This document shows positions 1 to 64,000 of a stretch of DNA of 64,000 nucleotides, one piece after another. Location: NCBI GenBank assembly GCA_977862235.1, contig OZ374558.1, forward strand, positions 3,472,001-3,536,000, given 5' to 3'. The number at the start of each line of letters is the position of its first letter. The stretch's first letter is position 1. This DNA is from Dudresnaya verticillata. Its lineage: Eukaryota. The position numbers and the translations under genes are program-made. The notes below the pieces were generated by a model. The model was not told the origin of the DNA and did not search any database. It was given only the letters and a program-made list of their open reading frames with translations.

Positions 1-1313
1 GGTATACAGCTTTTCCCAAATTCTTCTTTCTTTGTTCCCGGTTGACAGCCGACTGGCTCACAGGAAGCACCCCAGAACGTACGGAATCTGAAGCCAAGAG
101 GGCAACCAGTTGAAATTGCTACACATGCGGATGCTTCATTGAAAATATCGAAGATTGGAGCAGTTCCTTCTGGACAACGTTTGCACGAGGTTGCACCGGC
201 CTTACTAGCGACCAATCCAAACGGACAAGGGGTACAAGATGGACTTCCCGGCTTGTCCGCGAAGAAACCAGGGTCACACTTAATGCAGCCCTTCCTTCCT
301 CGAAGTTCGGAGTTTGCAAAGTTGCCACCGAATCCAGCGGGGCATGGCTTGCAAGTGTTCTTTCCCTCCAGAAAGAAACCTTTAGGGCATCGGCATAGAC
401 GATTATCGAAATCGGGCACCAAGCCTTTGTCGCATACGACGCACTTCTCCTGCAGCCTCCCTTTGCTCACACTACCAGGAGGGCACCTCTCGCATTGCAG
501 GAGTTTGTTGTTCTTGAAGAAGCCATCATCGCACTGAATACATGCTCCTTTCTTCGTCTCGAAGTAGTTTTTTGGACATGGAGCATCGGGCTGTCGGCAG
601 ATGTCTGAGCCCCGCCCCGATACCAGTCCAGTACGACACGGCAGGCAGACATTGAATCGAGCGCGTCTAGTGCTGATTGTCTTAAACTTGCCAGCACTAC
701 ACTTTTTGCAAGACTTAGAACCTTCAGGGGCACTCTCACCCGGGGGACATCTTTCGCAAAAGCCCTCTCTCCCAGGCTTAAAGCGACCATCAAAGCAAGG
801 GGAACAGTCCAGGCCACTTTTTCCAGGTGGGCATGTAGTGCACTTGTTGATACTGTCGGAACCCTTTGGTCCCGTGAGGGGGAAGGGGCAATCCTCGCAT
901 CGCCTGTTGTTGGTAGAGTTACTATAAGTCCCTCTTTCACACGGCGTGCAACCGCGACCGCCTCTGCCAATCTCCGTTCCTGGGGCACACTTGATACAGG
1001 CTGTAGCGCCGCGATTTGCAATGAGACCTGGAGGACAGGGTTGGCATTCTGTGGCTCCCTGATTCGGATTGAAAGTATCCTCAAGGCACAGGCGGCAAAC
1101 GTCTTCGTCTGGAGCGGCTGGGAAGGGATTGAAGGTCCCGGGAGGGCACTTGACACAACGAGTGTCGAAATCGGTGCTGTAGGTTCCCGGGGGGCAATCC
1201 TGGCACTTGCCGTCAACGAGCTCCTTGCCCGGGCGGCACTCTTTTTGGGCATAGGCAGCACTCAGTGCGAAAAAGATGAGAAGTGACGGAAGGGGCAATC
1301 GTAGCAGGGTCAT
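1..1313 (-). CDS. Secreted Cys-rich repeat protein (GCC2/GCC3 / ephrin-receptor-like CxxCPxG repeats), partial, runs off window start
   Basis: Hand translation from ATG at 1313 gives MTLLRLPLPSLLIFFALSAAYAQKECRPG..., a hydrophobic signal peptide followed by repeated CQDCPPGTY, CVKCPPGTF, CQPCPPG, CIKCDPGFF, CTPCPFG. No stop in 437 codons to base 1. Absent from the ORF track because it has no stop in the window. Confidence 0.85.
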   Translation of the reverse strand, partial: MTLLRLPLPSLLIFFALSAAYAQKECRPGKELVDGKCQDCPPGTYSTDFDTRCVKCPPGTFNPFPAAPDEDVCRLCLEDTFNPNQGATECQPCPPGLIANRGATACIKCAPGTEIGRGGRGCTPCERGTYSNSTNNRRCEDCPFPLTGPKGSDSINKCTTCPPGKSGLDCSPCFDGRFKPGREGFCERCPPGESAPEGSKSCKKCSAGKFKTISTRRARFNVCLPCRTGLVSGRGSDICRQPDAPCPKNYFETKKGACIQCDDGFFKNNKLLQCERCPPGSVSKGRLQEKCVVCDKGLVPDFDNRLCRCPKGFFLEGKNTCKPCPAGFGGNFANSELRGRKGCIKCDPGFFADKPGSPSCTPCPFGLVASKAGATSCKRCPEGTAPIFDIFNEASACVAISTGCPLGFRFRTFWGASCEPVGCQPGTKKEEFGKSCI

Positions 1314-2759
1314 TTTGGGCGGGAGGGTTTGGTCGGGGGCGCGGTGTGCCGAATGCGCTAGTTGCGAGGGACGGGGGTCCAGCTGCAAAACCCCTGTCCT
1401 TGGAGGCTTGGAAGGGTTGAAATAGTTGGTCAGCAGCTTGGAACATTTTGCGAGATACGCCGCGCATTGATAAGGATCTGGCTCTTTATTGCAAAAGATT
1501 GCATCGTTCTACTACTAGCAACCCACTTGAGTTCCATCCAGATGCTGTGAATACCGTTTCGGGCATGACATCGACATCATGTTGGTTGGTCGTTCCAGCC
1601 AGCGATGAATTCCTTGCAGGCTTTTTTGTCAATGCCTTCGTGGCTCAGTGGGTCACCTGTGCTCTTCAGGCCACACGTATGAAGCCACGAAACCGCACCC
1701 AAAGTGTTCTTACAGTATCTTGGCGTCTCATACACTCATCACATCACACATCTCGCTTTATGCTTTCAACTCCAGTTCATATGGGCTCGCGTGCAATGTG
1801 ACAGTTTGACATAAAAGCTTCCACCCTTCACGGTCTTGTTCTTGAGTTGTGTCCGTGATCCCGGGGATGTGCTGAAAGAAGCAGCAAGGTCTGTTCCGTG
1901 CGGGTAAAGCGTTACAAAAAGCACTCGACGCTGTTCTTGTGGTTGTGCGAGTTCGGAGTGTTCCGCTGCGACCTTCTTACAGTACACAATCCCAATTTCT
2001 ACGCCTTAACAGCAGCGCAGTGATCCCGTCGCCGTCCCTCACGGCCCACGTCATCGCATTCTTAGAATGTCCCATCTCTCAACGCCTGTCACCGCCGACT
2101 TCGCAACCCAACCCACGCTATGTGTATGCCAAGATGCCCACCTACTCCCGCCCACCTGCGCACAATAGACCCGCACTTTCTTCCTCCGACCGCACATGCC
2201 TTCTCGTCCTCCTACTTCTCTAGTTTGCCACATCTGGAAATAGCCCCAGGCTAGCCAAAGAACATATTCTGTGCCAACGCTTGCCGCGACCGTAGTGTGT
2301 CCCCATGCATCAATGCTTATCTCAACGTGCTGCATGCACGTCCACAGCGAGTTCGCTGCGTCCCGGATAGCCATGCTCGTCTGACACTCCGCGCTTGCAC
2401 GCTGCTGCCGGGCTAGGAGCCCAACTCATCCACACATTCATCCACCACCGAGACAAGCAACCACGACGATCTGATCGCACGAGACCTTCCCACCACCACC
2501 ACCCCGACCGGATTGGCCTCCCCGCAACAGCCCGCCAAAGCTGACTGACGATTGCTTTCGCCGACAATCACAATATTGCGTCGTCACGGGTCTCACTGCT
2601 TTGCTCACGATGCCCGGGGTTCGTTTCCATCTCTCCATTGGGCCTCCCCTCTCTGAGCCTTCCAGCTCTTCAGGCTCGGTGCGCACGGTACTAATAGTAC
2701 ACTAGGATAAACTTAAGGGAGACGGCAATAATACCATAAGTAAATCTTAGAGCAGAGAT

Positions 2760-3330
2760 ACAGTAATGCACGCAAGAGGAATCACAGTAGGTCTACGGCG
2801 ATGAGAAGCAATTACTGAAAGGTAAGATGAGCAATGCTTCCTATCACATTCAGGCAAAACTTTTCCTATCCAGTCTCTGCACTCCACTACACGCGCCCTA
2901 TCTAGGCGAACGGCTACAACTGAAGACTGCTGCTCCTGCGCGCAGGATTCAGCAAACATTTCACTCATGACCCAGTATTCAGACTCGAACATGTTTCTTC
3001 CAGTATCCCATAGTTGAATCATTCCAGCTACCACAGACAGACCAAAAGTGTTCCATCAGCATCAGCTGATGCACTTTCCGCATTGCATCGGTTCCCCGTG
3101 GGAGCCCTGGACGCGACATTCCAAGTTTCCGAATCCCACACACTAACCGAGCTGTCCGTGCCTTTCATCACTCGGGTGCCGTCTGCGTTATCTACAATAC
3201 CCTTAGTTACTCCATAATCAGCAGGTCCCTTACGACTAGTTCCTCCGACCGCTTGTCCCATTCAACTCGAGCCGCATTCTCAAGTGCCTCTGAAACCATT
3301 CGCGTCCCGTTGGCATTTGTCGCCATCGCC
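2760..3330 (-). pseudogene. Decayed WD40-repeat gene remnant
   Basis: Fragments in several frames resemble WD40 strands: NADGTRVMKGTDSSVSVWDSET, NANGTRMVS, ADGTLLV, IQLWDTG. Interrupted by stops and frameshifts. Confidence 0.6.
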
Positions 3331-4115
3331 GCCATCCAGTGCACAAGGCACTGCCCTCTAGTAGACTCTCCCGCTCTTCTCCATAGTCCCTTCCCTGTGT
3401 GATACATAGGACCTATACTACAACTAGACGAGCTCGCTGGTCTCCCGCCTACGCCACCAGTCACGCACACTGCTCACCATGCGCTGATTCACGTTCACCC
3501 CCTCGGATGAAAACGCGCAACACCACCAAGGCCGGACTGCAGGACATCGACTCACAGCAAAACGCGGCGCTTCTTCCACACCTTCGCCAGCCTGCGTGGA
3601 GTGATTACCTGCCCCGCCATCCACGCCGATCGGCGAGTAGAAGAGCAGTATAACCGAAGCGCAATGACGGCGGATGACCCAAGAATCCGCGCGAATCGCC
3701 GCTGCCGGCTTCGCTGGCATTGCGACCGGGCCTTTTCCTGCACCAGCTAGTACCGTTGCCGGAAATCCGGTCGCCCCAGGCGTGACCTACCACTTCTGGG
3801 TTATGCTACCGCACCAGACGCCCTTCGCAGCTCCCCATTTCAAGCATCTTGCAGGCACGGCACTACAAGGTGCATCCCTACCCAGTTCCGGTCTAGCAAG
3901 AGCTTTGTGTCCGTTGAGCAATGAAGAAGGTGCATCATCGAAGAAGCAGCAGGTCGAAGGGATGGGCGAGGGCCGTTGAGAAAAGAAGGCGGCGCAAGGA
4001 ATATGTAATACCTATTGTGCCGTCATGAGCTGCGTCGCAATAATGATTGTTGCAGGCAGTAAACGATGAGATATATTAAACGGCAACGACAAACGTATAC
4101 TATGGACAAACTCAA

Positions 4116-7100
4116 CTAGTGACTTTCTAGTTTCTGGAGTAGTGTGATTGCGGCTCGTTGAGCAAAATCCTCGTTCGACTCTTCGCGGTCATTCCGAATA
4201 CCAACAAACGAGCTTAAACGCCCGACCAAGTCAGCAATTTTCGTTGATGGCGATTGACTCTGTCGTTCGTATTCGAAAAACCCTCTCCTCCTGAAAAGAT
4301 CATTATTCTCTCCATGGATAACATCCATCGCCTTCTGACACTCTTCGACCGAGAGTTTGTAGAACAACGGGAAAATCAACGGAGGTTTCTCGCCTCTTCC
4401 AACCGCCTCATCTATCCGTTTGAAGAATTCTTCCAACTCTAGCATAGGCCACTTGCGAGCCAGGAACTCTGGTGACAGTATGAATATTGCAGCTCTGCTC
4501 CCTCGAATTGCAGCCATAATTTGGTCCTTATTCGTCTTTGTGGATACCTCGAGGCTTTTCTCATCTAAGAAACAACTGACCTTTGTGCCCATTGCATTCA
4601 TTACCGGCACGGCGAGGCACCCCTTCTCGCTCCCTGCGTGTCTGATAAATACATCGAAAGGTCTTGCAGCTAGTCGCACGTCAACAGGACAGGGGCCTGA
4701 GCCAGCACTTGCACCTTTGAGGATGTGCGGCTTCAATCGCTTGAAAGTCCAAAGCTGCTCGCAAACGCAAGTACCATCCGCTAGATCCAGTGGCTGGCAC
4801 TGCGTACTTGTTACCCAATTCCGACGGATACTCAACCGCACGCTACTGGAACTTCCACACCCCCCGCGCAATTCCTTAGGGCAGTCGGTGATCAGATAAT
4901 CTTTCCAGCTTACATTGCTCCTATGCAACGGCCCCTTCAAAAAACTTTCCATGCCCCGCAAACACTGGTGCGCAACCTGCAGCGCCTCAGCGGCATCCGC
5001 CCTTATAGTCCAGTCGATCCATCTCTTTTCTGGTATAAAGCGAACCACAACTCTGCATGCTCCCTCAAGGGTCAGGATGACGGCATCTTGACGAAGCTCG
5101 GGCGGTTTTGTCCGCTCTCTTCCAATGGTTCGGTGAAGGTACGCGATCAGTGACCCTGTCAGACTTGGCGGAATGGTATCAACAAACTCTGTTCTTAAAA
5201 TTATTTCACTCTCTCCCTCCTTTGTGTCACACGAGAACCCTTCCCAACCCTTTGGCAGCAGTGAAGGTATCCCGATTAGCTCGTTCTGTTCACCGTCCGC
5301 TCCTTCCACAGCCTGAAGGCGCATGAGGATGTCAAATTGACAAAGAATGTCAAGCATGACTTTTCGGACAGCCGATCGGTATTTACACCACAGTACCTCC
5401 AGTCCTTCACGGGGTATCAACCCATTCCGATAACCGTCTGCTTCATGCTGTCCCAGAGTCTGTAAAGTCCTTTCAAACTCTTTCGCTTCTTCTTCACCCA
5501 GTCTTTCTCGCATAAACTCAGCCGGGCCCGTGACCTGTCGAATAAAGTCCAGAATAACTGTTGGATCTGGGAACACGAACCATCCCTCGCCCGTCTGCAC
5601 TTCTACGATATGGCCCTGCTGACTCTGGAATTGGACGCATTTCTCAACGTCGGCTTCTCTCTCCTCCTTGTCACTAGAGAATCCGGGAAGTCTGGCACCA
5701 TGGCTCTGGACTTCTGTCATTACCAGAAAGACTTTTTGGCTTTCAGTGGCGTGCGACAAAATGGCTTCCCTGAGGGCAGCCCACCGAACTGGAACCTCTT
5801 CCCTTCCGTCAAGAATGTCTTCACTTGCTTCCTTGATAAACTTCTCTAGTTCCACAACGCCTGACCCGGCACGGTCTTGTTCAGCACTGCTGTTCTTGTT
5901 CTCGATGGCAACCCACCGACACTTGCATTTGTTAACATCACCCTTCTCACGTACCCAGTCATCGTAGACAGCCCTTCCGAGATGCTTTCGCAGTTTTTGT
6001 CGCAGCTGCTGAAACAAGTCTTCAGGGCTTTCAACTTCTGCCTTCCTGGTTCCCACCAGGATCACCCAAACATTTTTCGGGGTTTGCGAAGATGCATGTG
6101 CCATTTGCATCCAGTTGCATAGTTCTAACACTTCGTCCTCTTGGGTGACTTCTGACGCAAACCTTTTCAGATCTACCACGAAAACAAAAATGGAAGCGCG
6201 GCGGATGAAGATTGCGGGAACACTGAGGTACTCTGCCTGACCCCCAAGGTCCCAGCATTGCACCAACGCAGCTCGATTATCCACAGGAAATGAGGAACTC
6301 ATGAGCCCTTGCCGTGCTGCTTCCCAAATGGGAGACGCTTGGGAGTTTATAGACTGCGAAGCAGCAATGCTGGGCGGAGCTGGTGGTTGTTGAGCAGTGG
6401 TATGGCTGCTTGCCAATGTGTCTCCACTCTGGGGAACGGTCCTCTCGGTCGGAGGTCCACTCTGGGGAACGGTCCTCTTGGTCGGAGGAGCTCGGTTGGG
6501 CCAAGTGGGGAGTTTAAGGCGGAATCTTGCGGTGGATTTTTCACTCGGCCGCGATGATGCATCAGTTGCCGTGGGCAGCTGGAACAATGTAGCTCTTGAC
6601 ATGAGGGCATGCAAGGCCTCACTGTTGAAGGCGAGCTGGTTGACAATGTCATCGTCCAACTTGGGGCCGCCGGGGACGACAAGAGTGCGACTCAGCGACA
6701 CAAAGTGTGTCGGCTGGTGGGTGGCAACGAAGGGCATGGAGCGCAGGCTCCTTACCGTGCTCGTCTTGCCGCGTGCCGCACCGCCGAGAACAAGAAGAAA
6801 GCACTGCCGTGGCTTTGCTGTGGCGGTCTTGAGGGTGTTTTCAACAAGTGTGCTGGTGTCACCGATATGGTCGAGAAGGTATTGCGACCGGCTGCCGAAG
6901 ACTTTAAGCTCAAGAGGCGTTACCTGTTGATGCGCTGCTTGTTGATGCAGTTGGGCTGCTGTTTGCTCATCGCTAGCAACACCGACATCTCCGCGGCCAA
7001 GCAATGTGGCGAGCTCATAGAGTGCGATGCGGGTGCGATGGAGTTCGATTGAGCGTTGGAAGAGGCTCTTCGCGCGCGGCGGATCGCGCGCGTCTCCGAT

Positions 7101-7806
7101 ATGATTGGACAAAAGCGCTTGGCCCAACCAAACCATATAAATTGGGGCTTCCTCGTGACCGCTGTCGCAGGCGCGTTGGAGCAGTTCGACGCCGCGCGGA
7201 ACGTCTCGCGGAACATCGATTTCGCCGCTCAGCAGCAAATCGCCCAAAACGGCCATTGCGACGACATTTTCGCCCTCCGCGATGGCGCGGTCGAACAGCG
7301 CAGCGGCGCGCGGAGCGTCTTGTTCTTTAATAAAGGTCTCTCTCTCTCTCTTTGGCGACGCCGTCGCCATTTGCGAGGAGATTGCCCAAATTGATCATTG
7401 CGTTCACTTTCGCAAACTCTGCAACGGCTTGTTCGTACAGCGCTGCCGCGCGCTTTGTGTCTTTGACAAAATGGTGCCATCCTTCAGAGAGATTCCATCC
7501 GAGATTGTACAGCGACACCCCGCGCGGATCTCGCGCGTTGGCGCGCTCGACCAGCTCCGCGGCGCGGCGCTCGTCCTTGGGCACTCCCGCGGCACCTTCC
7601 TTCAGCAACAGTGCAAGGCCATGCCGCGCTTCGTCATGGTCGCCCTCATCAATCGCTCGCTCGAGCAAGGCGACGGCTTACAAAGGTAGAACAGGCCCTC
7701 CATCTGAAGCGTCCCAGTACGCAAAGGCGAGTGCAACCATGTCGTCGACGTCGGCATTGTCGTCGATAGCTTGGCGAAGGGCACGGCGCTGCGGTGTGGC
7801 CTCCAT
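4116..7806 (-). pseudogene. Sel1-ROC-COR-TIR gene copy 1 (type A C-terminus), disrupted
   Basis: Motifs: P-loop GGAARGKTS, CWDLGGQ, VPVRW, TIR FDVFIRHAG...WPMLELEE. Lesions: CAA>TAA stop at 7678-7680 in repeat 1 and a 31-bp frameshifting insertion at 7320-7350. ATG homologous to the other copies at 7806. Confidence 0.9.
7320..7350 (+). mobile_element. 31-bp insertion resembling the extreme 3' tail of a (TC)n-tailed non-LTR element
   Basis: ttgttctttaataaaggtctctctctctctc is absent from the paralogous site gcgtctttggc (19490-19500). Flanked by tctt/tctt. ataaaggtc matches the tail at 21647-21674. Confidence 0.7.
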
Positions 7807-8249
7807 GTCGGCAGGAGCGGGCGGTCAAGCGGGTGGAGACGGTTGGAGATGGGATGGTTGGGGTATGTGTCGGGAGCGGGTGCTCCAACCGCACGGCTCT
7901 ATTTATGCAGCGCGGCGCGGTGAAAAGGTAGCCATCCAAACACATCGTGTGGCCTGTCGAAGCTCCACGTTGTAGCACAACGACCGTCTTGTTGTCCCCG
8001 CCGCAGCGCTATTGTTCGGCTTTTGTCCCAACAGGAGAATCACCGAAGGACGGCTCACTTGGCCCTCCACAACGTTCTGATAAAAAAAACGTATGGCCGG
8101 CGCCGTCGCCTTATGCGAGCCCTAAGCGCAAGCTACATTTCGGGCCTGTGGCCGCTGGAGCGCATGAATTTGAGGGCCCCTGCACGTTGTACATGCGCCG
8201 AGAATCGTGCAATTGTGCCTATTATCTATCGGAGTGCATCCAACAGTAA

Positions 8250-8670
8250 GAGAGATGGGGGCCTTTATGGTCGGATTCGAAGGGCACTAACTAGGTCGCC
8301 CCGTCCACTCAAGGACCAAGGACGTACCTGAAGCGCAAGCCGACGGCGATTGATCGCCAGCGCTTGAAAGTGGAGAAGGCGAGAGAGAGAGAGATGCACT
8401 TTATTCAGCGCGATGCAAAAGAATATCGCGATATGGCCCAAGTAGCAATAGGCCACCAACGGAGTATGCTTAGACTTGCGAGCAAGCCCTTTGTATTGCT
8501 TCAGCAATAGCGTAAGCGCGCGATATTTGTGCACCCCGCCGTTCGTAGGGATGCGCGAGGCGTAGTCGCGAAGAAAAGGCGGCGCAAGGAAAGTACGGCC
8601 AAGCGATGGCCCGAGTGAACCATGTACACGCCCCGATGGTCCCGGAACTCGCAACTGCCACAGCCACAAC
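8250..8670 (-). mobile_element. Two abutting 3' fragments of CRE-like non-LTR elements
   Basis: 8250-8380 encodes FQALAINRRRLALQV plus 3' UTR ...cataaaggcccccatctctc, homologous to 21550-21674. 8381-8670 encodes SSGTIG...AIAEAIQRACS (RLE C-terminus-like) and ends aataaagtgca(tc)n. Confidence 0.65.
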
Positions 8671-9399
8671 AGCAACAACAGCACCACCACTTTCGCCATT
8701 GCGAAGGCAGCCACCGCAATGGCGAAAGCAGTCAACCGCTCTTAGAACAAACTCTGGCCCATTGAATGCTTTTTAAAGTGGCGCAAGGGAGAGAGCGCAG
8801 TACGCCTCCCCAAAGCCAATCTCCGGCCTCGCCCTGGATCTGCTGCGCATCCGAGCCCGGCCGTTCCGTCCTCTGAAGCACCCGCATTTCTCGGAGTCCA
8901 GACTCCGCCTCATCGCGTAATCCATCGACCTGGTCTTCCACATTCTTCACCGTTCGCCTCCTGTCGCAGACTTGAAACCAAGAAAATCACGAAAACAATA
9001 GTTCCGCCATCCATGCCGTTTCAGCAGATGCCCAAATGTATACACCGCTTGTTGTACCACGGGCTCTTTACGAGTCTATAGCAACCATAACTGCATTGCC
9101 GGATGGTAGGCGTTTCTAGCGCTTTGCTCAGGAACGGTGACCCACGCACTTTTGCCCAGACCGTGAGAGGCGGCCGATTTATACCCCCATCCTTTTCTTC
9201 GGATAGCCCTGTCGCCTACGATCTCAAGCGTTCAACAAACAGCCTTGTGTTCTGCAGATTAGAAAACGACAGCTCCTGTTTCCTTCCTCTCCCAGCAGCC
9301 CTTCTTCACCTCTTTAGGCGACCTCTAGAAAAGTCATTGAGCTCAAGTTTGATGAGAATTGACGAGGGCGAAATAGAAACCGGGGCTTCAGAGCTACGT

Positions 9400-10655
9400 A
9401 ATAAAAGGATATGTGCCAGCTACTGCTGTACAGGATTTTGGGTTTACTAGAACATCAACCCGGAAGGACGGTTGGTGTGGAACCTCCATGACATGCTGAC
9501 GGCTCTAGAGGTAACCCCAGAGCGGTTGTTGAAGATTGTAGAGTTTCTTTCGAAGCTCCAGAATGAAAAGCGTCTGTTTGCGCTAGTATTTGAAGACCCC
9601 AGCGGGGATGTGATACCGGACGAGATGGTTTCGTACATGCGGGCGGTGTGCGGGATTCCGGATGCATGCAGCTCGAATGACGGTAATCTGCTGGCGCACA
9701 TCCAAGAGAAGTGCGAGTTGCAGGCCACAAACACGCTAGAGTGTTTGGCAGCAGGGTGCGACGGGATGTGGAGCTGCCTGTCCGTGGAGGGTGTGGCGAT
9801 GGGGCACGCGTGCTCGACGATGGTGTTGATGAACTATGTATGGCTGGGGAATAAGAAGGTGCTGTCCAAATACCGGTGCCAGGAGTTTCGGAAGGCAGCG
9901 ATCGAGGTTACGCGGCCGACGACGCTGAAGGACCCGCACCCCAGCAGTGCTCGTACGGAGATCGGGCTCTGGGCCTTGTGTTTGAATCGAGCTCGATGGT
10001 GGGGCCGGGTTCAACATGGCAGAGTTTTTCGGGAAGCGCGAGCGCGAGACGAACCGGACGACGACGCTGGAGTCACCAAACATGGTCATGAACAGGCTCA
10101 AGTACTTGTTTGGTGGCGACGTTCAGTTTACGAAGGCAATGGCGCAGAAGATGCTGGCGCAGATGCTAGTGGACCTGAACGTGGATCGGAAGGAGCGACA
10201 AATGAGGAGGAGTACCAGAGCGCGATGGGACTGGCGGTGTTTTTCGACCTGTGCGGGGGCGGATGACGGGGATGATGAGCGAAGCGATTGCTCGCGTGCA
10301 GGTGCAGGACGCTCTCCACCAGCGGGTGACTGTGGATGCCCGGCAGATGTGGGACTTTTGCGACTCGAAGGAGGCGCGGAATCAGGACGGGGCGCTTGAC
10401 TTTGAGTCATTCTACCACGGGTTTCTCGCGCCGTACTTTGGGTGCTACCCGTGCACGGACACCAAGCAGGCGCTGGCCGAGATAGACATGGACAAGGATG
10501 GGGGTGTGGACTGGGAGGAGTTTCTTGTGTACGTCAAGTGGGCTCTTGCACAATACCTCGAGACGAGCGACGCGGACACGGCGATTGAGATCGGGTTGTA
10601 GAAGGGGTTGGTCTCGGGGATGAGGGACGTTAAGGTGGATAACCCGGAGATACAC
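9400..10655 (+). pseudogene. Frameshifted gene: putative DRE-TIM/HMGL-like region plus C-terminal EF-hands, copy 1
   Basis: EF-hand DMDKDGGVDWEEF and a degenerate NQDGALDFESF; LLAHIQE and EGVAMGHACS motifs. Coding signal jumps between three frames. Confidence 0.6.
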
Positions 10656-10689
10656 ACTGCATTTTACCAAAGTGTCCAGCTCCATTATC

Positions 10690-11580
10690 CCTTAATGCCA
10701 CAACTTGTGATTTCCAATGCATCCCGTAGCGGGTTGGCAACGGATCTCTTTTCCGCCCCTGCGTGGCTGATAAATATATCGTACGGCGTTACTGAGTCAT
10801 GTAGTTCAAAAGCGTAGTCGCCTGATCCCTGAGATACCCACTCAAGAATATGCGGCATCAGTTGTCCATACTTCCGCATTTTCCTTCTGCTTCGTCGAGT
10901 GCCAGGCATTCTTTAATCGAAACCCATTACCGAGGTATTGGCAACAACACACTTTTAGAGCAGCCGCAACCCCCCTGGATGCTCAAAGGACAATCAGTAA
11001 CTATAAAATGATTCCAAGCTGCGCTACTTCCGTGCGGAGGTCTTTTCAAAACATCTTGCATAGCTTTCAGATATTGTTGAGCCACCTTCATCGCTGAGAC
11101 GGCAACAATCGCACCTGATCGTCCACACAATCCATCAAAGTACACAATTATGGTTGAATCCGGGAACACGTACCACCCCATACCACGCTGGTCAGAACCT
11201 CCACTATATGCGCTTTTTGACCCTGAAATTGAACACATTTCTCAACGTCTGCTTCTCTCTCCTCCTTGTCACTAGAGAATCCGACAAATATGGCAGCATG
11301 GTGCTGGATTTCTGCCGTTGTCATAAAGATTTTTTTGTTTTCTGTAGCCTGTGGACAAAATATCTTCCCTGAGGGCAGCCCACCGAACGAGAACCCCTTC
11401 CCTTCCGTCAACAATTTCGTCACTCGGATTGTCTTCTCCAGTTCCGCAACGCCTCTAACCCAGCACGGTCTCGTTCAGCACTGCTGTTCTCGACAATAAC
11501 CAATCGAAACTTGTTCTTATCGACATCACCCCGGGACCCTTTCACAAACCCAATCATCGTAAAAACCCCGAGATGCTTTT
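10690..11580 (-). pseudogene. Decayed, internally deleted type B ROC-COR-TIR fragment
   Basis: SVTPYDIFISHAGAEK, GFSSDKEEREADVEKCVQFQGQ and ENSSAERDRAG are homologous to copy 2, with deletions and frameshifts. Confidence 0.85.
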
Positions 11581-12389
11581 GCTCTCGGAGAAACGATGAG
11601 GAACGAGCTACAACTTTGCGCATGGCAATTAGAATCGAGGTGACGTGCGACACTTTATGTCCGCCATTGCATGCGGCCACAACTACAATTCTGTGAATTG
11701 ACTCTCCCTTCTGCCTTGAAGATGTAATACCGGTTCTTCTGCGTTGTACTGCTTCTCCCGAGTTGGCTCGCGGACCTGTTCGTTCTTCAGCACAGATGCC
11801 TTTTTTACTAGAGCTCCCAACTTCGGCTCTATTTATGCTCTCAACTCGCTGGTGCTCTTCCAATCTACGTCGCTGTCTCAAATGCAACGGTCCCTCTAAA
11901 TGCAAATAGTAAATGCTAGCTCGACGGTAAAGCGTCGTATATCTCATCTGTCGTCCGCCATGTCATGAGTAAATTCATTTCCAGCTCGACCACCTTGTCC
12001 AACATCCATAGCTGTGTTGCTTAGCCAACATCAATTCACGATTCATCCTACTTTCTAACAAAGAGCACAATTACAATAATTCATAGCATTAGTACCGTAC
12101 TGTAGCATTTGTAGCTAGTGCTGGCATTCGTGATGTATTAATCCAATGGCTTGGCTTACGTAGCTATCAATTCACTGAGTTACAAAAAACATGAACAACG
12201 GGCTCTAGGACAATGGCTGCAAGCAATAACATTGTAAATTATTGTTGCACCAATACTCTCCCCTTCGGTATAACCGCCATCATGCCCCAGTAACATCTGC
12301 AGAATATGCCTACGTCGTGCAATAAGTTTGCAATAGACTTAAATAGTGCGAAGGAAGCATGGGGATCCATGTTAACGTTTGTGTAATGC

Positions 12390-12610
12390 GATGTCAAACC
12401 TGTTCATTCATTTTGAGGAATATTATAGCTTCAAAAACTTGGTGGTCATCGCCTTGCGATTGTCGGTTAGCACGTGCTCCGCAATGCTCCTGAGCCGGTC
12501 AACCTCGGCAACGGATCCAATAATAAAGTTGCAGTTGATAAAAGGATCTAGTTTCCAGGGTACCTTTCGCTTCTTGGCTAAATGCTGAATGATCGATGAC
12601 TTGCAAATTA
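12390..12610 (-). mobile_element. hAT-family transposase C-terminal dimerisation domain remnant
   Basis: Minus-strand translation IIGSVAEVDRLRSIAEHVLTDNRKAMTTK / FEAIIFLKMNEQV (one frameshift) fits the hAT pattern SxxxxERxFS...R..M....E...FLK.N. Embedded in AT-rich DNA. Confidence 0.65.
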
Positions 12611-13149
12611 TAAGTCATGGTGCATCATCGACGACGATGATACTGTTGGCGAGAAAGCAGACCTGGCAACTTGTTAGTGATAAAGTAGCAATGATTTGGT
12701 ACTATGTAATTTACAGCATGGGGCTAGAAAACGCTATATTCTCGGGATCAACTCTAGAGATACCGCTCCCCCGCAAACCCGAACATATGGTTATATATAC
12801 TGCTTTTAGCAACAGGGCTTCTAATATTACCACTTAACCCAATAGGTATTACAATATACATTGTCACTGCAATAAGAATTGCAATTTGCTATAATATCAG
12901 CAACTCAATATGCCATTGCTATTGTATATTGCAATATATTGCTACTGCTATTAATTGCACGACAGCCCTGGTCACCAGCCCTGACGCGACGCTTCTGCAA
13001 CTTTCTGCGCTTCTTTTCCTCTTCTTCCCCTCTTTTTGCCCTTCTTTTCTGTCCTTTCTGTCCGTTTTCTGCAACCCATCCGACGTTATTAACCTTTTAT
13101 CCTGTCCTGTAAGACAGCCATGGCAGGGATCAAACAGATACCTACCTTT

Positions 13150-14290
13150 TTGTCACCCTGTCATGTGCTCATTATGACGGCGCCAGAAAACTATTACACC
13201 GGCACTTTAATCACTCAACCCTGTTCGTATTCGAAGCAACTGTGAACAATGTCGTGGCAGAGCTGTGCGACTCTCATGCATGCGATTTTAGACAAGTCTC
13301 CGAAGGGAGGTCCGTCGAACATCGTCGGTATATCTGCCCGGTCTAACAACATCTCGAACACAAATTGGAATTGGCTTCGGTGCTGAAATGGACCGCGACC
13401 AGAGAATAGCTTTATCATCATGTCTAGACTCCTTCGTGAAGGAAACCATGGGCGAATATATTATGTACCCATTGCGCCGATACTCCTGAAAGTTTGGAGA
13501 GAGGAAACACGTGCTTGAGAACGAACAAAGTGTTCAAAATATTTGTCAACACTTGTTCACATACTTTATCCGGACACTTGTTCACATACTTTATCCGGAC
13601 AAGACTGGCGGAGACGAAACAAGAAACAGAGCCTCACTCTTCAGATCTCTTGTACTCGATCATAGTCATCAGCAAGGGAGACATGACGTTGGACACCTCC
13701 CTGGTCGTCGAATTTGCTCTCTCCAGATACGTTTCAACTGACCAGGTCTTATCCTAGGCTGTTTACGAGACTTGCAGAAACTCTAATGTTGAATACTTGA
13801 CAGGGACTGAAGTTTCTACCCGCTTTAGGGACCAGCTGTTTAACCGCCCTTTATCTAGACGGAACGTTTGAGAGCCTCCGTACCTGAACAGGGTATGTAA
13901 CTGCAACAATCAAGCAGTCCGCAAGACCGGTAATATTACGCAATGGCGGAACCAAGATCCCAGAGGGGGCATTGGTGATGAGTCTTCAAACCTGGGCAAA
14001 CCTGGACCCCAAAATATGGCGCGATCCGTTGGGATTTGGTCCGGAACGGTGGGTCTACAGAACTTCTCGTAGAGAGGGTGACAAAGTCTGGCCTGGAACT
14101 TATGTTCCGTTTGGTAGTAGGTCTCGTGCTTGCGCCGGTAGGTTTCTTGCCAAGCACGACTAAGCTCTAATCCCCGCCGAATTGCATCGCAGTTTTATTT
14201 TCATGCTAGCTTCCGAGAAGAGCGAAGGAGTGGGAGTGAAGGCTTTTGTCGAGGTTGCAAAATCACCCTCTGTGAAGGGAGGGGGATTAA
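13150..14290 (+). pseudogene. Cytochrome P450 pseudogene, copy 1
   Basis: DPKIWRDPLGFGPERW (PERF-like) and PFGSRSRACAGRFLA (heme-Cys motif). In-frame stops and frameshifts. Confidence 0.8.
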
Positions 14291-16239
14291 AAAACGCTAA
14301 ACAAGCGCGTTGGACTTCTGCCAGAACACAATACAGGAAACGCTATTTCTTTACGGCGTTAGAATACATGTGAATATTTGCCATGTCGTTTCTGTGCTTG
14401 TTTCAGGATGGGGAGTACTGATGAGAGCTCCTCACCTCTGGAGAGACAAGTGCCACTTCCGTGAGCACAATAACTACCTCTTCTAATAATCGACCAGAAG
14501 GAACGTTTTCTGTTTGTCCGAACTCACAAGTAGATTACACACACGTTGTCTCCGAGAGGACCTGCGATAGATAAACTGTGGTTTAGTTTCTCGAAAGGAG
14601 GGGAACGCACAACGTACCTTGTGGGCGTAGAAAAGATGTATAAGACAAGAGCCCAACTTTTATGCTGTATACTAAGTGTTGTGAATCGCAACTACTATTT
14701 TTGATAATCACAACTCGTATCAAATGAATCGCAACTACTATTTTTGTTAACCACAACCCGTATCAATAGAACAGAATGTCATTTCGAGGAACGAAGAGGA
14801 CCATGTAGGAGGAGACGGAAGCAGCGAGAGCTCCCAGGGTGAACGGTTACGTCTGCCACCCGTCGGAACGTTCCAGCAAATTCATGAGCTCCGTTGCGGT
14901 TTGGTACATAGCCGCACACAGCCGCCACCCACACTGATACACCCACTCACCGATCCATGCGTGCCGCCACTCGTCCCTTCGAGCTGCTAACAGCATATAT
15001 GACGGGATTTTGCGTCTCAGGAGACGAGAAACTGTCTAAACATCTCACGTGGAAGTATCTTTCAAACTCACTGGGACGAGGTCGTCGCCCTCGAAGCGAA
15101 TTATGTGTTCCAGACCGTACGCATCGGCAGTCTGGAGACCAAAAGCATTAAAGAAAGTGTGGCGAATGCGATGGCCATTGCCCGTCTCGCGCATGCGAGC
15201 GACCATGGTCTCACCACCGGCCTGTCCAAACAGTTTATAGGCTCTGCCTTGCTGTTCACACTTGTTCGCCCTGGAAGCTGAAGTGAGGGCCGTCAAAGCC
15301 AAAAATGTCTGGATTCTTCGAGGCGAAAGCCATGAAGAAGGCCCGGATGCCGATGCTCTTAAAGTCGCATTCGTAGTGGAGCACGGCGTCAATTTGCAAG
15401 GGGACAATCTGCGTACTGATTCAGCAGGAGAAGCCACACGGGTGACAGCCAGCGCAGGGGTCCGTGAGGCATCGCGCTTTCGGCTGGTCGCGGCACGCGT
15501 TTTCCGCGGCGCGGCGTTCGGTGAAAGTTGCCAGCCGGGTGAAGGCACGCTGTGAAGTGCTCCAGCAGCTACTAGTGTGTCGGGTGCGGGCGGTCCCCCC
15601 ACAGCAAATATACTGGGACAAGGAGGGAAAAGAAACAAACGATAGGGGGTGCCGTCCATCTTCCGTGTGGCGGTGGTCGTGGGTGCTGGTTGATGTAAAA
15701 AGGTGAGTGCGAAGCGTGGTCGGTTGAAAGTGGTACATACGGGCTGCAGCAAGGACGAGATTCGTGTTCCGTTTTGCTGTTTGTCGACGGGGAGATCTTT
15801 TCGGAAGGCAGTACGGCCATTAACAATAATGGTTTAACGCGGAAACAATAACAAGAGCGTTTTGTAAGCATGTTCAAGCCATCTTCTGACTCCGCCTGGG
15901 ATCTATGTATAGCCTGCACTTTGGTACAATCTCAAATGTTCAACAACCAGCTTTTTAAACATAGACAGGACACCGAACTGAGCTTCGATGTCAATAGACA
16001 AGGACGAAATAGAAATCAGACACACTACCGGTAGTAAAGCAAGCAACAACCTGGCAGTAATGGCACACACCCGCGACATTTCCACGGCCTTGTTCTTCCA
16101 CGGTCGCCATATTCTGTTTCTCTGTACAGAAAGCGCATACCTAATCACACTCGACTCGTTCTACCGGCCAGATCTTGATCGCACAGGATTTTAATAGTCT
16201 TAACTCGCAAACTCGCGAGGTACAAGATGTTTATTACTA

Positions 16240-19200
16240 TTAACTTGCAAACTCGCGAGAGAACTTTTTTGCTGCTCTTGTTGCAAACTGAGTATCGGTC
16301 TCTCCACGGACATCGTTCCGAACACCGATATATCCTGTCACTTTCGCAAGTGTCTCCATTACCTCCGTCACTGGAACCTTCTTCTGGCGTTCGTGGTCGA
16401 AAAAGTGATTATCTTCAAATACACGCCGAAACCGTTCGTCATACGGAAGCTGCTTGTTCTTGCAGTCTTCCACCTGCAGTTGGTAGAAAAGCGGGAACAG
16501 TACAGGTGACTGTGGTCTCTGCTTTCGCTCGAGAAATTCAGACAGCTCTACCATCGGCCACTTGCGAGCCACAAACGACGGCGAAAGAATGAAAGCGGCA
16601 GCCTTACTGCCGCGAATTGCCGCTCGAATTTGCTCTTCGTTTGTACGTTCCGAAACCTTCAAACTCTCTTCATCCAAAAAACACCGCAATCCCATTGCTT
16701 TCAATGCATTCCGTAGCGGGTAGGCAACAGATATCTTTTCCGGGCCTGCGTGGCTAATAAAGACATCATACGGAGTTACTGAGTCTTGTAGTTCAAAATG
16801 ATCGTGGCTTGATCCGTCAGACACACCCTCAAGAATATGTAACTTCAGTTCTCCATAGTTCCACAGTTGATTGCAATAGCATTTTCCTTCTGCCTCATCG
16901 AGTGCCTGACATTCTTCAGTCGAAACCCATGTCTGAGGTATTGACAACAACACACTTTTAGAGCCACCGCAACCCCCCTGGATGCTCGAAGGGCAATCAG
17001 TAACTAGAAAATGATTCCGAGCTGCGTTGCTTCCGTGCGGAGGTCTTGTCAAAAAATCTTCCATAGCTTTCAAACATTCTTGAGCCACCTTCATTGCTGA
17101 GACGGCATCGCACCTGCTCGTCCACACAATCCATCTTTTCTTAGGAACGAAGCAAACAACAACGCGGCAAGTCCCCTTCAGAGAAAGAATTACAGCATCT
17201 TGGCGAAGTTCCGGTGGCTTTGTTCGCTCTCCTCCGATAGTGCGATGAAGGAATGCAACAAAGTAGCCCTCCAAGCCAGGGGGAATGGCATCGTCAAAGA
17301 TGGTTCTCAAAACAATTTCGCACTCTCCTTCTTTCGTAGGGCACTGGAATCCCTCCCAACCTTTGGGAAGCAACGACGGAATCCCGACTAGCTCCTTCCG
17401 CTCATCACCCTCCGTCTCTGTAGAGTGCAAACGCATTAGAATGCCAAACCGGCACAGAATGTCAAGCATCACATCTCGAACAGGAGGTAGGTATTTACAC
17501 CACAATTCATCCAGTCCCTTTCGTGGGATCAACCCGTTCTCGTAACTTTCTGCTTCATGCTGTCCTAGAGTTTGCAAACTCCTTTCAAACTCTTTCGCTT
17601 CTTCTTCACCCAGTCTTTCTCGCATAAACTCAGCCGGGCCCGTGACCTGTCGAATAAAGTCCAGAATAACTGTTGGATCTGGGAACACGTACCATCCCTC
17701 GGCCGTCTGAACTTCGGCGATATGCCCTTGTTGGCCCTGGAATTGGACGCATTTCTCAACGTCTGCTTCTCTCTCCTCCTTGTCACTAGAGAATCCGGGA
17801 AGTCTGGCAGCATGGCTATGGACTTCTCCCATTGCCAAAAAGACTTCTTGGCTTTCAGTGGCGTGCGACAAAATGGCTTCCCTGAGGGCAGCCCACCGAA
17901 CTGGAACCTCTTCCCTTCCGTCAAGAATGTCTTCACTCGCTTCCTTGATAAACTTCTCTAGTTCCACAACGCCTGACCCGGCACGGTCTTGTTCAGCACT
18001 GCTGTTCTTGTTCTCGATGGCAACCCACCGACACTTGCATTTGTCGACATCACCCTTCTCCCGTACCCAGTCATCGTAGACAGCCCTTCCGAGATGCTTT
18101 CGCAGTTTTTGTCGCAGCTGCTGAAACAAGTCTTCAGGGCTTTCAACTTCTGCCTTCCTGGTTCCCACCAGGATCACCCAAACGTTTTTCGGGGTTTGCG
18201 AAGACGCATGTGCCATTTGCATCCAGTTGCATAGTTCTAACACTTCGTCCTCTAACACTTCGTCCTCTTGGGTGACTTCTGACGCAAACCTTTTCAGATC
18301 TACCACGAAAACAAAAATGGAAGCGCGGCGGATGAAGATTGCGGGAACACTGAGGTACTCTGCCTGACCCCCAAGGTCCCAGCATTGCACCAACGCAGCT
18401 CGATTATCCGCAGGGAATGGATGACTCATGAGCCCTTGCCGTGCTGCTTCCCAAATGGGAGACGCTCGGGAGTTGATAGACTGTGAAGCAGCAATACTGG
18501 GCGGAGCTGGTGGTTGTTGAGCAGTGGTATGGCTGCTTGCCAATGTGTCTCCACTCTGGGGAACGGTCCTCTTGGTCGGAGGAGCTCGCTTGAGCCAAGT
18601 GGGGAGTTTAAGGTGGAACCTTGCGGTGGATTTTTCACTCGGCCGCGATGATGCATCAGTTGCAGTTGGGAGAAACGCCGATCCAGCTCGAAAGGAGCCG
18701 GCATCGGATGCACTTGCTGTAGATGACGTTGGTCGTTCCGTTGGCGTGGGTAACACTGGAATACCTGACCGTGACATGAGGGCATGGAAGGCCTCGCTGT
18801 TGAAAGCGAGTTGGTCGACAATGTCATCGTCCAACTTGGGGCCGTCCGGGACGACAACAGTGCGACTCAGCGACACAAAGTGTGTCGGCTGGTGGGTGGC
18901 AACGAAGGGCATGGAGCGCAGGCTCCTTACCGTGCTTGTCTTGCCGCGTGCCGCACCGCCAAGAACAAGAAGAAAGCACTGCCGTGGCTTTGCTGTGGCG
19001 GTCTTGAGGGTGTTGTCAACAAGTGTGCTGGTGTCACCGATGCGGTTGACAAGGTATTGCAACCGGCTGCTGAAGACTTCAAGCTCAAGAGGCGTTTGCT
19101 GTTGATGCGCTGCTTGTTGATGCAGTTGGGCTGCTGCGCGCTCATCGCGAGCAACACCGACATCTCCGCGGCCAAGCAATGTGGCGAGCTCATAGAGTGC

Positions 19201-19953
19201 GACGCGGGTGCGATGGAGTTCGATTGAGCGTTGGAAGAGGCTCTTCGCGCGCGGCGGATCGCGCGCGTCTCCGATATGATTGGACAAAAGCGCTTGGCCC
19301 AACCAAACCATATACATTGGGGCCCTCTCGTGACCGCTGTCGCAGGCGCGTTGGAGCAGTTCGACGCCGCGCGGAACGTCTCGCGGAACATCGATTCCGC
19401 CGCTCAGCAGCAATTCGCCCAAATTGGCCATTGCGTTGACATTTTCGCCATCCGCGATGGCGCGGTCGAACAGCGCAGCGGCGCGCGGAGCGTCTTTGGC
19501 GACGCCGTCGCCGTCTGCGAGGAGAACGCCCAAATTGACCATTGCCGTCACATTCGCAAACTCTGCTGCAACGGCTCGTTCGTACAGCGCTGCCGCGCGC
19601 TTTGTGTCTTTGACAAAATGGCGCCGTCCGATATCGAGACGCACTCCGAGATTCCACAGCGACACCCCGCGCGGATCTCGCGCGTTGGCGCGCTCGACCA
19701 GCTCCGCGGCGCGGCGCTCGTCCTTGGGCACTCCCGCGGCCCCTTCCTTTAGCAACAGTGCAAGGCCATGCCGCGCTTGGATATGGTCGCCCTCATCAAT
19801 CGCTCGCTCGAGCAAGGCGACGGCTTGCAAAGGTAGAACAGGCCCTCCATCTGAAGCGTCCCAGCACACAAAGGCGAGTGCAACCATGTCGTCGACATCG
19901 GCATTGTCGTCGATAGCTTGGCGAAGGGCGCGGCGCTGCGGTGTGGCATCCAT
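16240..19953 (-). CDS. Sel1-ROC-COR-TIR protein copy 2 (type B), intact, 1237 aa
   Basis: Single intronless ORF from ATG 19953. About 7 Sel1-like repeats (AMxNLGxLLxxGxGVxKDxxRAxxLxxRA), G1 GGAARGKTS, G3 WDLGGQ, ILVGT, COR-like VPVRW and FPDPTVILDF, TIR YDVFISHAG / CFLDEESL / AIRGS / ILSPSF / WPMVEL / LFPLFY. Confidence 0.93.
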   Translation of the reverse strand: MDATPQRRALRQAIDDNADVDDMVALAFVCWDASDGGPVLPLQAVALLERAIDEGDHIQARHGLALLLKEGAAGVPKDERRAAELVERANARDPRGVSLWNLGVRLDIGRRHFVKDTKRAAALYERAVAAEFANVTAMVNLGVLLADGDGVAKDAPRAAALFDRAIADGENVNAMANLGELLLSGGIDVPRDVPRGVELLQRACDSGHERAPMYMVWLGQALLSNHIGDARDPPRAKSLFQRSIELHRTRVALYELATLLGRGDVGVARDERAAAQLHQQAAHQQQTPLELEVFSSRLQYLVNRIGDTSTLVDNTLKTATAKPRQCFLLVLGGAARGKTSTVRSLRSMPFVATHQPTHFVSLSRTVVVPDGPKLDDDIVDQLAFNSEAFHALMSRSGIPVLPTPTERPTSSTASASDAGSFRAGSAFLPTATDASSRPSEKSTARFHLKLPTWLKRAPPTKRTVPQSGDTLASSHTTAQQPPAPPSIAASQSINSRASPIWEAARQGLMSHPFPADNRAALVQCWDLGGQAEYLSVPAIFIRRASIFVFVVDLKRFASEVTQEDEVLEDEVLELCNWMQMAHASSQTPKNVWVILVGTRKAEVESPEDLFQQLRQKLRKHLGRAVYDDWVREKGDVDKCKCRWVAIENKNSSAEQDRAGSGVVELEKFIKEASEDILDGREEVPVRWAALREAILSHATESQEVFLAMGEVHSHAARLPGFSSDKEEREADVEKCVQFQGQQGHIAEVQTAEGWYVFPDPTVILDFIRQVTGPAEFMRERLGEEEAKEFERSLQTLGQHEAESYENGLIPRKGLDELWCKYLPPVRDVMLDILCRFGILMRLHSTETEGDERKELVGIPSLLPKGWEGFQCPTKEGECEIVLRTIFDDAIPPGLEGYFVAFLHRTIGGERTKPPELRQDAVILSLKGTCRVVVCFVPKKRWIVWTSRCDAVSAMKVAQECLKAMEDFLTRPPHGSNAARNHFLVTDCPSSIQGGCGGSKSVLLSIPQTWVSTEECQALDEAEGKCYCNQLWNYGELKLHILEGVSDGSSHDHFELQDSVTPYDVFISHAGPEKISVAYPLRNALKAMGLRCFLDEESLKVSERTNEEQIRAAIRGSKAAAFILSPSFVARKWPMVELSEFLERKQRPQSPVLFPLFYQLQVEDCKNKQLPYDERFRRVFEDNHFFDHERQKKVPVTEVMETLAKVTGYIGVRNDVRGETDTQFATRAAKKFSREFAS

Positions 19954-20048
19954 GTCGGCAGGAGCGGGTGGTCGAGCGGGTGGAGATGGTTGGAGATGGG
20001 ATGGTTGGGGTGTGTGTGTCGGGAGCGAGTGCGCCAAGCGCACGGCGC

Positions 20049-20056
20049 TATTTATG
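20049..20056 (-). promoter_or_regulatory. TATA-like box CATAAATA
   Basis: About 95 bp upstream of the ATG in GC-rich DNA and conserved in all four copies that retain a 5' end (also 7900-7907, 44916-44923, 57860-57867). Confidence 0.55.
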
Positions 20057-20139
20057 CCGCGATGAAAGTTGCAAGTGGGACGGCGGGAGGTGTTGCAGCG
20101 CAGCGTGGGCGGCGGTGTGCAGCGCGGCGGAGCTGTTTT

Positions 20140-20600
20140 GCGCGGATGTTGTAAAAGTCGAAAGGCGCGTTGTCACGTCAGAGCACAGTGCACGTGTATT
20201 TGGCGCCTGTGCCGATTGGCGCTCTGCGAGATGTTTCGGCCACGCACAAACGTCGTCATCGCTACAGCCCTTACAACAGAGTCGCGAGCCATCCTTCATC
20301 GCTTCGCGAGCTTCGTGCGGAGCAAGACCTGCTCCCCGCGAGCCGACTCCGGCCGTGTCCGGCAATGTTTTTCTGTCGGCGTCCGGCACGCCCGAGGTCT
20401 GAGGTGTTGGACATGAGGCGCTGGCCTAGTGGCCTGTGACGCGGCTACGGAAGTCATCCAACGGGCGGCGCATTGCCGGTTGTTGGCGGAGGCGGTTGTC
20501 GTGTGCCGCGCGACGTGCGACCTCCCATCTCTTTTTGCCACACAGCAGCCGCGTCTGTATGCCGGCGGATGTTGTAAAAGTCGGCAGGCGCGTCGCGTCG
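20140..20600. repeat. Upstream degenerate repeat of about 115 bp with CACGTG, CACGTCA and CCAAT(ATTGG) motifs
   Basis: Permuted copies at 20187-20305, 22210-22350, 45330-45410 and 58610-58750, and an inverted copy at 45540-45690. gcggatgttgtaaaagtcg occurs at both 20142 and 20564. Confidence 0.6.
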
Positions 20601-20889
20601 TTCATCAGCGGCTGTATGCCGCGGATGCGCATCACTGTATTTCTACATCTGCAGCATCTTTGTCCCACCGCAAGTGCACCTCGCGCGACAATGACGACAA
20701 ACACAGCTCTCAACGCGACTCTCTCTCTCTCTCGATGGAAGCGCACTCGGCGATGCGCTGCCGCCGCCGACCGACCACGCAATGCGCGCGAGGTGTTGTT
20801 TCTTTATTGGTGTGGTCGCATAGCGTCATTCCTTGTTATAAGAATGCTTCGGTAAAAGAACAAGCCTTCCGTCCACCGATCCGGTTCCT

Positions 20890-21674
20890 TTGAAATCAGC
20901 CAGTACAGCTCACGTATGAGGGCCACATTCCTCGATAGCAGCTCGTGCACCTTTTACTGCCCTCCCGAATACCTATCGCGGTACTCGCTTCACCCCGGAG
21001 GAATGGATTACCGCGTGTGATATCCGCTTGGGCAACCCGGTTTTTACGGGCACTACTCGTTGTCCCCACTGTGTACTCACGCGGGGCGTGACGCAAGCTC
21101 CTCTACTTGATCCTCTCGGGAAACATGCCATCATCTGCGCTAGGCGCGAAGGTGCTATCCGGCGTCATAACACCTTACGCGATGTTCTAGCCAACGAATT
21201 CCGCCAGTTGGGCCTACGCCCTATCTATGTCGAATACTCGTTTCTCGCCGAACGTCATCTGCCCCCTACTTCTCGTCGCCGTATGGACGTGGTGGTTCCT
21301 ATATCTGCCTTTAACCCCCGCCCTCAGGCCTTTGACGTTACGGTGGCAGCCCCGTTTGCTGCCGATTACTGCACTGCCGCCTCTCGCTTGGGTGGGGCAG
21401 CGGCGACGCTCGCTGAAAGGCCCAAAAGAGCGCATTACCAAGATCTACTCGACAGCGAGGGAATGGATTGGCCGCTTTACGTCCGAACAGAGAGGGGGTA
21501 ACCCTTCGGACGAAACGCAAGCACTCACGAATCGCATTGTATCTCATCTTCTCCGCTTTCAGGCGCTGGCGATCAATCGCCGTCGTCTTGCCCTTCAGGT
21601 AGGTCCTTGCGTAGACGGGGCGACTTAGCGCCCTTCCAACCCTACCATAAAGGTCCCCATCTCTCCCATCTCTC
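20890..21674 (+). mobile_element. 5'-truncated CRE-like non-LTR retrotransposon (CCHC + RLE endonuclease + 3' UTR)
   Basis: CPHC...HAIIC, RRHNTLRD, RRMDVV...FDVTV, AERPKRAHY. Ends cataaaggtccccatctctcccatctctc. Absent at the paralogous site near 58073. Confidence 0.85.
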
Positions 21675-24073
21675 AGAGCAGTGCACGTGTAGTGTATTTG
21701 GCGCTTGCGCGCGCTCCGCACGCGCCGCCATCCGACAATCATCCGCGGCGCCCATCGATCACAGTCCCATCGTCACCTCGCGCCGCCGCCGCTGCAGCAT
21801 TCTGCGGACACATCGCTACATCACGCGCTGCACCACGCTCGCCCCCCGCGAACGCACAGCACATCACATCCACAGCACTGGCGGTGCGCAGCAGGACAAT
21901 GATACCTCGTCCCTCCCCTCCGCCGCGGCAGCAAAGCAGACCCACAAAAGTGTCTAAAAAAGCATTCCAATCTCCAATCGCATCGCCAACGCGTCAGCCC
22001 CTTACTCCATGTCGATACCGTTTTGGCGGTAGTGGTGCTCTTTAATTGATGGTTGTAGCTGTGTTGGTGGAGGTACGTAGTTCGGTAACAATACTCTTTG
22101 GCTGAAGCACTTACTATGTTTCGCTCAGTGAAGGCACCCCGCCCTCTCACCCCAAAAAGCAGTATTGCGCCCCGCCCCGTACGCAACACAGCAGGAGAGT
22201 CAGAACGCTCAAACCGACGTCTTCGCTACGGCCCTTACAACAGAGTCGCGAGCCTTCGTTCATCGCAGCGCGATGCACGCGTATTTGGGGCTTGTGCGGA
22301 TTGGCTCACTGTGGGATCTTTTGGCCACACCCAAACGTCGTCATCGTACAGCTGAACTCAGTCGCGCAATCCCATCCATCATCCACCGCAACCGCCAGCA
22401 TTTCGTGCCCACCAAGCCACCTCGAGCTGCGCTCAACTCTGCCCGTGTTGCGCAGTCTCGCCGTCACACCTGCTGCCGCGCCAGACATCCCGACCACGCC
22501 TACCGCCGCTCTGCTCGCTGCAACCACCCGGCGAATCGCCCCCCTCGCTCCCATTGTACACTCACACCCCTTGTTGTCCGTTGTCCTTGGTAGCAAGACT
22601 TGCTCGCTGTGGTGCACTCGCACACCATCGCGCCCCAGCCCGCGCCACTATGTTATTCGCTCCAGGTGTTGCATACGCTGTTTGACAATGTGCGTACTGG
22701 ACATCTACGGACGTCCGCTGAACCAACGCCGTCGGTATTGCGCGGATTGTGAACAGTTGTGCATACCTGGTGTCGCAGTTGGCCACAGCAGACGAAACAT
22801 ACAAGCGGTCCCCCATCTACTGCCTCGTATCGTTGCGTATCGGGAGAAGCGAGCCCCCTTTGGCTATATTGCCCACTAACACCGATGTCTCCACCGACAG
22901 GCATCGGAAATGTCAAAGTTCCAGCTAGCGCGGGGAGGAAGCAAGGCGGCACGAGGCGAGGATCACAATGTTTGCATGGCCGCTCACCGCCTCGATCGCG
23001 CAGTATCCCTGCACCGTGCTCACGCCTCCCTCGCCCACGGCATCCGTCTCGCTGCGCTGCTCTGCACCCGCATGGATGGCCTCACCGCGGCGATGGATGT
23101 GGGGCACGGTGCACCTCTCATGCAAGGTGCTGGGAGAGGGTACGCCGGGCTCGCAGAACGCGCCGGGGATTCACCGTGGCGGCGGGGTGGGGCTGTTCAA
23201 CTGCAGCTTGGACGACCGCGTGGCGCTCCGATGCGTCTACTGCGTCGAGTACGGCGACGCGCAAATACCGGAAGACACCGGGGGAGGCAGCGTGCCGTGC
23301 GTGTTCGAGCTGTCCGCCCCTGCCGGGGTTCGCGCACGGGGTAGCACACCGCGTGCGACAGGCACTGTTTGGGACTCCGGCCGCACCGGTAACGGAAAAA
23401 GCGTTCTTCGAATCACTTGTCGATCGACTACGATGACGATACGTTCAGTGACGGCGGGATGCTATCCACAAGGGCTGCAGGCAATAACATCGCAAACACA
23501 AATGCAATAAGCAACATGTTGCACCAATTCTCTCCCCTTCGGCAATAGGTATTGCAATATACAATGTCACTGCAACAACAATTGCAATTGTAATTACGAG
23601 CCCGACAGCCCTGGCACTAACGGCAAAGCGGTTCACTCCTTCCCATCGCCCTTCCACGTCTTCTGCTTGCCATACACGAACCCCGCCGCGTACGGTGGAT
23701 TGCTGCCGGCTTCGCAGACAATGCGTCCGGGCCTTTTCCTGCACCAGCAAGTCGCGATGCCGGACATCCGTTCGCCCCAGGCGTGACTTACGCACTCTGT
23801 GTTATGCTCCCGTACCAGCCGCCCTTCACAGCTCCCCAGTCTCGCAAAATCAATGAAGTAGGTGCGGTGCACAGGCCGTGCGCCGTTGTGCGTCATGGAA
23901 GAAGCAGCAGGTCGAAGGGATGGGCGAGGGCCGTCGAGAAAAGAAGGCGGCGCACCGAATATGTAATACCTATTGTGCCGTCATGAGCTGCGTCGCAATA
24001 ATGATTGTTGCAGGCAGTAAATGATGAGATATATTAAACGGCAACGACAAACGTATACTATGGACAAACTCAA

Positions 24074-27054
24074 CTAGTGACTTTCTAGTTTCTGGAGTAG
24101 TGTGATTGCGGCTCGTTGAGCAAAATCCTCGTTCGACTCTTCGCGGTCATTCCGAATACCAACAAACGAGCTTAAACGCCCGGCCAAGTCAGCAATTTTC
24201 GTTGATGGCGATTGACTCTGTCGTTCGTATTCGAAAAACCCTCTCCTCCTGAAAAGATCGCTATTCTCTCCATGGAAAACATCCATCGCCTTCTGACACT
24301 CTTCGACCGAGAGTTTGTAGAACAACGGGAAAATCAACGGAGGTTTCTCGCCTCTTCCTACCGCCTCATCCGTCCGCTTGAAGAATTCTTCCAACTCTAG
24401 CATAGGCCACTTGCGAGCCAGGAACTCTGGTGACAGTATGAATATTGCAGCTCTGCTCCCTCGAATTGCAGCCATAATTTGGTCCTTATTCGTCTTTGTG
24501 GATACCTCGAGGCTTTTCTCATCTAAGAAACAACTGACCTTTGTGCCCATTGCATTCATTACCGGCACGGCGAGGCACCCCTTCTCGCTCCCTGCGTGGC
24601 TGATAAATACATCGAAAGGTCTTGCAGCTAGTCGCACGTCAACAGGACGCGGACCTGAGCCCGCACTTGCTCCTTTGAGGATGTGCAGCTTCAATCGCTT
24701 GAAAGTCCAAAGCTGCTCGCAAACGCAAGTGCCTTCTGCTCGGTCCAGTAGCTGGCACTGCGTACTTGTTACCCAACTCCGACGGATACCCAACTGCACG
24801 CTGCTGGAACTTCCACACCCCCCGCGCAATTCCTTAGGGCAGTCGGTGATCAGATAGTCTTTCCAGCTTGCATTGGTCCCATGCAGTGGTCCCTTCAAAA
24901 AACTTTCCATGCCCCGCAAACACTGGTGCGCAACCTGCACTGCTTCATCGGCATCCGCCCTTATAGTCCAGTCGATCCATCTCTTTTCTGGAATAAAGCG
25001 AACCACGACTCTGCATGCTCCCGCAAGGGCCAGGATGACGGCATCTTGACGAAGCTCGGGCGGTTTTGTCCGCTCTCTTCCAATGGTTCGGTGAAGGTAC
25101 GCGATCAGTGACCCTGTCAGACTTGGCGGAATGGTATCAACAAACTCTGTTCGCAAAATTAGTTCACTCTCTCCGTTCTTTGTGTCACACGAGAACCCTT
25201 CCCAACCCTTTGGCAGCAGTGAAGGTATCCCGATTAGCTCGTTCTGTTCACCGTCCGCTCCTTCCACAGCCTGAAGGCGCATGATGATGTCAAATTGACA
25301 AAGAATGTCAAGCATGACTTTTCGGACAGCTGGTGGGTATTTACACCACAATTCATCCAGTCCCTTTCGTGGGATCAGTCCTTTCTCGTAACTTTGTGCT
25401 TCATGCTGTCCCAGAGTCTGTAAACGCCTTTCAAACTCTTTCGCTTCTTCTTCACCCAGTCTTTCTCGCATAAACTCAGCCGGGCCCGTGACCTGCCGAA
25501 TAAAGTCCAGAATAACTGTTGGATCTGGGAACACGAACCATCCCTCGCCCGTCTGCACTTCTACGATATGGCCATGCTGACTCTGGAATTGGACGCATTT
25601 CTCAACGTCGGCTTCTCTCTCCTCCTTGTCACTAGAGAATCCGGGAAGTCTTGCAGCATGGCTCTGGACTTCTGCCATTGCCAGAAAGACTTTTTGGCTT
25701 TCAGTGGCGTCTGACAAAATGGTTTCCCTGAGGGCAGCCCACCGAACTGGAACCTCTTCCCTTCCGTCAAGAATGTCTTCACTTGCTTCCTTGATAAACT
25801 TCTCTAGTTCCACAACGCCTGACCCAGCACGGTCTTGTTCAGCACTGCTGTTCTTGTTCTCGATGGCAACCCACCGACACTTGAATTTGTCGACATCACC
25901 CTTCTCACGTACCCAGTCATCGTAGATAGCCCTTCCGAGATGCTTTCGCAGTTTTTGTCGCAGCTGCTGAAATAAGTCTTCAGGGCTTCCAACTTCTGCC
26001 TTCCTGATTCCCACTATTATCACCCAAACAATGTTCGGGTTTTGCGAAGACGCATGTGCCATTTGCATCCAGTTGCACAATTCTAACACTTCGTCCTCTT
26101 CGGTGACTTCACAAGCAAACCTTTTCAGGTCTACCACGAAAACAAAAATGGAAGCGCGGCGGATGAAGATTGCGGGAACACTGAGGTACTCTGCCTGACC
26201 CCCAAGGTCCCAGCATTGCACCAACGCAGCTCGATTATCTGCAGGGAATGCGTTACTCATGAGCCCTTGTCGTGCTGCTTCCAAAACGGGAGACGACTGG
26301 GAGTTGAAAGACTGCGAAGCAGCCCTAATGGACGGCGCGCTGGTTGTTGAACAGGGGAATGGCTACTTGGCAAGGCGTCTCCACTCTGGGGGACGATGCT
26401 CTTGGTCGGAGGAGCTCACTTAAGCCAACTTGGAAGTTTAAGGCGGAACCTTGCGGTGGGCTTTGGAGTCGGTCGAGATGATGTATGTCTTGCAGTTGGG
26501 ACAAAAGCGGGTCCAGCTCGAGACGAGCCGCCATTGGATGTACTTGCCGTAGATGACGTTGGTAGTTCCGTTGCCGTGGGTACCTCAGGAACATCTGACC
26601 GTGACATGAGGGCATGGAAGGCCTCGCTGTTGAAGGCGAGCTGGTCGACAATGTCATCGTCCAACTTGGGGCCGTCCGGGACGACAAGAGTGCGACTCAG
26701 CGACACAAAGTGTGTCGGCTGGTGGGTGGCAACGAAGGGCATGGAGCGCAGGCTCCTTACCGTGCTTGTCTTGCCGCGTGCCGCACCGCCGAGAACAAGA
26801 AGAAAGCACTGCCGTGGCTTTGCTGTGGCGGTCTTGAGGGTGTTTTCGACAAGTGTGCTAGTGTCACCGATATGGTTGAGAATGCATTGCGACCGGCTTC
26901 CGAAGACTTTAAGCTCCAGAGGCGTTACCTGTTGATGTGTTGCTTGTTGATGCAGTTGGGCTGCTGCGTGCTCATTGCGATCAACACCGATATCTCCGTA
27001 GGCAAGCAATGTGGCGAGCTCATAGAGTGCGATTCGCGTGCGATGGAGTTCGAT
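24074..27054 (-). pseudogene. Sel1-ROC-COR-TIR copy 3 (type A), 5'-truncated
   Basis: Homology to the other copies stops at 27054 (end of Sel1 repeat 6). CGA>TGA stop at 26416-26418 and a frameshift near 26338. COR-TIR part remains open (24074-26284). Confidence 0.9.
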
Positions 27055-29026
27055 ATTGCAGTCCTACCTCTGCCCTCTTCAACTTGGTGTAGGCGTTTCA
27101 GGGGGTGCAGAAGCGATCATACATGCTTCACGCTATTTAACGACTCGACTACGTGACTTAGACATGGTACTCGTGAGCGTGGATGCTGCGAATGCATTTA
27201 ATGCCATCGAGCGAAGCTTGATACTCTCAGAAGTGGTACTGCATTGCTCGGGTCTGGCAAAGTGGATCCATTTTATATACGGCCGTGGCTCCGTACTACA
27301 CTTTGGATCATTCCTTGTCCATAGTCGATCTGGCACTCATCAGGGTGATCCACTTAGCCCTCTATTGTTTGCATTGGTCCTGCAACCTCTCTTGTGCCTC
27401 CTTCGTACCCGTTTCTCTATGCCTTTGCAAGTATTCTTCGCCGATGATATGGAACTCTCCTCCTGCCTCGCAGTATGCTCGGTTCAGTTCTTTCTTTCCT
27501 CGCAACAGAAGGATCTAAGATTGGTTTCCATCTCAATCTTTCCAAAACCACTGCTTGGTGGCGGCGCCGTCCCTCTCGAATCCCTGTCCCTGCTAACGGG
27601 TGCCATGTTACTATATCTCACGATGATGCTCTAACTGTGCTCGGCTCTCCTATCGGACACTCTGCTGCTTGCCAAGCCCAGTTTCACTTCAGACGGGTCA
27701 GGGAAACACGTCTATTGGAAGCGCTTCCAACTCTAAATGACCCACAAATGGCCTATCATCTCTTGCGCTATTGCTCCGGTGCTTGCAAGCTGATCTATAC
27801 CCTACGAACTGCCCCGCCGCATCTAACATTTCCTGAGGCCGATCTATTCGACCAAGGGCAGCGAGGGGCATTCGAATGTATTCATCACTCGCTTCCCGAC
27901 GATTCCTGGACTTGTGCGACACCCCCGCTTGAATATGGGGGGCTTGGCCTCACCTCTACTACCACGCTTGTCGAGCTTTCCTATATCAGTTCTGTAATGG
28001 GGGTTTGGGATTTGTTCACTACTTTGATCTCGCCTGCCCTTTCGATGTTCTCTCGCACCGACTCACGGCCGCGGAGTTTGGCTCGAACCTGTAATGCCCT
28101 GTGTACTCAGTTCGGATTATCTAGCGATTATCACTTTTCGACTCTCCTCTCTCGCACCCGAAAGCGCGGTTACATCCCCCACTTGCAAGAAGAACTCTCC
28201 GCGAAGGTTCACGCTCGTTTGGTGGATAATTACTGGCCCTCCATCCGTTCGACTGAGAGAGAAGATCGTGTGAAAAGGGCCCGACTTCTCTCCTGTGGTA
28301 GTTTGGAATCTCGAATGGCCTTTACCGCATTCCCCGATCCACGCCGAGGCACCTCTGTGTCACCTGCTATATGGGCTACCATGATCGACTTGCGTTTGGG
28401 CGCACCTGTATTTGCGCCAGATCTCCATTGTTCTGCGTGTCTATCCGTTTCTGGTCGCGTGGTTTCCCTTGACCGTTTGGGGTATCATGCTTCGACATGT
28501 CCCTGTGCCCATGGGTCCACTCGTCGTCACAATTCTATTAGGGATCTCCTTTTTTCTCGTCTCCGTCAACCGTCTATCGGGCTTTCTGTCACGAGAGAGC
28601 AGTCCTTTCATCTACAGGACGATCTTCGACGATTGGACTTGGTGTTGGATGATCCCGCCTTTTCTGATTCATGCATTGGTTATGACCTTACTATTGTGAC
28701 TCCCTCTACTGCTCGTGCTGTATCCAAGGCATCTGAAATTCCTGCAGGGGCCGCCCAAGTCGCTGAACGGGACAAGCATCGCAAGTATCGCACTGCTTGT
28801 GCAGCACATTGTATTACGTTTCAGCCGCTGGGATTCGACATTCACGGAGGCATTGGCCCCGAATGCCGTAGCGCACTTCAAAAGCTCGCTTCTTTCCTGG
28901 CCACGCGCCGGGGAACAAATCCTACTACTGCATACCATTCGTTAGTTTCACCACTGGTTTCCCGCATTCTCCAGCTCACCGCCCTCGCCGTGAATCGTCG
29001 ACGTCCCGTTAGTCCAGACCTTCCAG
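27055..29026 (+). mobile_element. CRE-like non-LTR retrotransposon (RT + CCHC + RLE), truncated at both ends and frameshifted
   Basis: QLGVG, VDAANAFN, GTHQGDPLSPLLF, FFADD, LNLSKT, LGSPIG, GGLGL, CSAC...HASTC, RRHNSIRD, RRLDL...YDLTI, ERDKHRKY. Frameshift immediately after FADD (gatgatATgga, near 27449). Confidence 0.92.
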
Positions 29027-29058
29027 CCTATTATCTATCGGAGTGCATCCAACAGTAA

Positions 29059-29480
29059 GAGAGATAGGGGCCTTTATGGTCGGATTCGAAGGGCACTAAC
29101 TAGGTCGCCCCGTCCACTCAAGGACCAAGGACGTACCTGAAGCGCAAGCCGACGGCGATTGATCGCCAGCGCTTGAAAGCGGAGAAGGCGAGAGAGAGAG
29201 AGAGATGCACTTTATTCAGCGCGATGCAAAAGAATATCGCGATATGGCCCAAGTAGCAATAGGCCACCAACGGAGTATGCTTGGACTTGCGAGCAAGCCC
29301 TTTGTATTGCTTCAGCAATAGCGTAAGCGCGCGATATTTGTGCACCCCGCCGTTCGTAGGGATGCGCGAGGCGTAGTCGAGAAGAAAAGGCGGCGCAAGG
29401 AAGGTAGGGCCAAGCGATGGCCCGAGTGAATCCTGTACACGCCCCGATGGTCCCGGAACTCGCAACTGCCACAGCCACAA
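29059..29480 (-). mobile_element. Duplicate of the paired non-LTR 3' fragments at 8250-8670
   Basis: Near-identical sequence with a slightly longer (GA)n tract. Confidence 0.65.
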
Positions 29481-30209
29481 AAGCAACAACAGCACCACCA
29501 CTTTCGCCATTGCGAAGGCAGTCACCGCAATGGCGAAAGCAGTCAACCGCTCTTAGAACAAACTCGGGCCCATTGAATGCTTTTTAAAGTGGCGCAAGGG
29601 AGAGAGCGCAGTACGCTTCCCCAAAGCCAATCTCCGGCCTCGCCCTGGATCTGCTGCGCATCCCAGCCCGGCCGTTCCGTCCTCTGAAGCACTCGCATTT
29701 CTCCGAGGCCAGACTCCGCCTCATCGCGTAACCCATCGACCTCGTCTTCCACCTTCTTCACCGTTCGCCTCCTGTCGCAGACTTGAAACCAAGAAAATCA
29801 CGAAAACAATAGTTCCGCCATCCATGCCGTTTCAGCAGATGCCCAAATGTATACACCGCTTGTTGTACCACGGGCTCTTTACGAGTCTATAGCAACCATA
29901 ACTGCATTGCCGGATGGTAGGCGTTTCTAGCGCTTTGCTCAGGAACGGTGACCCACGCACTTTTGCCCAGACCGTGAGAGGCGGCCGATTTATACCCCCA
30001 TCCTTTTCTTCGGATAGCCCTGTCGCCTACGATCTCAAGCGTTCAACAAACAGCCTTGTGTTCTGCAGATTAGAAAACGACAGCTCCTGTTTCCTTCCTC
30101 TCCCAGCAGCCCTTCTTCACCTCTTTAGGCGACCTCTAGAAAAGTCATTGAGCTCAAGTTTGATGAGAATTGACGAGGGTGAAATAGACACCGGGGCTTC
30201 AGAGCTACG

Positions 30210-31450
30210 TAATAAAAGGATATGTGCCAGCTACTGCTGTACAGGATTTTGGGTTTACTAGAACATCAACCCGGAAGGACGGTTGGTGTTGAACCTCCAT
30301 GACATGCTGACGGCTCTAGAGGCAACCCCAGAGCGGTTGTTGAAGATTGTAGAGTTTCTTTCGAAGCTCCAGAATGAAAAGCGTCTGTTTGCGCTAGTAT
30401 TTGAAGACCCCAGCGGGGATGTTATACAGGACGAGATGGTCTCGTACATGCGGGCGGTGTGCGGGATTCCGGATGCATGCAGCTCGAATGACGGCAATCT
30501 GCTGGCGCCCATCCACGAGAAGTGCGAGTTGCAGGCCACAAACACGCTAGAGTGTTTGGCAGCAGGGTGCGACGGGATGTGGAGCTGCCTGTGCGTGGAG
30601 AGTGCGGCGATGGGGCACGCGTGCTCGACGATGGTGTTGATGAACTATGTACGGCTGGGGAATAAGAAGGTGCTGTCCAAGTACCGGTGCAAGCGGTTTC
30701 GGAAGGCGGTAATCAAGGTTACGTGGCTGACGACGATGAAGGACGCGGAACCCAAGCACGGAGAACGAGCGCTGGGCCTTGTGTTTGACTCGAGGACGAT
30801 GGCGGGGCCGGGTTCAACATGGCAGAGTTTTTCGGGGGAGCGCGAGCGCGAGACGAACCGGACGACGACGCTGGAGTCGCCAAACATGGTCATGAACAGG
30901 CTCAAGTACTTGTTTGGTGACGACGTGCAGTTTACGAAGGCAATGGCGCAGAAGATGCTGGCGTATCTTGACCTGAACGTGGGACGGAAGGAGCGACAAA
31001 TGAGGAGGAGTACCAGAGCGCGATGGGACTGGCGGTGTTTTTCGATCTGCGCAGGGGCAGATGACGGGGATGATGAGCGAAGCGATTGCTCGCGTGCAGG
31101 TGCAGGACGCTTACCACCAGCGGGTAAGTGTGGATGTCCGGCAGATGTGGGACTTTTGGGACTCGAAGGAGACTCTGAATCAGGACGGGGCGCTTGACTT
31201 TGAGTCATTCTACCACGGGTTTCTCGCGCCGTACTTTGGGTGCTACCTGTGCACGGACACCAAGAAGGCGCTGGCCGAGATAGACATGGACAAGGATGGG
31301 GTTGTGGACTGGGAGGAGTTTCTTGTGTACGTCAAGTGGGCTCTTGCACAATGCCTCGAGACGAGCGACGCGGACACGGCGATTGAGATCGGGTTGTAGA
31401 AGGGGTTGGTCTCGGGGATGAGGGACGTTAAGGTGGATAACCCGGAGATA
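30210..31450 (+). pseudogene. EF-hand/TIM-like pseudogene, copy 2
   Basis: Paralogue of 9400-10655 with DMDKDGVVDWEEF; some lesions differ. Confidence 0.6.
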
Positions 31451-31489
31451 CACGCTGCATTTTACCAAAGTGTCCAGCTCTATTATCCC

Positions 31490-32010
31490 TTAATGCCGCA
31501 ACTTGTGACTTCCAACGCATCCCGTAGCGGGTAGGCAACGGATCTCTTTTCCGCCCCTGCGTGGCTGATAAATATATCGTACGGCGTTACTGAGTCCTGT
31601 AGTTCAAAAGCGTAGTCGCCTGATCCCTGAGATACCCACTCAAGAATATGCGGCACCAGTTGTCCATACTTCCGCATTTCCCTTCGGCCTCATCGCGTGC
31701 CTGACATTCTTCAGTCGACACCCATGCCCGAGGTATTGACTGTAACACGCTTTTGGAGCGGCCGCGACCACGTTGGATGTTCGAAGGACAATCGGTAACT
31801 AGAAAATGATTCCGAGCTGCACTGCTTCCGTGCGGAGGTCTTTTCAAAACATCTTGCAGAGCTTTCAGATATTGTTGACCCACCTTCGTCGCTGAGACGG
31901 CAACAATCGCACCTGATCGTCCACACAATCCATCAAAGGCCATAATTATGGTTGGATCTGGGAACACGTCCTTGTCACTAGAGAATCAGGCAAGTCTGGC
32001 AGAATGGCGC
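31490..32010 (-). pseudogene. Decayed type B COR-TIR fragment
   Basis: SVTPYDIFISHAGAEK, NHFLVTDCP, FPDPTII. Confidence 0.85.
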
Positions 32011-32454
32011 TTAGAATAGTAAAGGGGCATCGACGCATCGGAACGGAAGTCTTCTGTGTGTTTCTTCCAGCAGGTCGGTCAAGAATTATTCTACGGGAGC
32101 AACTAAGTGCTGCTACCGCACAGGACAGAAGGACAAAACCGGTATATTACATACTGTGGCATTTGTAGCTAATGCTGGCATTCGTGCTGTATTACTCCAA
32201 TGGCGTACGTAGCTATCAATTCATCAAGTTACAAAACAACACAAAAACCGGGCTCTAGGGCAATGGCTGCAAGCAATAACATTGCAAATTTTTGTTGCAC
32301 CAATACGCTCCCCTTCGGCAATCTATATTGCTATATAGCCGCCATCATGCTCCAGTAACATCTGCAGAATATGCTTACGTCGTGCAATAAGTTTGCAATA
32401 GACTTAGATAGTGCGAAGGAAGCATGGGGATCCATGTTAACGTTTGTGTAATGC

Positions 32455-32675
32455 GATGTCAAAACTGTTCATTCATTTTGAGGAATATAATAGCTTCAAA
32501 AACTTGGTGGTCATCGCCTTGCGATTGTCAGTTAGCACGTGCTCCGCAATGCTCCTGAGCCGGTCAACCTCGGCAACGGATCTAAGAATAAAGATGCAGT
32601 TGATAAAAGCATCTAGTTTCCAGGGTACCTTTCGCTTCTTGGCTAAACGCTGAATGATCGATGACTTGTAAATTA
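32455..32675 (-). mobile_element. hAT dimerisation-domain remnant, copy 2
   Basis: Paralogue of 12390-12610. Confidence 0.6.
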
Positions 32676-33199
32676 TAAGTCATGGTGCATCATCGACGAC
32701 GATGATACTGTTGGCGAGAAAGCAGACCTGGCAACTTGTTAGTGATAAAGCAGCAATGATTTGGTACGATGCAATTTACAGCATGGGGCTAGAAAACGCT
32801 ATATTATCGGGATCAAACTCTACAGATACCGCTCCCCCGCAAACCCCAACAAATGGTTATATATACTGCTTTTAGCAACAGGGCTTCTAATATTACCACT
32901 TAACCCAATAGGTATTACAATATACATTGTCACTGCAATAAGAATTGCAATTTGCTATAATATCAGCAACTCAATATGCCATTGCTATTGTATATTGCAA
33001 TATATTGCTACTGCTATTAATTGCACGACAGCCCTGGTCACCAGCCCTGACGCGACGCTTCTGCAACTTTCTGCGCTTCTTTTCCTCTTCTTCCCCTCTT
33101 TTTGCCCTTCTTTTCTGTCCTTTCTGTCCGTTTTCTGCAACCCATCCGACGTTATTAACCTTTTATCCTGTCCTGTAAGACAGCCATGGCAGGGATCAA

Positions 33200-34330
33200 A
33201 CAGATACCTACCTTTTTGTCACCCTGTCATGTGCTCATTATGACGGCGCCAGAAAACTATTACACCGGCACTTTAATCACTCAACCCTGTTCGTATTCGA
33301 AGCAACTGTGAACAATGTCGTGGCAGAGCTGTGCGACTCTCATGCATGCGATTTTAGACAAGTCTCCGAAGGGAGGTCCGTCGAACATCGTCGGTATATC
33401 TGCCCGGTCTAACAACATCTCGAACACAAATTGGAATTGGCTTCGGTGCTGAAATGGACCGCGACCAGAGAATAGCTTTATCATCGTGTCTAGACTCCTT
33501 CGTGAAGGAAACCATGGGCGAATATATTATGTACCCATTGCGCCGATACTCCTGAAAGTTTGGAGAGAGGAAACACATGCTTGAGAACAAACAAATTGTT
33601 GAAAATATTTGTCAAGACTTGTTCACAAACTTTATCCGGACAAGACTGGCAGAGACGAAACAAGAAGCAGAGCCTCACTCTTCAGATCTCTTGTACTCGA
33701 TCATAGTCATCAGCAAGGGAGACATGACGTTGGACACCTCCCTGGTCGTCGAATTTGCTCTCTCCAGATACGTTTCAACCAACCAGGCCTTATCCTAGGC
33801 TGTTTAGGAGACTTGCAGAAACTCTAATGTTGAATACTTGACAGGGACTGAAGAGTCTACCCGCTTTAGGGACCAGCTGTTTAACCGCCCTTTATCTAGA
33901 CGGAACGTTTGAGAGCCTCCGTACCTGAACAGGGTATGTAACTGCAACAATAAAGCAGTCCGCAAGACCGGTAATATTACGCAATGGCGGAACCAAGATC
34001 CCAGAGGGGGCATTGGTGATGAGTCTTCAAACCTGGGCAAACCTGGACCCCAAAATATGGCGCGATCCGTTGGGATTTGGTCCGGAACGGTGGGTCTACA
34101 GAACTTCTCGTAGAGAGGGTGACAAAGTCTGGCCTGGAACTTATGTTCCGTTTGGTAGTAGGTCTCGTGCTTGCGCCGGTAGGTTTCTTGCCAAGCACGA
34201 CTAAGCTCTAATCCCCGCCGAATTGCATCGCAGTTTTATTTTCATGCTAGTTTCCGAGAAGAGCGAAGGAGTGGGAGTGAAGGCTTTTGTCGAGGTTGCA
34301 AAATCACCCTCTGTGAAGGGAGGGGGATTA
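33200..34330 (+). pseudogene. Cytochrome P450 pseudogene, copy 2
   Basis: GPERW and PFGSRSRACAG motifs with the same stop after the Cys motif as copy 1. Confidence 0.8.
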
Positions 34331-37300
34331 AAAAACGCTAAACAAGCGCGTTGGACTTCTGCCAGAACACAATACAGGAAACGCTATTTCTTTACGGCGT
34401 TAGAATACATGTGAATATTTGCCATGTCGTTTCTGTGCTTGTTTCAGGATGGGGAGTACTGATGAGAGCTCCTCACCTCTGGAGAGACAAGTGCCACTTC
34501 CGTGAGCACAATAACTACCTCTTCTAATAATCGACCAGAAGGAACGTTTTCTGTTTGTCCGAACTCACAAGTAGATTACACACACGTTGTCTCCGAGAGG
34601 ACCTGCGATAGATAAACTGTGGTTTAGTTTCTCGAAAGGAGGGGAACGCACAACGTACCTTGTGGGCGTAGAAAAGATGTATAAGACAAGAGCCCAACTT
34701 TTATGCTGTATACTAAGTGTTGTGAATCGCAACTACTATTTTTGATAATCACAACTCGTATCAAATGAATCGCAACTACTATTTTTGTTAACCACAACCC
34801 GTATCAATAGAACAGAATGTCATTTCGAGGAACGAAGAGGACCATGTAGGAGGAGACGGAAGCAGCGAGAGCTCCCAGGGTGAACGGTTACGTCTGCCAC
34901 CCGTCGGAACGTTCCAGCAAATTCATGAGCTCCGTTGCGGTTTGGTACATAGCCGCACACAGCCGCCACCCACACTGATACACCCACTCACCGATCCATG
35001 CGTGCCGCCACTCGTCCCTTCGAGCTGCTAACAGCATATATGACGGGATTTTGCGTCTCAGGAGACGAGAAACTGTCTAAACATCTCACGTGGAAGTATC
35101 TTTCAAACTCACTGGGACGAGGTCGTCGCCCTCGAAGCGAATTATGTGTTCCAGACCGTACGCATCGGCAGTCTGGAGACCAAAAGCATTAAAGAAAGTG
35201 TGGCGAATGCGATGGCCATTGCCCGTCTCGCGCATGCGAGCGACCATGGTCTCACCACCGGCCTGTCCAAACAGTTTATAGGCTCTGCCTTGCTGTTCAC
35301 ACTTGTTCGCCCTGGAAGCTGAAGTGAGGGCCGTCAAAGCCAAAAATGTCTGGATTCTTCGAGGCGAAAGCCATGAAGAAGGCCCGGATGCCGATGCTCT
35401 TAAAGTCGCATTCGTAGTGGAGCACGGCGTCAATTTGCAAGGGGACAATCTGCGTACTGATTCAGCAGGAGAAGCCACACGGGTGACAGCCAGCGCAGGG
35501 GTCCGTGAGGCATCGCGCTTTCGGCTGGTCGCGGCACGCGTTTTCCGCGGCGCGGCGTTCGGTGAAAGTTGCCAGCCGGGTGAAGGCACGCTGTGAAGTG
35601 CTCCAGCAGCTACTAGTGTGTCGGGTGCGGGCGGTCCCCCCACAGCAAATATACTGGGACAAGGAGGGAAAAGAAACAAACGATAGGGGGTGCCGTCCAT
35701 CTTCCGTGTGGCGGTGGTCGTGGGTGCTGGTTGATGTAAAAAGGTGAGTGCGAAGCGTGGTCGGTTGAAAGTGGTACATACGGGCTGCAGCAAGGACGAG
35801 ATTCGTGTTCCGTTTTGCTGTTTGTCGACGGGGAGATCTTTTCGGAAGGCAGTACGGCCATTAACAATAATGGTTTAACGCGGAAACAATAACAAGAGCG
35901 TTTTGTAAGCATGTTCAAGCCATCTTCTGACTCCGCCTGGGATCTATGTATAGCCTGCACTTTGGTACAATCTCAAATGTTCAACAACCAGCTTTTTAAA
36001 CATAGACAGGACACCGAACTGAGCTTCGATGTCAATAGACAAGGACGAAATAGAAATCAGACACACTACCGGTAGTAAAGCAAGCAACAACCTGGCAGTA
36101 ATGGCACACACCCGCGACATTTCCACGGCCTTGTTCTTCCACGGTCGCCATATTCTGTTTCTCTGTACAGAAAGCGCATACCTAATCACACTCGACTCGT
36201 TCTACCGGCCAGATCTTGATCGCACAGGATTTTAATAGTCTTAACTCGCAAACTCGCGAGGTACAAGATGTTTATTACTATTAACTTGCAAACTCGCGAG
36301 AGAACTTTTTTGCTGCTCTTGTTGCAAACTGAGTATCGGTCTCTCCACGGACATCGTTCCGAACACCGATATATCCTGTCACTTTCGCAAGTGTCTCCAT
36401 TACCTCCGTCACTGGAACCTTCTTCTGCCGTTCGTGGTCGAAAAAGTGATTATCTTCAAATACACGCCGAAACCGTTCGTCATACGGAAGCTGCTTGTTC
36501 TTGCAGTCTTCCACCTGCAGTTGGTAGAAAAGCGGGAACAGTACAGGTGACTGTGGTCTCTGCTTTCGCTCGAGAAATTCAGACAGCTCTACCATCGGCC
36601 ACTTGCGAGCCACAAACGACGGCGAAAGAATGAAAGCGGCAGCCTTACTGCCGCGAATTGCCGCTCGAATTTGCTCTTCGTTTGTACGTTCCGAAACCTT
36701 CAAACTCTCTTCATCCAAAAAACACCGCAATCCCATTGCTTTCAATGCATTCCGTAGCGGGTAGGCAACAGATATCTTTTCCGGGCCTGCGTGGCTAATA
36801 AAGACATCATACGGAGTTACTGAGTCTTGTAGTTCAAAATGATCGTGGCTTGATCCGTCAGACACACCCTCAAGAATATGTAACTTCAGTTCTCCATAGT
36901 TCCACAGTTGATTGCAATAGCATTTTCCTTCTGCCTCATCGAGTGCCTGACATTCTTCAGTCGAAACCCATGTCTGAGGTATTGACAACAACACACTTTT
37001 AGAGCCACCGCAACCCCCCTGGATGCTCGAAGGGCAATCAGTAACTAGAAAATGATTCCGAGCTGCGTTGCTTCCGTGCGGAGGTCTTGTCAAAAAATCT
37101 TCCATAGCTTTCAAACATTCTTGAGCCACCTTCATTGCTGAGACGGCATCGCACCTGCTCGTCCACACAATCCATCTTTTCTTAGGAACGAAGCAAACAA
37201 CAACGCGGCAAGTCCCCTTCAGAGAAAGAATTACAGCATCTTGGCGAAGTTCCGGTGGCTTTGTTCGCTCTCCTCCGATAGTGCGATGAAGGAATGCAAC

Positions 37301-40134
37301 AAAGTAGCCCTCCAAGCCAGGGGGAATGGCATCGTCAAAGATGGTTCTCAAAACAATTTCGCACTCTCCTTCTTTCGTAGGGCACTGGAATCCCTCCCAA
37401 CCTTTGGGAAGCAACGACGGAATCCCGACTAGCTCCTTCCGCTCATCACCCTCCGTCTCTGTAGAGTGCAAACGCATTAGAATGCCAAACCGGCACAGAA
37501 TGTCAAGCATCACATCTCGAACAGGAGGTAGGTATTTACACCACAATTCATCCAGTCCCTTTCGTGGGATCAACCCGTTCTCGTAACTTTCTGCTTCATG
37601 CTGTCCTAGAGTTTGCAAACTCCTTTCAAACTCTTTCGCTTCTTCTTCACCCAGTCTTTCTCGCATAAACTCAGCCGGGCCCGTGACCTGTCGAATAAAG
37701 TCCAGAATAACTGTTGGATCTGGGAACACGTACCATCCCTCGGCCGTCTGAACTTCGGCGATATGCCCTTGTTGGCCCTGGAATTGGACGCATTTCTCAA
37801 CGTCTGCTTCTCTCTCCTCCTTGTCACTAGAGAATCCGGGAAGTCTGGCAGCATGGCTATGGACTTCTCCCATTGCCAAAAAGACTTCTTGGCTTTCAGT
37901 GGCGTGCGACAAAATGGCTTCCCTGAGGGCAGCCCACCGAACTGGAACCTCTTCCCTTCCGTCAAGAATGTCTTCACTCGCTTCCTTGATAAACTTCTCT
38001 AGTTCCACAACGCCTGACCCGGCACGGTCTTGTTCAGCACTGCTGTTCTTGTTCTCGATGGCAACCCACCGACACTTGCATTTGTCGACATCACCCTTCT
38101 CCCGTACCCAGTCATCGTAGACAGCCCTTCCGAGATGCTTTCGCAGTTTTTGTCGCAGCTGCTGAAACAAGTCTTCAGGGCTTTCAACTTCTGCCTTCCT
38201 GGTTCCCACCAGGATCACCCAAACGTTTTTCGGGGTTTGCGAAGACGCATGTGCCATTTGCATCCAGTTGCATAGTTCTAACACTTCGTCCTCTAACACT
38301 TCGTCCTCTTGGGTGACTTCTGACGCAAACCTTTTCAGATCTACCACGAAAACAAAAATGGAAGCGCGGCGGATGAAGATTGCGGGAACACTGAGGTACT
38401 CTGCCTGACCCCCAAGGTCCCAGCATTGCACCAACGCAGCTCGATTATCCGCAGGGAATGGATGACTCATGAGCCCTTGCCGTGCTGCTTCCCAAATGGG
38501 AGACGCTCGGGAGTTGATAGACTGTGAAGCAGCAATACTGGGCGGAGCTGGTGGTTGTTGAGCAGTGGTATGGCTGCTTGCCAATGTGTCTCCACTCTGG
38601 GGAACGGTCCTCTTGGTCGGAGGAGCTCGCTTGAGCCAAGTGGGGAGTTTAAGGTGGAACCTTGCGGTGGATTTTTCACTCGGCCGCGATGATGCATCAG
38701 TTGCAGTTGGGAGAAACGCCGATCCAGCTCGAAAGGAGCCGGCATCGGATGCACTTGCTGTAGATGACGTTGGTCGTTCCGTTGGCGTGGGTAACACTGG
38801 AATACCTGACCGTGACATGAGGGCATGGAAGGCCTCGCTGTTGAAAGCGAGTTGGTCGACAATGTCATCGTCCAACTTGGGGCCGTCCGGGACGACAACA
38901 GTGCGACTCAGCGACACAAAGTGTGTCGGCTGGTGGGTGGCAACGAAGGGCATGGAGCGCAGGCTCCTTACCGTGCTTGTCTTGCCGCGTGCCGCACCGC
39001 CAAGAACAAGAAGAAAGCACTGCCGTGGCTTTGCTGTGGCGGTCTTGAGGGTGTTGTCAACAAGTGTGCTGGTGTCACCGATGCGGTTGACAAGGTATTG
39101 CAACCGGCTGCTGAAGACTTCAAGCTCAAGAGGCGTTTGCTGTTGATGCGCTGCTTGTTGATGCAGTTGGGCTGCTGCGCGCTCATCGCGAGCAACACCG
39201 ACATCTCCGCGGCCAAGCAATGTGGCGAGCTCATAGAGTGCGACGCGGGTGCGATGGAGTTCGATTGAGCGTTGGAAGAGGCTCTTCGCGCGCGGCGGAT
39301 CGCGCGCGTCTCCGATATGATTGGACAAAAGCGCTTGGCCCAACAAAACCATACACATTGGGGCCCTCTCGTGACCGCTGTCGCAGGCGCGTTGGAGCAG
39401 TTCGACGCCGCGCGGAACGTCTCGCGGAACATCGATTCCGCCGCTCAGCAGCATTTCGCCCAAATTGGACATTGCGGCGAAATCTTCGCCCTCCGCGATG
39501 GCGCGGTCGTACAGCGCAGCGGCGCGCGGAGCGTCTTTGACGACGCCGTCGCCGTGTTCGAGGAGAAAGCCCAAATTGACCATTGCGTCCACGTCCGCAA
39601 ACTCTGCAACGGCTCGTTCGTGCAGCGCTGCCGCGCGCTTTGTGTCTTTGACAAAATGGCCCAATCCGATATGGAGACGCCCTCCGAGATTGTACAGCGA
39701 CACCCCGCGCGGATCTCGCGCGTTGGCGCGCTCGACCAGCTCCGCGGCGCGGCGCTCGTCCTTGTTGGCACAATGATGTTCAATGTGACACGAACTTATC
39801 ACGGTCAACATGCACCACAACAATGCAGTTTACCTGACAATGACAGAAGTGCAGAAACTCTCCGGCCCTGCTCTTCAGGAGACTCCCCCGGAATTATCAC
39901 CTGGAGAGGACTCTCCTGCCGTGCAAGCAAAGGTTCGAAAATGTAGTAGTAGGACTTTGCTTACCGTATAAAGACCAGCCATAAACAGGGAGTAGCCCAG
40001 ACTGGTTGGCACATCAACACACAAATCTAACAGGTTATGGGGTTCTAGTACGCGCAAGTCTATCTGCGCTTGACGTCCCGTCTATCGTTTCGTAGCAACT
40101 CGTCGTTTCGTTTTTTCGTCAGTCTTCCCACAAC

Positions 40135-40770
40135 ATGGATTCTGAAAGTGGGACAGACCTCTCTCGCTATCGTATTGAGAAGCTTACATCCCAGAACTAC
40201 TACATATGGTCTCGTAAAATCGAGTTAGTACTTCGTGCCAAGGGGCTCTGGGGAATCGTGTCAGGCACCGAGAAGAAACCGGAAGGTGCCTCCGTCGATG
40301 AAGGTGAAAAGTTTCAACGTCGCCATGATGTCGCTCTTACAAACTTACTACTCACTGTGGACGACTCAATTAGCGCCCGTGTTATTGGCTTACGAGACGC
40401 TAAGCAAGTTTGGGACACTCTTGAGTCTATGTTTCAAGTTATTTCGGAGGCATCAATTGATGCCTATCTGACGCAGTACCAGACAGTTACCATGCTACCG
40501 ACGGAGAATATTATGAGCTACGTAAATCGGTTGACTAACCTGGAGCAAAAGTTAACATCAGTTGGACATTCAATATCTGAGCGAGATCGCAAAAGGGCCT
40601 TACTACGAGGACTTAGAGAGGAGTATCATGTTGTGAAGAAAGTAATGTTGATCTCAGGCACAAAGTATGAAGAATGTATATCGCAACTCGTCCTTGAGGA
40701 ATCAATGAGGAAATCAACATTTTGCAAGACGAAGTTAGCACGGCAAATGGAGAAAGTTCTACTGCATTAG
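40135..40770 (+). CDS. gag: Copia Gag N-terminal (UBN2-like) region
   Basis: IEKLTSQNYYIWS...LRAKGLW, AKQVWDTL, LLRGLREEY. Confidence 0.9.
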   Translation: MDSESGTDLSRYRIEKLTSQNYYIWSRKIELVLRAKGLWGIVSGTEKKPEGASVDEGEKFQRRHDVALTNLLLTVDDSISARVIGLRDAKQVWDTLESMFQVISEASIDAYLTQYQTVTMLPTENIMSYVNRLTNLEQKLTSVGHSISERDRKRALLRGLREEYHVVKKVMLISGTKYEECISQLVLEESMRKSTFCKTKLARQMEKVLLH

Positions 40771-43700
40771 CAGCAACACAAAACAGAAAGAAGAAATGCC
40801 ACTACTGTGGACGACTCGGTCATATCAAGCCCGACTGTTTTGATAATCCAGAGAGCCCTCGCTATCGACCTCGTGCTGCAAATGGAAAACCACAAGGCAG
40901 CTTCCGCGACCCGCGCTCGAACCAGAAGGAGACAGAAGCAGCAAATTATGCTAACACCGCTACTAGTGGGTCAAATTACATCACGTTCATCTCAAAATGT
41001 GCAACCGCTAACACTACTGTCCTTGCCTCGCCACCTTATGAATGGTATATTGATTCTGGTTGTTCCTCGCATATGACGAACAACTCAGAGCACTTCCTTA
41101 CCCAGAATATCAGTCAAAGCCCATCATCTGTAATGGTAGGGAACGGCAACCAATCTCCAGTTGTTGCCATTGGTGACTTGTTGTGTGTCGCGAAAGTCGG
41201 CGACCGTGATGTCAACATCCGAATGACCAATGTCCTACATGTTCCAGGACTGATGTGCAACCTGATCTCAGTTAGTCGTCTTCGCAAGCAGGGACATCGC
41301 GTTATCTTCGAGACAGATACCAACGGCCAAGGAATCTGTACTGTATCAGGATCCCGTAGCAATGATGTTATTCTTCAAGGTCTCGAACACGAGGACGGAC
41401 TGTATCGAGTCACCATGAATCCAACACAAGTGGAAGCTGACACTCACACTGCTGCCATTTCCGTCGAAGCCAAACAGAAGCTATGGCATGAACGGCTGGG
41501 ACACGTTAGTCCTGAAACAATTCAGCATTCCCTTCCACTAGTCAATGGTCTTGACATATCTCAGTGCAAGTTTCCATCAAAGTGCGATAGCTGTCTCAAG
41601 GGAAAGTCGACTCGCAAAGTACGTTTTGAGGCCACCGATGAAGAACAGAAGTCTACACAACCGTTACATCTTGTCCACTCTGATTTAGTTGGCCCCTCTC
41701 GTCGCCGATCCATCAAGGGTGCACGGCATTTCGTGACTCTACTCGATGACCACAGTTCCTTGTCTCTCGTACGTTTCATCTCCGGGAAGGGAGATGCCAG
41801 CAAAGCACTAAAAGAGATGCTAGTGGAATTGGAAACTGTATTCGGCTCTAAGGTCAAACGACTAATAGCCCGTCGTGTAACTGCAGACGCTTACGACCCC
41901 GAATTTGTACGTGTCAAGAGGATGCGTACTGATAATGGCGGGGAATTCCTCTCCAACAAGTTCAAGAAATGGCTCTCTAATCGAGGTACAGTTCACGAAT
42001 TAACCTCTTCGTACTCTCCGGAGTCTAACGGAAAGGCCGAACGACTCAACCGTACCCTGCTAGACATGGCTCGAACAATGCTCATGGCTGTTTCAGACAT
42101 TCCTGACCATGAATCACTGTGGGCTGAAGCTGTAAACACAACTAACTACCTTCGAAACCGGCTGTATACCCGTTCATGCAATTCGTCCAACCAGACCCCG
42201 TACGAAGTTATTATGGGCAAGAAGCCAAATCTAGCCCACATCCGCAAGTTTGGCTGCCGAGCGTATGTCCATATTCCCAAAGCAACCAGGAAAAGCAAAT
42301 TCGAACCACGGGCCAAGGTAGGCCTCCTGGTTGGTTATGAAACAGGCAACAGTTACAAAGTCTACTTCGTTACCGATGGCAAAGTTGTTACTTCCCGAGA
42401 TGTCAGCTGCGATGAGACCTACACAGGTCTTGACGCTGTGTCAGAGCCAGAAGAGGAAACCAAACATAACTTTATGGAACTACCTGACCCGGAGGATGAT
42501 AACAATTCTCTCCCAGATCTCGCGGACGACTCCGATGACGAAGAAGGAGAACTCCAGTCCGATCACGAAGACGAAGAGGATAGGGACAGCAACTCCCCTA
42601 GTTCCGTTAATACTGAAGAACTTACCCACTTCCAGCAATTGCGTCGCTCTAATCGTGCGTCGACAACTCCAGCGCGATACGGTGACATCGCATCAATTGC
42701 ACTTAACGTACGAATGGGAAATGAATCAGCCGAGGTTCCGACCACATACAAAGAGGCCGTAGGCGGCCCTGAAAAGGATCAATGGGTTCAGGCTATGAAT
42801 GAAGAAATTGCTGAGATCGAGCGTAAGAGTACATGGATGCTTGTTCCTCTCCCGACGGATGCCAAGGCCGTCCAGAACAGGTGGGTTTATTTCAAGAAGC
42901 GAGACGCTGACCACCGGGTATCTCGATATCGAGCACGCCTCGTAGCAAAAGGATTTTCACAGCGGTATGGAATTGACTACGAAGAAACATTTGCACCTGT
43001 AGCCAAATATTCCACGCTCCGTTTCCTTCTCTCCTTGGCAGCGGATGAGGACTTACAGATGATGCAACTGGATGTGAAGGCTGCGTTTCTCAACGGCGAC
43101 CTTGACGAGGTCATCTACATGAAACAACCTGAGGGTTTCGTGAACAATGAAAAACGTCATTTTGTCTACCGCCTCCTGAAAGCGCTCTACGGTCTGAAGC
43201 AAGCCTCGCGTGCCTGGCATCGAACAATCGATACACTTCTTAAGACCCTGGGTTTCTTTCAGTCTGAGTCTGACGCTAGCCTCTACATCCTTATCCTCGA
43301 CTCTATCCGTTTGTTTGTTTTAGTCTACGTAGATGATATGCTACTCGTCAGTGCCAGCCTCTCATTAATGCGCAAGATAACTACATCTATTGCCGAAAAG
43401 GTAGATATCCGCGTCGAGAAGAGTGTGACGAAGTTTTTAGGTATCATCATTCATCGTAACCGTGATCTACGTTGCATTCAGGTATCCAGTCCACACATGA
43501 TCCGCGAGATGGTTTCTAAGTTCGGATTACAGTATGCCAAGTCTACAACTACTCCATTGCCACCTGGCACAATTCTGGAAACCCCAAACGTCACCGATGA
43601 GGGGGAATGGGAACCAGAATCGGTACCGTTTCGCGAATTGGTTGGAGGTTTGCTGCACCTTGCCAACACTACCCGGCCAGACATCGCGTTTGCAACTTCA

Positions 43701-44303
43701 TATCTCTCCCGTTTTATGCAAAAGCCTTCTAGAGTACACTGGAATGCCGCCAAGTATGTCCTTCGTTACCTGAAAGGTACAGAAGAGAATGGTATCTCCT
43801 TTGTATCAAGGAGCAAAGATTGCGTAGGGTTGCATGGATTTACTGATTCTGACTTTGCCGGAGATCGCATTGAGAGGAAATCAACAAGCGGATTTGTTTT
43901 CCTGAGTTGCGGTGGGGCTATTTCATGGCGTAGCAAGAAACAAAGTATAGTAGCACAGTCAAGTGTTGAAGCCGAATATGTTGCAACTTCATTTGCCGTT
44001 CGTGAGGCTTTATGGCTTCAACGACTGAACAAGGAGTTTCGCGCAGATGCCAACAAGACTGTCACATTATACACAGACAATCAAGGTTCGATGGCGCTCG
44101 CAAAGAACATTGTCTCCAACGAACGCACGAAACACATCGATGTCAAGTACCATTTCATTCGTGACCACATCCAGAAAGCGTCTATCGAACTACAGTACAT
44201 CTCAACCGAGAATATGGTGGCAGACGTTATGACCAAGGCCTTGCAGAAGTTCAAACATACAAGGTTCACAAGTATGATGGGCATCTCAATCGACCGCTGT
44301 TAA
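40722..44303 (+). CDS. pol: Copia zinc knuckle + protease + integrase + RT + RNase H
   Basis: CHYCGRLGHIKPDC, WYIDSGCSSHM, WHERLGH, VHSDLVGP, RTDNGGEF, NGKAER, RARLVAKG, LDVKAAFL, YVDDML, FTDSDFAG, RTKHIDVKYHF. Confidence 0.95.
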   Translation: MQDEVSTANGESSTALAATQNRKKKCHYCGRLGHIKPDCFDNPESPRYRPRAANGKPQGSFRDPRSNQKETEAANYANTATSGSNYITFISKCATANTTVLASPPYEWYIDSGCSSHMTNNSEHFLTQNISQSPSSVMVGNGNQSPVVAIGDLLCVAKVGDRDVNIRMTNVLHVPGLMCNLISVSRLRKQGHRVIFETDTNGQGICTVSGSRSNDVILQGLEHEDGLYRVTMNPTQVEADTHTAAISVEAKQKLWHERLGHVSPETIQHSLPLVNGLDISQCKFPSKCDSCLKGKSTRKVRFEATDEEQKSTQPLHLVHSDLVGPSRRRSIKGARHFVTLLDDHSSLSLVRFISGKGDASKALKEMLVELETVFGSKVKRLIARRVTADAYDPEFVRVKRMRTDNGGEFLSNKFKKWLSNRGTVHELTSSYSPESNGKAERLNRTLLDMARTMLMAVSDIPDHESLWAEAVNTTNYLRNRLYTRSCNSSNQTPYEVIMGKKPNLAHIRKFGCRAYVHIPKATRKSKFEPRAKVGLLVGYETGNSYKVYFVTDGKVVTSRDVSCDETYTGLDAVSEPEEETKHNFMELPDPEDDNNSLPDLADDSDDEEGELQSDHEDEEDRDSNSPSSVNTEELTHFQQLRRSNRASTTPARYGDIASIALNVRMGNESAEVPTTYKEAVGGPEKDQWVQAMNEEIAEIERKSTWMLVPLPTDAKAVQNRWVYFKKRDADHRVSRYRARLVAKGFSQRYGIDYEETFAPVAKYSTLRFLLSLAADEDLQMMQLDVKAAFLNGDLDEVIYMKQPEGFVNNEKRHFVYRLLKALYGLKQASRAWHRTIDTLLKTLGFFQSESDASLYILILDSIRLFVLVYVDDMLLVSASLSLMRKITTSIAEKVDIRVEKSVTKFLGIIIHRNRDLRCIQVSSPHMIREMVSKFGLQYAKSTTTPLPPGTILETPNVTDEGEWEPESVPFRELVGGLLHLANTTRPDIAFATSYLSRFMQKPSRVHWNAAKYVLRYLKGTEENGISFVSRSKDCVGLHGFTDSDFAGDRIERKSTSGFVFLSCGGAISWRSKKQSIVAQSSVEAEYVATSFAVREALWLQRLNKEFRADANKTVTLYTDNQGSMALAKNIVSNERTKHIDVKYHFIRDHIQKASIELQYISTENMVADVMTKALQKFKHTRFTSMMGISIDRC

Positions 44304-44936
44304 GTTCGAGGGGGAATGTTGGCACAATGATGTTCAATGTGACACGAACTTATCACGGTCAACATGCACCACAACAATGCAGTTTACCTGACAATGACAG
44401 AAGTGCAGAAACTCTCCGGCCCTGCTCTTCAGGAGACTCCCCCGGAATTATCACCCGGAGAGGACTCTCCTGCCGTGCAAGCAAAGGTTCGAAAATGTAG
44501 TAGTAGGACTTTGCTTACCGTATAAAGACCAGCCATAAACAGGGAGTAGCCCAGACTGGTTGGCACATCAACACACAAATCTAACAGTCCTTGGGCACTC
44601 CCGCGGCCCCTTCCTTTAGCAACAGTGCAAGGCCATGCCGCGCTTCGTCATGGTCGCCCTCATCAATCGCTCGCTCGAGCAAGGCGACGGCTCGCGAAGG
44701 CAGAACGGGCCCTCCATCTGAAGCGTCCCAGTACGCAAATGCGAGTGCAACCATGTCGTCGCCGTCGGCATTGTCGTCGATAGCTTGGCGAAGGGCAAGG
44801 CGCTGCGGTGTGGCATCCATGTCGGCAGGAGCGGGCGGTCGAGCGGGTGGAGGCGGTTGGAGATGGGATGGTTGGGGTGTGTGTGTCGGGAGCGAGTGCG
44901 CCAAGCGCACGGCGCTATTTATGCCGCGATGAAAGT

Positions 44937-45206
44937 TGTTGGCACAATGATGTTCAATGTGACACGAACTTATCACGGTCAACATGCACCACAACAATGC
45001 AGTTTACCTGACAATGACAGAAGTGCAGAAACTCTCCGGCCCTGCTCTTCAGGAGACTCCCCCGGAATTATCACCCGGAGAGGACTCTCCTGCCGTGCAA
45101 GCAAAGGTTCGAAAATGTAGTAGTAGGACTTTGCTTACCGTATAAAGACCAGCCATAAACAGGGAGTAGCCCAGACTGGTTGGCACATCAACACACAAAT
45201 CTAACA
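44937..45206 (+). mobile_element. Solo LTR of the same Copia family
   Basis: 270 bp, matching the 3' LTR at the one variable site. Has its own TSD AAAGT (44932-44936 / 45207-45211). Empty sites at about 20065 and 57876. Confidence 0.97.
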
Positions 45207-45327
45207 AAAGTTGCGAGTGGGACGGCGGGAGGTGCTGCAGCGCGGCGTGGGCGGCGGTGTGCCGCGCGGCGGAGCTGTTTGGAGCGGATGTTGTAAAAGT
45301 CGAAAGGCGCGTTGTCACGTCAGAGCA

Positions 45328-45690
45328 CAGTGCACGTGTATTTGGCGCTTGCGCCGATTGGCGCTCTGCGAGATGTTTCGGCCACGCACAAACGTCGTCA
45401 TCGCTACAGCCCATGTCATACACGGCGCGGCAGCGGCCGTGACGGCGAGACTGCACAACGGTTTGGTGGGCACGAAATGCTGGCGGTGGATGACGGATGG
45501 GATTGCGAGACTGAGCTGAGCGGCGGAGCGCGAGACTGCAGCGGTACGATGACGATGTTTGGGAGTGGTCAAAAGATCCCACAGTGAGCCAATCCGCGCA
45601 GGCGCCAAATACATGTGCACCGCGCTGCGATGAAGGAAGGCTCGCGACTCTGTTGCTTACAACATAAGGGCTGCAGCGATGACGACGGTT
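45328..45690. repeat. Inverted arrangement of upstream repeats (imperfect fold-back)
   Basis: 45430-45690 is a reverse-complement homologue of 22210-22480. The arm gtgcacgtgtatttggcg...cgtcatcg (45330-45403) faces cgatgacg...cgccaaatacatgtgcac (45547-45620). Confidence 0.7.
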
Positions 45691-46341
45691 AGCGGCGAAG
45701 GCCAAGTTTCCCTCCTCTTGGTCTACTTGGCATTGCCTGCTATGCTTTTTGTCTCCCCGCTCCTTTAATCGCGACCAGGACGACTATTTCTTCGGTCGTA
45801 GAAGAGGTATGAAGAGGTAGAGAATAGACCTATTGCGGGGCTCGGTCGAAATCCGCACTGGCGGAGAACAGTTCTTTCACGCTACCGTGGCGATTCCTCC
45901 AGGATACGATGTGTCAAACTGGATTGAGCACGAGCCTATGGCCAAAATGAGAGTACGTTGGCGATAAAAGAGCGAAGACCAACAAGTTATTTGGGCAGTT
46001 CAAAGATAAAGATTGTTGTTCGAATTGGGGTATTTCTAACGTTTAGGCGCCTTCTATCGCATTTCCGACGATATGTTTCGCTATCCGTCTAGTCTAATTG
46101 AGTGACTGAAGGAAAGATGCTTGTGAATCTTAGACGAGGCACCGCCAACTTCACTACTAACTCGGTTCAGCTGCTCCGGTTTGATTACTACAACAGTCAA
46201 AACGGCAGGGTTAGACTGCTTCATGACTACTCTAGTTACAGTCTCCCCGATAACTACGATGCCGGATTATCGCGAATCACAAACAACGACTTATAACTGT
46301 ACCCCTCCTCTCCCTGTTTTCTGGAATCGGGTGCTTTCGAT

Positions 46342-47240
46342 CTAGGTAGTCATACGTTGCAATAGCCTCAAGCTGCCCTTTTTCTGACATGTACTGACGT
46401 TGTTGATAGACTTCCCATTTTTCTTTAAGGTAGGTTTCGTAACCGTCTGCAGCGCTTCCAATATTATCAAAAGTTGCGTGGAGAGAGTTCTTCCATTTAC
46501 CGGAATACAGAATAGGCCTGAAACCGTATCTACTACCACGTTGCTGTTCTTGAGTTTATGTCTCATTGTGTATTCAATACCATAGATACGAGAATTGCCC
46601 GTGACCTGAAATGCCATTGCGTGGTAAGAAGACTCCGTGCTCCACTCATCTGTACGGTCCCCAACGGTTCTGCCTTTAATCGTATCGCTCGGAAGATGGG
46701 CTGTATCACCGTTCCAAATGTACGGAAAGTCCAGCTCAATGTCGAGGTACGATTCATGCACTATGAGCATGTTGATGGTAGCTATTGCTCCCAATATGAA
46801 AATAACAGCCACCGGATGCTTCAGTAGAGACTTTGTCAGTTTCTTAACAGCTTTTTTAAAGCCCTTGCCGACGGCTTTTCTAGAAACTGATGCTGCAGTC
46901 TCAACGCTGTCCCCCGCTATCATACGTTTCGTGAATGTCGACATCAACTTAAATCCAGCCCGTACGCATGTATTTGTCAACTCCCATACTTCTTTGGACA
47001 CATTTCCGTCCAATTCCTTGAACGCTTTAGAGAAAGCATACCAAACGCCTTGGCGATATTAGCACCCTGTTCGGCAAGAACAGATTTTCCCAGCACAAAT
47101 ACACCAAGCCTGAACAACGCATCTGGAATTCCAACGGAAACCATATACGACAGAGGTATGTTGAAAACGACCGTATCACTAATGCCATTGGTTTCGATAT
47201 ACGTTAATTCAGGTTCTATATCATCAAAGGCTTGTGTGAT
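46342..47240 (-). pseudogene. Unidentified, probably frameshifted gene fragment, single copy in this window
   Basis: A 223-aa stretch of natural-looking composition with a hydrophobic segment PVAVIFILGAIATINMLIV. No recognised motif and no ATG at the ORF start. Confidence 0.35.
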
Positions 47241-48175
47241 GTTATGCTATGATCATGTGACGTGATCATCAAGAAATTAGCCAAACCACTTTTGCTAGAG
47301 GAAATAGGGCTATGTGACGCCACAGCTACCATCCCCATCGAATGACATATATGTAATAGAACGGGGTGACTAGTACTACCAACCTTTCCTTAGGAAACAT
47401 GCGCTTCCTAGGGAAAGATTCGTGGTGGATCAACAGATATTGAGTCCCCCTTTACTGTTTTGCATGTTCGTACATGTGTGTAGGAGAGTGCGTGTTGCAT
47501 CGAGACGTGTTTTCATTGGTCACAATTGGGGTCTTAGGTACCGTTCTGAAATGCTACTGGTAGGCTTTCAAAGCAATAAAAAAGTTCCGAAAATCCACCA
47601 GTAATGACACGGCGGAGGCTTTGAGTCTGACTGTTATCTGTTCCGGATGCCGTTGGACCCTATCAGAGTTCATTCTACTTTCTTCCTCCGCTGCCTACAC
47701 TCACCGTCATCGCCGTTATGCCGGCGCCCGCACGCGGCGACGTTGTCGCTGGCGAGGCGGGTGCCGGTACCGCTCTACCTCATCGCTTACGGCGATTCGA
47801 TTACCAACGCGACGCGCTCTCTGCAACTACTCCGGTGTCTGCTATGTTTCGAGTGCCTTCCCTCGCCCCCGGCGCACGAACGGGCCGAACCGGGAATGGC
47901 GAGCAAAGAAGGAGCCCGGACATGCTTGGCGCAGCGCGACTTGCCAGACCCTGCCGCACCCAACCCACTCCGTTGCTTGACTTCGGAAAGCGAGGGGTCC
48001 CCGCAAGCCAAGCTGCTCCGCCGGCCGATGGAGAAGTCAAGAGTCCGCCCGCCGCCGTCGTCGTATGCTGCTGTAATGCGATAGAGGTGTCTACAGTCGA
48101 AGTTTTTCAAGCGACGTGTACCAATGGCAACAGTGGTATGTGCCGTGGAATTTTCTTCGAAAATTCTCAAGGGTC

Positions 48176-48247
48176 TCAGGTAGGTCCTTGTGTTGACGGG
48201 GCGACTTAGCGCCCTTCGAACCCTACCATAAAGTTCCCCCATCTCTC
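48176..48247 (+). mobile_element. 72-bp 3' tail of the CRE-like element
   Basis: tcaggtaggtccttgtgttgacggggcgacttagcgcccttcgaaccctaccataaagttcccccatctctc matches 21595-21665. Confidence 0.85.
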
Positions 48248-48580
48248 TTGTCACTAGAGAATCCAACAAGTTGACAGCATGGTGCTGGATTTCTGCCGTT
48301 GTCAGAAAGACGTTTTTGTTTTCTGTAGCCTGTGGACAAAATATCTTCCCTGAGGGCAGCCCACCGAACGAGAACTCCTTCCCTTCCGTCAACAATTTCG
48401 TCACTCGGATTGTCTTCTCCAGTTCCGCAACGCCTCTAACCCAGCACGGTCTCGTTCAGCACTGCTGTTCTCGACAATAACCAATCGAAACTTGTTCTTA
48501 TCGACATCACCCCGGGACCCTTTCACAAACCCAATCATCGTAAAAACCCCGAGATGCTTTTGCTCTCGGAGAAACGATGA
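48248..48580 (-). pseudogene. Decayed ROC-COR fragment
   Basis: Paralogue of 11267-11580. Confidence 0.8.
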
Positions 48581-49384
48581 GGAACGAGCTACAACTTTGC
48601 GCATGGCAATTAGAATCGAGGTGACGTGCGACACTTTATGTCCGCCATTGCATGCGGCCACAACTACAATTCTGTGAATTGACTCTCCCTTCTGCCGTGA
48701 AGATGCAATACCGGTTCTTCTGCGTTGTACTGCTTCTCGCGAGTTGGCTCGCGGACCTGTTCGTTCTTCAGTACAGATGCCTTGTTTACTAGAGCTCCCA
48801 ACTTCGGCTCTATTTATGCTCTCAACTCGGTGGTGCTCTTCCAATCTACATCGTTGTCTCAAATGCAACAGTCCCTCTAAATGCAAATAGTAAATGCTAG
48901 CTCGACGGTAAAGCGTCGTATATCTCATCTGTCGTCCGCCATGTCATGAGTAAATTCATTTCCAGCTCGACCACCTTGTCCAACATCCATAGCTGTGTTG
49001 CTTAGCCAACATCAATTCACGATTCATCTTACTTTCTAACAAAGAGCACGATTACAATAATTCATAGCATTAGAACCGTACTGTAGCATTTGTAGCTAAT
49101 GCTGGCATTCGTGATGTATTACTCCAATGGCTTGCCTTACGTAGCTATCAATTCACCAAGTTACAAAACAACATAAACACCGGGCTCTAGGACAATGGCT
49201 ACAAGCAATAACATTGCAAATTATTGTAGCACCAATACTCTCCCCTTCGGCAATCTATATTGCTATATAGCCGCCATCATGCCCCAGTAACATCTGCAGA
49301 ATATGCCTACGTCGTGCAATAAGTTTGCAATAGACTTAAATAGTGCGAAGGAAACATGGGGATCCATGTTAACGTTTGTGTAAT

Positions 49385-49605
49385 GCGATGTCAAACCTGT
49401 TCATTCATTTTGAGGAATGTTATAGCTTCAAAAACTTGGTGGTCATCGCCTTGCGATTGTCCGTTAGCACGTGCTCCGCAATGCTCCTGAGCCGGTCAAC
49501 CTCGGCAACGGATCCAATAATAAAGTTGCAGTTGATAAAAGGATCTAGTTTCCAGGGTACCTTTCGCTTCTTGGCTAAATGCTGAATGATCGATGACTTG
49601 TAAAT
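49385..49605 (-). mobile_element. hAT dimerisation-domain remnant, copy 3
   Basis: Paralogue of 12390-12610. Confidence 0.6.
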
Positions 49606-50119
49606 TATAAGTTATGTTGCATCATCGACGACGATGCTCCCGTTGGCGAGAAAGCAGACCTGGCAACTTGTTAGTGATAAAGTGGCAATGATTTGGTACG
49701 ATGCAATTTGCAGCATGGGGCTAGAAAACGCTATATTCTCGGGATCAAACTCTACAGATGCCGCTCCCCGCAAAACCGAACATGTGCTTATCGTATACTG
49801 TATTTAGCAACAGCCTTTCTAATGTTACTACTGAACCCAATAGGTATTACAATATACATTGTCACTGCCATACGAATTGCAATTTGCTATCATATCAGCA
49901 ACTCAATATGCCATTGCTATTGTATATTGCAATATGTTGCTACTGCTATTAATTGCACGACAGCCCTGGTCACCAGCCCTGACGCGACGCTTCTGGAACT
50001 TTCTGCGCTTCTTTTCCTCTTCTTGCCCTCTTTTTACCCTTCTTTTCTGTCCTTTCTGTCCGTTTTCTGCAGCCCATCCGAAGTTATTAACCTTTTATCC
50101 TGTCCTGCAAGACAGCCAT

Positions 50120-51282
50120 GGAAGGGATCAAACAGATAGATACTTTTCTGTCACCTTGTCATGTGCTCATTATGACGGCGCCAGAAAACTATTACACCGG
50201 CACTTTAATCACTCAACCCTGTTCGTATTCGAAGCAACTGTGAACAATGTCGTGGCAGAGCTGTGCGACTCTCATGCATGCGATTTTAGATAAGTCTCCG
50301 AAGGGAGGTCCGTCGAACATCGTCGGTATATCTGCCCTTTTCGGTCTAACAACATCTCGAACACAAATGGGAATTGGCTTCGGTGCTGAAATGGACCGCG
50401 ACCAGAGAATAGCTTTATCATCGTGTCTAGACTCCTTCGTGAAGGAAACCATGGGCGAATATATTATGTACCCATTGCGCCGATACTCCTGAAAGTTTGG
50501 AGAGAGGAAACACATGCTTGAGAACGAACAAAGTGTTCAAAATATTTGTCAAGACTTGTTCACAGACTTTATCCGGACAAGACTGGCGGAGACGAAACAA
50601 GAAACAGAGCCTCACTCTTCAGATCTCTTGTACTCGATCATAGTCATCAGCAAGGGAGACATGACGTTGGACACCTCCCTGGTCGTCGAATTTGCTCTCT
50701 CCAGATACGTTTCAACCAACCAGGCCTTATCCTAGGCTGTTTACGAGACTTGCAGAAACTCTAATGTTGAATACTTGACAGGGACTCAAGTTTCTACCCG
50801 CTTTAGGGACCGGCTGTTTAACCGCCCTTTATCTAGACGGAAAGTTTGAGAGCCTCCCTATCTGAACAGGGTATGTAACTGCAGCAATCAAGCAGCCCGC
50901 AAGACCGGTAAAATTACGCAGTGGCGGAACCAAGATCCCAGAGGGGGCATTGGTGATGAGTCTTCGAAGCTGGGCACACCTGGACCCCAAAATATGGCGC
51001 GGTCCGTTGGGGTTTGATCCGGAAGGGTGGGTCTGCAGAAATTCTCGTAGAGAGGGTGACAAAGTCCGGCCTGGAACTTATGTTCCGTTTGGTAGTAGGT
51101 CTCGTGCTTGCGCCGGTAGGTTTCTTGCCGAGTACGACTACGCTCTCATCCTCGCCGAATTGCACCGTAGTTTTAATTTCATGCTAGCTTCCGAGAAGAG
51201 CGAAGAAGTGGGAGAGACGGCTTTTGTCGAGGTTGCCAAAGCACCCTCTGTGAAGGGAGGGGGAACTAGGCTGTCAACCTGA
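50120..51282 (+). pseudogene. Cytochrome P450 pseudogene, copy 3 (least decayed 3' end)
   Basis: HLDPKIWRGPLGFDPEGW...PFGSRSRACAGRFLAEYDYALILAELHRSFNF. Confidence 0.8.
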
Positions 51283-52316
51283 TCCTTCCAGTCAAGGGAA
51301 GAGTGTACACTGCAAAAGTGCAGTACAGTTGTATTTGTACGTTGCAGTGTACGTGGACTCTGATTGTCCCCGTCGTACGAAAGGTCGCGCGTTTACCGTT
51401 GACTTGCTAAGCGCCCGTTCGTCCTGCGCGGGATTCTGTCTAGCTTGTTGTCTTTACATAAGTAGTCTAGCATGTAGCATCTACTTGGTAAAGCAGGCAC
51501 GAGTTTATGGGTTTTATCACTATAGGCGTGATGGAGTGCTACTGCTAGGGACTGACTAGCTTGGGCTAGTCTACTCCCCTCTTTGGCACTACTCACACCC
51601 GGCATCCAAGCTTAGACTTGAACACCCGGTACACTACAGCGAGAATCCTTTCTCGCTAGCGAATTGGTCCTTCCGGACCACAGTCTCATCTTTGAGTGAC
51701 ATAGGCAGCTGTGTTCATGTTAGAATAGAGGGGCGATAGCACATTATATTGTTTTGTGGTGATGTTGTATTTATTTGTTGTTTAAGGTGATCCAGCGCGG
51801 GCAACTTGGGCCCCTATGCCGGGGGTAAACGTCACTTTATGAAAGCATGAAGCTGCCGGCGCACCGCTAACGAGGTCCTTACTGGGGTCCTGGCGACAGT
51901 ACTGTAGCAGGGAGAGAGGATCTATTGTGGGTTCCCGCCAGTATGGGAGGTGGGAAAGTCACGTGCTCAAAGGGTCCTGATTGCACAAATTGCACGCGAG
52001 ATGGCTACAAGGGTCTGCGGGGAGGGTTGTGGCTTGGAGGTGTGTGGCTTGGAGAGGTCGTGGAGTGCGCGGGAACGTTTGCGCACTAAATCGCGGGCGG
52101 ACAGGAAGCGTGGCGGGATGGGAAATGTTCCCAGGTGCCAACGGTTTGTGGTGTGTCAAGTTTCTCTGGAAGATAGCGAATATTGTTATACAGGCAATTG
52201 AGCTGAACCAAGGGCATAACCAGCGCCTGAAAAGGTGACGGGTAATGACAAAAACGATAAACAAGCGCGTTGGACTTCTGCCAGAACACAATACAGGAAA
52301 CGCTATTTCTCTACGG

Positions 52317-52331
52317 AGCGAGAGAGAGACC
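52317..52331 (-). mobile_element. 15-bp (TC)n-tail micro-insertion with 11-bp target duplication
   Basis: tttctctacgg-[agcgagagagagacc]-tttctctacgg; empty site tttctttacgg at 14346. Reverse complement reads (aaa)ggtctctctctc. Confidence 0.65.
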
Positions 52332-54080
52332 TTTCTCTACGGCGTTAGAATACTTGTGAATATTTGTCATGTCGTTTCTGTGCTTGTTTCAGGATGGGTA
52401 GTATTGATGAGAGCTAATCATCTCTAAAGAGACAAGCGCCACAGGAGGTGAAAGTACAACGTACCTTGTGGGTGTAGAAAAGATGTTTAAGACAAGAGCC
52501 CAACGTTTATGCTGTGTGCTAAGTGGTGTGAATCGCAACTACTATTTTTGATAACCACAACTCGTATCAAATGAATCGCAACTACTATTTTTGTTAACCA
52601 CAACCCGTATCAATAGAGCAGAATGACATTTCGAGGAACGAAGAGGACCATGTAGGAGGAGACGGAAGCAGCGAGAGCTCCCAGGGTGAACGGGTACGTC
52701 TGCCACCCGTCGGAATGTTCCAGCAAATTCATGAGCTCCGTTGCGGTTTTGTACATAGCCGCACACAGCCGCCACCCACACTGATACACCCACTCACCGA
52801 TCCATGCATGCCGCCACTCGTCCCTTCGAGCTGATAACAGCATATACGGGATTTTGCGTCTCAGGAGACGAGAAACTGTCTAAACATCTCACGTGGAAGT
52901 ATCTTTCAAACTCACTGGGACGAGGTCGTCGCCCTCGAAGCGAATTATGTGTTCCAGACCGTACTCATCGGCAGTCTGGAGACCAAAAGCATTAAAGAAA
53001 GTGTGGCGAATACGATGGCCATTGCCCGTCTCGCGCATGCGAGCGACCATGTTCTCACCACCGGCCTGTCCAAACAGTTTGTATCCTCTGCCTTGCTGTT
53101 CACACTTGCTCGCCCGGGAAGCTGAAGCGAGAGCCTTCAAAGCCAAACATGTCTGGATTCTTCGAGGCGAAAGCCATGCAGAAGGCCCGGATGCCGATGC
53201 TCTTAAAGTCGCATTCGTAGTGGAGCACGGCGTCAATTTGCAAGGGGACAATCTGCGTACTGATTCAGCAGGAGAAGCCACACGGGTGATCGCCAGCGCA
53301 GGGGTCCGTGAGGCATCGCGCTTTCGGCTGGTCGCGGCACGCGTTTTACGTGGCGCGGCGTTCGGTGAAAGTTGCCAGCCGGGTGAAGGCACGTTGTGAA
53401 GTGCTCCAGCAGCTACTAGTGTGTCGGGTGCGGGCGGTCCCCCCACAGCAAATATACTGGGACAAGGAGGGAAAAGAAACAAACGATAGGGGGTGCCGTC
53501 CATCTTCCGTGTGGCGGTGGTCGTGGGTGCTGGTTGATGTAAAAAGGTGAGTGCGAAGCGTGGTCGGTTGAAAGTGGTACATATGGGCTGCAGCAAGGAC
53601 GAGATTCGTGTTCCGTTTTGCTGTTTGTCGACGGGGAGATCTTTTCGGAAGGCAGTACGGCCATTAACAATAATGGTTTAACGCGGAAACAATAACAAGA
53701 GCGTTTTGTAAGCATGTTCAAGCCATCTTCTGACTCCGCCTGGGATCTATGTATAGCCTGCACTTTGGTACAATCTCAAATGTTCAACAACCAGCTTTTT
53801 AAACATAGACAGGACACCGAACTGAGCTTCGATGTCAATAGACAAGGACGAAATAGAAATCAGACACACTACCGGTAGTAAAGCAAGCAACAACCTGGCA
53901 GTAATGGCACACACCCGCGACATTTCCACGGCCTTGTTCTTCCACGGTCGCCATATTCTGTTTCTCTGTACAGAAAGCGCATACCTAATCACACTCGACT
54001 CGTTCTACCGGCCAGATCTTGATCGCACAGGATTTTAATAGTCTTAACTCGCAAACTCGCGAGGTACAAGATGTTTATTA

Positions 54081-57000
54081 CTATGAACTTGCAAACTCGC
54101 GAGAGAACTTTTTTGCTGCTCTTGTTGCAAACTGAGTATCGGTCTCTCCACGGACATCGTTCCGAACACCGATATATCCTGTCACTTTCGCAAGTGTCTC
54201 CATTACCTCCGTCACTGGAACCTTCTTCTGCCGTTCGTGGTCGAAAAAGTGATTATCTTCAAATACACGCCGAAACCGTTCGTCATACGGAAGCTGCTTG
54301 TTCTTGCAGTCTTCCACCTGCAGTTGGTAGAAAAGCGGGAACAGTACAGGTGACTGTGGTCTCTGCTTTCGCTCGAGAAATTCAGACAGCTCTACCATCG
54401 GCCACTTGCGAGCCACAAACGACGGCGAAAGAATGAAAGCGGCAGCCTTACTGCCGCGAATTGCCGCTCGAATTTGCTCTTCGTTTGTACGTTCCGAAAC
54501 CTTCAAACTCTCTTCATCCAAAAAACACCGCAATCCCATTGCTTTCAATGCATTCCGTAGCGGGTAGGCAACAGATATCTTTTCCGGGCCTGCGTGGCTA
54601 ATAAAGACATCATACGGAGTTACTGAGTCTTGTAGTTCAAAATGATCGTGGCTTGATCCGTCAGACACACCCTCAAGAATATGTAACTTCAGTTCTCCAT
54701 AGTTCCACAGTTGATTGCAATAGCATTTTTCTTCTGCCTCATCGAGTGCCTGACATTCTTCAGTCGCAACCCATGTCTGAGGTATTGACAACAACACACT
54801 TTTAGAGCCACCGCAACCCCCCTGGATGCTCGAAGGAGAAGGACAATCGGTAACTAGAAAATGATTCCGAGCTGCGCTGCTTTCGTGCGGAGGTCTTGTC
54901 AAAAAATCGTCCATAGCTTTCAAACATTCTTGAGCCACCTTCATTGCTGAGACGGCATTGCACCTGATCGTCCACACAATCCATCTTTTCTTAGGAACGA
55001 AGCAAACAACAACGCGGCAAGTCCCCTTCAGAGAAAGAATTACAGCATCTTGGCGAAGTTCCGGTGGCTTTGTTCGCTCTCCTCCGATAGTGCGATGAAG
55101 GAATGCAACAAAGTAGCCCTCCAAGCCAGGGGGAATGGCATCGTCAAAGATGGTTCTCAAAACAATTTCGCACTCTCCTTCTTTCGTAGGGCACTGGAAT
55201 CCCTCCCAACCTTTGGGAAGCAACGACGGAATCCCGACTAGCTCCTTCCGCTCATCACCCTCCGTCTCTGTAGAGTGCAAACGCATTAGAATCCCAAACT
55301 GGCACAGAATGTCAAGCATCACATCTCGAACAGGAGGTAGGTATTTACACCACAATTCATCCAGTCCCTTTCGCGGGATCAACCCGTTCTCGTAACTTTC
55401 TGCTTCATGCTGTCGCAGCGTCTGTATCTTCTTTTCAAACTCTTTCGCTTCTTCTTCACCCAGTCGTTCTCGCATAAATGCCGCCGGCCCCGTGACCTGC
55501 CGAATAAAGTCCAGAATTGTGCTCGGATCTGGGAACACATACCATCCCTCGCCCGTCTGCACTTCTACGATATGGCCCTGCTGACTCTGAAATTGGACGC
55601 ATTTCTCAACGTCGGCTTCTCTCTCCTCCTTGTCACCAGAGAATCCGGGAAGTCTGGCAGCATGGCTCTGAACTTCTGTCATTACCAGAAAGACTTTTTG
55701 GCTTTCAGTGGCGTGTGACCAAATGGCTTCCCTGAGGGCAGCCCATCGAACTGGAACTCGTTCCCTTCCGTCAACAATTTCATCACTCGCTTCCTTGATT
55801 CTCTTCTCTAGTTCCACAACGCCTGACCCGGCACGGTCTTGTTCAGCACTGCTGTTCTTGTTCTCGATGGCAACCCACCGACACTTGCATTTGTCGACAT
55901 CGCCCTTCTCACGTACCCAGTCATCGTAGACAGCCCTTCCGAGATGCTTTCGCAGTTTTTGTCGCAGCTGCTGAAACAAGTCTTCAGGGCTTTCAACTTC
56001 TGCCTTCCTGGTTCCCACCAGGATCACCCAAACGTTTTTCGGGGTTTGCGAAGACGCATGTGCCATTTGCATCCAGTCGCATAGTTCTAACACTTCGTCC
56101 TCTTGGGTGACTTCTGACGCAAACCTTTTCAGATCTACCACGAAAACAAAAATGGAAGCGCGGCGGATGAAGATTGCGGGAACACTGAGGTACTCTGCCT
56201 GACCCCCAAGGTCCCAGCATTGCACCAACGCAGCTCGATTACCCGCAGGGAATGGGTGACTCATGAGCCCTTGCCGTGCTGCTTCCCAAATGGGAGACCC
56301 TTGGGAGTTTATAGACTGCGAAGCAGCAATACTGGGCGGAGCTGGTGGTTGTTGAGCAGTGGTATGGCTGCTTGCCAATGTGTCTCCACTCTGGGGAACG
56401 GTCCTCTTGGTCGGAGGAGCTCGCTTGAGCGAAGTGGGGGGTTTAAGGTGCAATCTTGCGGTGGATTTTTCACTCGGCCGCGATGATGCATCAGTTGCAG
56501 TTGGGAGAAACGCCGATCCAGCTCGAAAGGAGCCGGCATCGGATGCACTTGCTGTAGATGACGTTGGTCGTTCCGTTGGCGTGGGTACCTCTTGAATATC
56601 GGACCGTGAAATGAGGGCATGGAAGGCCTCGCTATTGAAGGCGAGCTGGTCGACAATGTCATCGTCCAACTTGGGGCCGTCCGGGACGACAAGAGTGCGA
56701 CTCAGCGACACAAACTGTGTCGGCTGGTGGGTGGCAACGAAGGGCATGGAGCGCAGGCTCCTTACCGTGCTTGTCTTGCCGCGTGCCGCACCGCCGAGAA
56801 CAAGAAGAAAGCACTGCCGTGGCTTTGCTATGGCGGTCTTGAGGGTGTTTTCAACAAGTGTGCTAGTGTCACCGATGCGGTTAAGAAGGTATTGCCAGTG
56901 GCTGCTGGCGAATCTAAGCTCAAGACGCGTTAGCTGTTGATACGCTGCTTGTTGATGCAGTTGGGCTGCTGTTTGCTCATCGCGAGCAACACCGACATCT

Positions 57001-57764
57001 CCGCGGCCACGCAATGTGACGAGCTCATAGAGTGCGATGCGGGTGCGATGGAGTTGGATTGAGCGTTGGAAGAGCGGATCGCGCGCGTGTCTGATATGAT
57101 TGCAAAAACTCGCGTGGCCCAACCAAACCATCCAAATTGGGGCCCACTCGTGATTGCAGGCGCGTTGGAGCAGTTCGACGCCGCGCGGATCGTCTCGCGG
57201 AACATCGGTTTCGCCTCTCAGCAGCAAAAGGCCCAAATTGGCCATTGCGAAGACATTTTCGCCCTCCGCGATGGCGCGGTCGTACAGCGCAGCAGCACGC
57301 GGAGCGTCTTTGGCGACGCCGTCGCCTTTTACGAGGAGAGCGCCCAAATTGCCCATTGCGGTCACATCCGCAAACTCTGCAACGGCTCGTTCGTACAGCG
57401 CTGCCGCGCGCTTTGTGTCTTTGACAAAATGGCGCCATCCGATATGGAGACGCAGTCCGAGCTTGAACAGCGACGCCCCGCGCGGATCTCGCGCGTTGGC
57501 GCGCTCGACCAGCTCCGCGGCGCGGCGCTCGTCCTTGGGCACTCCCGCGGCCCCTTCCTTTAGCAACAGTGCAAGGCCATGCCGCGCTTTGTCATGGTCG
57601 CCCTCACCAATCGCTCGCTCGAGCAAGGCGACGGCTTGCAAAGGTAGAACAGGCCCTCCATCTGAAGCGTCCCAGTACGCAAATGCGAGTGCAACCATGT
57701 CGTCGCCGTCGGCATTGTCGTCGATAGCTTGGCGAAGGGCAAGGCGCTGCGGTGTGGCATCCAT
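54081..57764 (-). CDS. Sel1-ROC-COR-TIR protein copy 5 (type B), intact, 1227 aa
   Basis: Open ORF from ATG 57764 with the same motifs as copy 2. Short in-frame deletions in Sel1 repeats 5-6. Confidence 0.92.
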   Translation of the reverse strand: MDATPQRLALRQAIDDNADGDDMVALAFAYWDASDGGPVLPLQAVALLERAIGEGDHDKARHGLALLLKEGAAGVPKDERRAAELVERANARDPRGASLFKLGLRLHIGWRHFVKDTKRAAALYERAVAEFADVTAMGNLGALLVKGDGVAKDAPRAAALYDRAIAEGENVFAMANLGLLLLRGETDVPRDDPRGVELLQRACNHEWAPIWMVWLGHASFCNHIRHARDPLFQRSIQLHRTRIALYELVTLRGRGDVGVARDEQTAAQLHQQAAYQQLTRLELRFASSHWQYLLNRIGDTSTLVENTLKTAIAKPRQCFLLVLGGAARGKTSTVRSLRSMPFVATHQPTQFVSLSRTLVVPDGPKLDDDIVDQLAFNSEAFHALISRSDIQEVPTPTERPTSSTASASDAGSFRAGSAFLPTATDASSRPSEKSTARLHLKPPTSLKRAPPTKRTVPQSGDTLASSHTTAQQPPAPPSIAASQSINSQGSPIWEAARQGLMSHPFPAGNRAALVQCWDLGGQAEYLSVPAIFIRRASIFVFVVDLKRFASEVTQEDEVLELCDWMQMAHASSQTPKNVWVILVGTRKAEVESPEDLFQQLRQKLRKHLGRAVYDDWVREKGDVDKCKCRWVAIENKNSSAEQDRAGSGVVELEKRIKEASDEIVDGRERVPVRWAALREAIWSHATESQKVFLVMTEVQSHAARLPGFSGDKEEREADVEKCVQFQSQQGHIVEVQTGEGWYVFPDPSTILDFIRQVTGPAAFMRERLGEEEAKEFEKKIQTLRQHEAESYENGLIPRKGLDELWCKYLPPVRDVMLDILCQFGILMRLHSTETEGDERKELVGIPSLLPKGWEGFQCPTKEGECEIVLRTIFDDAIPPGLEGYFVAFLHRTIGGERTKPPELRQDAVILSLKGTCRVVVCFVPKKRWIVWTIRCNAVSAMKVAQECLKAMDDFLTRPPHESSAARNHFLVTDCPSPSSIQGGCGGSKSVLLSIPQTWVATEECQALDEAEEKCYCNQLWNYGELKLHILEGVSDGSSHDHFELQDSVTPYDVFISHAGPEKISVAYPLRNALKAMGLRCFLDEESLKVSERTNEEQIRAAIRGSKAAAFILSPSFVARKWPMVELSEFLERKQRPQSPVLFPLFYQLQVEDCKNKQLPYDERFRRVFEDNHFFDHERQKKVPVTEVMETLAKVTGYIGVRNDVRGETDTQFATRAAKKFSREFASS

Positions 57765-60552
57765 GTCGGCAGGAGCGGGCGGTCGAGCGGGTGGAGACGG
57801 TTGGAGATGGGATGGTTGGGGTGTGTGTGTCGGGAGCGAGTGCGCCAAGCGCACGGCGCTATTTATGCCGCGATGAAAGTTGCGAGTGGGACGGCGGGAG
57901 GTGTTGCAGCGCGGCGTGCGTGGCGGTCCCGGAGCGTGCAGCAGGCGACTTGCTGGCGGTTGTAGGAAGAGAGGTTCTCGCGGTGCCGCGAGGTGCCGCG
58001 TGGGCGGCTGTGTGCCGCGCGGCGGAGCTGTTTTGCGCGGATGTTGTAAAAGTCGAAAGGCGCGTTGTCACGTCAGAGCAGTGCACGTGTAGTGTATTTG
58101 GCGCTTGCGCGCGCTCCGCACGCGCCGCCATCCGACAATCATCCGCGGCGCCCATCGATCACAGTCCCATCGTCACCTCGCGCCGCCGCCGCTGCAGCAT
58201 TCTGCCGACACATCGCTACATCACGCGCTGCACCACGCTCGCCCCCCGCGAACGCACAGCACATCACATCCACAGAACTGGCGGTGCGCAGCAGGACAAT
58301 GATACCTCGTCCCTCCCCTCCGCCGCGGCAGCAAAGCAGACCCACAAAAGTGTCTAAAAAAGCATTCCAATCTCCAATCGCATCGCCAACGCGTCAGCCC
58401 CTTACTCCATGTCGATACCGTTTTGGCGGTAGTGGTGCTCTTTAATTGATGGTTGTAGCTGTGTTGGTGGAGGTACGTAGTTCGGTAACAATTCTCTTTG
58501 GCTGATGCACTTACTATGTTTCGCTCAGTGAAGGCACCCCGCCCTCTCACCCCAAAAAGCAGTATTGCGCCCCGCCCCGTACGCAACACAGCAGGAGAGT
58601 CAGAACGCTCAAACCGACGTCATCGCTACGGCCCTTACAACAGAGTCGCGAGCCTTCGTTCATCGCAGCGCGATGCACATGTATTTGGCGCTTGTGCGGA
58701 TTGGCTCACTGTGGGATCTTTTGGCCACACCCAAACGTCGTCATTGTACAGCTGAACTCAGTCGCGCAATCCCATCCATCATCCACCGCAACCGTCAGCA
58801 TTTCGTGCCCACCAAGCCACCTCGAGCTGCGCTCAACTCTGCCCGTGTTGCGCAGTCTCGCCGTCACACCCGCTGCCGCGCCAGACATCCCAACCACGCC
58901 TACCGCCGCTCCGCTCACTGCAACCACCCGGCGAATCGCCCCCCTCGCTCCCATTGTACACTCACACCCCTTGTTGTCCGTTGTCCTTGGCAGCAAGACT
59001 TGCTCGCTGTGGTGCACTCGCACACCATCGCGCCCCAGCCCGCGCCACTATGTTATTCGCTCCAGGTGTTGCATACGCTGTTTGACATTTTCGATGCTCT
59101 ATAACAGCTTCTGCACCGCGCGCGAGCGACTTGATCCCCGCGATGAACATCATGTTGCCCGTAGTGGTCTACACCCCAGCCCTAGCCGCTAGCCAACCTC
59201 CCTGCGTCAGCTTGTGCATCCCTGGCAATTTGTGCACTGCGCTACAGATCGACAGCGCCTTGGAAATGTCCTAGCGCAATCGCAGGATGAGCCAGAAGAG
59301 CGTGCGAGAAGGCGTGTCCGGCGTGCCATGGTTGCTGCCGAGGGTGGTCGGTAGGGGTGCCGTGAAGGACTGTGACAGTTGCAGTGTAATGTTAGTCGGT
59401 GCTGCGATTTCGTCGGGGCCGCCTTCATACAAATACACACCGCTTATTGGTGCCCGTCGCGGATCACGCCGAATTGATCTCTCCATGTGAGCAATCAATG
59501 TCCCCGACCGGCAGAGGATTACCGGCACCCCGACGCCGTCAATCGTGAGAAAAGCAGCTCCCCCCACCATCACAACCGCCTGGTACGGCCTGCACCACCG
59601 CGCCACGGGAGCTGGCCACGCTCAACATGCCTATGTTTTAAACCGCCGTTTACTCTTCGACCGTCGCCTTTCAAATGAGTTTTAGGTAAGCCCCCTTGCG
59701 GGGCTGTAGTATTTCCTATGCATAAAGGTCTCCATCTATGTCTTAATGCCCACCTCGCGCCTCATCCTTGCTTCCAACCGTCATCCTCGCTCCCCTTTCA
59801 GCTGCAAACACTGCATTTCGACCAGGATCCACTAGGCGGCCCCATCGCTGAGGTCTGCGTCACTTCAAAGGCTTTTTGTTCGGCTACTATTGATATACCT
59901 ACAGCAGCGTGTCACCCAGTATCCAAACTCTTGTTGATTACATTCAGTGCACACCCGCCATTGCTCTACAAAGTTCCGTGCTCCCTCGTGCCAGCGCAGT
60001 TGCACTTCTCTCCTCTACACATATGGAATGATAAAATCTTAGGCATAGAAATGGCACCGTACCGGTTGAACGTTCATGAATGATAGAGGTAATTAAGCAA
60101 GCATCCCTTTAATCGCAAGATTCATAGTAAGTCCCTTAAGGGGGTGTAATACGCACTGTTGCTAGCGCGGCGGTCAACAAGCTTGCGCCTGATAACAGAA
60201 ACCGCGACGCACTGAAATACTAAAGAGGTAAGGCGTGTAGATCCCTACTGAAGTAGGATGTTAAGTAGGGAGCATGACAGCACTACACCAAGCAAAGCCA
60301 CACTGAAGCGGCAATAGCTTAGTGGTTTCTTTCTGCTTGGTCCGCCATGGAGGTCGTGGGATCGAGTCCCGCGGGTGTGTGCACGTGCGAAGCTGGAGAG
60401 TAGTCTACAGGCGGGTGAGGGAGACCTTCTCGCTAGATGGGGCCGTTCCGTCCTCTGAAGCACCCGCATTGCTCCGAGGCCATACTCCGCCTCATCGCGT
60501 ACTCCATCACACTCGTCCTGCCACTTCTTCACCGTTCGCCTCCTGTCGCAGA

Positions 60553-60931
60553 TGTTACGTACCGGTAAAGAGCTCTGGTCTCTTTAGTTGATTTCTCGCG
60601 GTAGACACGCGCGGACCCGGTTCCTTCTCAAAGCACGGACACCTCTTTACTTCTGTTGCACCCTTTCCCTCTATTTGTATTCCTTTTCACAACCGTACTT
60701 TCTACAGAGCACAAACTAAAACACGGCAGAATGCTCTCCATGCCTACAATTGCACTAATAAAAGAGAGTTGATTACTCTCTTCGTCTACACTTGCACTGA
60801 CACACGAGAATTGACATGTCGACACTATTACTTCTTGACAGGCGACATCCGCCACCATCAAGATAGCACCTGATCCAGCCTGCCGGCAGGCGGCCACCAC
60901 TAACTGCCCACCTTTGCCCTGGCCTCTAACA
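60553..60931. mobile_element. 379-bp solo LTR of a second family
   Basis: TGTTA...TAACA termini, 4-bp TSD CAGA, internal aataaa. Empty site gtcgcagacttgaaacc at 8963 and 29774. Confidence 0.85.
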
Positions 60932-61369
60932 CAGACTTGAAACCAAGGAAATCGCGAAAACAATAGATCCGCCATCCATGCCGTTTCAGCAGATGCCCTA
61001 ATGTACGTATACACCGCTTGTTGTACCACAGGCTCTTTACGAGTCTATAGCAACCATAACTGCATTGCTGTATGGTAGACGTTTCTACCGCTTTGCTCAG
61101 GAACGGTGGCCCACGCACTTTTGCCAAGACCGTGAGAGGCGGTCGATTGACTAATACCCCATCTTTTTCTTCGAATAGCCCCGTCGCCTACGATCTCAAG
61201 CGTTCAACAAACAGTCTTCTGTTCTGCAGATTAGAAAACGACAGCTCCTGTTTCCTTCCTATCCCAGCAGCCCTTCTTCACCTCTTTAGAAGACCTCTAG
61301 AAAAGTCATTGAGCTCAAGTTTGATGAGAATTGACGAGGGTGAAATAGATAGACACCGGGGCTTCAGAG

Positions 61370-62560
61370 CTACGTTATACGAGGATATGTACCAGCTACT
61401 GCTGTACAGGATTTTGGGTTTACTAGAACATCAACCCGGAAGGACGGTTGGTGTTGAACCTCCATGACATGCTGACGGCTCTAGAGGTAACCCCAGAGCG
61501 GTTGTTGAAGATTGTAGAGTTTCTTTCGAAGCTCCAGAATGAAAAGCGTCTGTTTGCGCTAGTATTTGAAGACCCCGGTGGGGATGTGATACCGGACGTG
61601 ATGGTAAACTTTTATTGGTTGTTACAGGTGGTCCCACTTGGGCGACTTAAAGGCCCATGGTGCAACGGGAAGTGGAGCTGCCTGTGCGTGGAGGGTGCGG
61701 CGATGGGGCACGCGTGCTCGACGATGGTGTTGATGAACTTTGTATGGATGGGGAATAAGAAGGTGCTGTCCAAATACCGGTACCAGGAGTTTCGGAAGGC
61801 GGCGATCGAGGTTACGCGGCCGACGACACTGAAGGACCCGCACCCCAAGCAGTACGTGTACGGAGAGCGGGTGCTGTAAATTTTGTTTGACTCGGACGGA
61901 ATGGCGGGGGGCTGGTTCAACATGACAGAGCTTTTCGGGGAGCGCGAGACGAACCTGATGACGGCGCTGGCGTCGCCGAACATAGTAGTGAACAGGCTCA
62001 AGTACTTGTTTGATGACGACGTGCAGTTTACCGAGGCAATGGTGTATAAGATGCTGGCGCAGATGCTAGTGGACCTGAATGCGGGACGGAAGGAAGAGTG
62101 CCAGAGCGCGATGGGACTGGCGGTGTTGTTCGACCGGTGCTGGGGGCAGATGACGGGGAAGATGAGCAAGGAGATTGCTCGCGTGCAGGTGCACGATGCT
62201 CACCACCAGAGGGTGATTGCGGATTTCCGCAAGGCGTGGGACTTTTGGGACTCGTAGGAGGCGCGGAAGCAGGATGGGGCACTGGACTTTGACTCGTTCT
62301 AACACGGGTTTCTCACGCCGTAGTTTAGGTGTAAACAGTACACGGACACCAAGCAGGCGCTGGCCGGGATAGACATGGACAAGGATGGGGGTGATGGACT
62401 GGCAGGAGTTTCTTGTGTACGTCAAGTGGGCTCTTGCGCATTACCCCGAGACGAGCAACGCGGACACGGCGAGTGAGATCGCGATGCTGAAGGGATTGAT
62501 CCCGCGGATGAGGAACGTTAAGGTGACTCATTCGGAGATACATAGCGGGCCTAAGCGCGG
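61370..62560 (+). pseudogene. EF-hand/TIM-like pseudogene, copy 3
   Basis: EGAAMGHACSTMVLMN...PHPKQYVYGERVL, DMDKDG / DWQEF. Multiple stops. Confidence 0.6.
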
Positions 62561-62659
62561 CAACCAGCACCGGACGAAGGGGTCGGCGAAGGTACAAGGG
62601 GCGGAGATGGAGATGCAGCCGTGTAGTGTGTTATGGTAATGGTACTGTACGACCAGAGT

Positions 62660-63125
62660 AGTGAATTTACATGAAGAAGACGGGGACCGTGTCTAGAGTC
62701 GTTCGGGCAACCCAGGAGAGCTTAGGGGAGCGGGAAGATGAGAGCCGGCGTAGGCGCAGTACCAACATGCTCCGTAGGTCGGACCATCTGTCGGCGGGCC
62801 GGACGATGCGTAACAGGGCACGCAGCTTCGATAAGCGACGCCGCGGCATGGACTCGGACCGTTGCCCGATGACAGTGCGGACGTAGCAAGATTCAGCGTC
62901 CAAGGTGTGTTGTAGCGCGAGGGCGTTGAGCGGAGAGATGGCGAGGGCATACACGTAGACGGGTCGCAAGAACATGCGAAAAATCGACCTGGCGGCGGCT
63001 ACTTGAGGTTGCCCAGGAGCCTCTTCGCCTTCCGGGTACGAGCGACAGTCGAGGCGGAGCCAATTCCCGTGGTCGTGAGTTCAGCTCCGAGGTAGATCGC
63101 GGAATCCGTTACAATAAGTCCTCTC
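62660..63125 (-). mobile_element. 3' fragment of a LINE-type reverse transcriptase
   Basis: IYLGAELT...RTRKAKRLL...MFLRPVYVYAL resembles the post-RT YLG and RPxLxY motifs of LINE ORF2. Confidence 0.5.
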
Positions 63126-63441
63126 CGTTAAGCTGCAGCCTTGCAGACGTAGGGCGGCGCCCATGGCGAGTCGGTAGAAGGATGTGTTCGGCTTCGGGAA
63201 TGCAGCTGAATGGGACTGCCAGAAGAGCAGTGGCGCAAAAACATGATTGGCCGCGGGCCAATGAAATCAAATGAAATTATTTGGAGTTCAAAGATGGAAC
63301 AAACCATTAGGCTTACAGCCCAATCATCCAATCATCCAATAAGGCGTCACCAGCAGTGCGAGATGCATTGCTGTGCGGCCATTCTCTGTAATGCAGATAT
63401 GATCGGATGGCGCGTGGAGTTGACGTTGAGCTGAGAGATAA

Positions 63442-63928
63442 AGAGATGGGGACCTTTATGGTAGGGTTCGAAGGGCGCTATTGAGAGCGAGCTCTGTCAT
63501 GCTGCTAGAGCGATGTACATACATATTCTCGTGTGCAGTATACCACGGGCGAGTCATCGAAGCCGTGCAGAAGGCCCGCCCGCCGCTGCTCTTCAAGTCG
63601 TATGCATAGTGGATGGAGCACGGCGTCAATTCGCAAGGGGACAATCTGCGTACATATTCAGCAGGAGAAGCCACTCGGGTGGTCGCCAGCGCAGGGGTCC
63701 GTGAGGCATCGCGCTTTCGGCTGGTCGCGGCACGCGTTTTCCGCGCCGCGGCGTTCGGTGAAAGTTGCCAGCCGGGTGAAGGCACGCTGTCAAGTGCACG
63801 AGCAGCTACTAGTGTGTCGGGTGCGGGTCTGCCCCCCACAGCAAAATATACTGGGACTAGGAGGGAAAAGAAACAAACGATAGGGGGGTGCCATCCATCT
63901 TCTCTGTGGCGGTGGTCGTGGGTGCTGG
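63442..63928 (-). mobile_element. 39-bp CRE tail adjoining a diverged copy of the 15375-15688 repeat
   Basis: 63442-63480 is the reverse complement of tagcgcccttcgaaccctaccataaaggtccccatctct. 63610-63928 is homologous to 15375-15688, 35416-35729 and 53218-53532. Confidence 0.6.
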
Positions 63929-64000
63929 GTTTTAGGGGTTTAATTACCCCTCCTTGGGGGATTTGGTGGGGGGGGGGGATTTTGTGCACGATTTTTTACT

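Follow-up and report, generated by a model that had tools for sequence, protein, structure and literature searches.

A tandem array of genes that combine Sel1 repeats, a ROC GTPase, COR and a TIR domain, and that turn over by birth and death, probably encodes NLR-like intracellular immune receptors with a predicted TIR NADase output in the red seaweed Dudresnaya verticillata. The array lies in a window of 64,000 nucleotides (contig OZ374558.1, positions 3,472,001 to 3,536,000 of the forward strand), which is the whole stretch analysed here and to which all coordinates below refer.

Five gene copies in a retroelement-rich window

Using tblastn and self-alignment of the window, we identified five copies with the order seven Sel1 repeats, ROC, COR, four cysteines and TIR, all on the minus strand and accompanied within 54 kb by three decayed fragments. 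Only C2 and C5 are unbroken. C2 (16240..19953) is a type A gene with an open reading frame of 1237 aa that contains the complete architecture, and C5 (54081..57764), also type A, encodes 1227 aa and carries in-frame deletions of 2 aa and 5 aa near repeat 6. The type B copy C1 (4116..7806) is broken by a TAA at codon 43 and by a 31-nt insertion near 7322-7352 in the Sel1 region, and its TIR motif reads IRH, not ISH. C3 (24074..27057), the second type B copy, is 5'-truncated and frameshifted; it lacks approximately the first 240 codons (five of the seven repeats), its truncated end adjoins a non-LTR retroelement, and the frameshift is a 1-nt deletion near 26340. C4, of type A, consists of a 3' piece (36281..39762, codon 77 to the stop) and a 5' piece (44587..44820, codons 1-78), the latter being nearer to C5 than to C2. 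The decayed fragments, also on the minus strand, comprise late ROC, parts of COR and the TIR start (10712..11683), the COR-B end and TIR start (31510..31932), and late ROC with the COR-A start (48241..48664); the last two each duplicate part of the first. The count of five copies and three fragments with two intact genes in the preliminary description was therefore correct, except that the 5'-truncated C3 is not near-complete.

C2 and C5 each form one open frame that is collinear with homologues, and every indel is in frame; at the sequence level these genes therefore fit the earlier reading as intronless. A TATA-like box is retained ~100 nt upstream of C1, C2, C4, and C5. The two pieces of C4 are separated by a copia-type LTR retrotransposon on the plus strand (39763..44586), which has 270-nt LTRs with one mismatch between them and a 5-nt target duplication, GTCCT. 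A solo LTR of the same element (44937..45206, plus strand), identical to its 3' LTR and with its own target duplication AAAGT, sits just upstream of the TATA-like box of C4. We note that the window is rich in retroelements and in decayed genes duplicated along with the array. A template-driven diversifier was considered and found unsupported: in the self-comparison the variable region has no stand-alone copy elsewhere, and the nearby reverse transcriptases belong to copia and non-LTR elements.

A predicted ROC-COR switch between Sel1 repeats and a TIR domain

The Sel1, Roc, and TIR_2 domains exceed the curated Pfam cut-offs in both C2 and C5. Specifically, Sel1 scored 88 bits against a cut-off of 30.7 (PF08238; repeats of 36-38 aa), and the array (19099..19899 in C2, minus strand, aa 19-285) matched solved Sel1 proteins with an E of 3e-17. 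Pfam singles out only two to three repeats, and the count of seven comes from alignment and a repeat HMM that was self-built and thus circular. Roc scored 31-33 bits against a cut-off of 27, and the C2 domain (17929..18987, minus strand, aa 323-675) has the motifs G1 GGAARGKTS (with K338), G2 T357, G3 DLGGQ and G4 GTRKA. In G4, Ala601 takes the place of the Asp that usually specifies guanine in Roco proteins; this Asp is kept in seven of 30 close rows and in five of six distant Roco rows. Because G4-G5 vary among Roco proteins (PMC6337361), its loss does not exclude ROCO membership; GTP specificity is nevertheless not assured, given the Ala of the window copies and the few close rows that keep Asp. 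A disordered insert of ~100 aa follows switch I; we treat it as coding sequence and not as an intron, given that the C1 indels within it are in frame and that homologues have inserts there too.

COR-A and COR-B of C2 (16834..17928, minus strand, about aa 676-1040) lie directly after ROC by both predicted fold and family profile. Pfam recognised COR-A weakly in the window proteins (E 0.01-0.16) and better in close homologues (E 1e-7), and a family profile matched the ROC-COR tandem with an E of 5e-20. To this evidence we added a structure model of C2 aa 302-1237, built from a 71-row alignment (pLDDT 80.9, pTM 0.75); folding from one sequence alone reached a pLDDT of 38, too low for use. In Foldseek the best match was the RocCOR of CtRoco (3DPU, E 4.9e-14, TM(target) 0.67), with the isolated COR 3DPT (E 1e-8) also recovered; the fold matched 6HLU as well, and VIA gave Z scores of 19-22 to LRRK1, LRRK2 and CtRoco over about model residues 10-740 and of 18-19 to plant TIRs. 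The COR identity is thus confirmed by a family-based predicted model that resembles the ROC-COR of Chlorobium Roco and of LRRK1/2. At the end of COR lie four cysteines (C987, C995, C1025, and C1027 of C2), which 29-33 of 32-34 family rows retain and which are predicted to form a zinc site. The TIR domain of C2 (16243..16782, minus strand, aa 1058-1237) has the predicted fold and, in helix C, the catalytic-position Glu1136; this residue is invariant in 43 of 43 aligned rows and aligns with the Glu of the NADase AbTIR (E 9e-11).

The NTPase of the window proteins is the ROC G domain by profile and by fold, and a self-built NB-ARC profile found no match in them, which bears out the earlier proposal that ROC-COR replaces the NB-ARC or NACHT module of STAND NLRs. 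The predicted receptor would work like an NLR at most and is not itself an NLR. The architecture assigned to the copies in the preliminary description likewise held in self-tblastn and alignment, Pfam, the family profile and the predicted fold.

Closest relatives in Chondrus crispus

Exhaustive search recovered the family, of which word-indexed searches gave one or two relatives each; among metagenome contigs, none of 62 pattern matches was confirmed, and plasmids gave TIR-only matches. In a ROC-COR-A tree the window copies fall in the same clade as Chondrus proteins (100/99), and the named ROCOs around them are all from Chondrus crispus. The copies share the Sel1/TPR-ROC-COR-TIR order of the Chondrus proteins as well as nesting with them. 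These TPR-ROCO-TIR kin are CDF33057.1 ('Sel1-repeat containing protein'), CDF40092.1 and CDF39398.1 ('TIR domain-containing protein GTPase'), and like the window copies they have the four cysteines and the TIR Glu. CDF40092.1 is collinear with the window protein and 32% identical over 936 aa, and P0007, a near-identical partner of CDF33057.1, carries Sel1, Roc, and TIR.

The family is modular, with Ank-ROC-COR-TIR, TIR-ROC-COR-TIR, and Sel1-TIR variants and with a number of Sel1 repeats that ranges between about 4 and 15 or more. Among 34 scanned matches, a related TIR occurs on nine NB-ARC proteins and one NACHT protein. The TIR of one Chondrus ROCO was placed among NB-ARC TIRs with an SH-aLRT of 95 in a 131-row quick tree but of only 86 in a 41-row quick tree, for which we had dropped every unlabelled row and 15 ids that were distant, long-branched or duplicated. 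We make no claim that ROCO and NB-ARC proteins have exchanged TIRs.

Two gene types with a shared Sel1-ROC-COR-A region

Types A (C2, C4, and C5) and B (C1 and C3) share Sel1, ROC, and COR-A, and between types COR-B is 60% and TIR 46% identical. That the type B TIR was swapped in from another family was rejected: A and B are sisters in both COR-B (96/76) and TIR (85). The best explanation is that A and B are old duplicates in which recombination homogenised Sel1-ROC-COR-A while COR-B and TIR were kept distinct, and this homogenisation would place one sensor pool on two output modules. C4 is a recombinant, with one difference from C2 over 5 kb (14250-19250) and then 27 in 480 nt (Sel1 repeats 3-6). 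COR-A contains mosaic blocks, in which synonymous changes prevail (27 vs 24).

Diversifying change on one predicted Sel1 face

Pooling C1, C2, C4, and C5 over Sel1 aa 19-285, we counted 88 nonsynonymous and 14 synonymous changes (ratio 2.1, P=0.004), compared with 39 and 42 in the ROC core and COR-A (Fisher P=5e-8). Positions 2, 5, 9, 12, and 13 of the TPR-equivalent numbering, which are concave and ligand-contacting in TPRs (PMC1261162), make up 35 of 236 codons and take 41 of 82 nonsynonymous Sel1 changes (permutation P=1e-5). The hypervariable codons of C2 (100, 104, 107, 136, 143, 147, 173, 180, and others) map to helix A of repeats 3-6. The unbroken pair alone, C2 and C5, gave 48/7 (ratio 2.3, P=0.018), with pN 0.26 vs pS 0.047 at the five ligand-face positions; the two proteins have the same TIR and different predicted binding faces. 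A site-model test gave an LRT of 93.5 on Sel1 and of 12.8, on two sites, for the ROC control. Site-test results are inflated where copies recombine or where several bases of a codon change, and all of these tests involve only four copies, two of them broken, that recombine with one another; moreover, three of six pairwise whole-Sel1 tests were not significant (P 0.15-0.19). Between P0007 and P0153, two near-identical versions of the Chondrus Sel1-ROC-TIR protein, 5 of 1272 residues differ, and neither this pair nor P0014/P0154 differs inside the scored repeats, so that these relatives did not reproduce the hypervariability. Within these limits, the data show diversifying change on one predicted Sel1 face together with purifying selection on ROC and COR-A.

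We also considered that the signal might be mostly an artefact, with old variation entering Sel1 from unseen paralogues, by gene conversion in short tracts, or through concatenated haplotypes. The recombinant C4 and the mosaic COR-A blocks are in line with this; however, imported tracts should add synonymous changes, and over aa 86-235 all six pairs have a pS of 0.02-0.04 vs a pN of 0.08-0.13, while the COR-A mosaic blocks are dominated by synonymous changes and the copies have different flanks and target-duplicated insertions. We regard an artefact as very unlikely.

Non-immune ROCO signalling in stress or development, with TIR as a scaffold and the array a product of an unstable, repeat-rich region, is hardly more probable. 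Many brown-algal ROCOs react to non-immune stress (PMC11378527), and the retroelements and co-duplicated decayed genes of the window suit passive duplication, but this would give a dN/dS of at most 1 and not an excess in register at five helix positions; the invariant TIR Glu and the breakage of three of the five copies also argue against it.

Diversification of the repeat face would be equally expected of allorecognition receptors with the same biochemistry that bind a ligand of a conspecific or related alga at cell fusion, coalescence or mating, and a binding face under selection does not imply that the ligand is of pathogen origin. In fungi, allorecognition is governed by NLRs of the NB-ARC-TPR and NACHT-WD40 kinds (PMC13449251). 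The C2 repeats are just 40-63% identical at the DNA level, unlike the internally highly conserved repeats of fungal het NLRs, and no linked partner gene was found among the 127 ORFs scanned in the window. Allorecognition is the least improbable of these alternatives, and still unlikely.

Proposed mechanism

For the favoured immune-receptor reading we propose that the Sel1 repeats, predicted to bind a foreign ligand, would upon binding alter the nucleotide and dimer state of ROC-COR, which in turn would switch on the predicted TIR NAD+ hydrolase. By analogy with characterised Roco proteins, the repeats, switch II and the COR-B dimer state may be coupled, and by analogy with other TIRs, clustering would lead the TIRs to cleave NAD+, with a signal or the death of the cell as the outcome. 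CtRoco has a nucleotide-dependent monomer-dimer cycle (PMC6337361). The switch could run in either direction: the dimer or a higher cluster may be the active form, or the dimer may separate the TIRs and nucleotide binding release them to self-assemble. Plant TIR resistosomes are tetramers (according to PDB titles), whereas a COR dimer would join just two TIRs, and this counts against the proposal.

More tentatively, with the odds somewhat against so specific a version, red seaweeds may possess a second NLR-equivalent class beside NB-ARC proteins, in which Sel1 and pathogen ligands are locked in an arms race, a ROC-COR lacking guanine specificity gates a TIR NADase, and recombination joins one sensor pool to two COR-B/TIR outputs. 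If true, no ROCO protein before it would have been shown to be a ligand-activated immune receptor. ROCO immune receptors have been proposed in brown algae and bacteria, and we found no functional test in the literature. The array offers a tractable case, with two unbroken paralogues that have the same TIR, different predicted binding faces and a predicted enzymatic output that could be measured. It would allow asking by what means repeats and the nucleotide cycle of ROC-COR govern an effector, which for LRRK2-type proteins is a matter of continuing debate, and it would indicate candidate disease-resistance loci in seaweeds.

Relation to known systems

The sensor-switch-effector design suggested in the preliminary description gains support from the change on the Sel1 ligand face, the purifying selection on ROC and COR-A, the AbTIR-aligned Glu and the kindred TIRs on NB-ARC proteins, but its novelty was overstated. 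The architecture is in GenBank (CDF33057.1) and is listed as 'TPR-ROCO-TIR (Chondrus crispus)' in PMC11378527; earlier work had already put ROC-COR forward as an NLR-like switch that has TIR as one of its effectors (PMC8195603). Repeat-ROC-COR-effector proteins as NLR analogues are thus an existing proposal for bacteria and brown algae, and what this analysis adds is the selection on the Sel1 ligand face, the A and B types and the G4 Asp to Ala change.

The bacterial LRR-AP-GTPase-COR-effector conflict proteins likewise have fast-evolving N-terminal repeats, a ROC-COR core, a C-terminal effector that is sometimes TIR, several paralogues per genome and the order sensor-switch-effector, but they are prokaryotic, sense through LRRs and are predicted only (PMC8195603). 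Plant TIR-NLRs (RPP1, Roq1) and STAND NLRs resemble the window copies functionally only, in the variable repeat sensor, NTPase switch, TIR catalytic Glu and clustered birth-and-death evolution; the window copies lack NB-ARC/NACHT, would switch through a Ras-like G domain with COR and have TIR last, in reverse of the plant order. Zambounis et al. reportedly described brown-algal LRR-ROC-COR proteins as candidate immune receptors in 2012. These brown-algal ROCOs share with the window a ROC-COR switch, an expanded family and many pseudogenes, and the concave face of their LRRs carries positively selected sites (PMC11378527). The same paper describes an LRR rather than a Sel1 sensor, mostly no C-terminal effector where the window copies carry TIR, and a repeat-per-exon structure with exon shuffling and alternative splicing; neither this mode nor the fungal one of high internal conservation fits the single-frame window genes with their divergent repeats. 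LRR-ROC-COR-TIR proteins of Aplysia also join ROCO and TIR in one chain, with proposed GTPase-linked immune signalling, but are animal proteins with LRR or death domains and without Sel1 (PMC9334734). For Chondrus, the available part of PMC11378527 contains no description of diversifying selection, A/B types or the G4 change. Five ROCOs are reported genome-wide in Chondrus, compared with five copies plus fragments in 54 kb of the window.

Five copies and three fragments of a Sel1-ROC-COR-TIR gene

Self-comparison and tblastn confirmed the Sel1-ROC-COR-TIR array claimed in the preliminary description: the minus strand carries five copies (C1–C5) and three decayed fragments (10712-11683, 31510-31932 and 48241-48664), which sit in blocks duplicated together with decayed neighbours. 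Only C2 (16240-19953, 1237 aa) and C5 (54081-57764, 1227 aa) can each be read as one uninterrupted frame. In C1 (4116-7806), codon 43 is a stop and 31 nt have been inserted; C3 (24074-27057) has lost ~240 codons beside a non-LTR retroelement and carries a 1-nt deletion, and C4 (36281-39762 and 44587-44820) is interrupted by a copia element. Because C1, C2, C4, and C5 retain the same TATA-like box ~100 nt upstream of the ATG, the chosen start codon is supported. We note that the insertion in C1 (7322-7352) contains a plus-strand AATAAA and an (AG)n run and is possibly the footprint of a mobile element.

Domains and fold of the encoded proteins

Sel1, Roc, and TIR_2 passed in the Pfam scan, and the seven Sel1 repeats, each of 36-38 aa, can be aligned on a Leu-Gly/Ala anchor. 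The ROC domain retains G1, the switch I Thr, and DxxGQ, and contains an insert modeled as disordered (pLDDT <50 at C2 aa 402-494). Its G4 motif reads GTRKA, with Ala in place of the usual Asp; among 30 rows of close family members, which include four window copies and several near-duplicates and from which two misaligned rows were set aside, 7 keep this Asp, versus five of the six distant Roco rows that were separated from them. The COR domain had been the least secure part of the first reading, with weak Pfam matches (E 0.01-0.16). A structure model from a 71-row alignment (pLDDT 80.9, pTM 0.75) had as its best structural matches the ROC-COR tandems of Chlorobium Roco (CtRoco) and LRRK1/2, with an isolated COR domain also among the matches, and the Atlas model of a Chondrus homologue agrees on COR. 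Six of the proteins in the family alignment were more distant Rocos, and their presence may bias a profile search; the close homologues P0006 and P0009 matched COR-A on their own (E 1e-7 and 7e-7, respectively). We conclude that, at the level of predicted structure, the identity of COR is settled by the 71-row model and its ROC-COR matches. COR-B ends in four Cys that hardly vary across the family alignment and would form a zinc site. The TIR domain has a Glu in 43 of 43 rows, at the position equivalent to the Glu of AbTIR.

Diversification of the Sel1 repeats

Among C1, C2, C4, and C5, the Sel1 array accumulated 88 nonsynonymous versus 14 synonymous changes, while the ROC core and COR-A had 39 versus 42, with each change counted once and paths chosen to minimise nonsynonymous steps. 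The signal lies in repeats 3-7 and is absent from repeats 1-2. Between the unbroken copies alone, C2 and C5, there are 48 nonsynonymous to 7 synonymous changes (P=0.018); across the whole Sel1 array, three of six pairwise tests were not significant. A site-model fit for Sel1 gave an LRT of 93.5 and placed 14% of sites in a class with a ratio near 29; because the ROC control also gave an LRT of 12.8, this test is too liberal here. From the repeat consensus, and not from a model of the Sel1 region, we take the positions concerned to lie on the concave face.

In TPRs, a passage of PMC1261162 describes positions 2, 5, 9, 12, and 13 as variable, concave, and ligand-contacting. The equivalent Sel1 positions, leaving out positions 33 and 34 of PMC1261162, where Sel1 repeats are longer and out of register, take 41 of the 82 amino-acid changes of the array, in a test that was not blind, the pattern having been noticed before the published set was consulted. 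No comparable repeat variation was seen in near-identical protein pairs of other organisms. Together, the sequences argue for a Sel1 sensor in an arms race, and this evidence is apparently new. Separately, within repeats 6-7 of C5 (56900-57150) there are deletions of 2 aa and 5 aa around repeat 6, where several residues are also radically changed, with the frame kept open; this region may be a reshaped sensor or mark a copy beginning to decay.

Other TIR domains cleave NAD+ upon clustering. The best reading of the proteins is a sensor-switch-effector receptor, in which a ligand would be bound on the Sel1 face, as the selection suggests; clustered TIR domains would cleave NAD+, as the conserved Glu and the other TIRs suggest; and switch II would couple binding to a monomer-dimer cycle, by analogy with CtRoco as described in part of PMC6337361. 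An allorecognition receptor is the main rival to this reading because it predicts the same signature.

Two types of copy and recombination between copies

Type A copies (C2, C4, C5) and type B copies (C1, C3) are 93-98% identical in ROC and 87-90% in COR-A, and identity falls to 60% in COR-B and 46% in TIR, the drop occurring near aa 800-825. When all relatives are placed in the tree, A and B group as sisters; they are therefore ancient duplicates in which the first two thirds have been homogenised. C4 differs from C2 by one base over 5 kb and its 5' end matches C5; judged by these matches, C4 is a recombinant.

Relatives and previous descriptions

The exhaustive protein search returned 56 proteins at E up to 1e-30. 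All named relatives are from Chondrus crispus (two among ten clusters looked up, plus P0004), and in the ROC-COR-A tree the window copies fall within a 24-row clade (100/99) holding all three Chondrus proteins. Judged by these homologues, the host is probably a florideophyte red alga. Among 34 matches scanned, Sel1-Roc-TIR occurred in two more, Sel1-TIR in two, Ank-Roc-COR-TIR and TIR-Roc-TIR in one each, and ten joined a related TIR to NB-ARC or NACHT. P0003 has ~15 or more repeats. In the P0014/P0154 relative, neighbouring Sel1 repeats are near-identical to each other, and the C-terminal domain, which is something other than TIR, matched nothing in Pfam at E 0.001. Eroded G motifs in the alignment (P0011 without DxxG, P0019 without the P-loop) suggest that these are pseudo-GTPase members.

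The array is real, and its kind is already listed and was previously proposed as immune. Passages in PMC11378527 list TPR-ROCO-TIR for Chondrus and show positive selection in brown-algal LRR-ROCOs; portions of other papers describe bacterial LRR-AP-GTPase-COR proteins as NLR-like, with at least 24 effectors that include TIR (PMC8195603), report ROCO-TIR proteins in Aplysia (PMC9334734), and count Sel1 proteins of Asparagopsis among potential pathogen receptors (PMC12115072). Our literature search found no red-algal Sel1-ROCO-TIR gene that had been tested functionally or analysed for selection; the family may be described in Zambounis 2012, in the genome papers of Chondrus and Porphyra, or in the supplements to these.

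Other elements in the window

The copia element within the C4 coding region (39763-44586) is young, with 1 of 270 bases differing between its LTRs, and has gag and pol in different frames. A solo LTR 350 nt away (44937-45206) is identical to the element's 3' LTR, and each has a separate 5-nt target duplication; one element has thus inserted into C4 twice, independently. A decayed plus-strand gene with EF hands at its end by Pfam (8746-10598), which recurs at about 29550-31400 and 60441-62542, lies tail to tail with ROCO fragments and was duplicated alongside them. Neither Pfam nor NCBIfam matched the middle part of this gene, and neither matched a 238-aa minus-strand open frame in a single-copy stretch (46342-47058). 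Also on the minus strand, a start resembling a signal peptide leads into Cys-rich Ephrin_rec_like repeats (3-1508) that continue past the window edge. The plus strand carries a cytochrome P450 fragment (13888-14160, E 7e-12) within a duplicated block (11265-14286) and a non-LTR retroelement (27054-29193) that encodes a reverse transcriptase, ends in (AG)n, and abuts the truncated 5' end of C3; remnants of it lie at 8217-8384 and 20920-21665.

Follow-up and report, generated by a model that had tools for sequence, protein, structure and literature searches.

The window, by which we mean the whole 64,000-nt stretch of Dudresnaya verticillata DNA that was analysed, contains five copies of one gene, all on the minus strand (Table 1). 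The locus is organised as a tandem unit of ∼20 kb, with 3701–19731 corresponding to 23702–39771 and a partial third unit beginning at ∼48 kb. Copies 2 and 5 are intact, and the other three (copies 1, 3 and 4) are broken. In addition to its stop codon, copy 1 carries a frameshifting 31-nt insertion at 7322–7352, in the loop of repeat 4, whilst a 4.8-kb Copia element interrupts copy 4 after codon 78. Between the copies there are also remnants of other family members, in the form of degraded Roc and COR sequence at 10712–11683, 31498–31932 and 48241–48664. No tRNA genes were found in the window.

Table 1. Positions of the five gene copies, the domains of copy 2 and the retroelements in the window
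Feature	Position	Strand	Remarks
Copy 1	4116..7806	-	Pseudogene, TIR type A; stop at codon 43
5.09-kb block	14211..19303	.	Identical to 34252-39344 except 16387/36428
Copy 2	16240..19953 (ATG 19953)	-	Intact intronless ORF, 1237 aa, TIR type B
TIR domain, copy 2	16243..16773	-	Pfam; keeps conserved Glu
COR domain, copy 2	16834..17913 (approximate bounds)	-	Directly after Roc; predicted fold
Roc GTPase, copy 2	17914..18981 (approximate bounds)	-	P-loop at residue 332, G3 at 525
Hypervariable tract, copy 2	19282..19665	-	Codons 97-224, Sel1 repeats 3-6
Helix A of repeats 3-6, copy 2	Residues 97-108, 135-147, 172-184, 211-224		
Copy 3	24074..27054	-	TIR type A; lacks start and repeats 1-6; one stop, one frameshift
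Probable non-LTR retrotransposon remnant	27055..29058	+	Occupies expected place of copy 3 5' end, adjoins copy 3
Copy 4, 3' piece	36281..39757	-	Codon 79 onward; hypervariable tract ∼39323-39703
Copia LTR retrotransposon	39763..44586	+	Within loop of Sel1 repeat 2, copy 4
Copia LTRs, 270 bp each	39763-40032, 44317-44586		Differ by one base
Copia gag	40135-40770	+	
Copia pol	40722-44303	+	
Copy 4, 5' piece	44587..44820	-	Codons 1-78, copy-5-like
Solo LTR of Copia element	44937..45206	+	Identical to 3' LTR; own 5-bp target duplication; upstream of copy 4 start codon
Copy 5	54081..57764	-	Intact single ORF, 1227 aa, TIR type B

Copy 2 is an intronless Roco gene, in which seven Sel1-like repeats are followed by Roc, COR and TIR domains. 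A Pfam search of the long ORFs returned Sel1 (E 2e-25), Roc (E 2e-7) and TIR_2 (E 2e-14). Both intact genes are single open frames across all of the repeats, and the repeat number is the same in copies 1, 2, 4 and 5. Each Sel1 repeat is a helix-loop-helix of 36–38 amino acids with the SLR consensus. The predicted model of copy 2 residues 1–301 is a confident Sel1 solenoid (mean pLDDT 88) with the repeats arranged as a superhelix, and its fold matches 6OK3, 4BWR and 1OUV. Copy 5 differs from the other copies by deletions of two and five residues and by many changes in and around repeat 6. Across its repeats 6–7 (56890–57150) both deletions are in-frame and many of the replacements are private, with pN 0.12 and pS 0.04 against copy 2 over codons 221–320; the repeat seems either to be decaying or to have been remodelled, although the gene is otherwise intact.

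The model of the remainder of copy 2 (residues 318–1237, pLDDT 79) has Roc-COR fold matches to 3DPU (Chlorobium Roco, E 1.6e-13), 6HLU and LRRK1, with E values of 6e-14 to 3e-13, and also resembles plant TIR domains. A profile search matched the Roc domain to that of LRRK2, and the P-loop and G3 motifs are conserved in relatives, whilst we take the G4 motif to be altered relative to the consensus. Between the P-loop and G3 there is an insertion of ∼95 residues (18450–18700), Ser/Pro/Thr-rich and of low complexity, which is predicted to be disordered and differs in length between copies. The Pfam match to COR-A was weak in copy 3 (E 0.0095) and clearer in relatives. From domain membership, Roc is predicted to be a GTP-binding and -hydrolysing domain and COR a dimerisation domain. 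The conserved TIR Glu, present in all of the relatives aligned, lines up with the conserved Glu of bacterial AbTIR-type NADases, and is presumably the catalytic Glu of NADase TIRs. Pfam gave no match to an NB-ARC or NACHT domain, the nucleotide switch here being Roc-COR, and the gene product would work like an NLR at most; it is not a member of the NLR (STAND) receptors.

The Copia element in copy 4 is flanked by a 5-bp target duplication and, with its nearly identical LTRs, is young. It lies 350 bp from the solo LTR in the same gene (39763–45206), a pairing which suggests either two very recent insertions or strong local targeting. The sequence adjoining copy 3 gave no Pfam match; by eye, we take it to be a probable remnant of a non-LTR retrotransposon from its RT-like and C-terminal motifs. 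In the copy 1 insertion (7322–7352), a short tail bearing a signal like that for polyadenylation is accompanied by a dinucleotide run and a 4-bp duplication. This insertion and that of the Copia element (39758–44591) are in different repeats, yet both interrupt the Sel1 loop at the same Lys-Asp step, which, with two cases, may be chance.

The original prediction was that helix A of the Sel1 repeats is hypervariable, with no silent changes, between otherwise near-identical copies 2 and 4. The two copies differ in this region by 27 substitutions at 19304–19655 and one 3-nt indel at 19563–19565. The substitutions are spread over 21 codons, each of which encodes a different residue in the two copies, in agreement with the ∼21 replacement codons and single codon indel first counted by hand. 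Likewise, the one silent change noted downstream is indeed the sole difference in the 5.09-kb block, and the residue strings given for repeats 3, 4 and 5 are correct, being from copies 1, 2, 4 and 5. The description of the copies as near-identical is right only 3' of the tract: over codons 1–96 pS is 0.067, and there are many differences at 12098–14210. The splitting of copy 4 by the Copia element, the stop and frameshift of copy 1 and the lesions of copy 3 had not been mentioned; two of the four copies compared are now pseudogenes. Since the multi-base codons could hide up to three silent steps, the comparison of copies 2 and 4 is by itself borderline (P 0.025–0.062, depending on kappa). The selection signal comes from all four copies, not from this pair alone.

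The positions of the variable codons can be compared with those known to contact ligands in related repeats. In TPR proteins the ligand-contact residues are at positions 2, 5, 6, 9, 12 and 13, with Asn6 binding the peptide backbone (PMC1261162), and in SLR proteins helix 1 forms the concave face (PMC3851747). The repeats were anchored on Leu7-Gly8. With this contact set, which is external but was applied after the variable columns had been seen, 21 of the 24 groove codons in repeats 3–6 vary among the four copies, against 19 of the 103 others (P 3e-10), the latter made up of 5/27 other helix-A codons and 14/76 remaining codons. The pattern is also found when copy 5 is left out (15/24 versus 15/103), and with the intact copies 2 and 5 alone (16/24 versus 11/101). 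Ten of the 15 multi-state columns are in the contact set, and the other five either flank helix A or are position 3 of repeat 6. On a helical wheel the groove set lies opposite the core set (184 versus 13 degrees).

The replacement excess is concentrated at helix-A positions 2, 5, 9, 12 and 13. At position 6, Asn is kept in 10 of 12 cases in repeats 3–5, as would be expected of a residue that anchors the backbone next to those that set specificity. There is little variation in repeats 1, 2 and 7. The observation that the scaffold and helix B stay nearly fixed was borne out: 26 of the 52 helix-A residues of repeats 3–6 vary, compared with 7 of 69 in five B helices of the predicted model, all seven being two-state among the four copies. 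Placed by helix and repeat position, the variable sites concentrate at the TPR ligand-contact positions. There is thus positive selection at the predicted ligand-facing positions of the repeats, surface exposure being judged from repeat position.

The strength of this selection was estimated with codon models run with our own code on four sequences (copies 1, 2, 4 and 5, two of them pseudogenes). Over codons 97–220 there are 37 columns with amino-acid variation, 15 of them with at least three residues, and 2 columns with silent variation only. Pairwise pN/pS over these codons is 2.5–4.8 at kappa 1, and single pairs, with silent steps maximised within multi-hit codons, give P values of 0.001–0.10. 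Counted as minimum steps, independently of topology, the tract has 65 replacement and 8 silent changes (P 0.0022 at kappa 1, 0.0005 at kappa 2); elsewhere the same count gives 6 and 9 (codons 321–395) and 30 and 31 (codons 521–800). Model M2a is preferred over M1a with a 2ΔL of 76–78 on all three topologies, or 49–53 when double-nucleotide changes are allowed, and its positive class has an omega of 31–37 on 21–27% of codons, or of ∼34 on 21–23% without double changes. The comparisons of M8 with M7 (2ΔL 78.6), one of the tests named with the original prediction, and of M8 with M8a (2ΔL 78.0) similarly support diversifying selection on the helix-A groove.

When the 24 groove codons were fixed in advance, their omega was 24–37, which differs from 1 with a 2ΔL of 59–84, and their silent rate was not raised. 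Only 2 of 58 four-fold third positions vary. As a control, the Roc region shows purifying selection (omega 0.22–0.28). Non-groove codons within the tract have an omega of 2.3–4.4, with no purifying signal, and weaker M2a signals were obtained in three of four control regions (2ΔL 7.2 for codons 1–96, 12.9 for 221–320 and 9.5 for 521–800). The omega of ∼34 is inflated as a result of the unusually low silent divergence in the tract; measured against flanking silent rates, the groove omega is ∼8–14.

The signal could also have a neutral origin, if copies that are dead or under relaxed constraint, together with recombination, hot spots of mutation and multi-nucleotide mutations, mimic selection. 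The broken state of three of the five copies and their mosaic structure fit such a neutral origin, as does the improvement of the null fits by a double-hit rate, although the signal remains with double hits included. A neutral codon hot-spot class was 8.6 log units worse than M2a, and its groove-fixed version was rejected (2ΔL 17.5–22.6). Neutral simulations were run on block-wise random trees with recombination, in 24 settings of 150–400 runs each. In the 12 settings without extra rate variation the observed counts were matched in no more than 0.75% of runs, whereas with strong rate variation and double hits, the extreme case, they were reached in up to 8% of runs. However, no such process predicts a pattern on one face of a helix at externally defined positions (P 3e-10), and the pattern persists in the two intact genes alone. 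We therefore consider it very unlikely that the signal is neutral.

The history of the copies is not one of simple duplication. Over the 200 bases from 20070 to 19871, copy 4 has 1 difference from copy 5 and 8 from copy 2, and informative sites group it with copy 5 upstream and with copy 2 from ∼19414 onward. Copy 4 is thus a mosaic, copy-5-like at its 5' end, which makes the identical block a product of recent conversion, unequal crossover or assembly collapse. The original framing stands as regards selection, but its contrast between the tract and the identical block is due to recent homogenisation, and not to new mutations that arose after duplication. A recent duplication of whole genes, with divergence since then, was rejected. 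A comparison of copies 1 and 2 gives a pS of 0.02–0.14 from Sel1 to COR-A (the first part of COR) and of 0.74 in COR-B (the rest of COR) and TIR. On these sequence divergences, two old effector ends, one in copies 1 and 3 and the other in copies 2, 4 and 5, share one homogenised sensor-Roc half. The diverged COR-TIR ends lie at 17470–16240 versus 4116–5300 and 24074–25300 (pS ∼0.74).

A single difference in 5.09 kb, inside units that are otherwise several percent apart, might also be expected if the assembly were at fault, either in laying out haplotypes one after another as 20-kb tandem units or in collapsing the block to a consensus. The units, however, carry different insertions and flanks, and errors would be neither silent-free nor groove-specific. 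We give an assembly effect a slim chance. Were the units alleles, the selection signal would stand as allelic hypervariability, and only the inference of conversion would fall.

It could be argued that the variation is written by a template or a targeted enzyme, through adenine mutagenesis of the kind associated with diversity-generating retroelements (DGRs) or through shuffling between repeats. Such a process would account for the 11 of 21 variable groove codons with multi-base changes and a fixed third base, and it fits the presence of adenine among the states in 37 of 61 variable columns and of retroelements nearby. On the other hand, 24 of the 61 columns have no A in any copy, none of the 10 four-fold A positions varies, the window contains no further Sel1-like DNA to serve as a template, and the recognised RT is of Copia type. 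DGR-like mutagenesis was rejected, no template repeat, DGR RT or adenine specificity being found in the window. Repeat-to-repeat shuffling was also rejected: helix-A DNA is 28–64% identical between repeats and codon sets are mostly repeat-specific, so the repeats are not being swapped. Nothing pointing to somatic or templated diversification was seen in the window, and we regard directed diversification as extremely improbable.

Among the ten best database matches that reach Roc-COR-TIR, two are named, both from Chondrus crispus, and one of these has the full Sel1-Roc-TIR arrangement. This protein, XP_005712860.1, is 31–34% identical over Roc to TIR and shares the conserved P-loop, the G3 motif and the Glu of TIR. 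Its architecture has been published under the name ‘TPR-ROCO-TIR (Chondrus crispus)’ (PMC11378527). Of the 1272 residues of the Chondrus relative, 5 differ between the two sequences compared, and on inspection none of these was at a groove position; here, by contrast, there is a five-copy mosaic cluster with a hypervariable groove. Hypervariability is therefore not general to the architecture, and only some family members appear hypervariable. In a quick tree of 20 rows, those with >450 aligned residues, the genes of the window form one clade among Chondrus and other database proteins. A metagenome scan gave one distant Sel1 locus (28% identity), which was left out of the comparisons.

A literature search, mostly of papers outside subscription, found no study of selection on red algal Sel1 genes, nor any report of selection on the Chondrus proteins, among titles and the openings of abstracts. 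In Asparagopsis, Sel1 proteins are listed as potential pathogen receptors (PMC12115072, Table 2). Red algal NB-domain candidates are described in PMC7145615, PMC8307928 and PMC6928737, the available parts of which do not describe a Sel1-Roc-COR-TIR family, and according to one review no canonical plant-type receptors were found in Porphyra (PMC8307928).

Taken together, the most probable explanation is that the tandem Sel1-Roc-COR-TIR genes are intracellular immune sensors, in which a predicted binding groove is diversified by positive selection and recombination homogenises the rest. The immune function is suggested by the sequence and by domain analogies. From the behaviour of TPR/SLR, Roco and TIR proteins elsewhere, a mechanism can be proposed. 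The ligand of repeats 3–6 would be a peptide in extended form, from a variable protein that is foreign (or non-self); Asn6 would hold the peptide backbone, and the variable positions would determine specificity. Ligand binding would change the nucleotide or dimer state of Roc-COR, the switch, and this change would bring TIR domains together. The clustered TIR domains could then cleave NAD+ or make a signal, and thereby trigger either defence or the local death of cells. Point mutations would supply new specificities, which would be at an advantage while rare and would pass from one paralogue to another by conversion, and the copies would undergo birth and death, as in plant NLR clusters.

It is also conceivable that, as with fungal het genes, individuals that coalesce use these genes to tell self from non-self, and that balancing selection keeps the diversity. 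The pattern is shared by fungal NLRs with WD, TPR and ANK repeats, which control allorecognition (PMC4986451), and red seaweeds coalesce into chimeras (PMC5325190). The sequence pattern alone would look the same for a self/non-self job as for a pathogen job. Against allorecognition, no gene for a linked partner or a ligand could be recognised within the window, and rapid copy loss fits pathogen-driven turnover at least as well. We would accordingly rank pathogen sensing first and allorecognition, which we think unlikely, second.

Pathogen sensing by a variable repeat domain would have several parallels. In brown algae, LRR-ROCO and NB-ARC-TPR genes show positive selection on the concave face and form clusters with gene birth and death (PMC3341825, PMC11378527), and share with the present genes a Roc-COR behind a repeat sensor; here, by contrast, the sensor is Sel1 and not LRR, and a C-terminal TIR is present. 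The exon shuffling of brown algal ROCO genes, with one repeat per exon, has no counterpart, since the cluster genes are intronless and thus have neither one-repeat-per-exon shuffling nor alternative splicing. The copies compared do not differ in the number or order of their repeats. In fungal NLRs, such as the HNWD family of Podospora, few codons per repeat are selected on the binding face and the scaffold is homogenised (PMC4986451), a likeness that extends to WD, TPR and ANK repeats, but the switch here is Roc-COR and not NACHT or NB-ARC. Highly similar repeats that evolve in concert and vary in number, as in HNWD, are not found here (28–64% helix-A DNA identity; constant number). As the repeats within a gene are dissimilar, homogenisation here is between genes and not between repeats.

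The highly variable TIR-NB-ARC-LRR genes of plants are clustered, with a fast-evolving sensor surface, a TIR output, many pseudogenes and transposon insertions. The present cluster resembles them in its linkage of a variable sensor to TIR, its pseudogenes and its transposon insertions, but has no NB-ARC or LRR, and the domain order is reversed, with the sensor N-terminal and the TIR C-terminal. Highly variable NLRs of plants are the subject of PMC8226289. DGRs share the codon-focused variation on a binding surface, and differ in the features already found wanting in the window. Thus, the Sel1/TPR-ROCO-TIR architecture and concave-face selection in other repeat sensors are already known. What appears from the sequence to be new is the use of Sel1, with Roc-COR and a C-terminal TIR, as a hypervariable sensor without exon or repeat shuffling.

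For pathogen recognition in red seaweeds, the very strong position-specific signal singles out a candidate receptor family together with its predicted specificity residues. The groove-centred replacement changes likely mark an arms race with a changing target, and make the family a testable candidate for recognition of attackers. If so, Sel1 repeats with Roc-COR-TIR would join the list of independent solutions for variable intracellular sensing. A bolder reading, to which we would give an even chance, is that red seaweeds independently built an NLR equivalent by joining a Roco GTPase switch and a TIR enzyme to a Sel1 sensor, and that this cluster is in an active arms race in which groove codons turn over 10–30 times faster than silent sites. 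By conversion, a single sensor-Roc half, shared and still evolving, would then be grafted onto both of the COR-TIR outputs, which diverged long ago, and a new specificity could be wired to either COR-TIR response.

Two further features of the locus were observed. On the minus strand at 3–1310, running past the window edge, there is a gene whose Cys-rich product has Ephrin_rec_like repeats and what looks like a signal peptide; its best matches are only ∼30% identical. Genes of type A and type B take turns along the tandem unit, an order that would be compatible with an arrangement in pairs.
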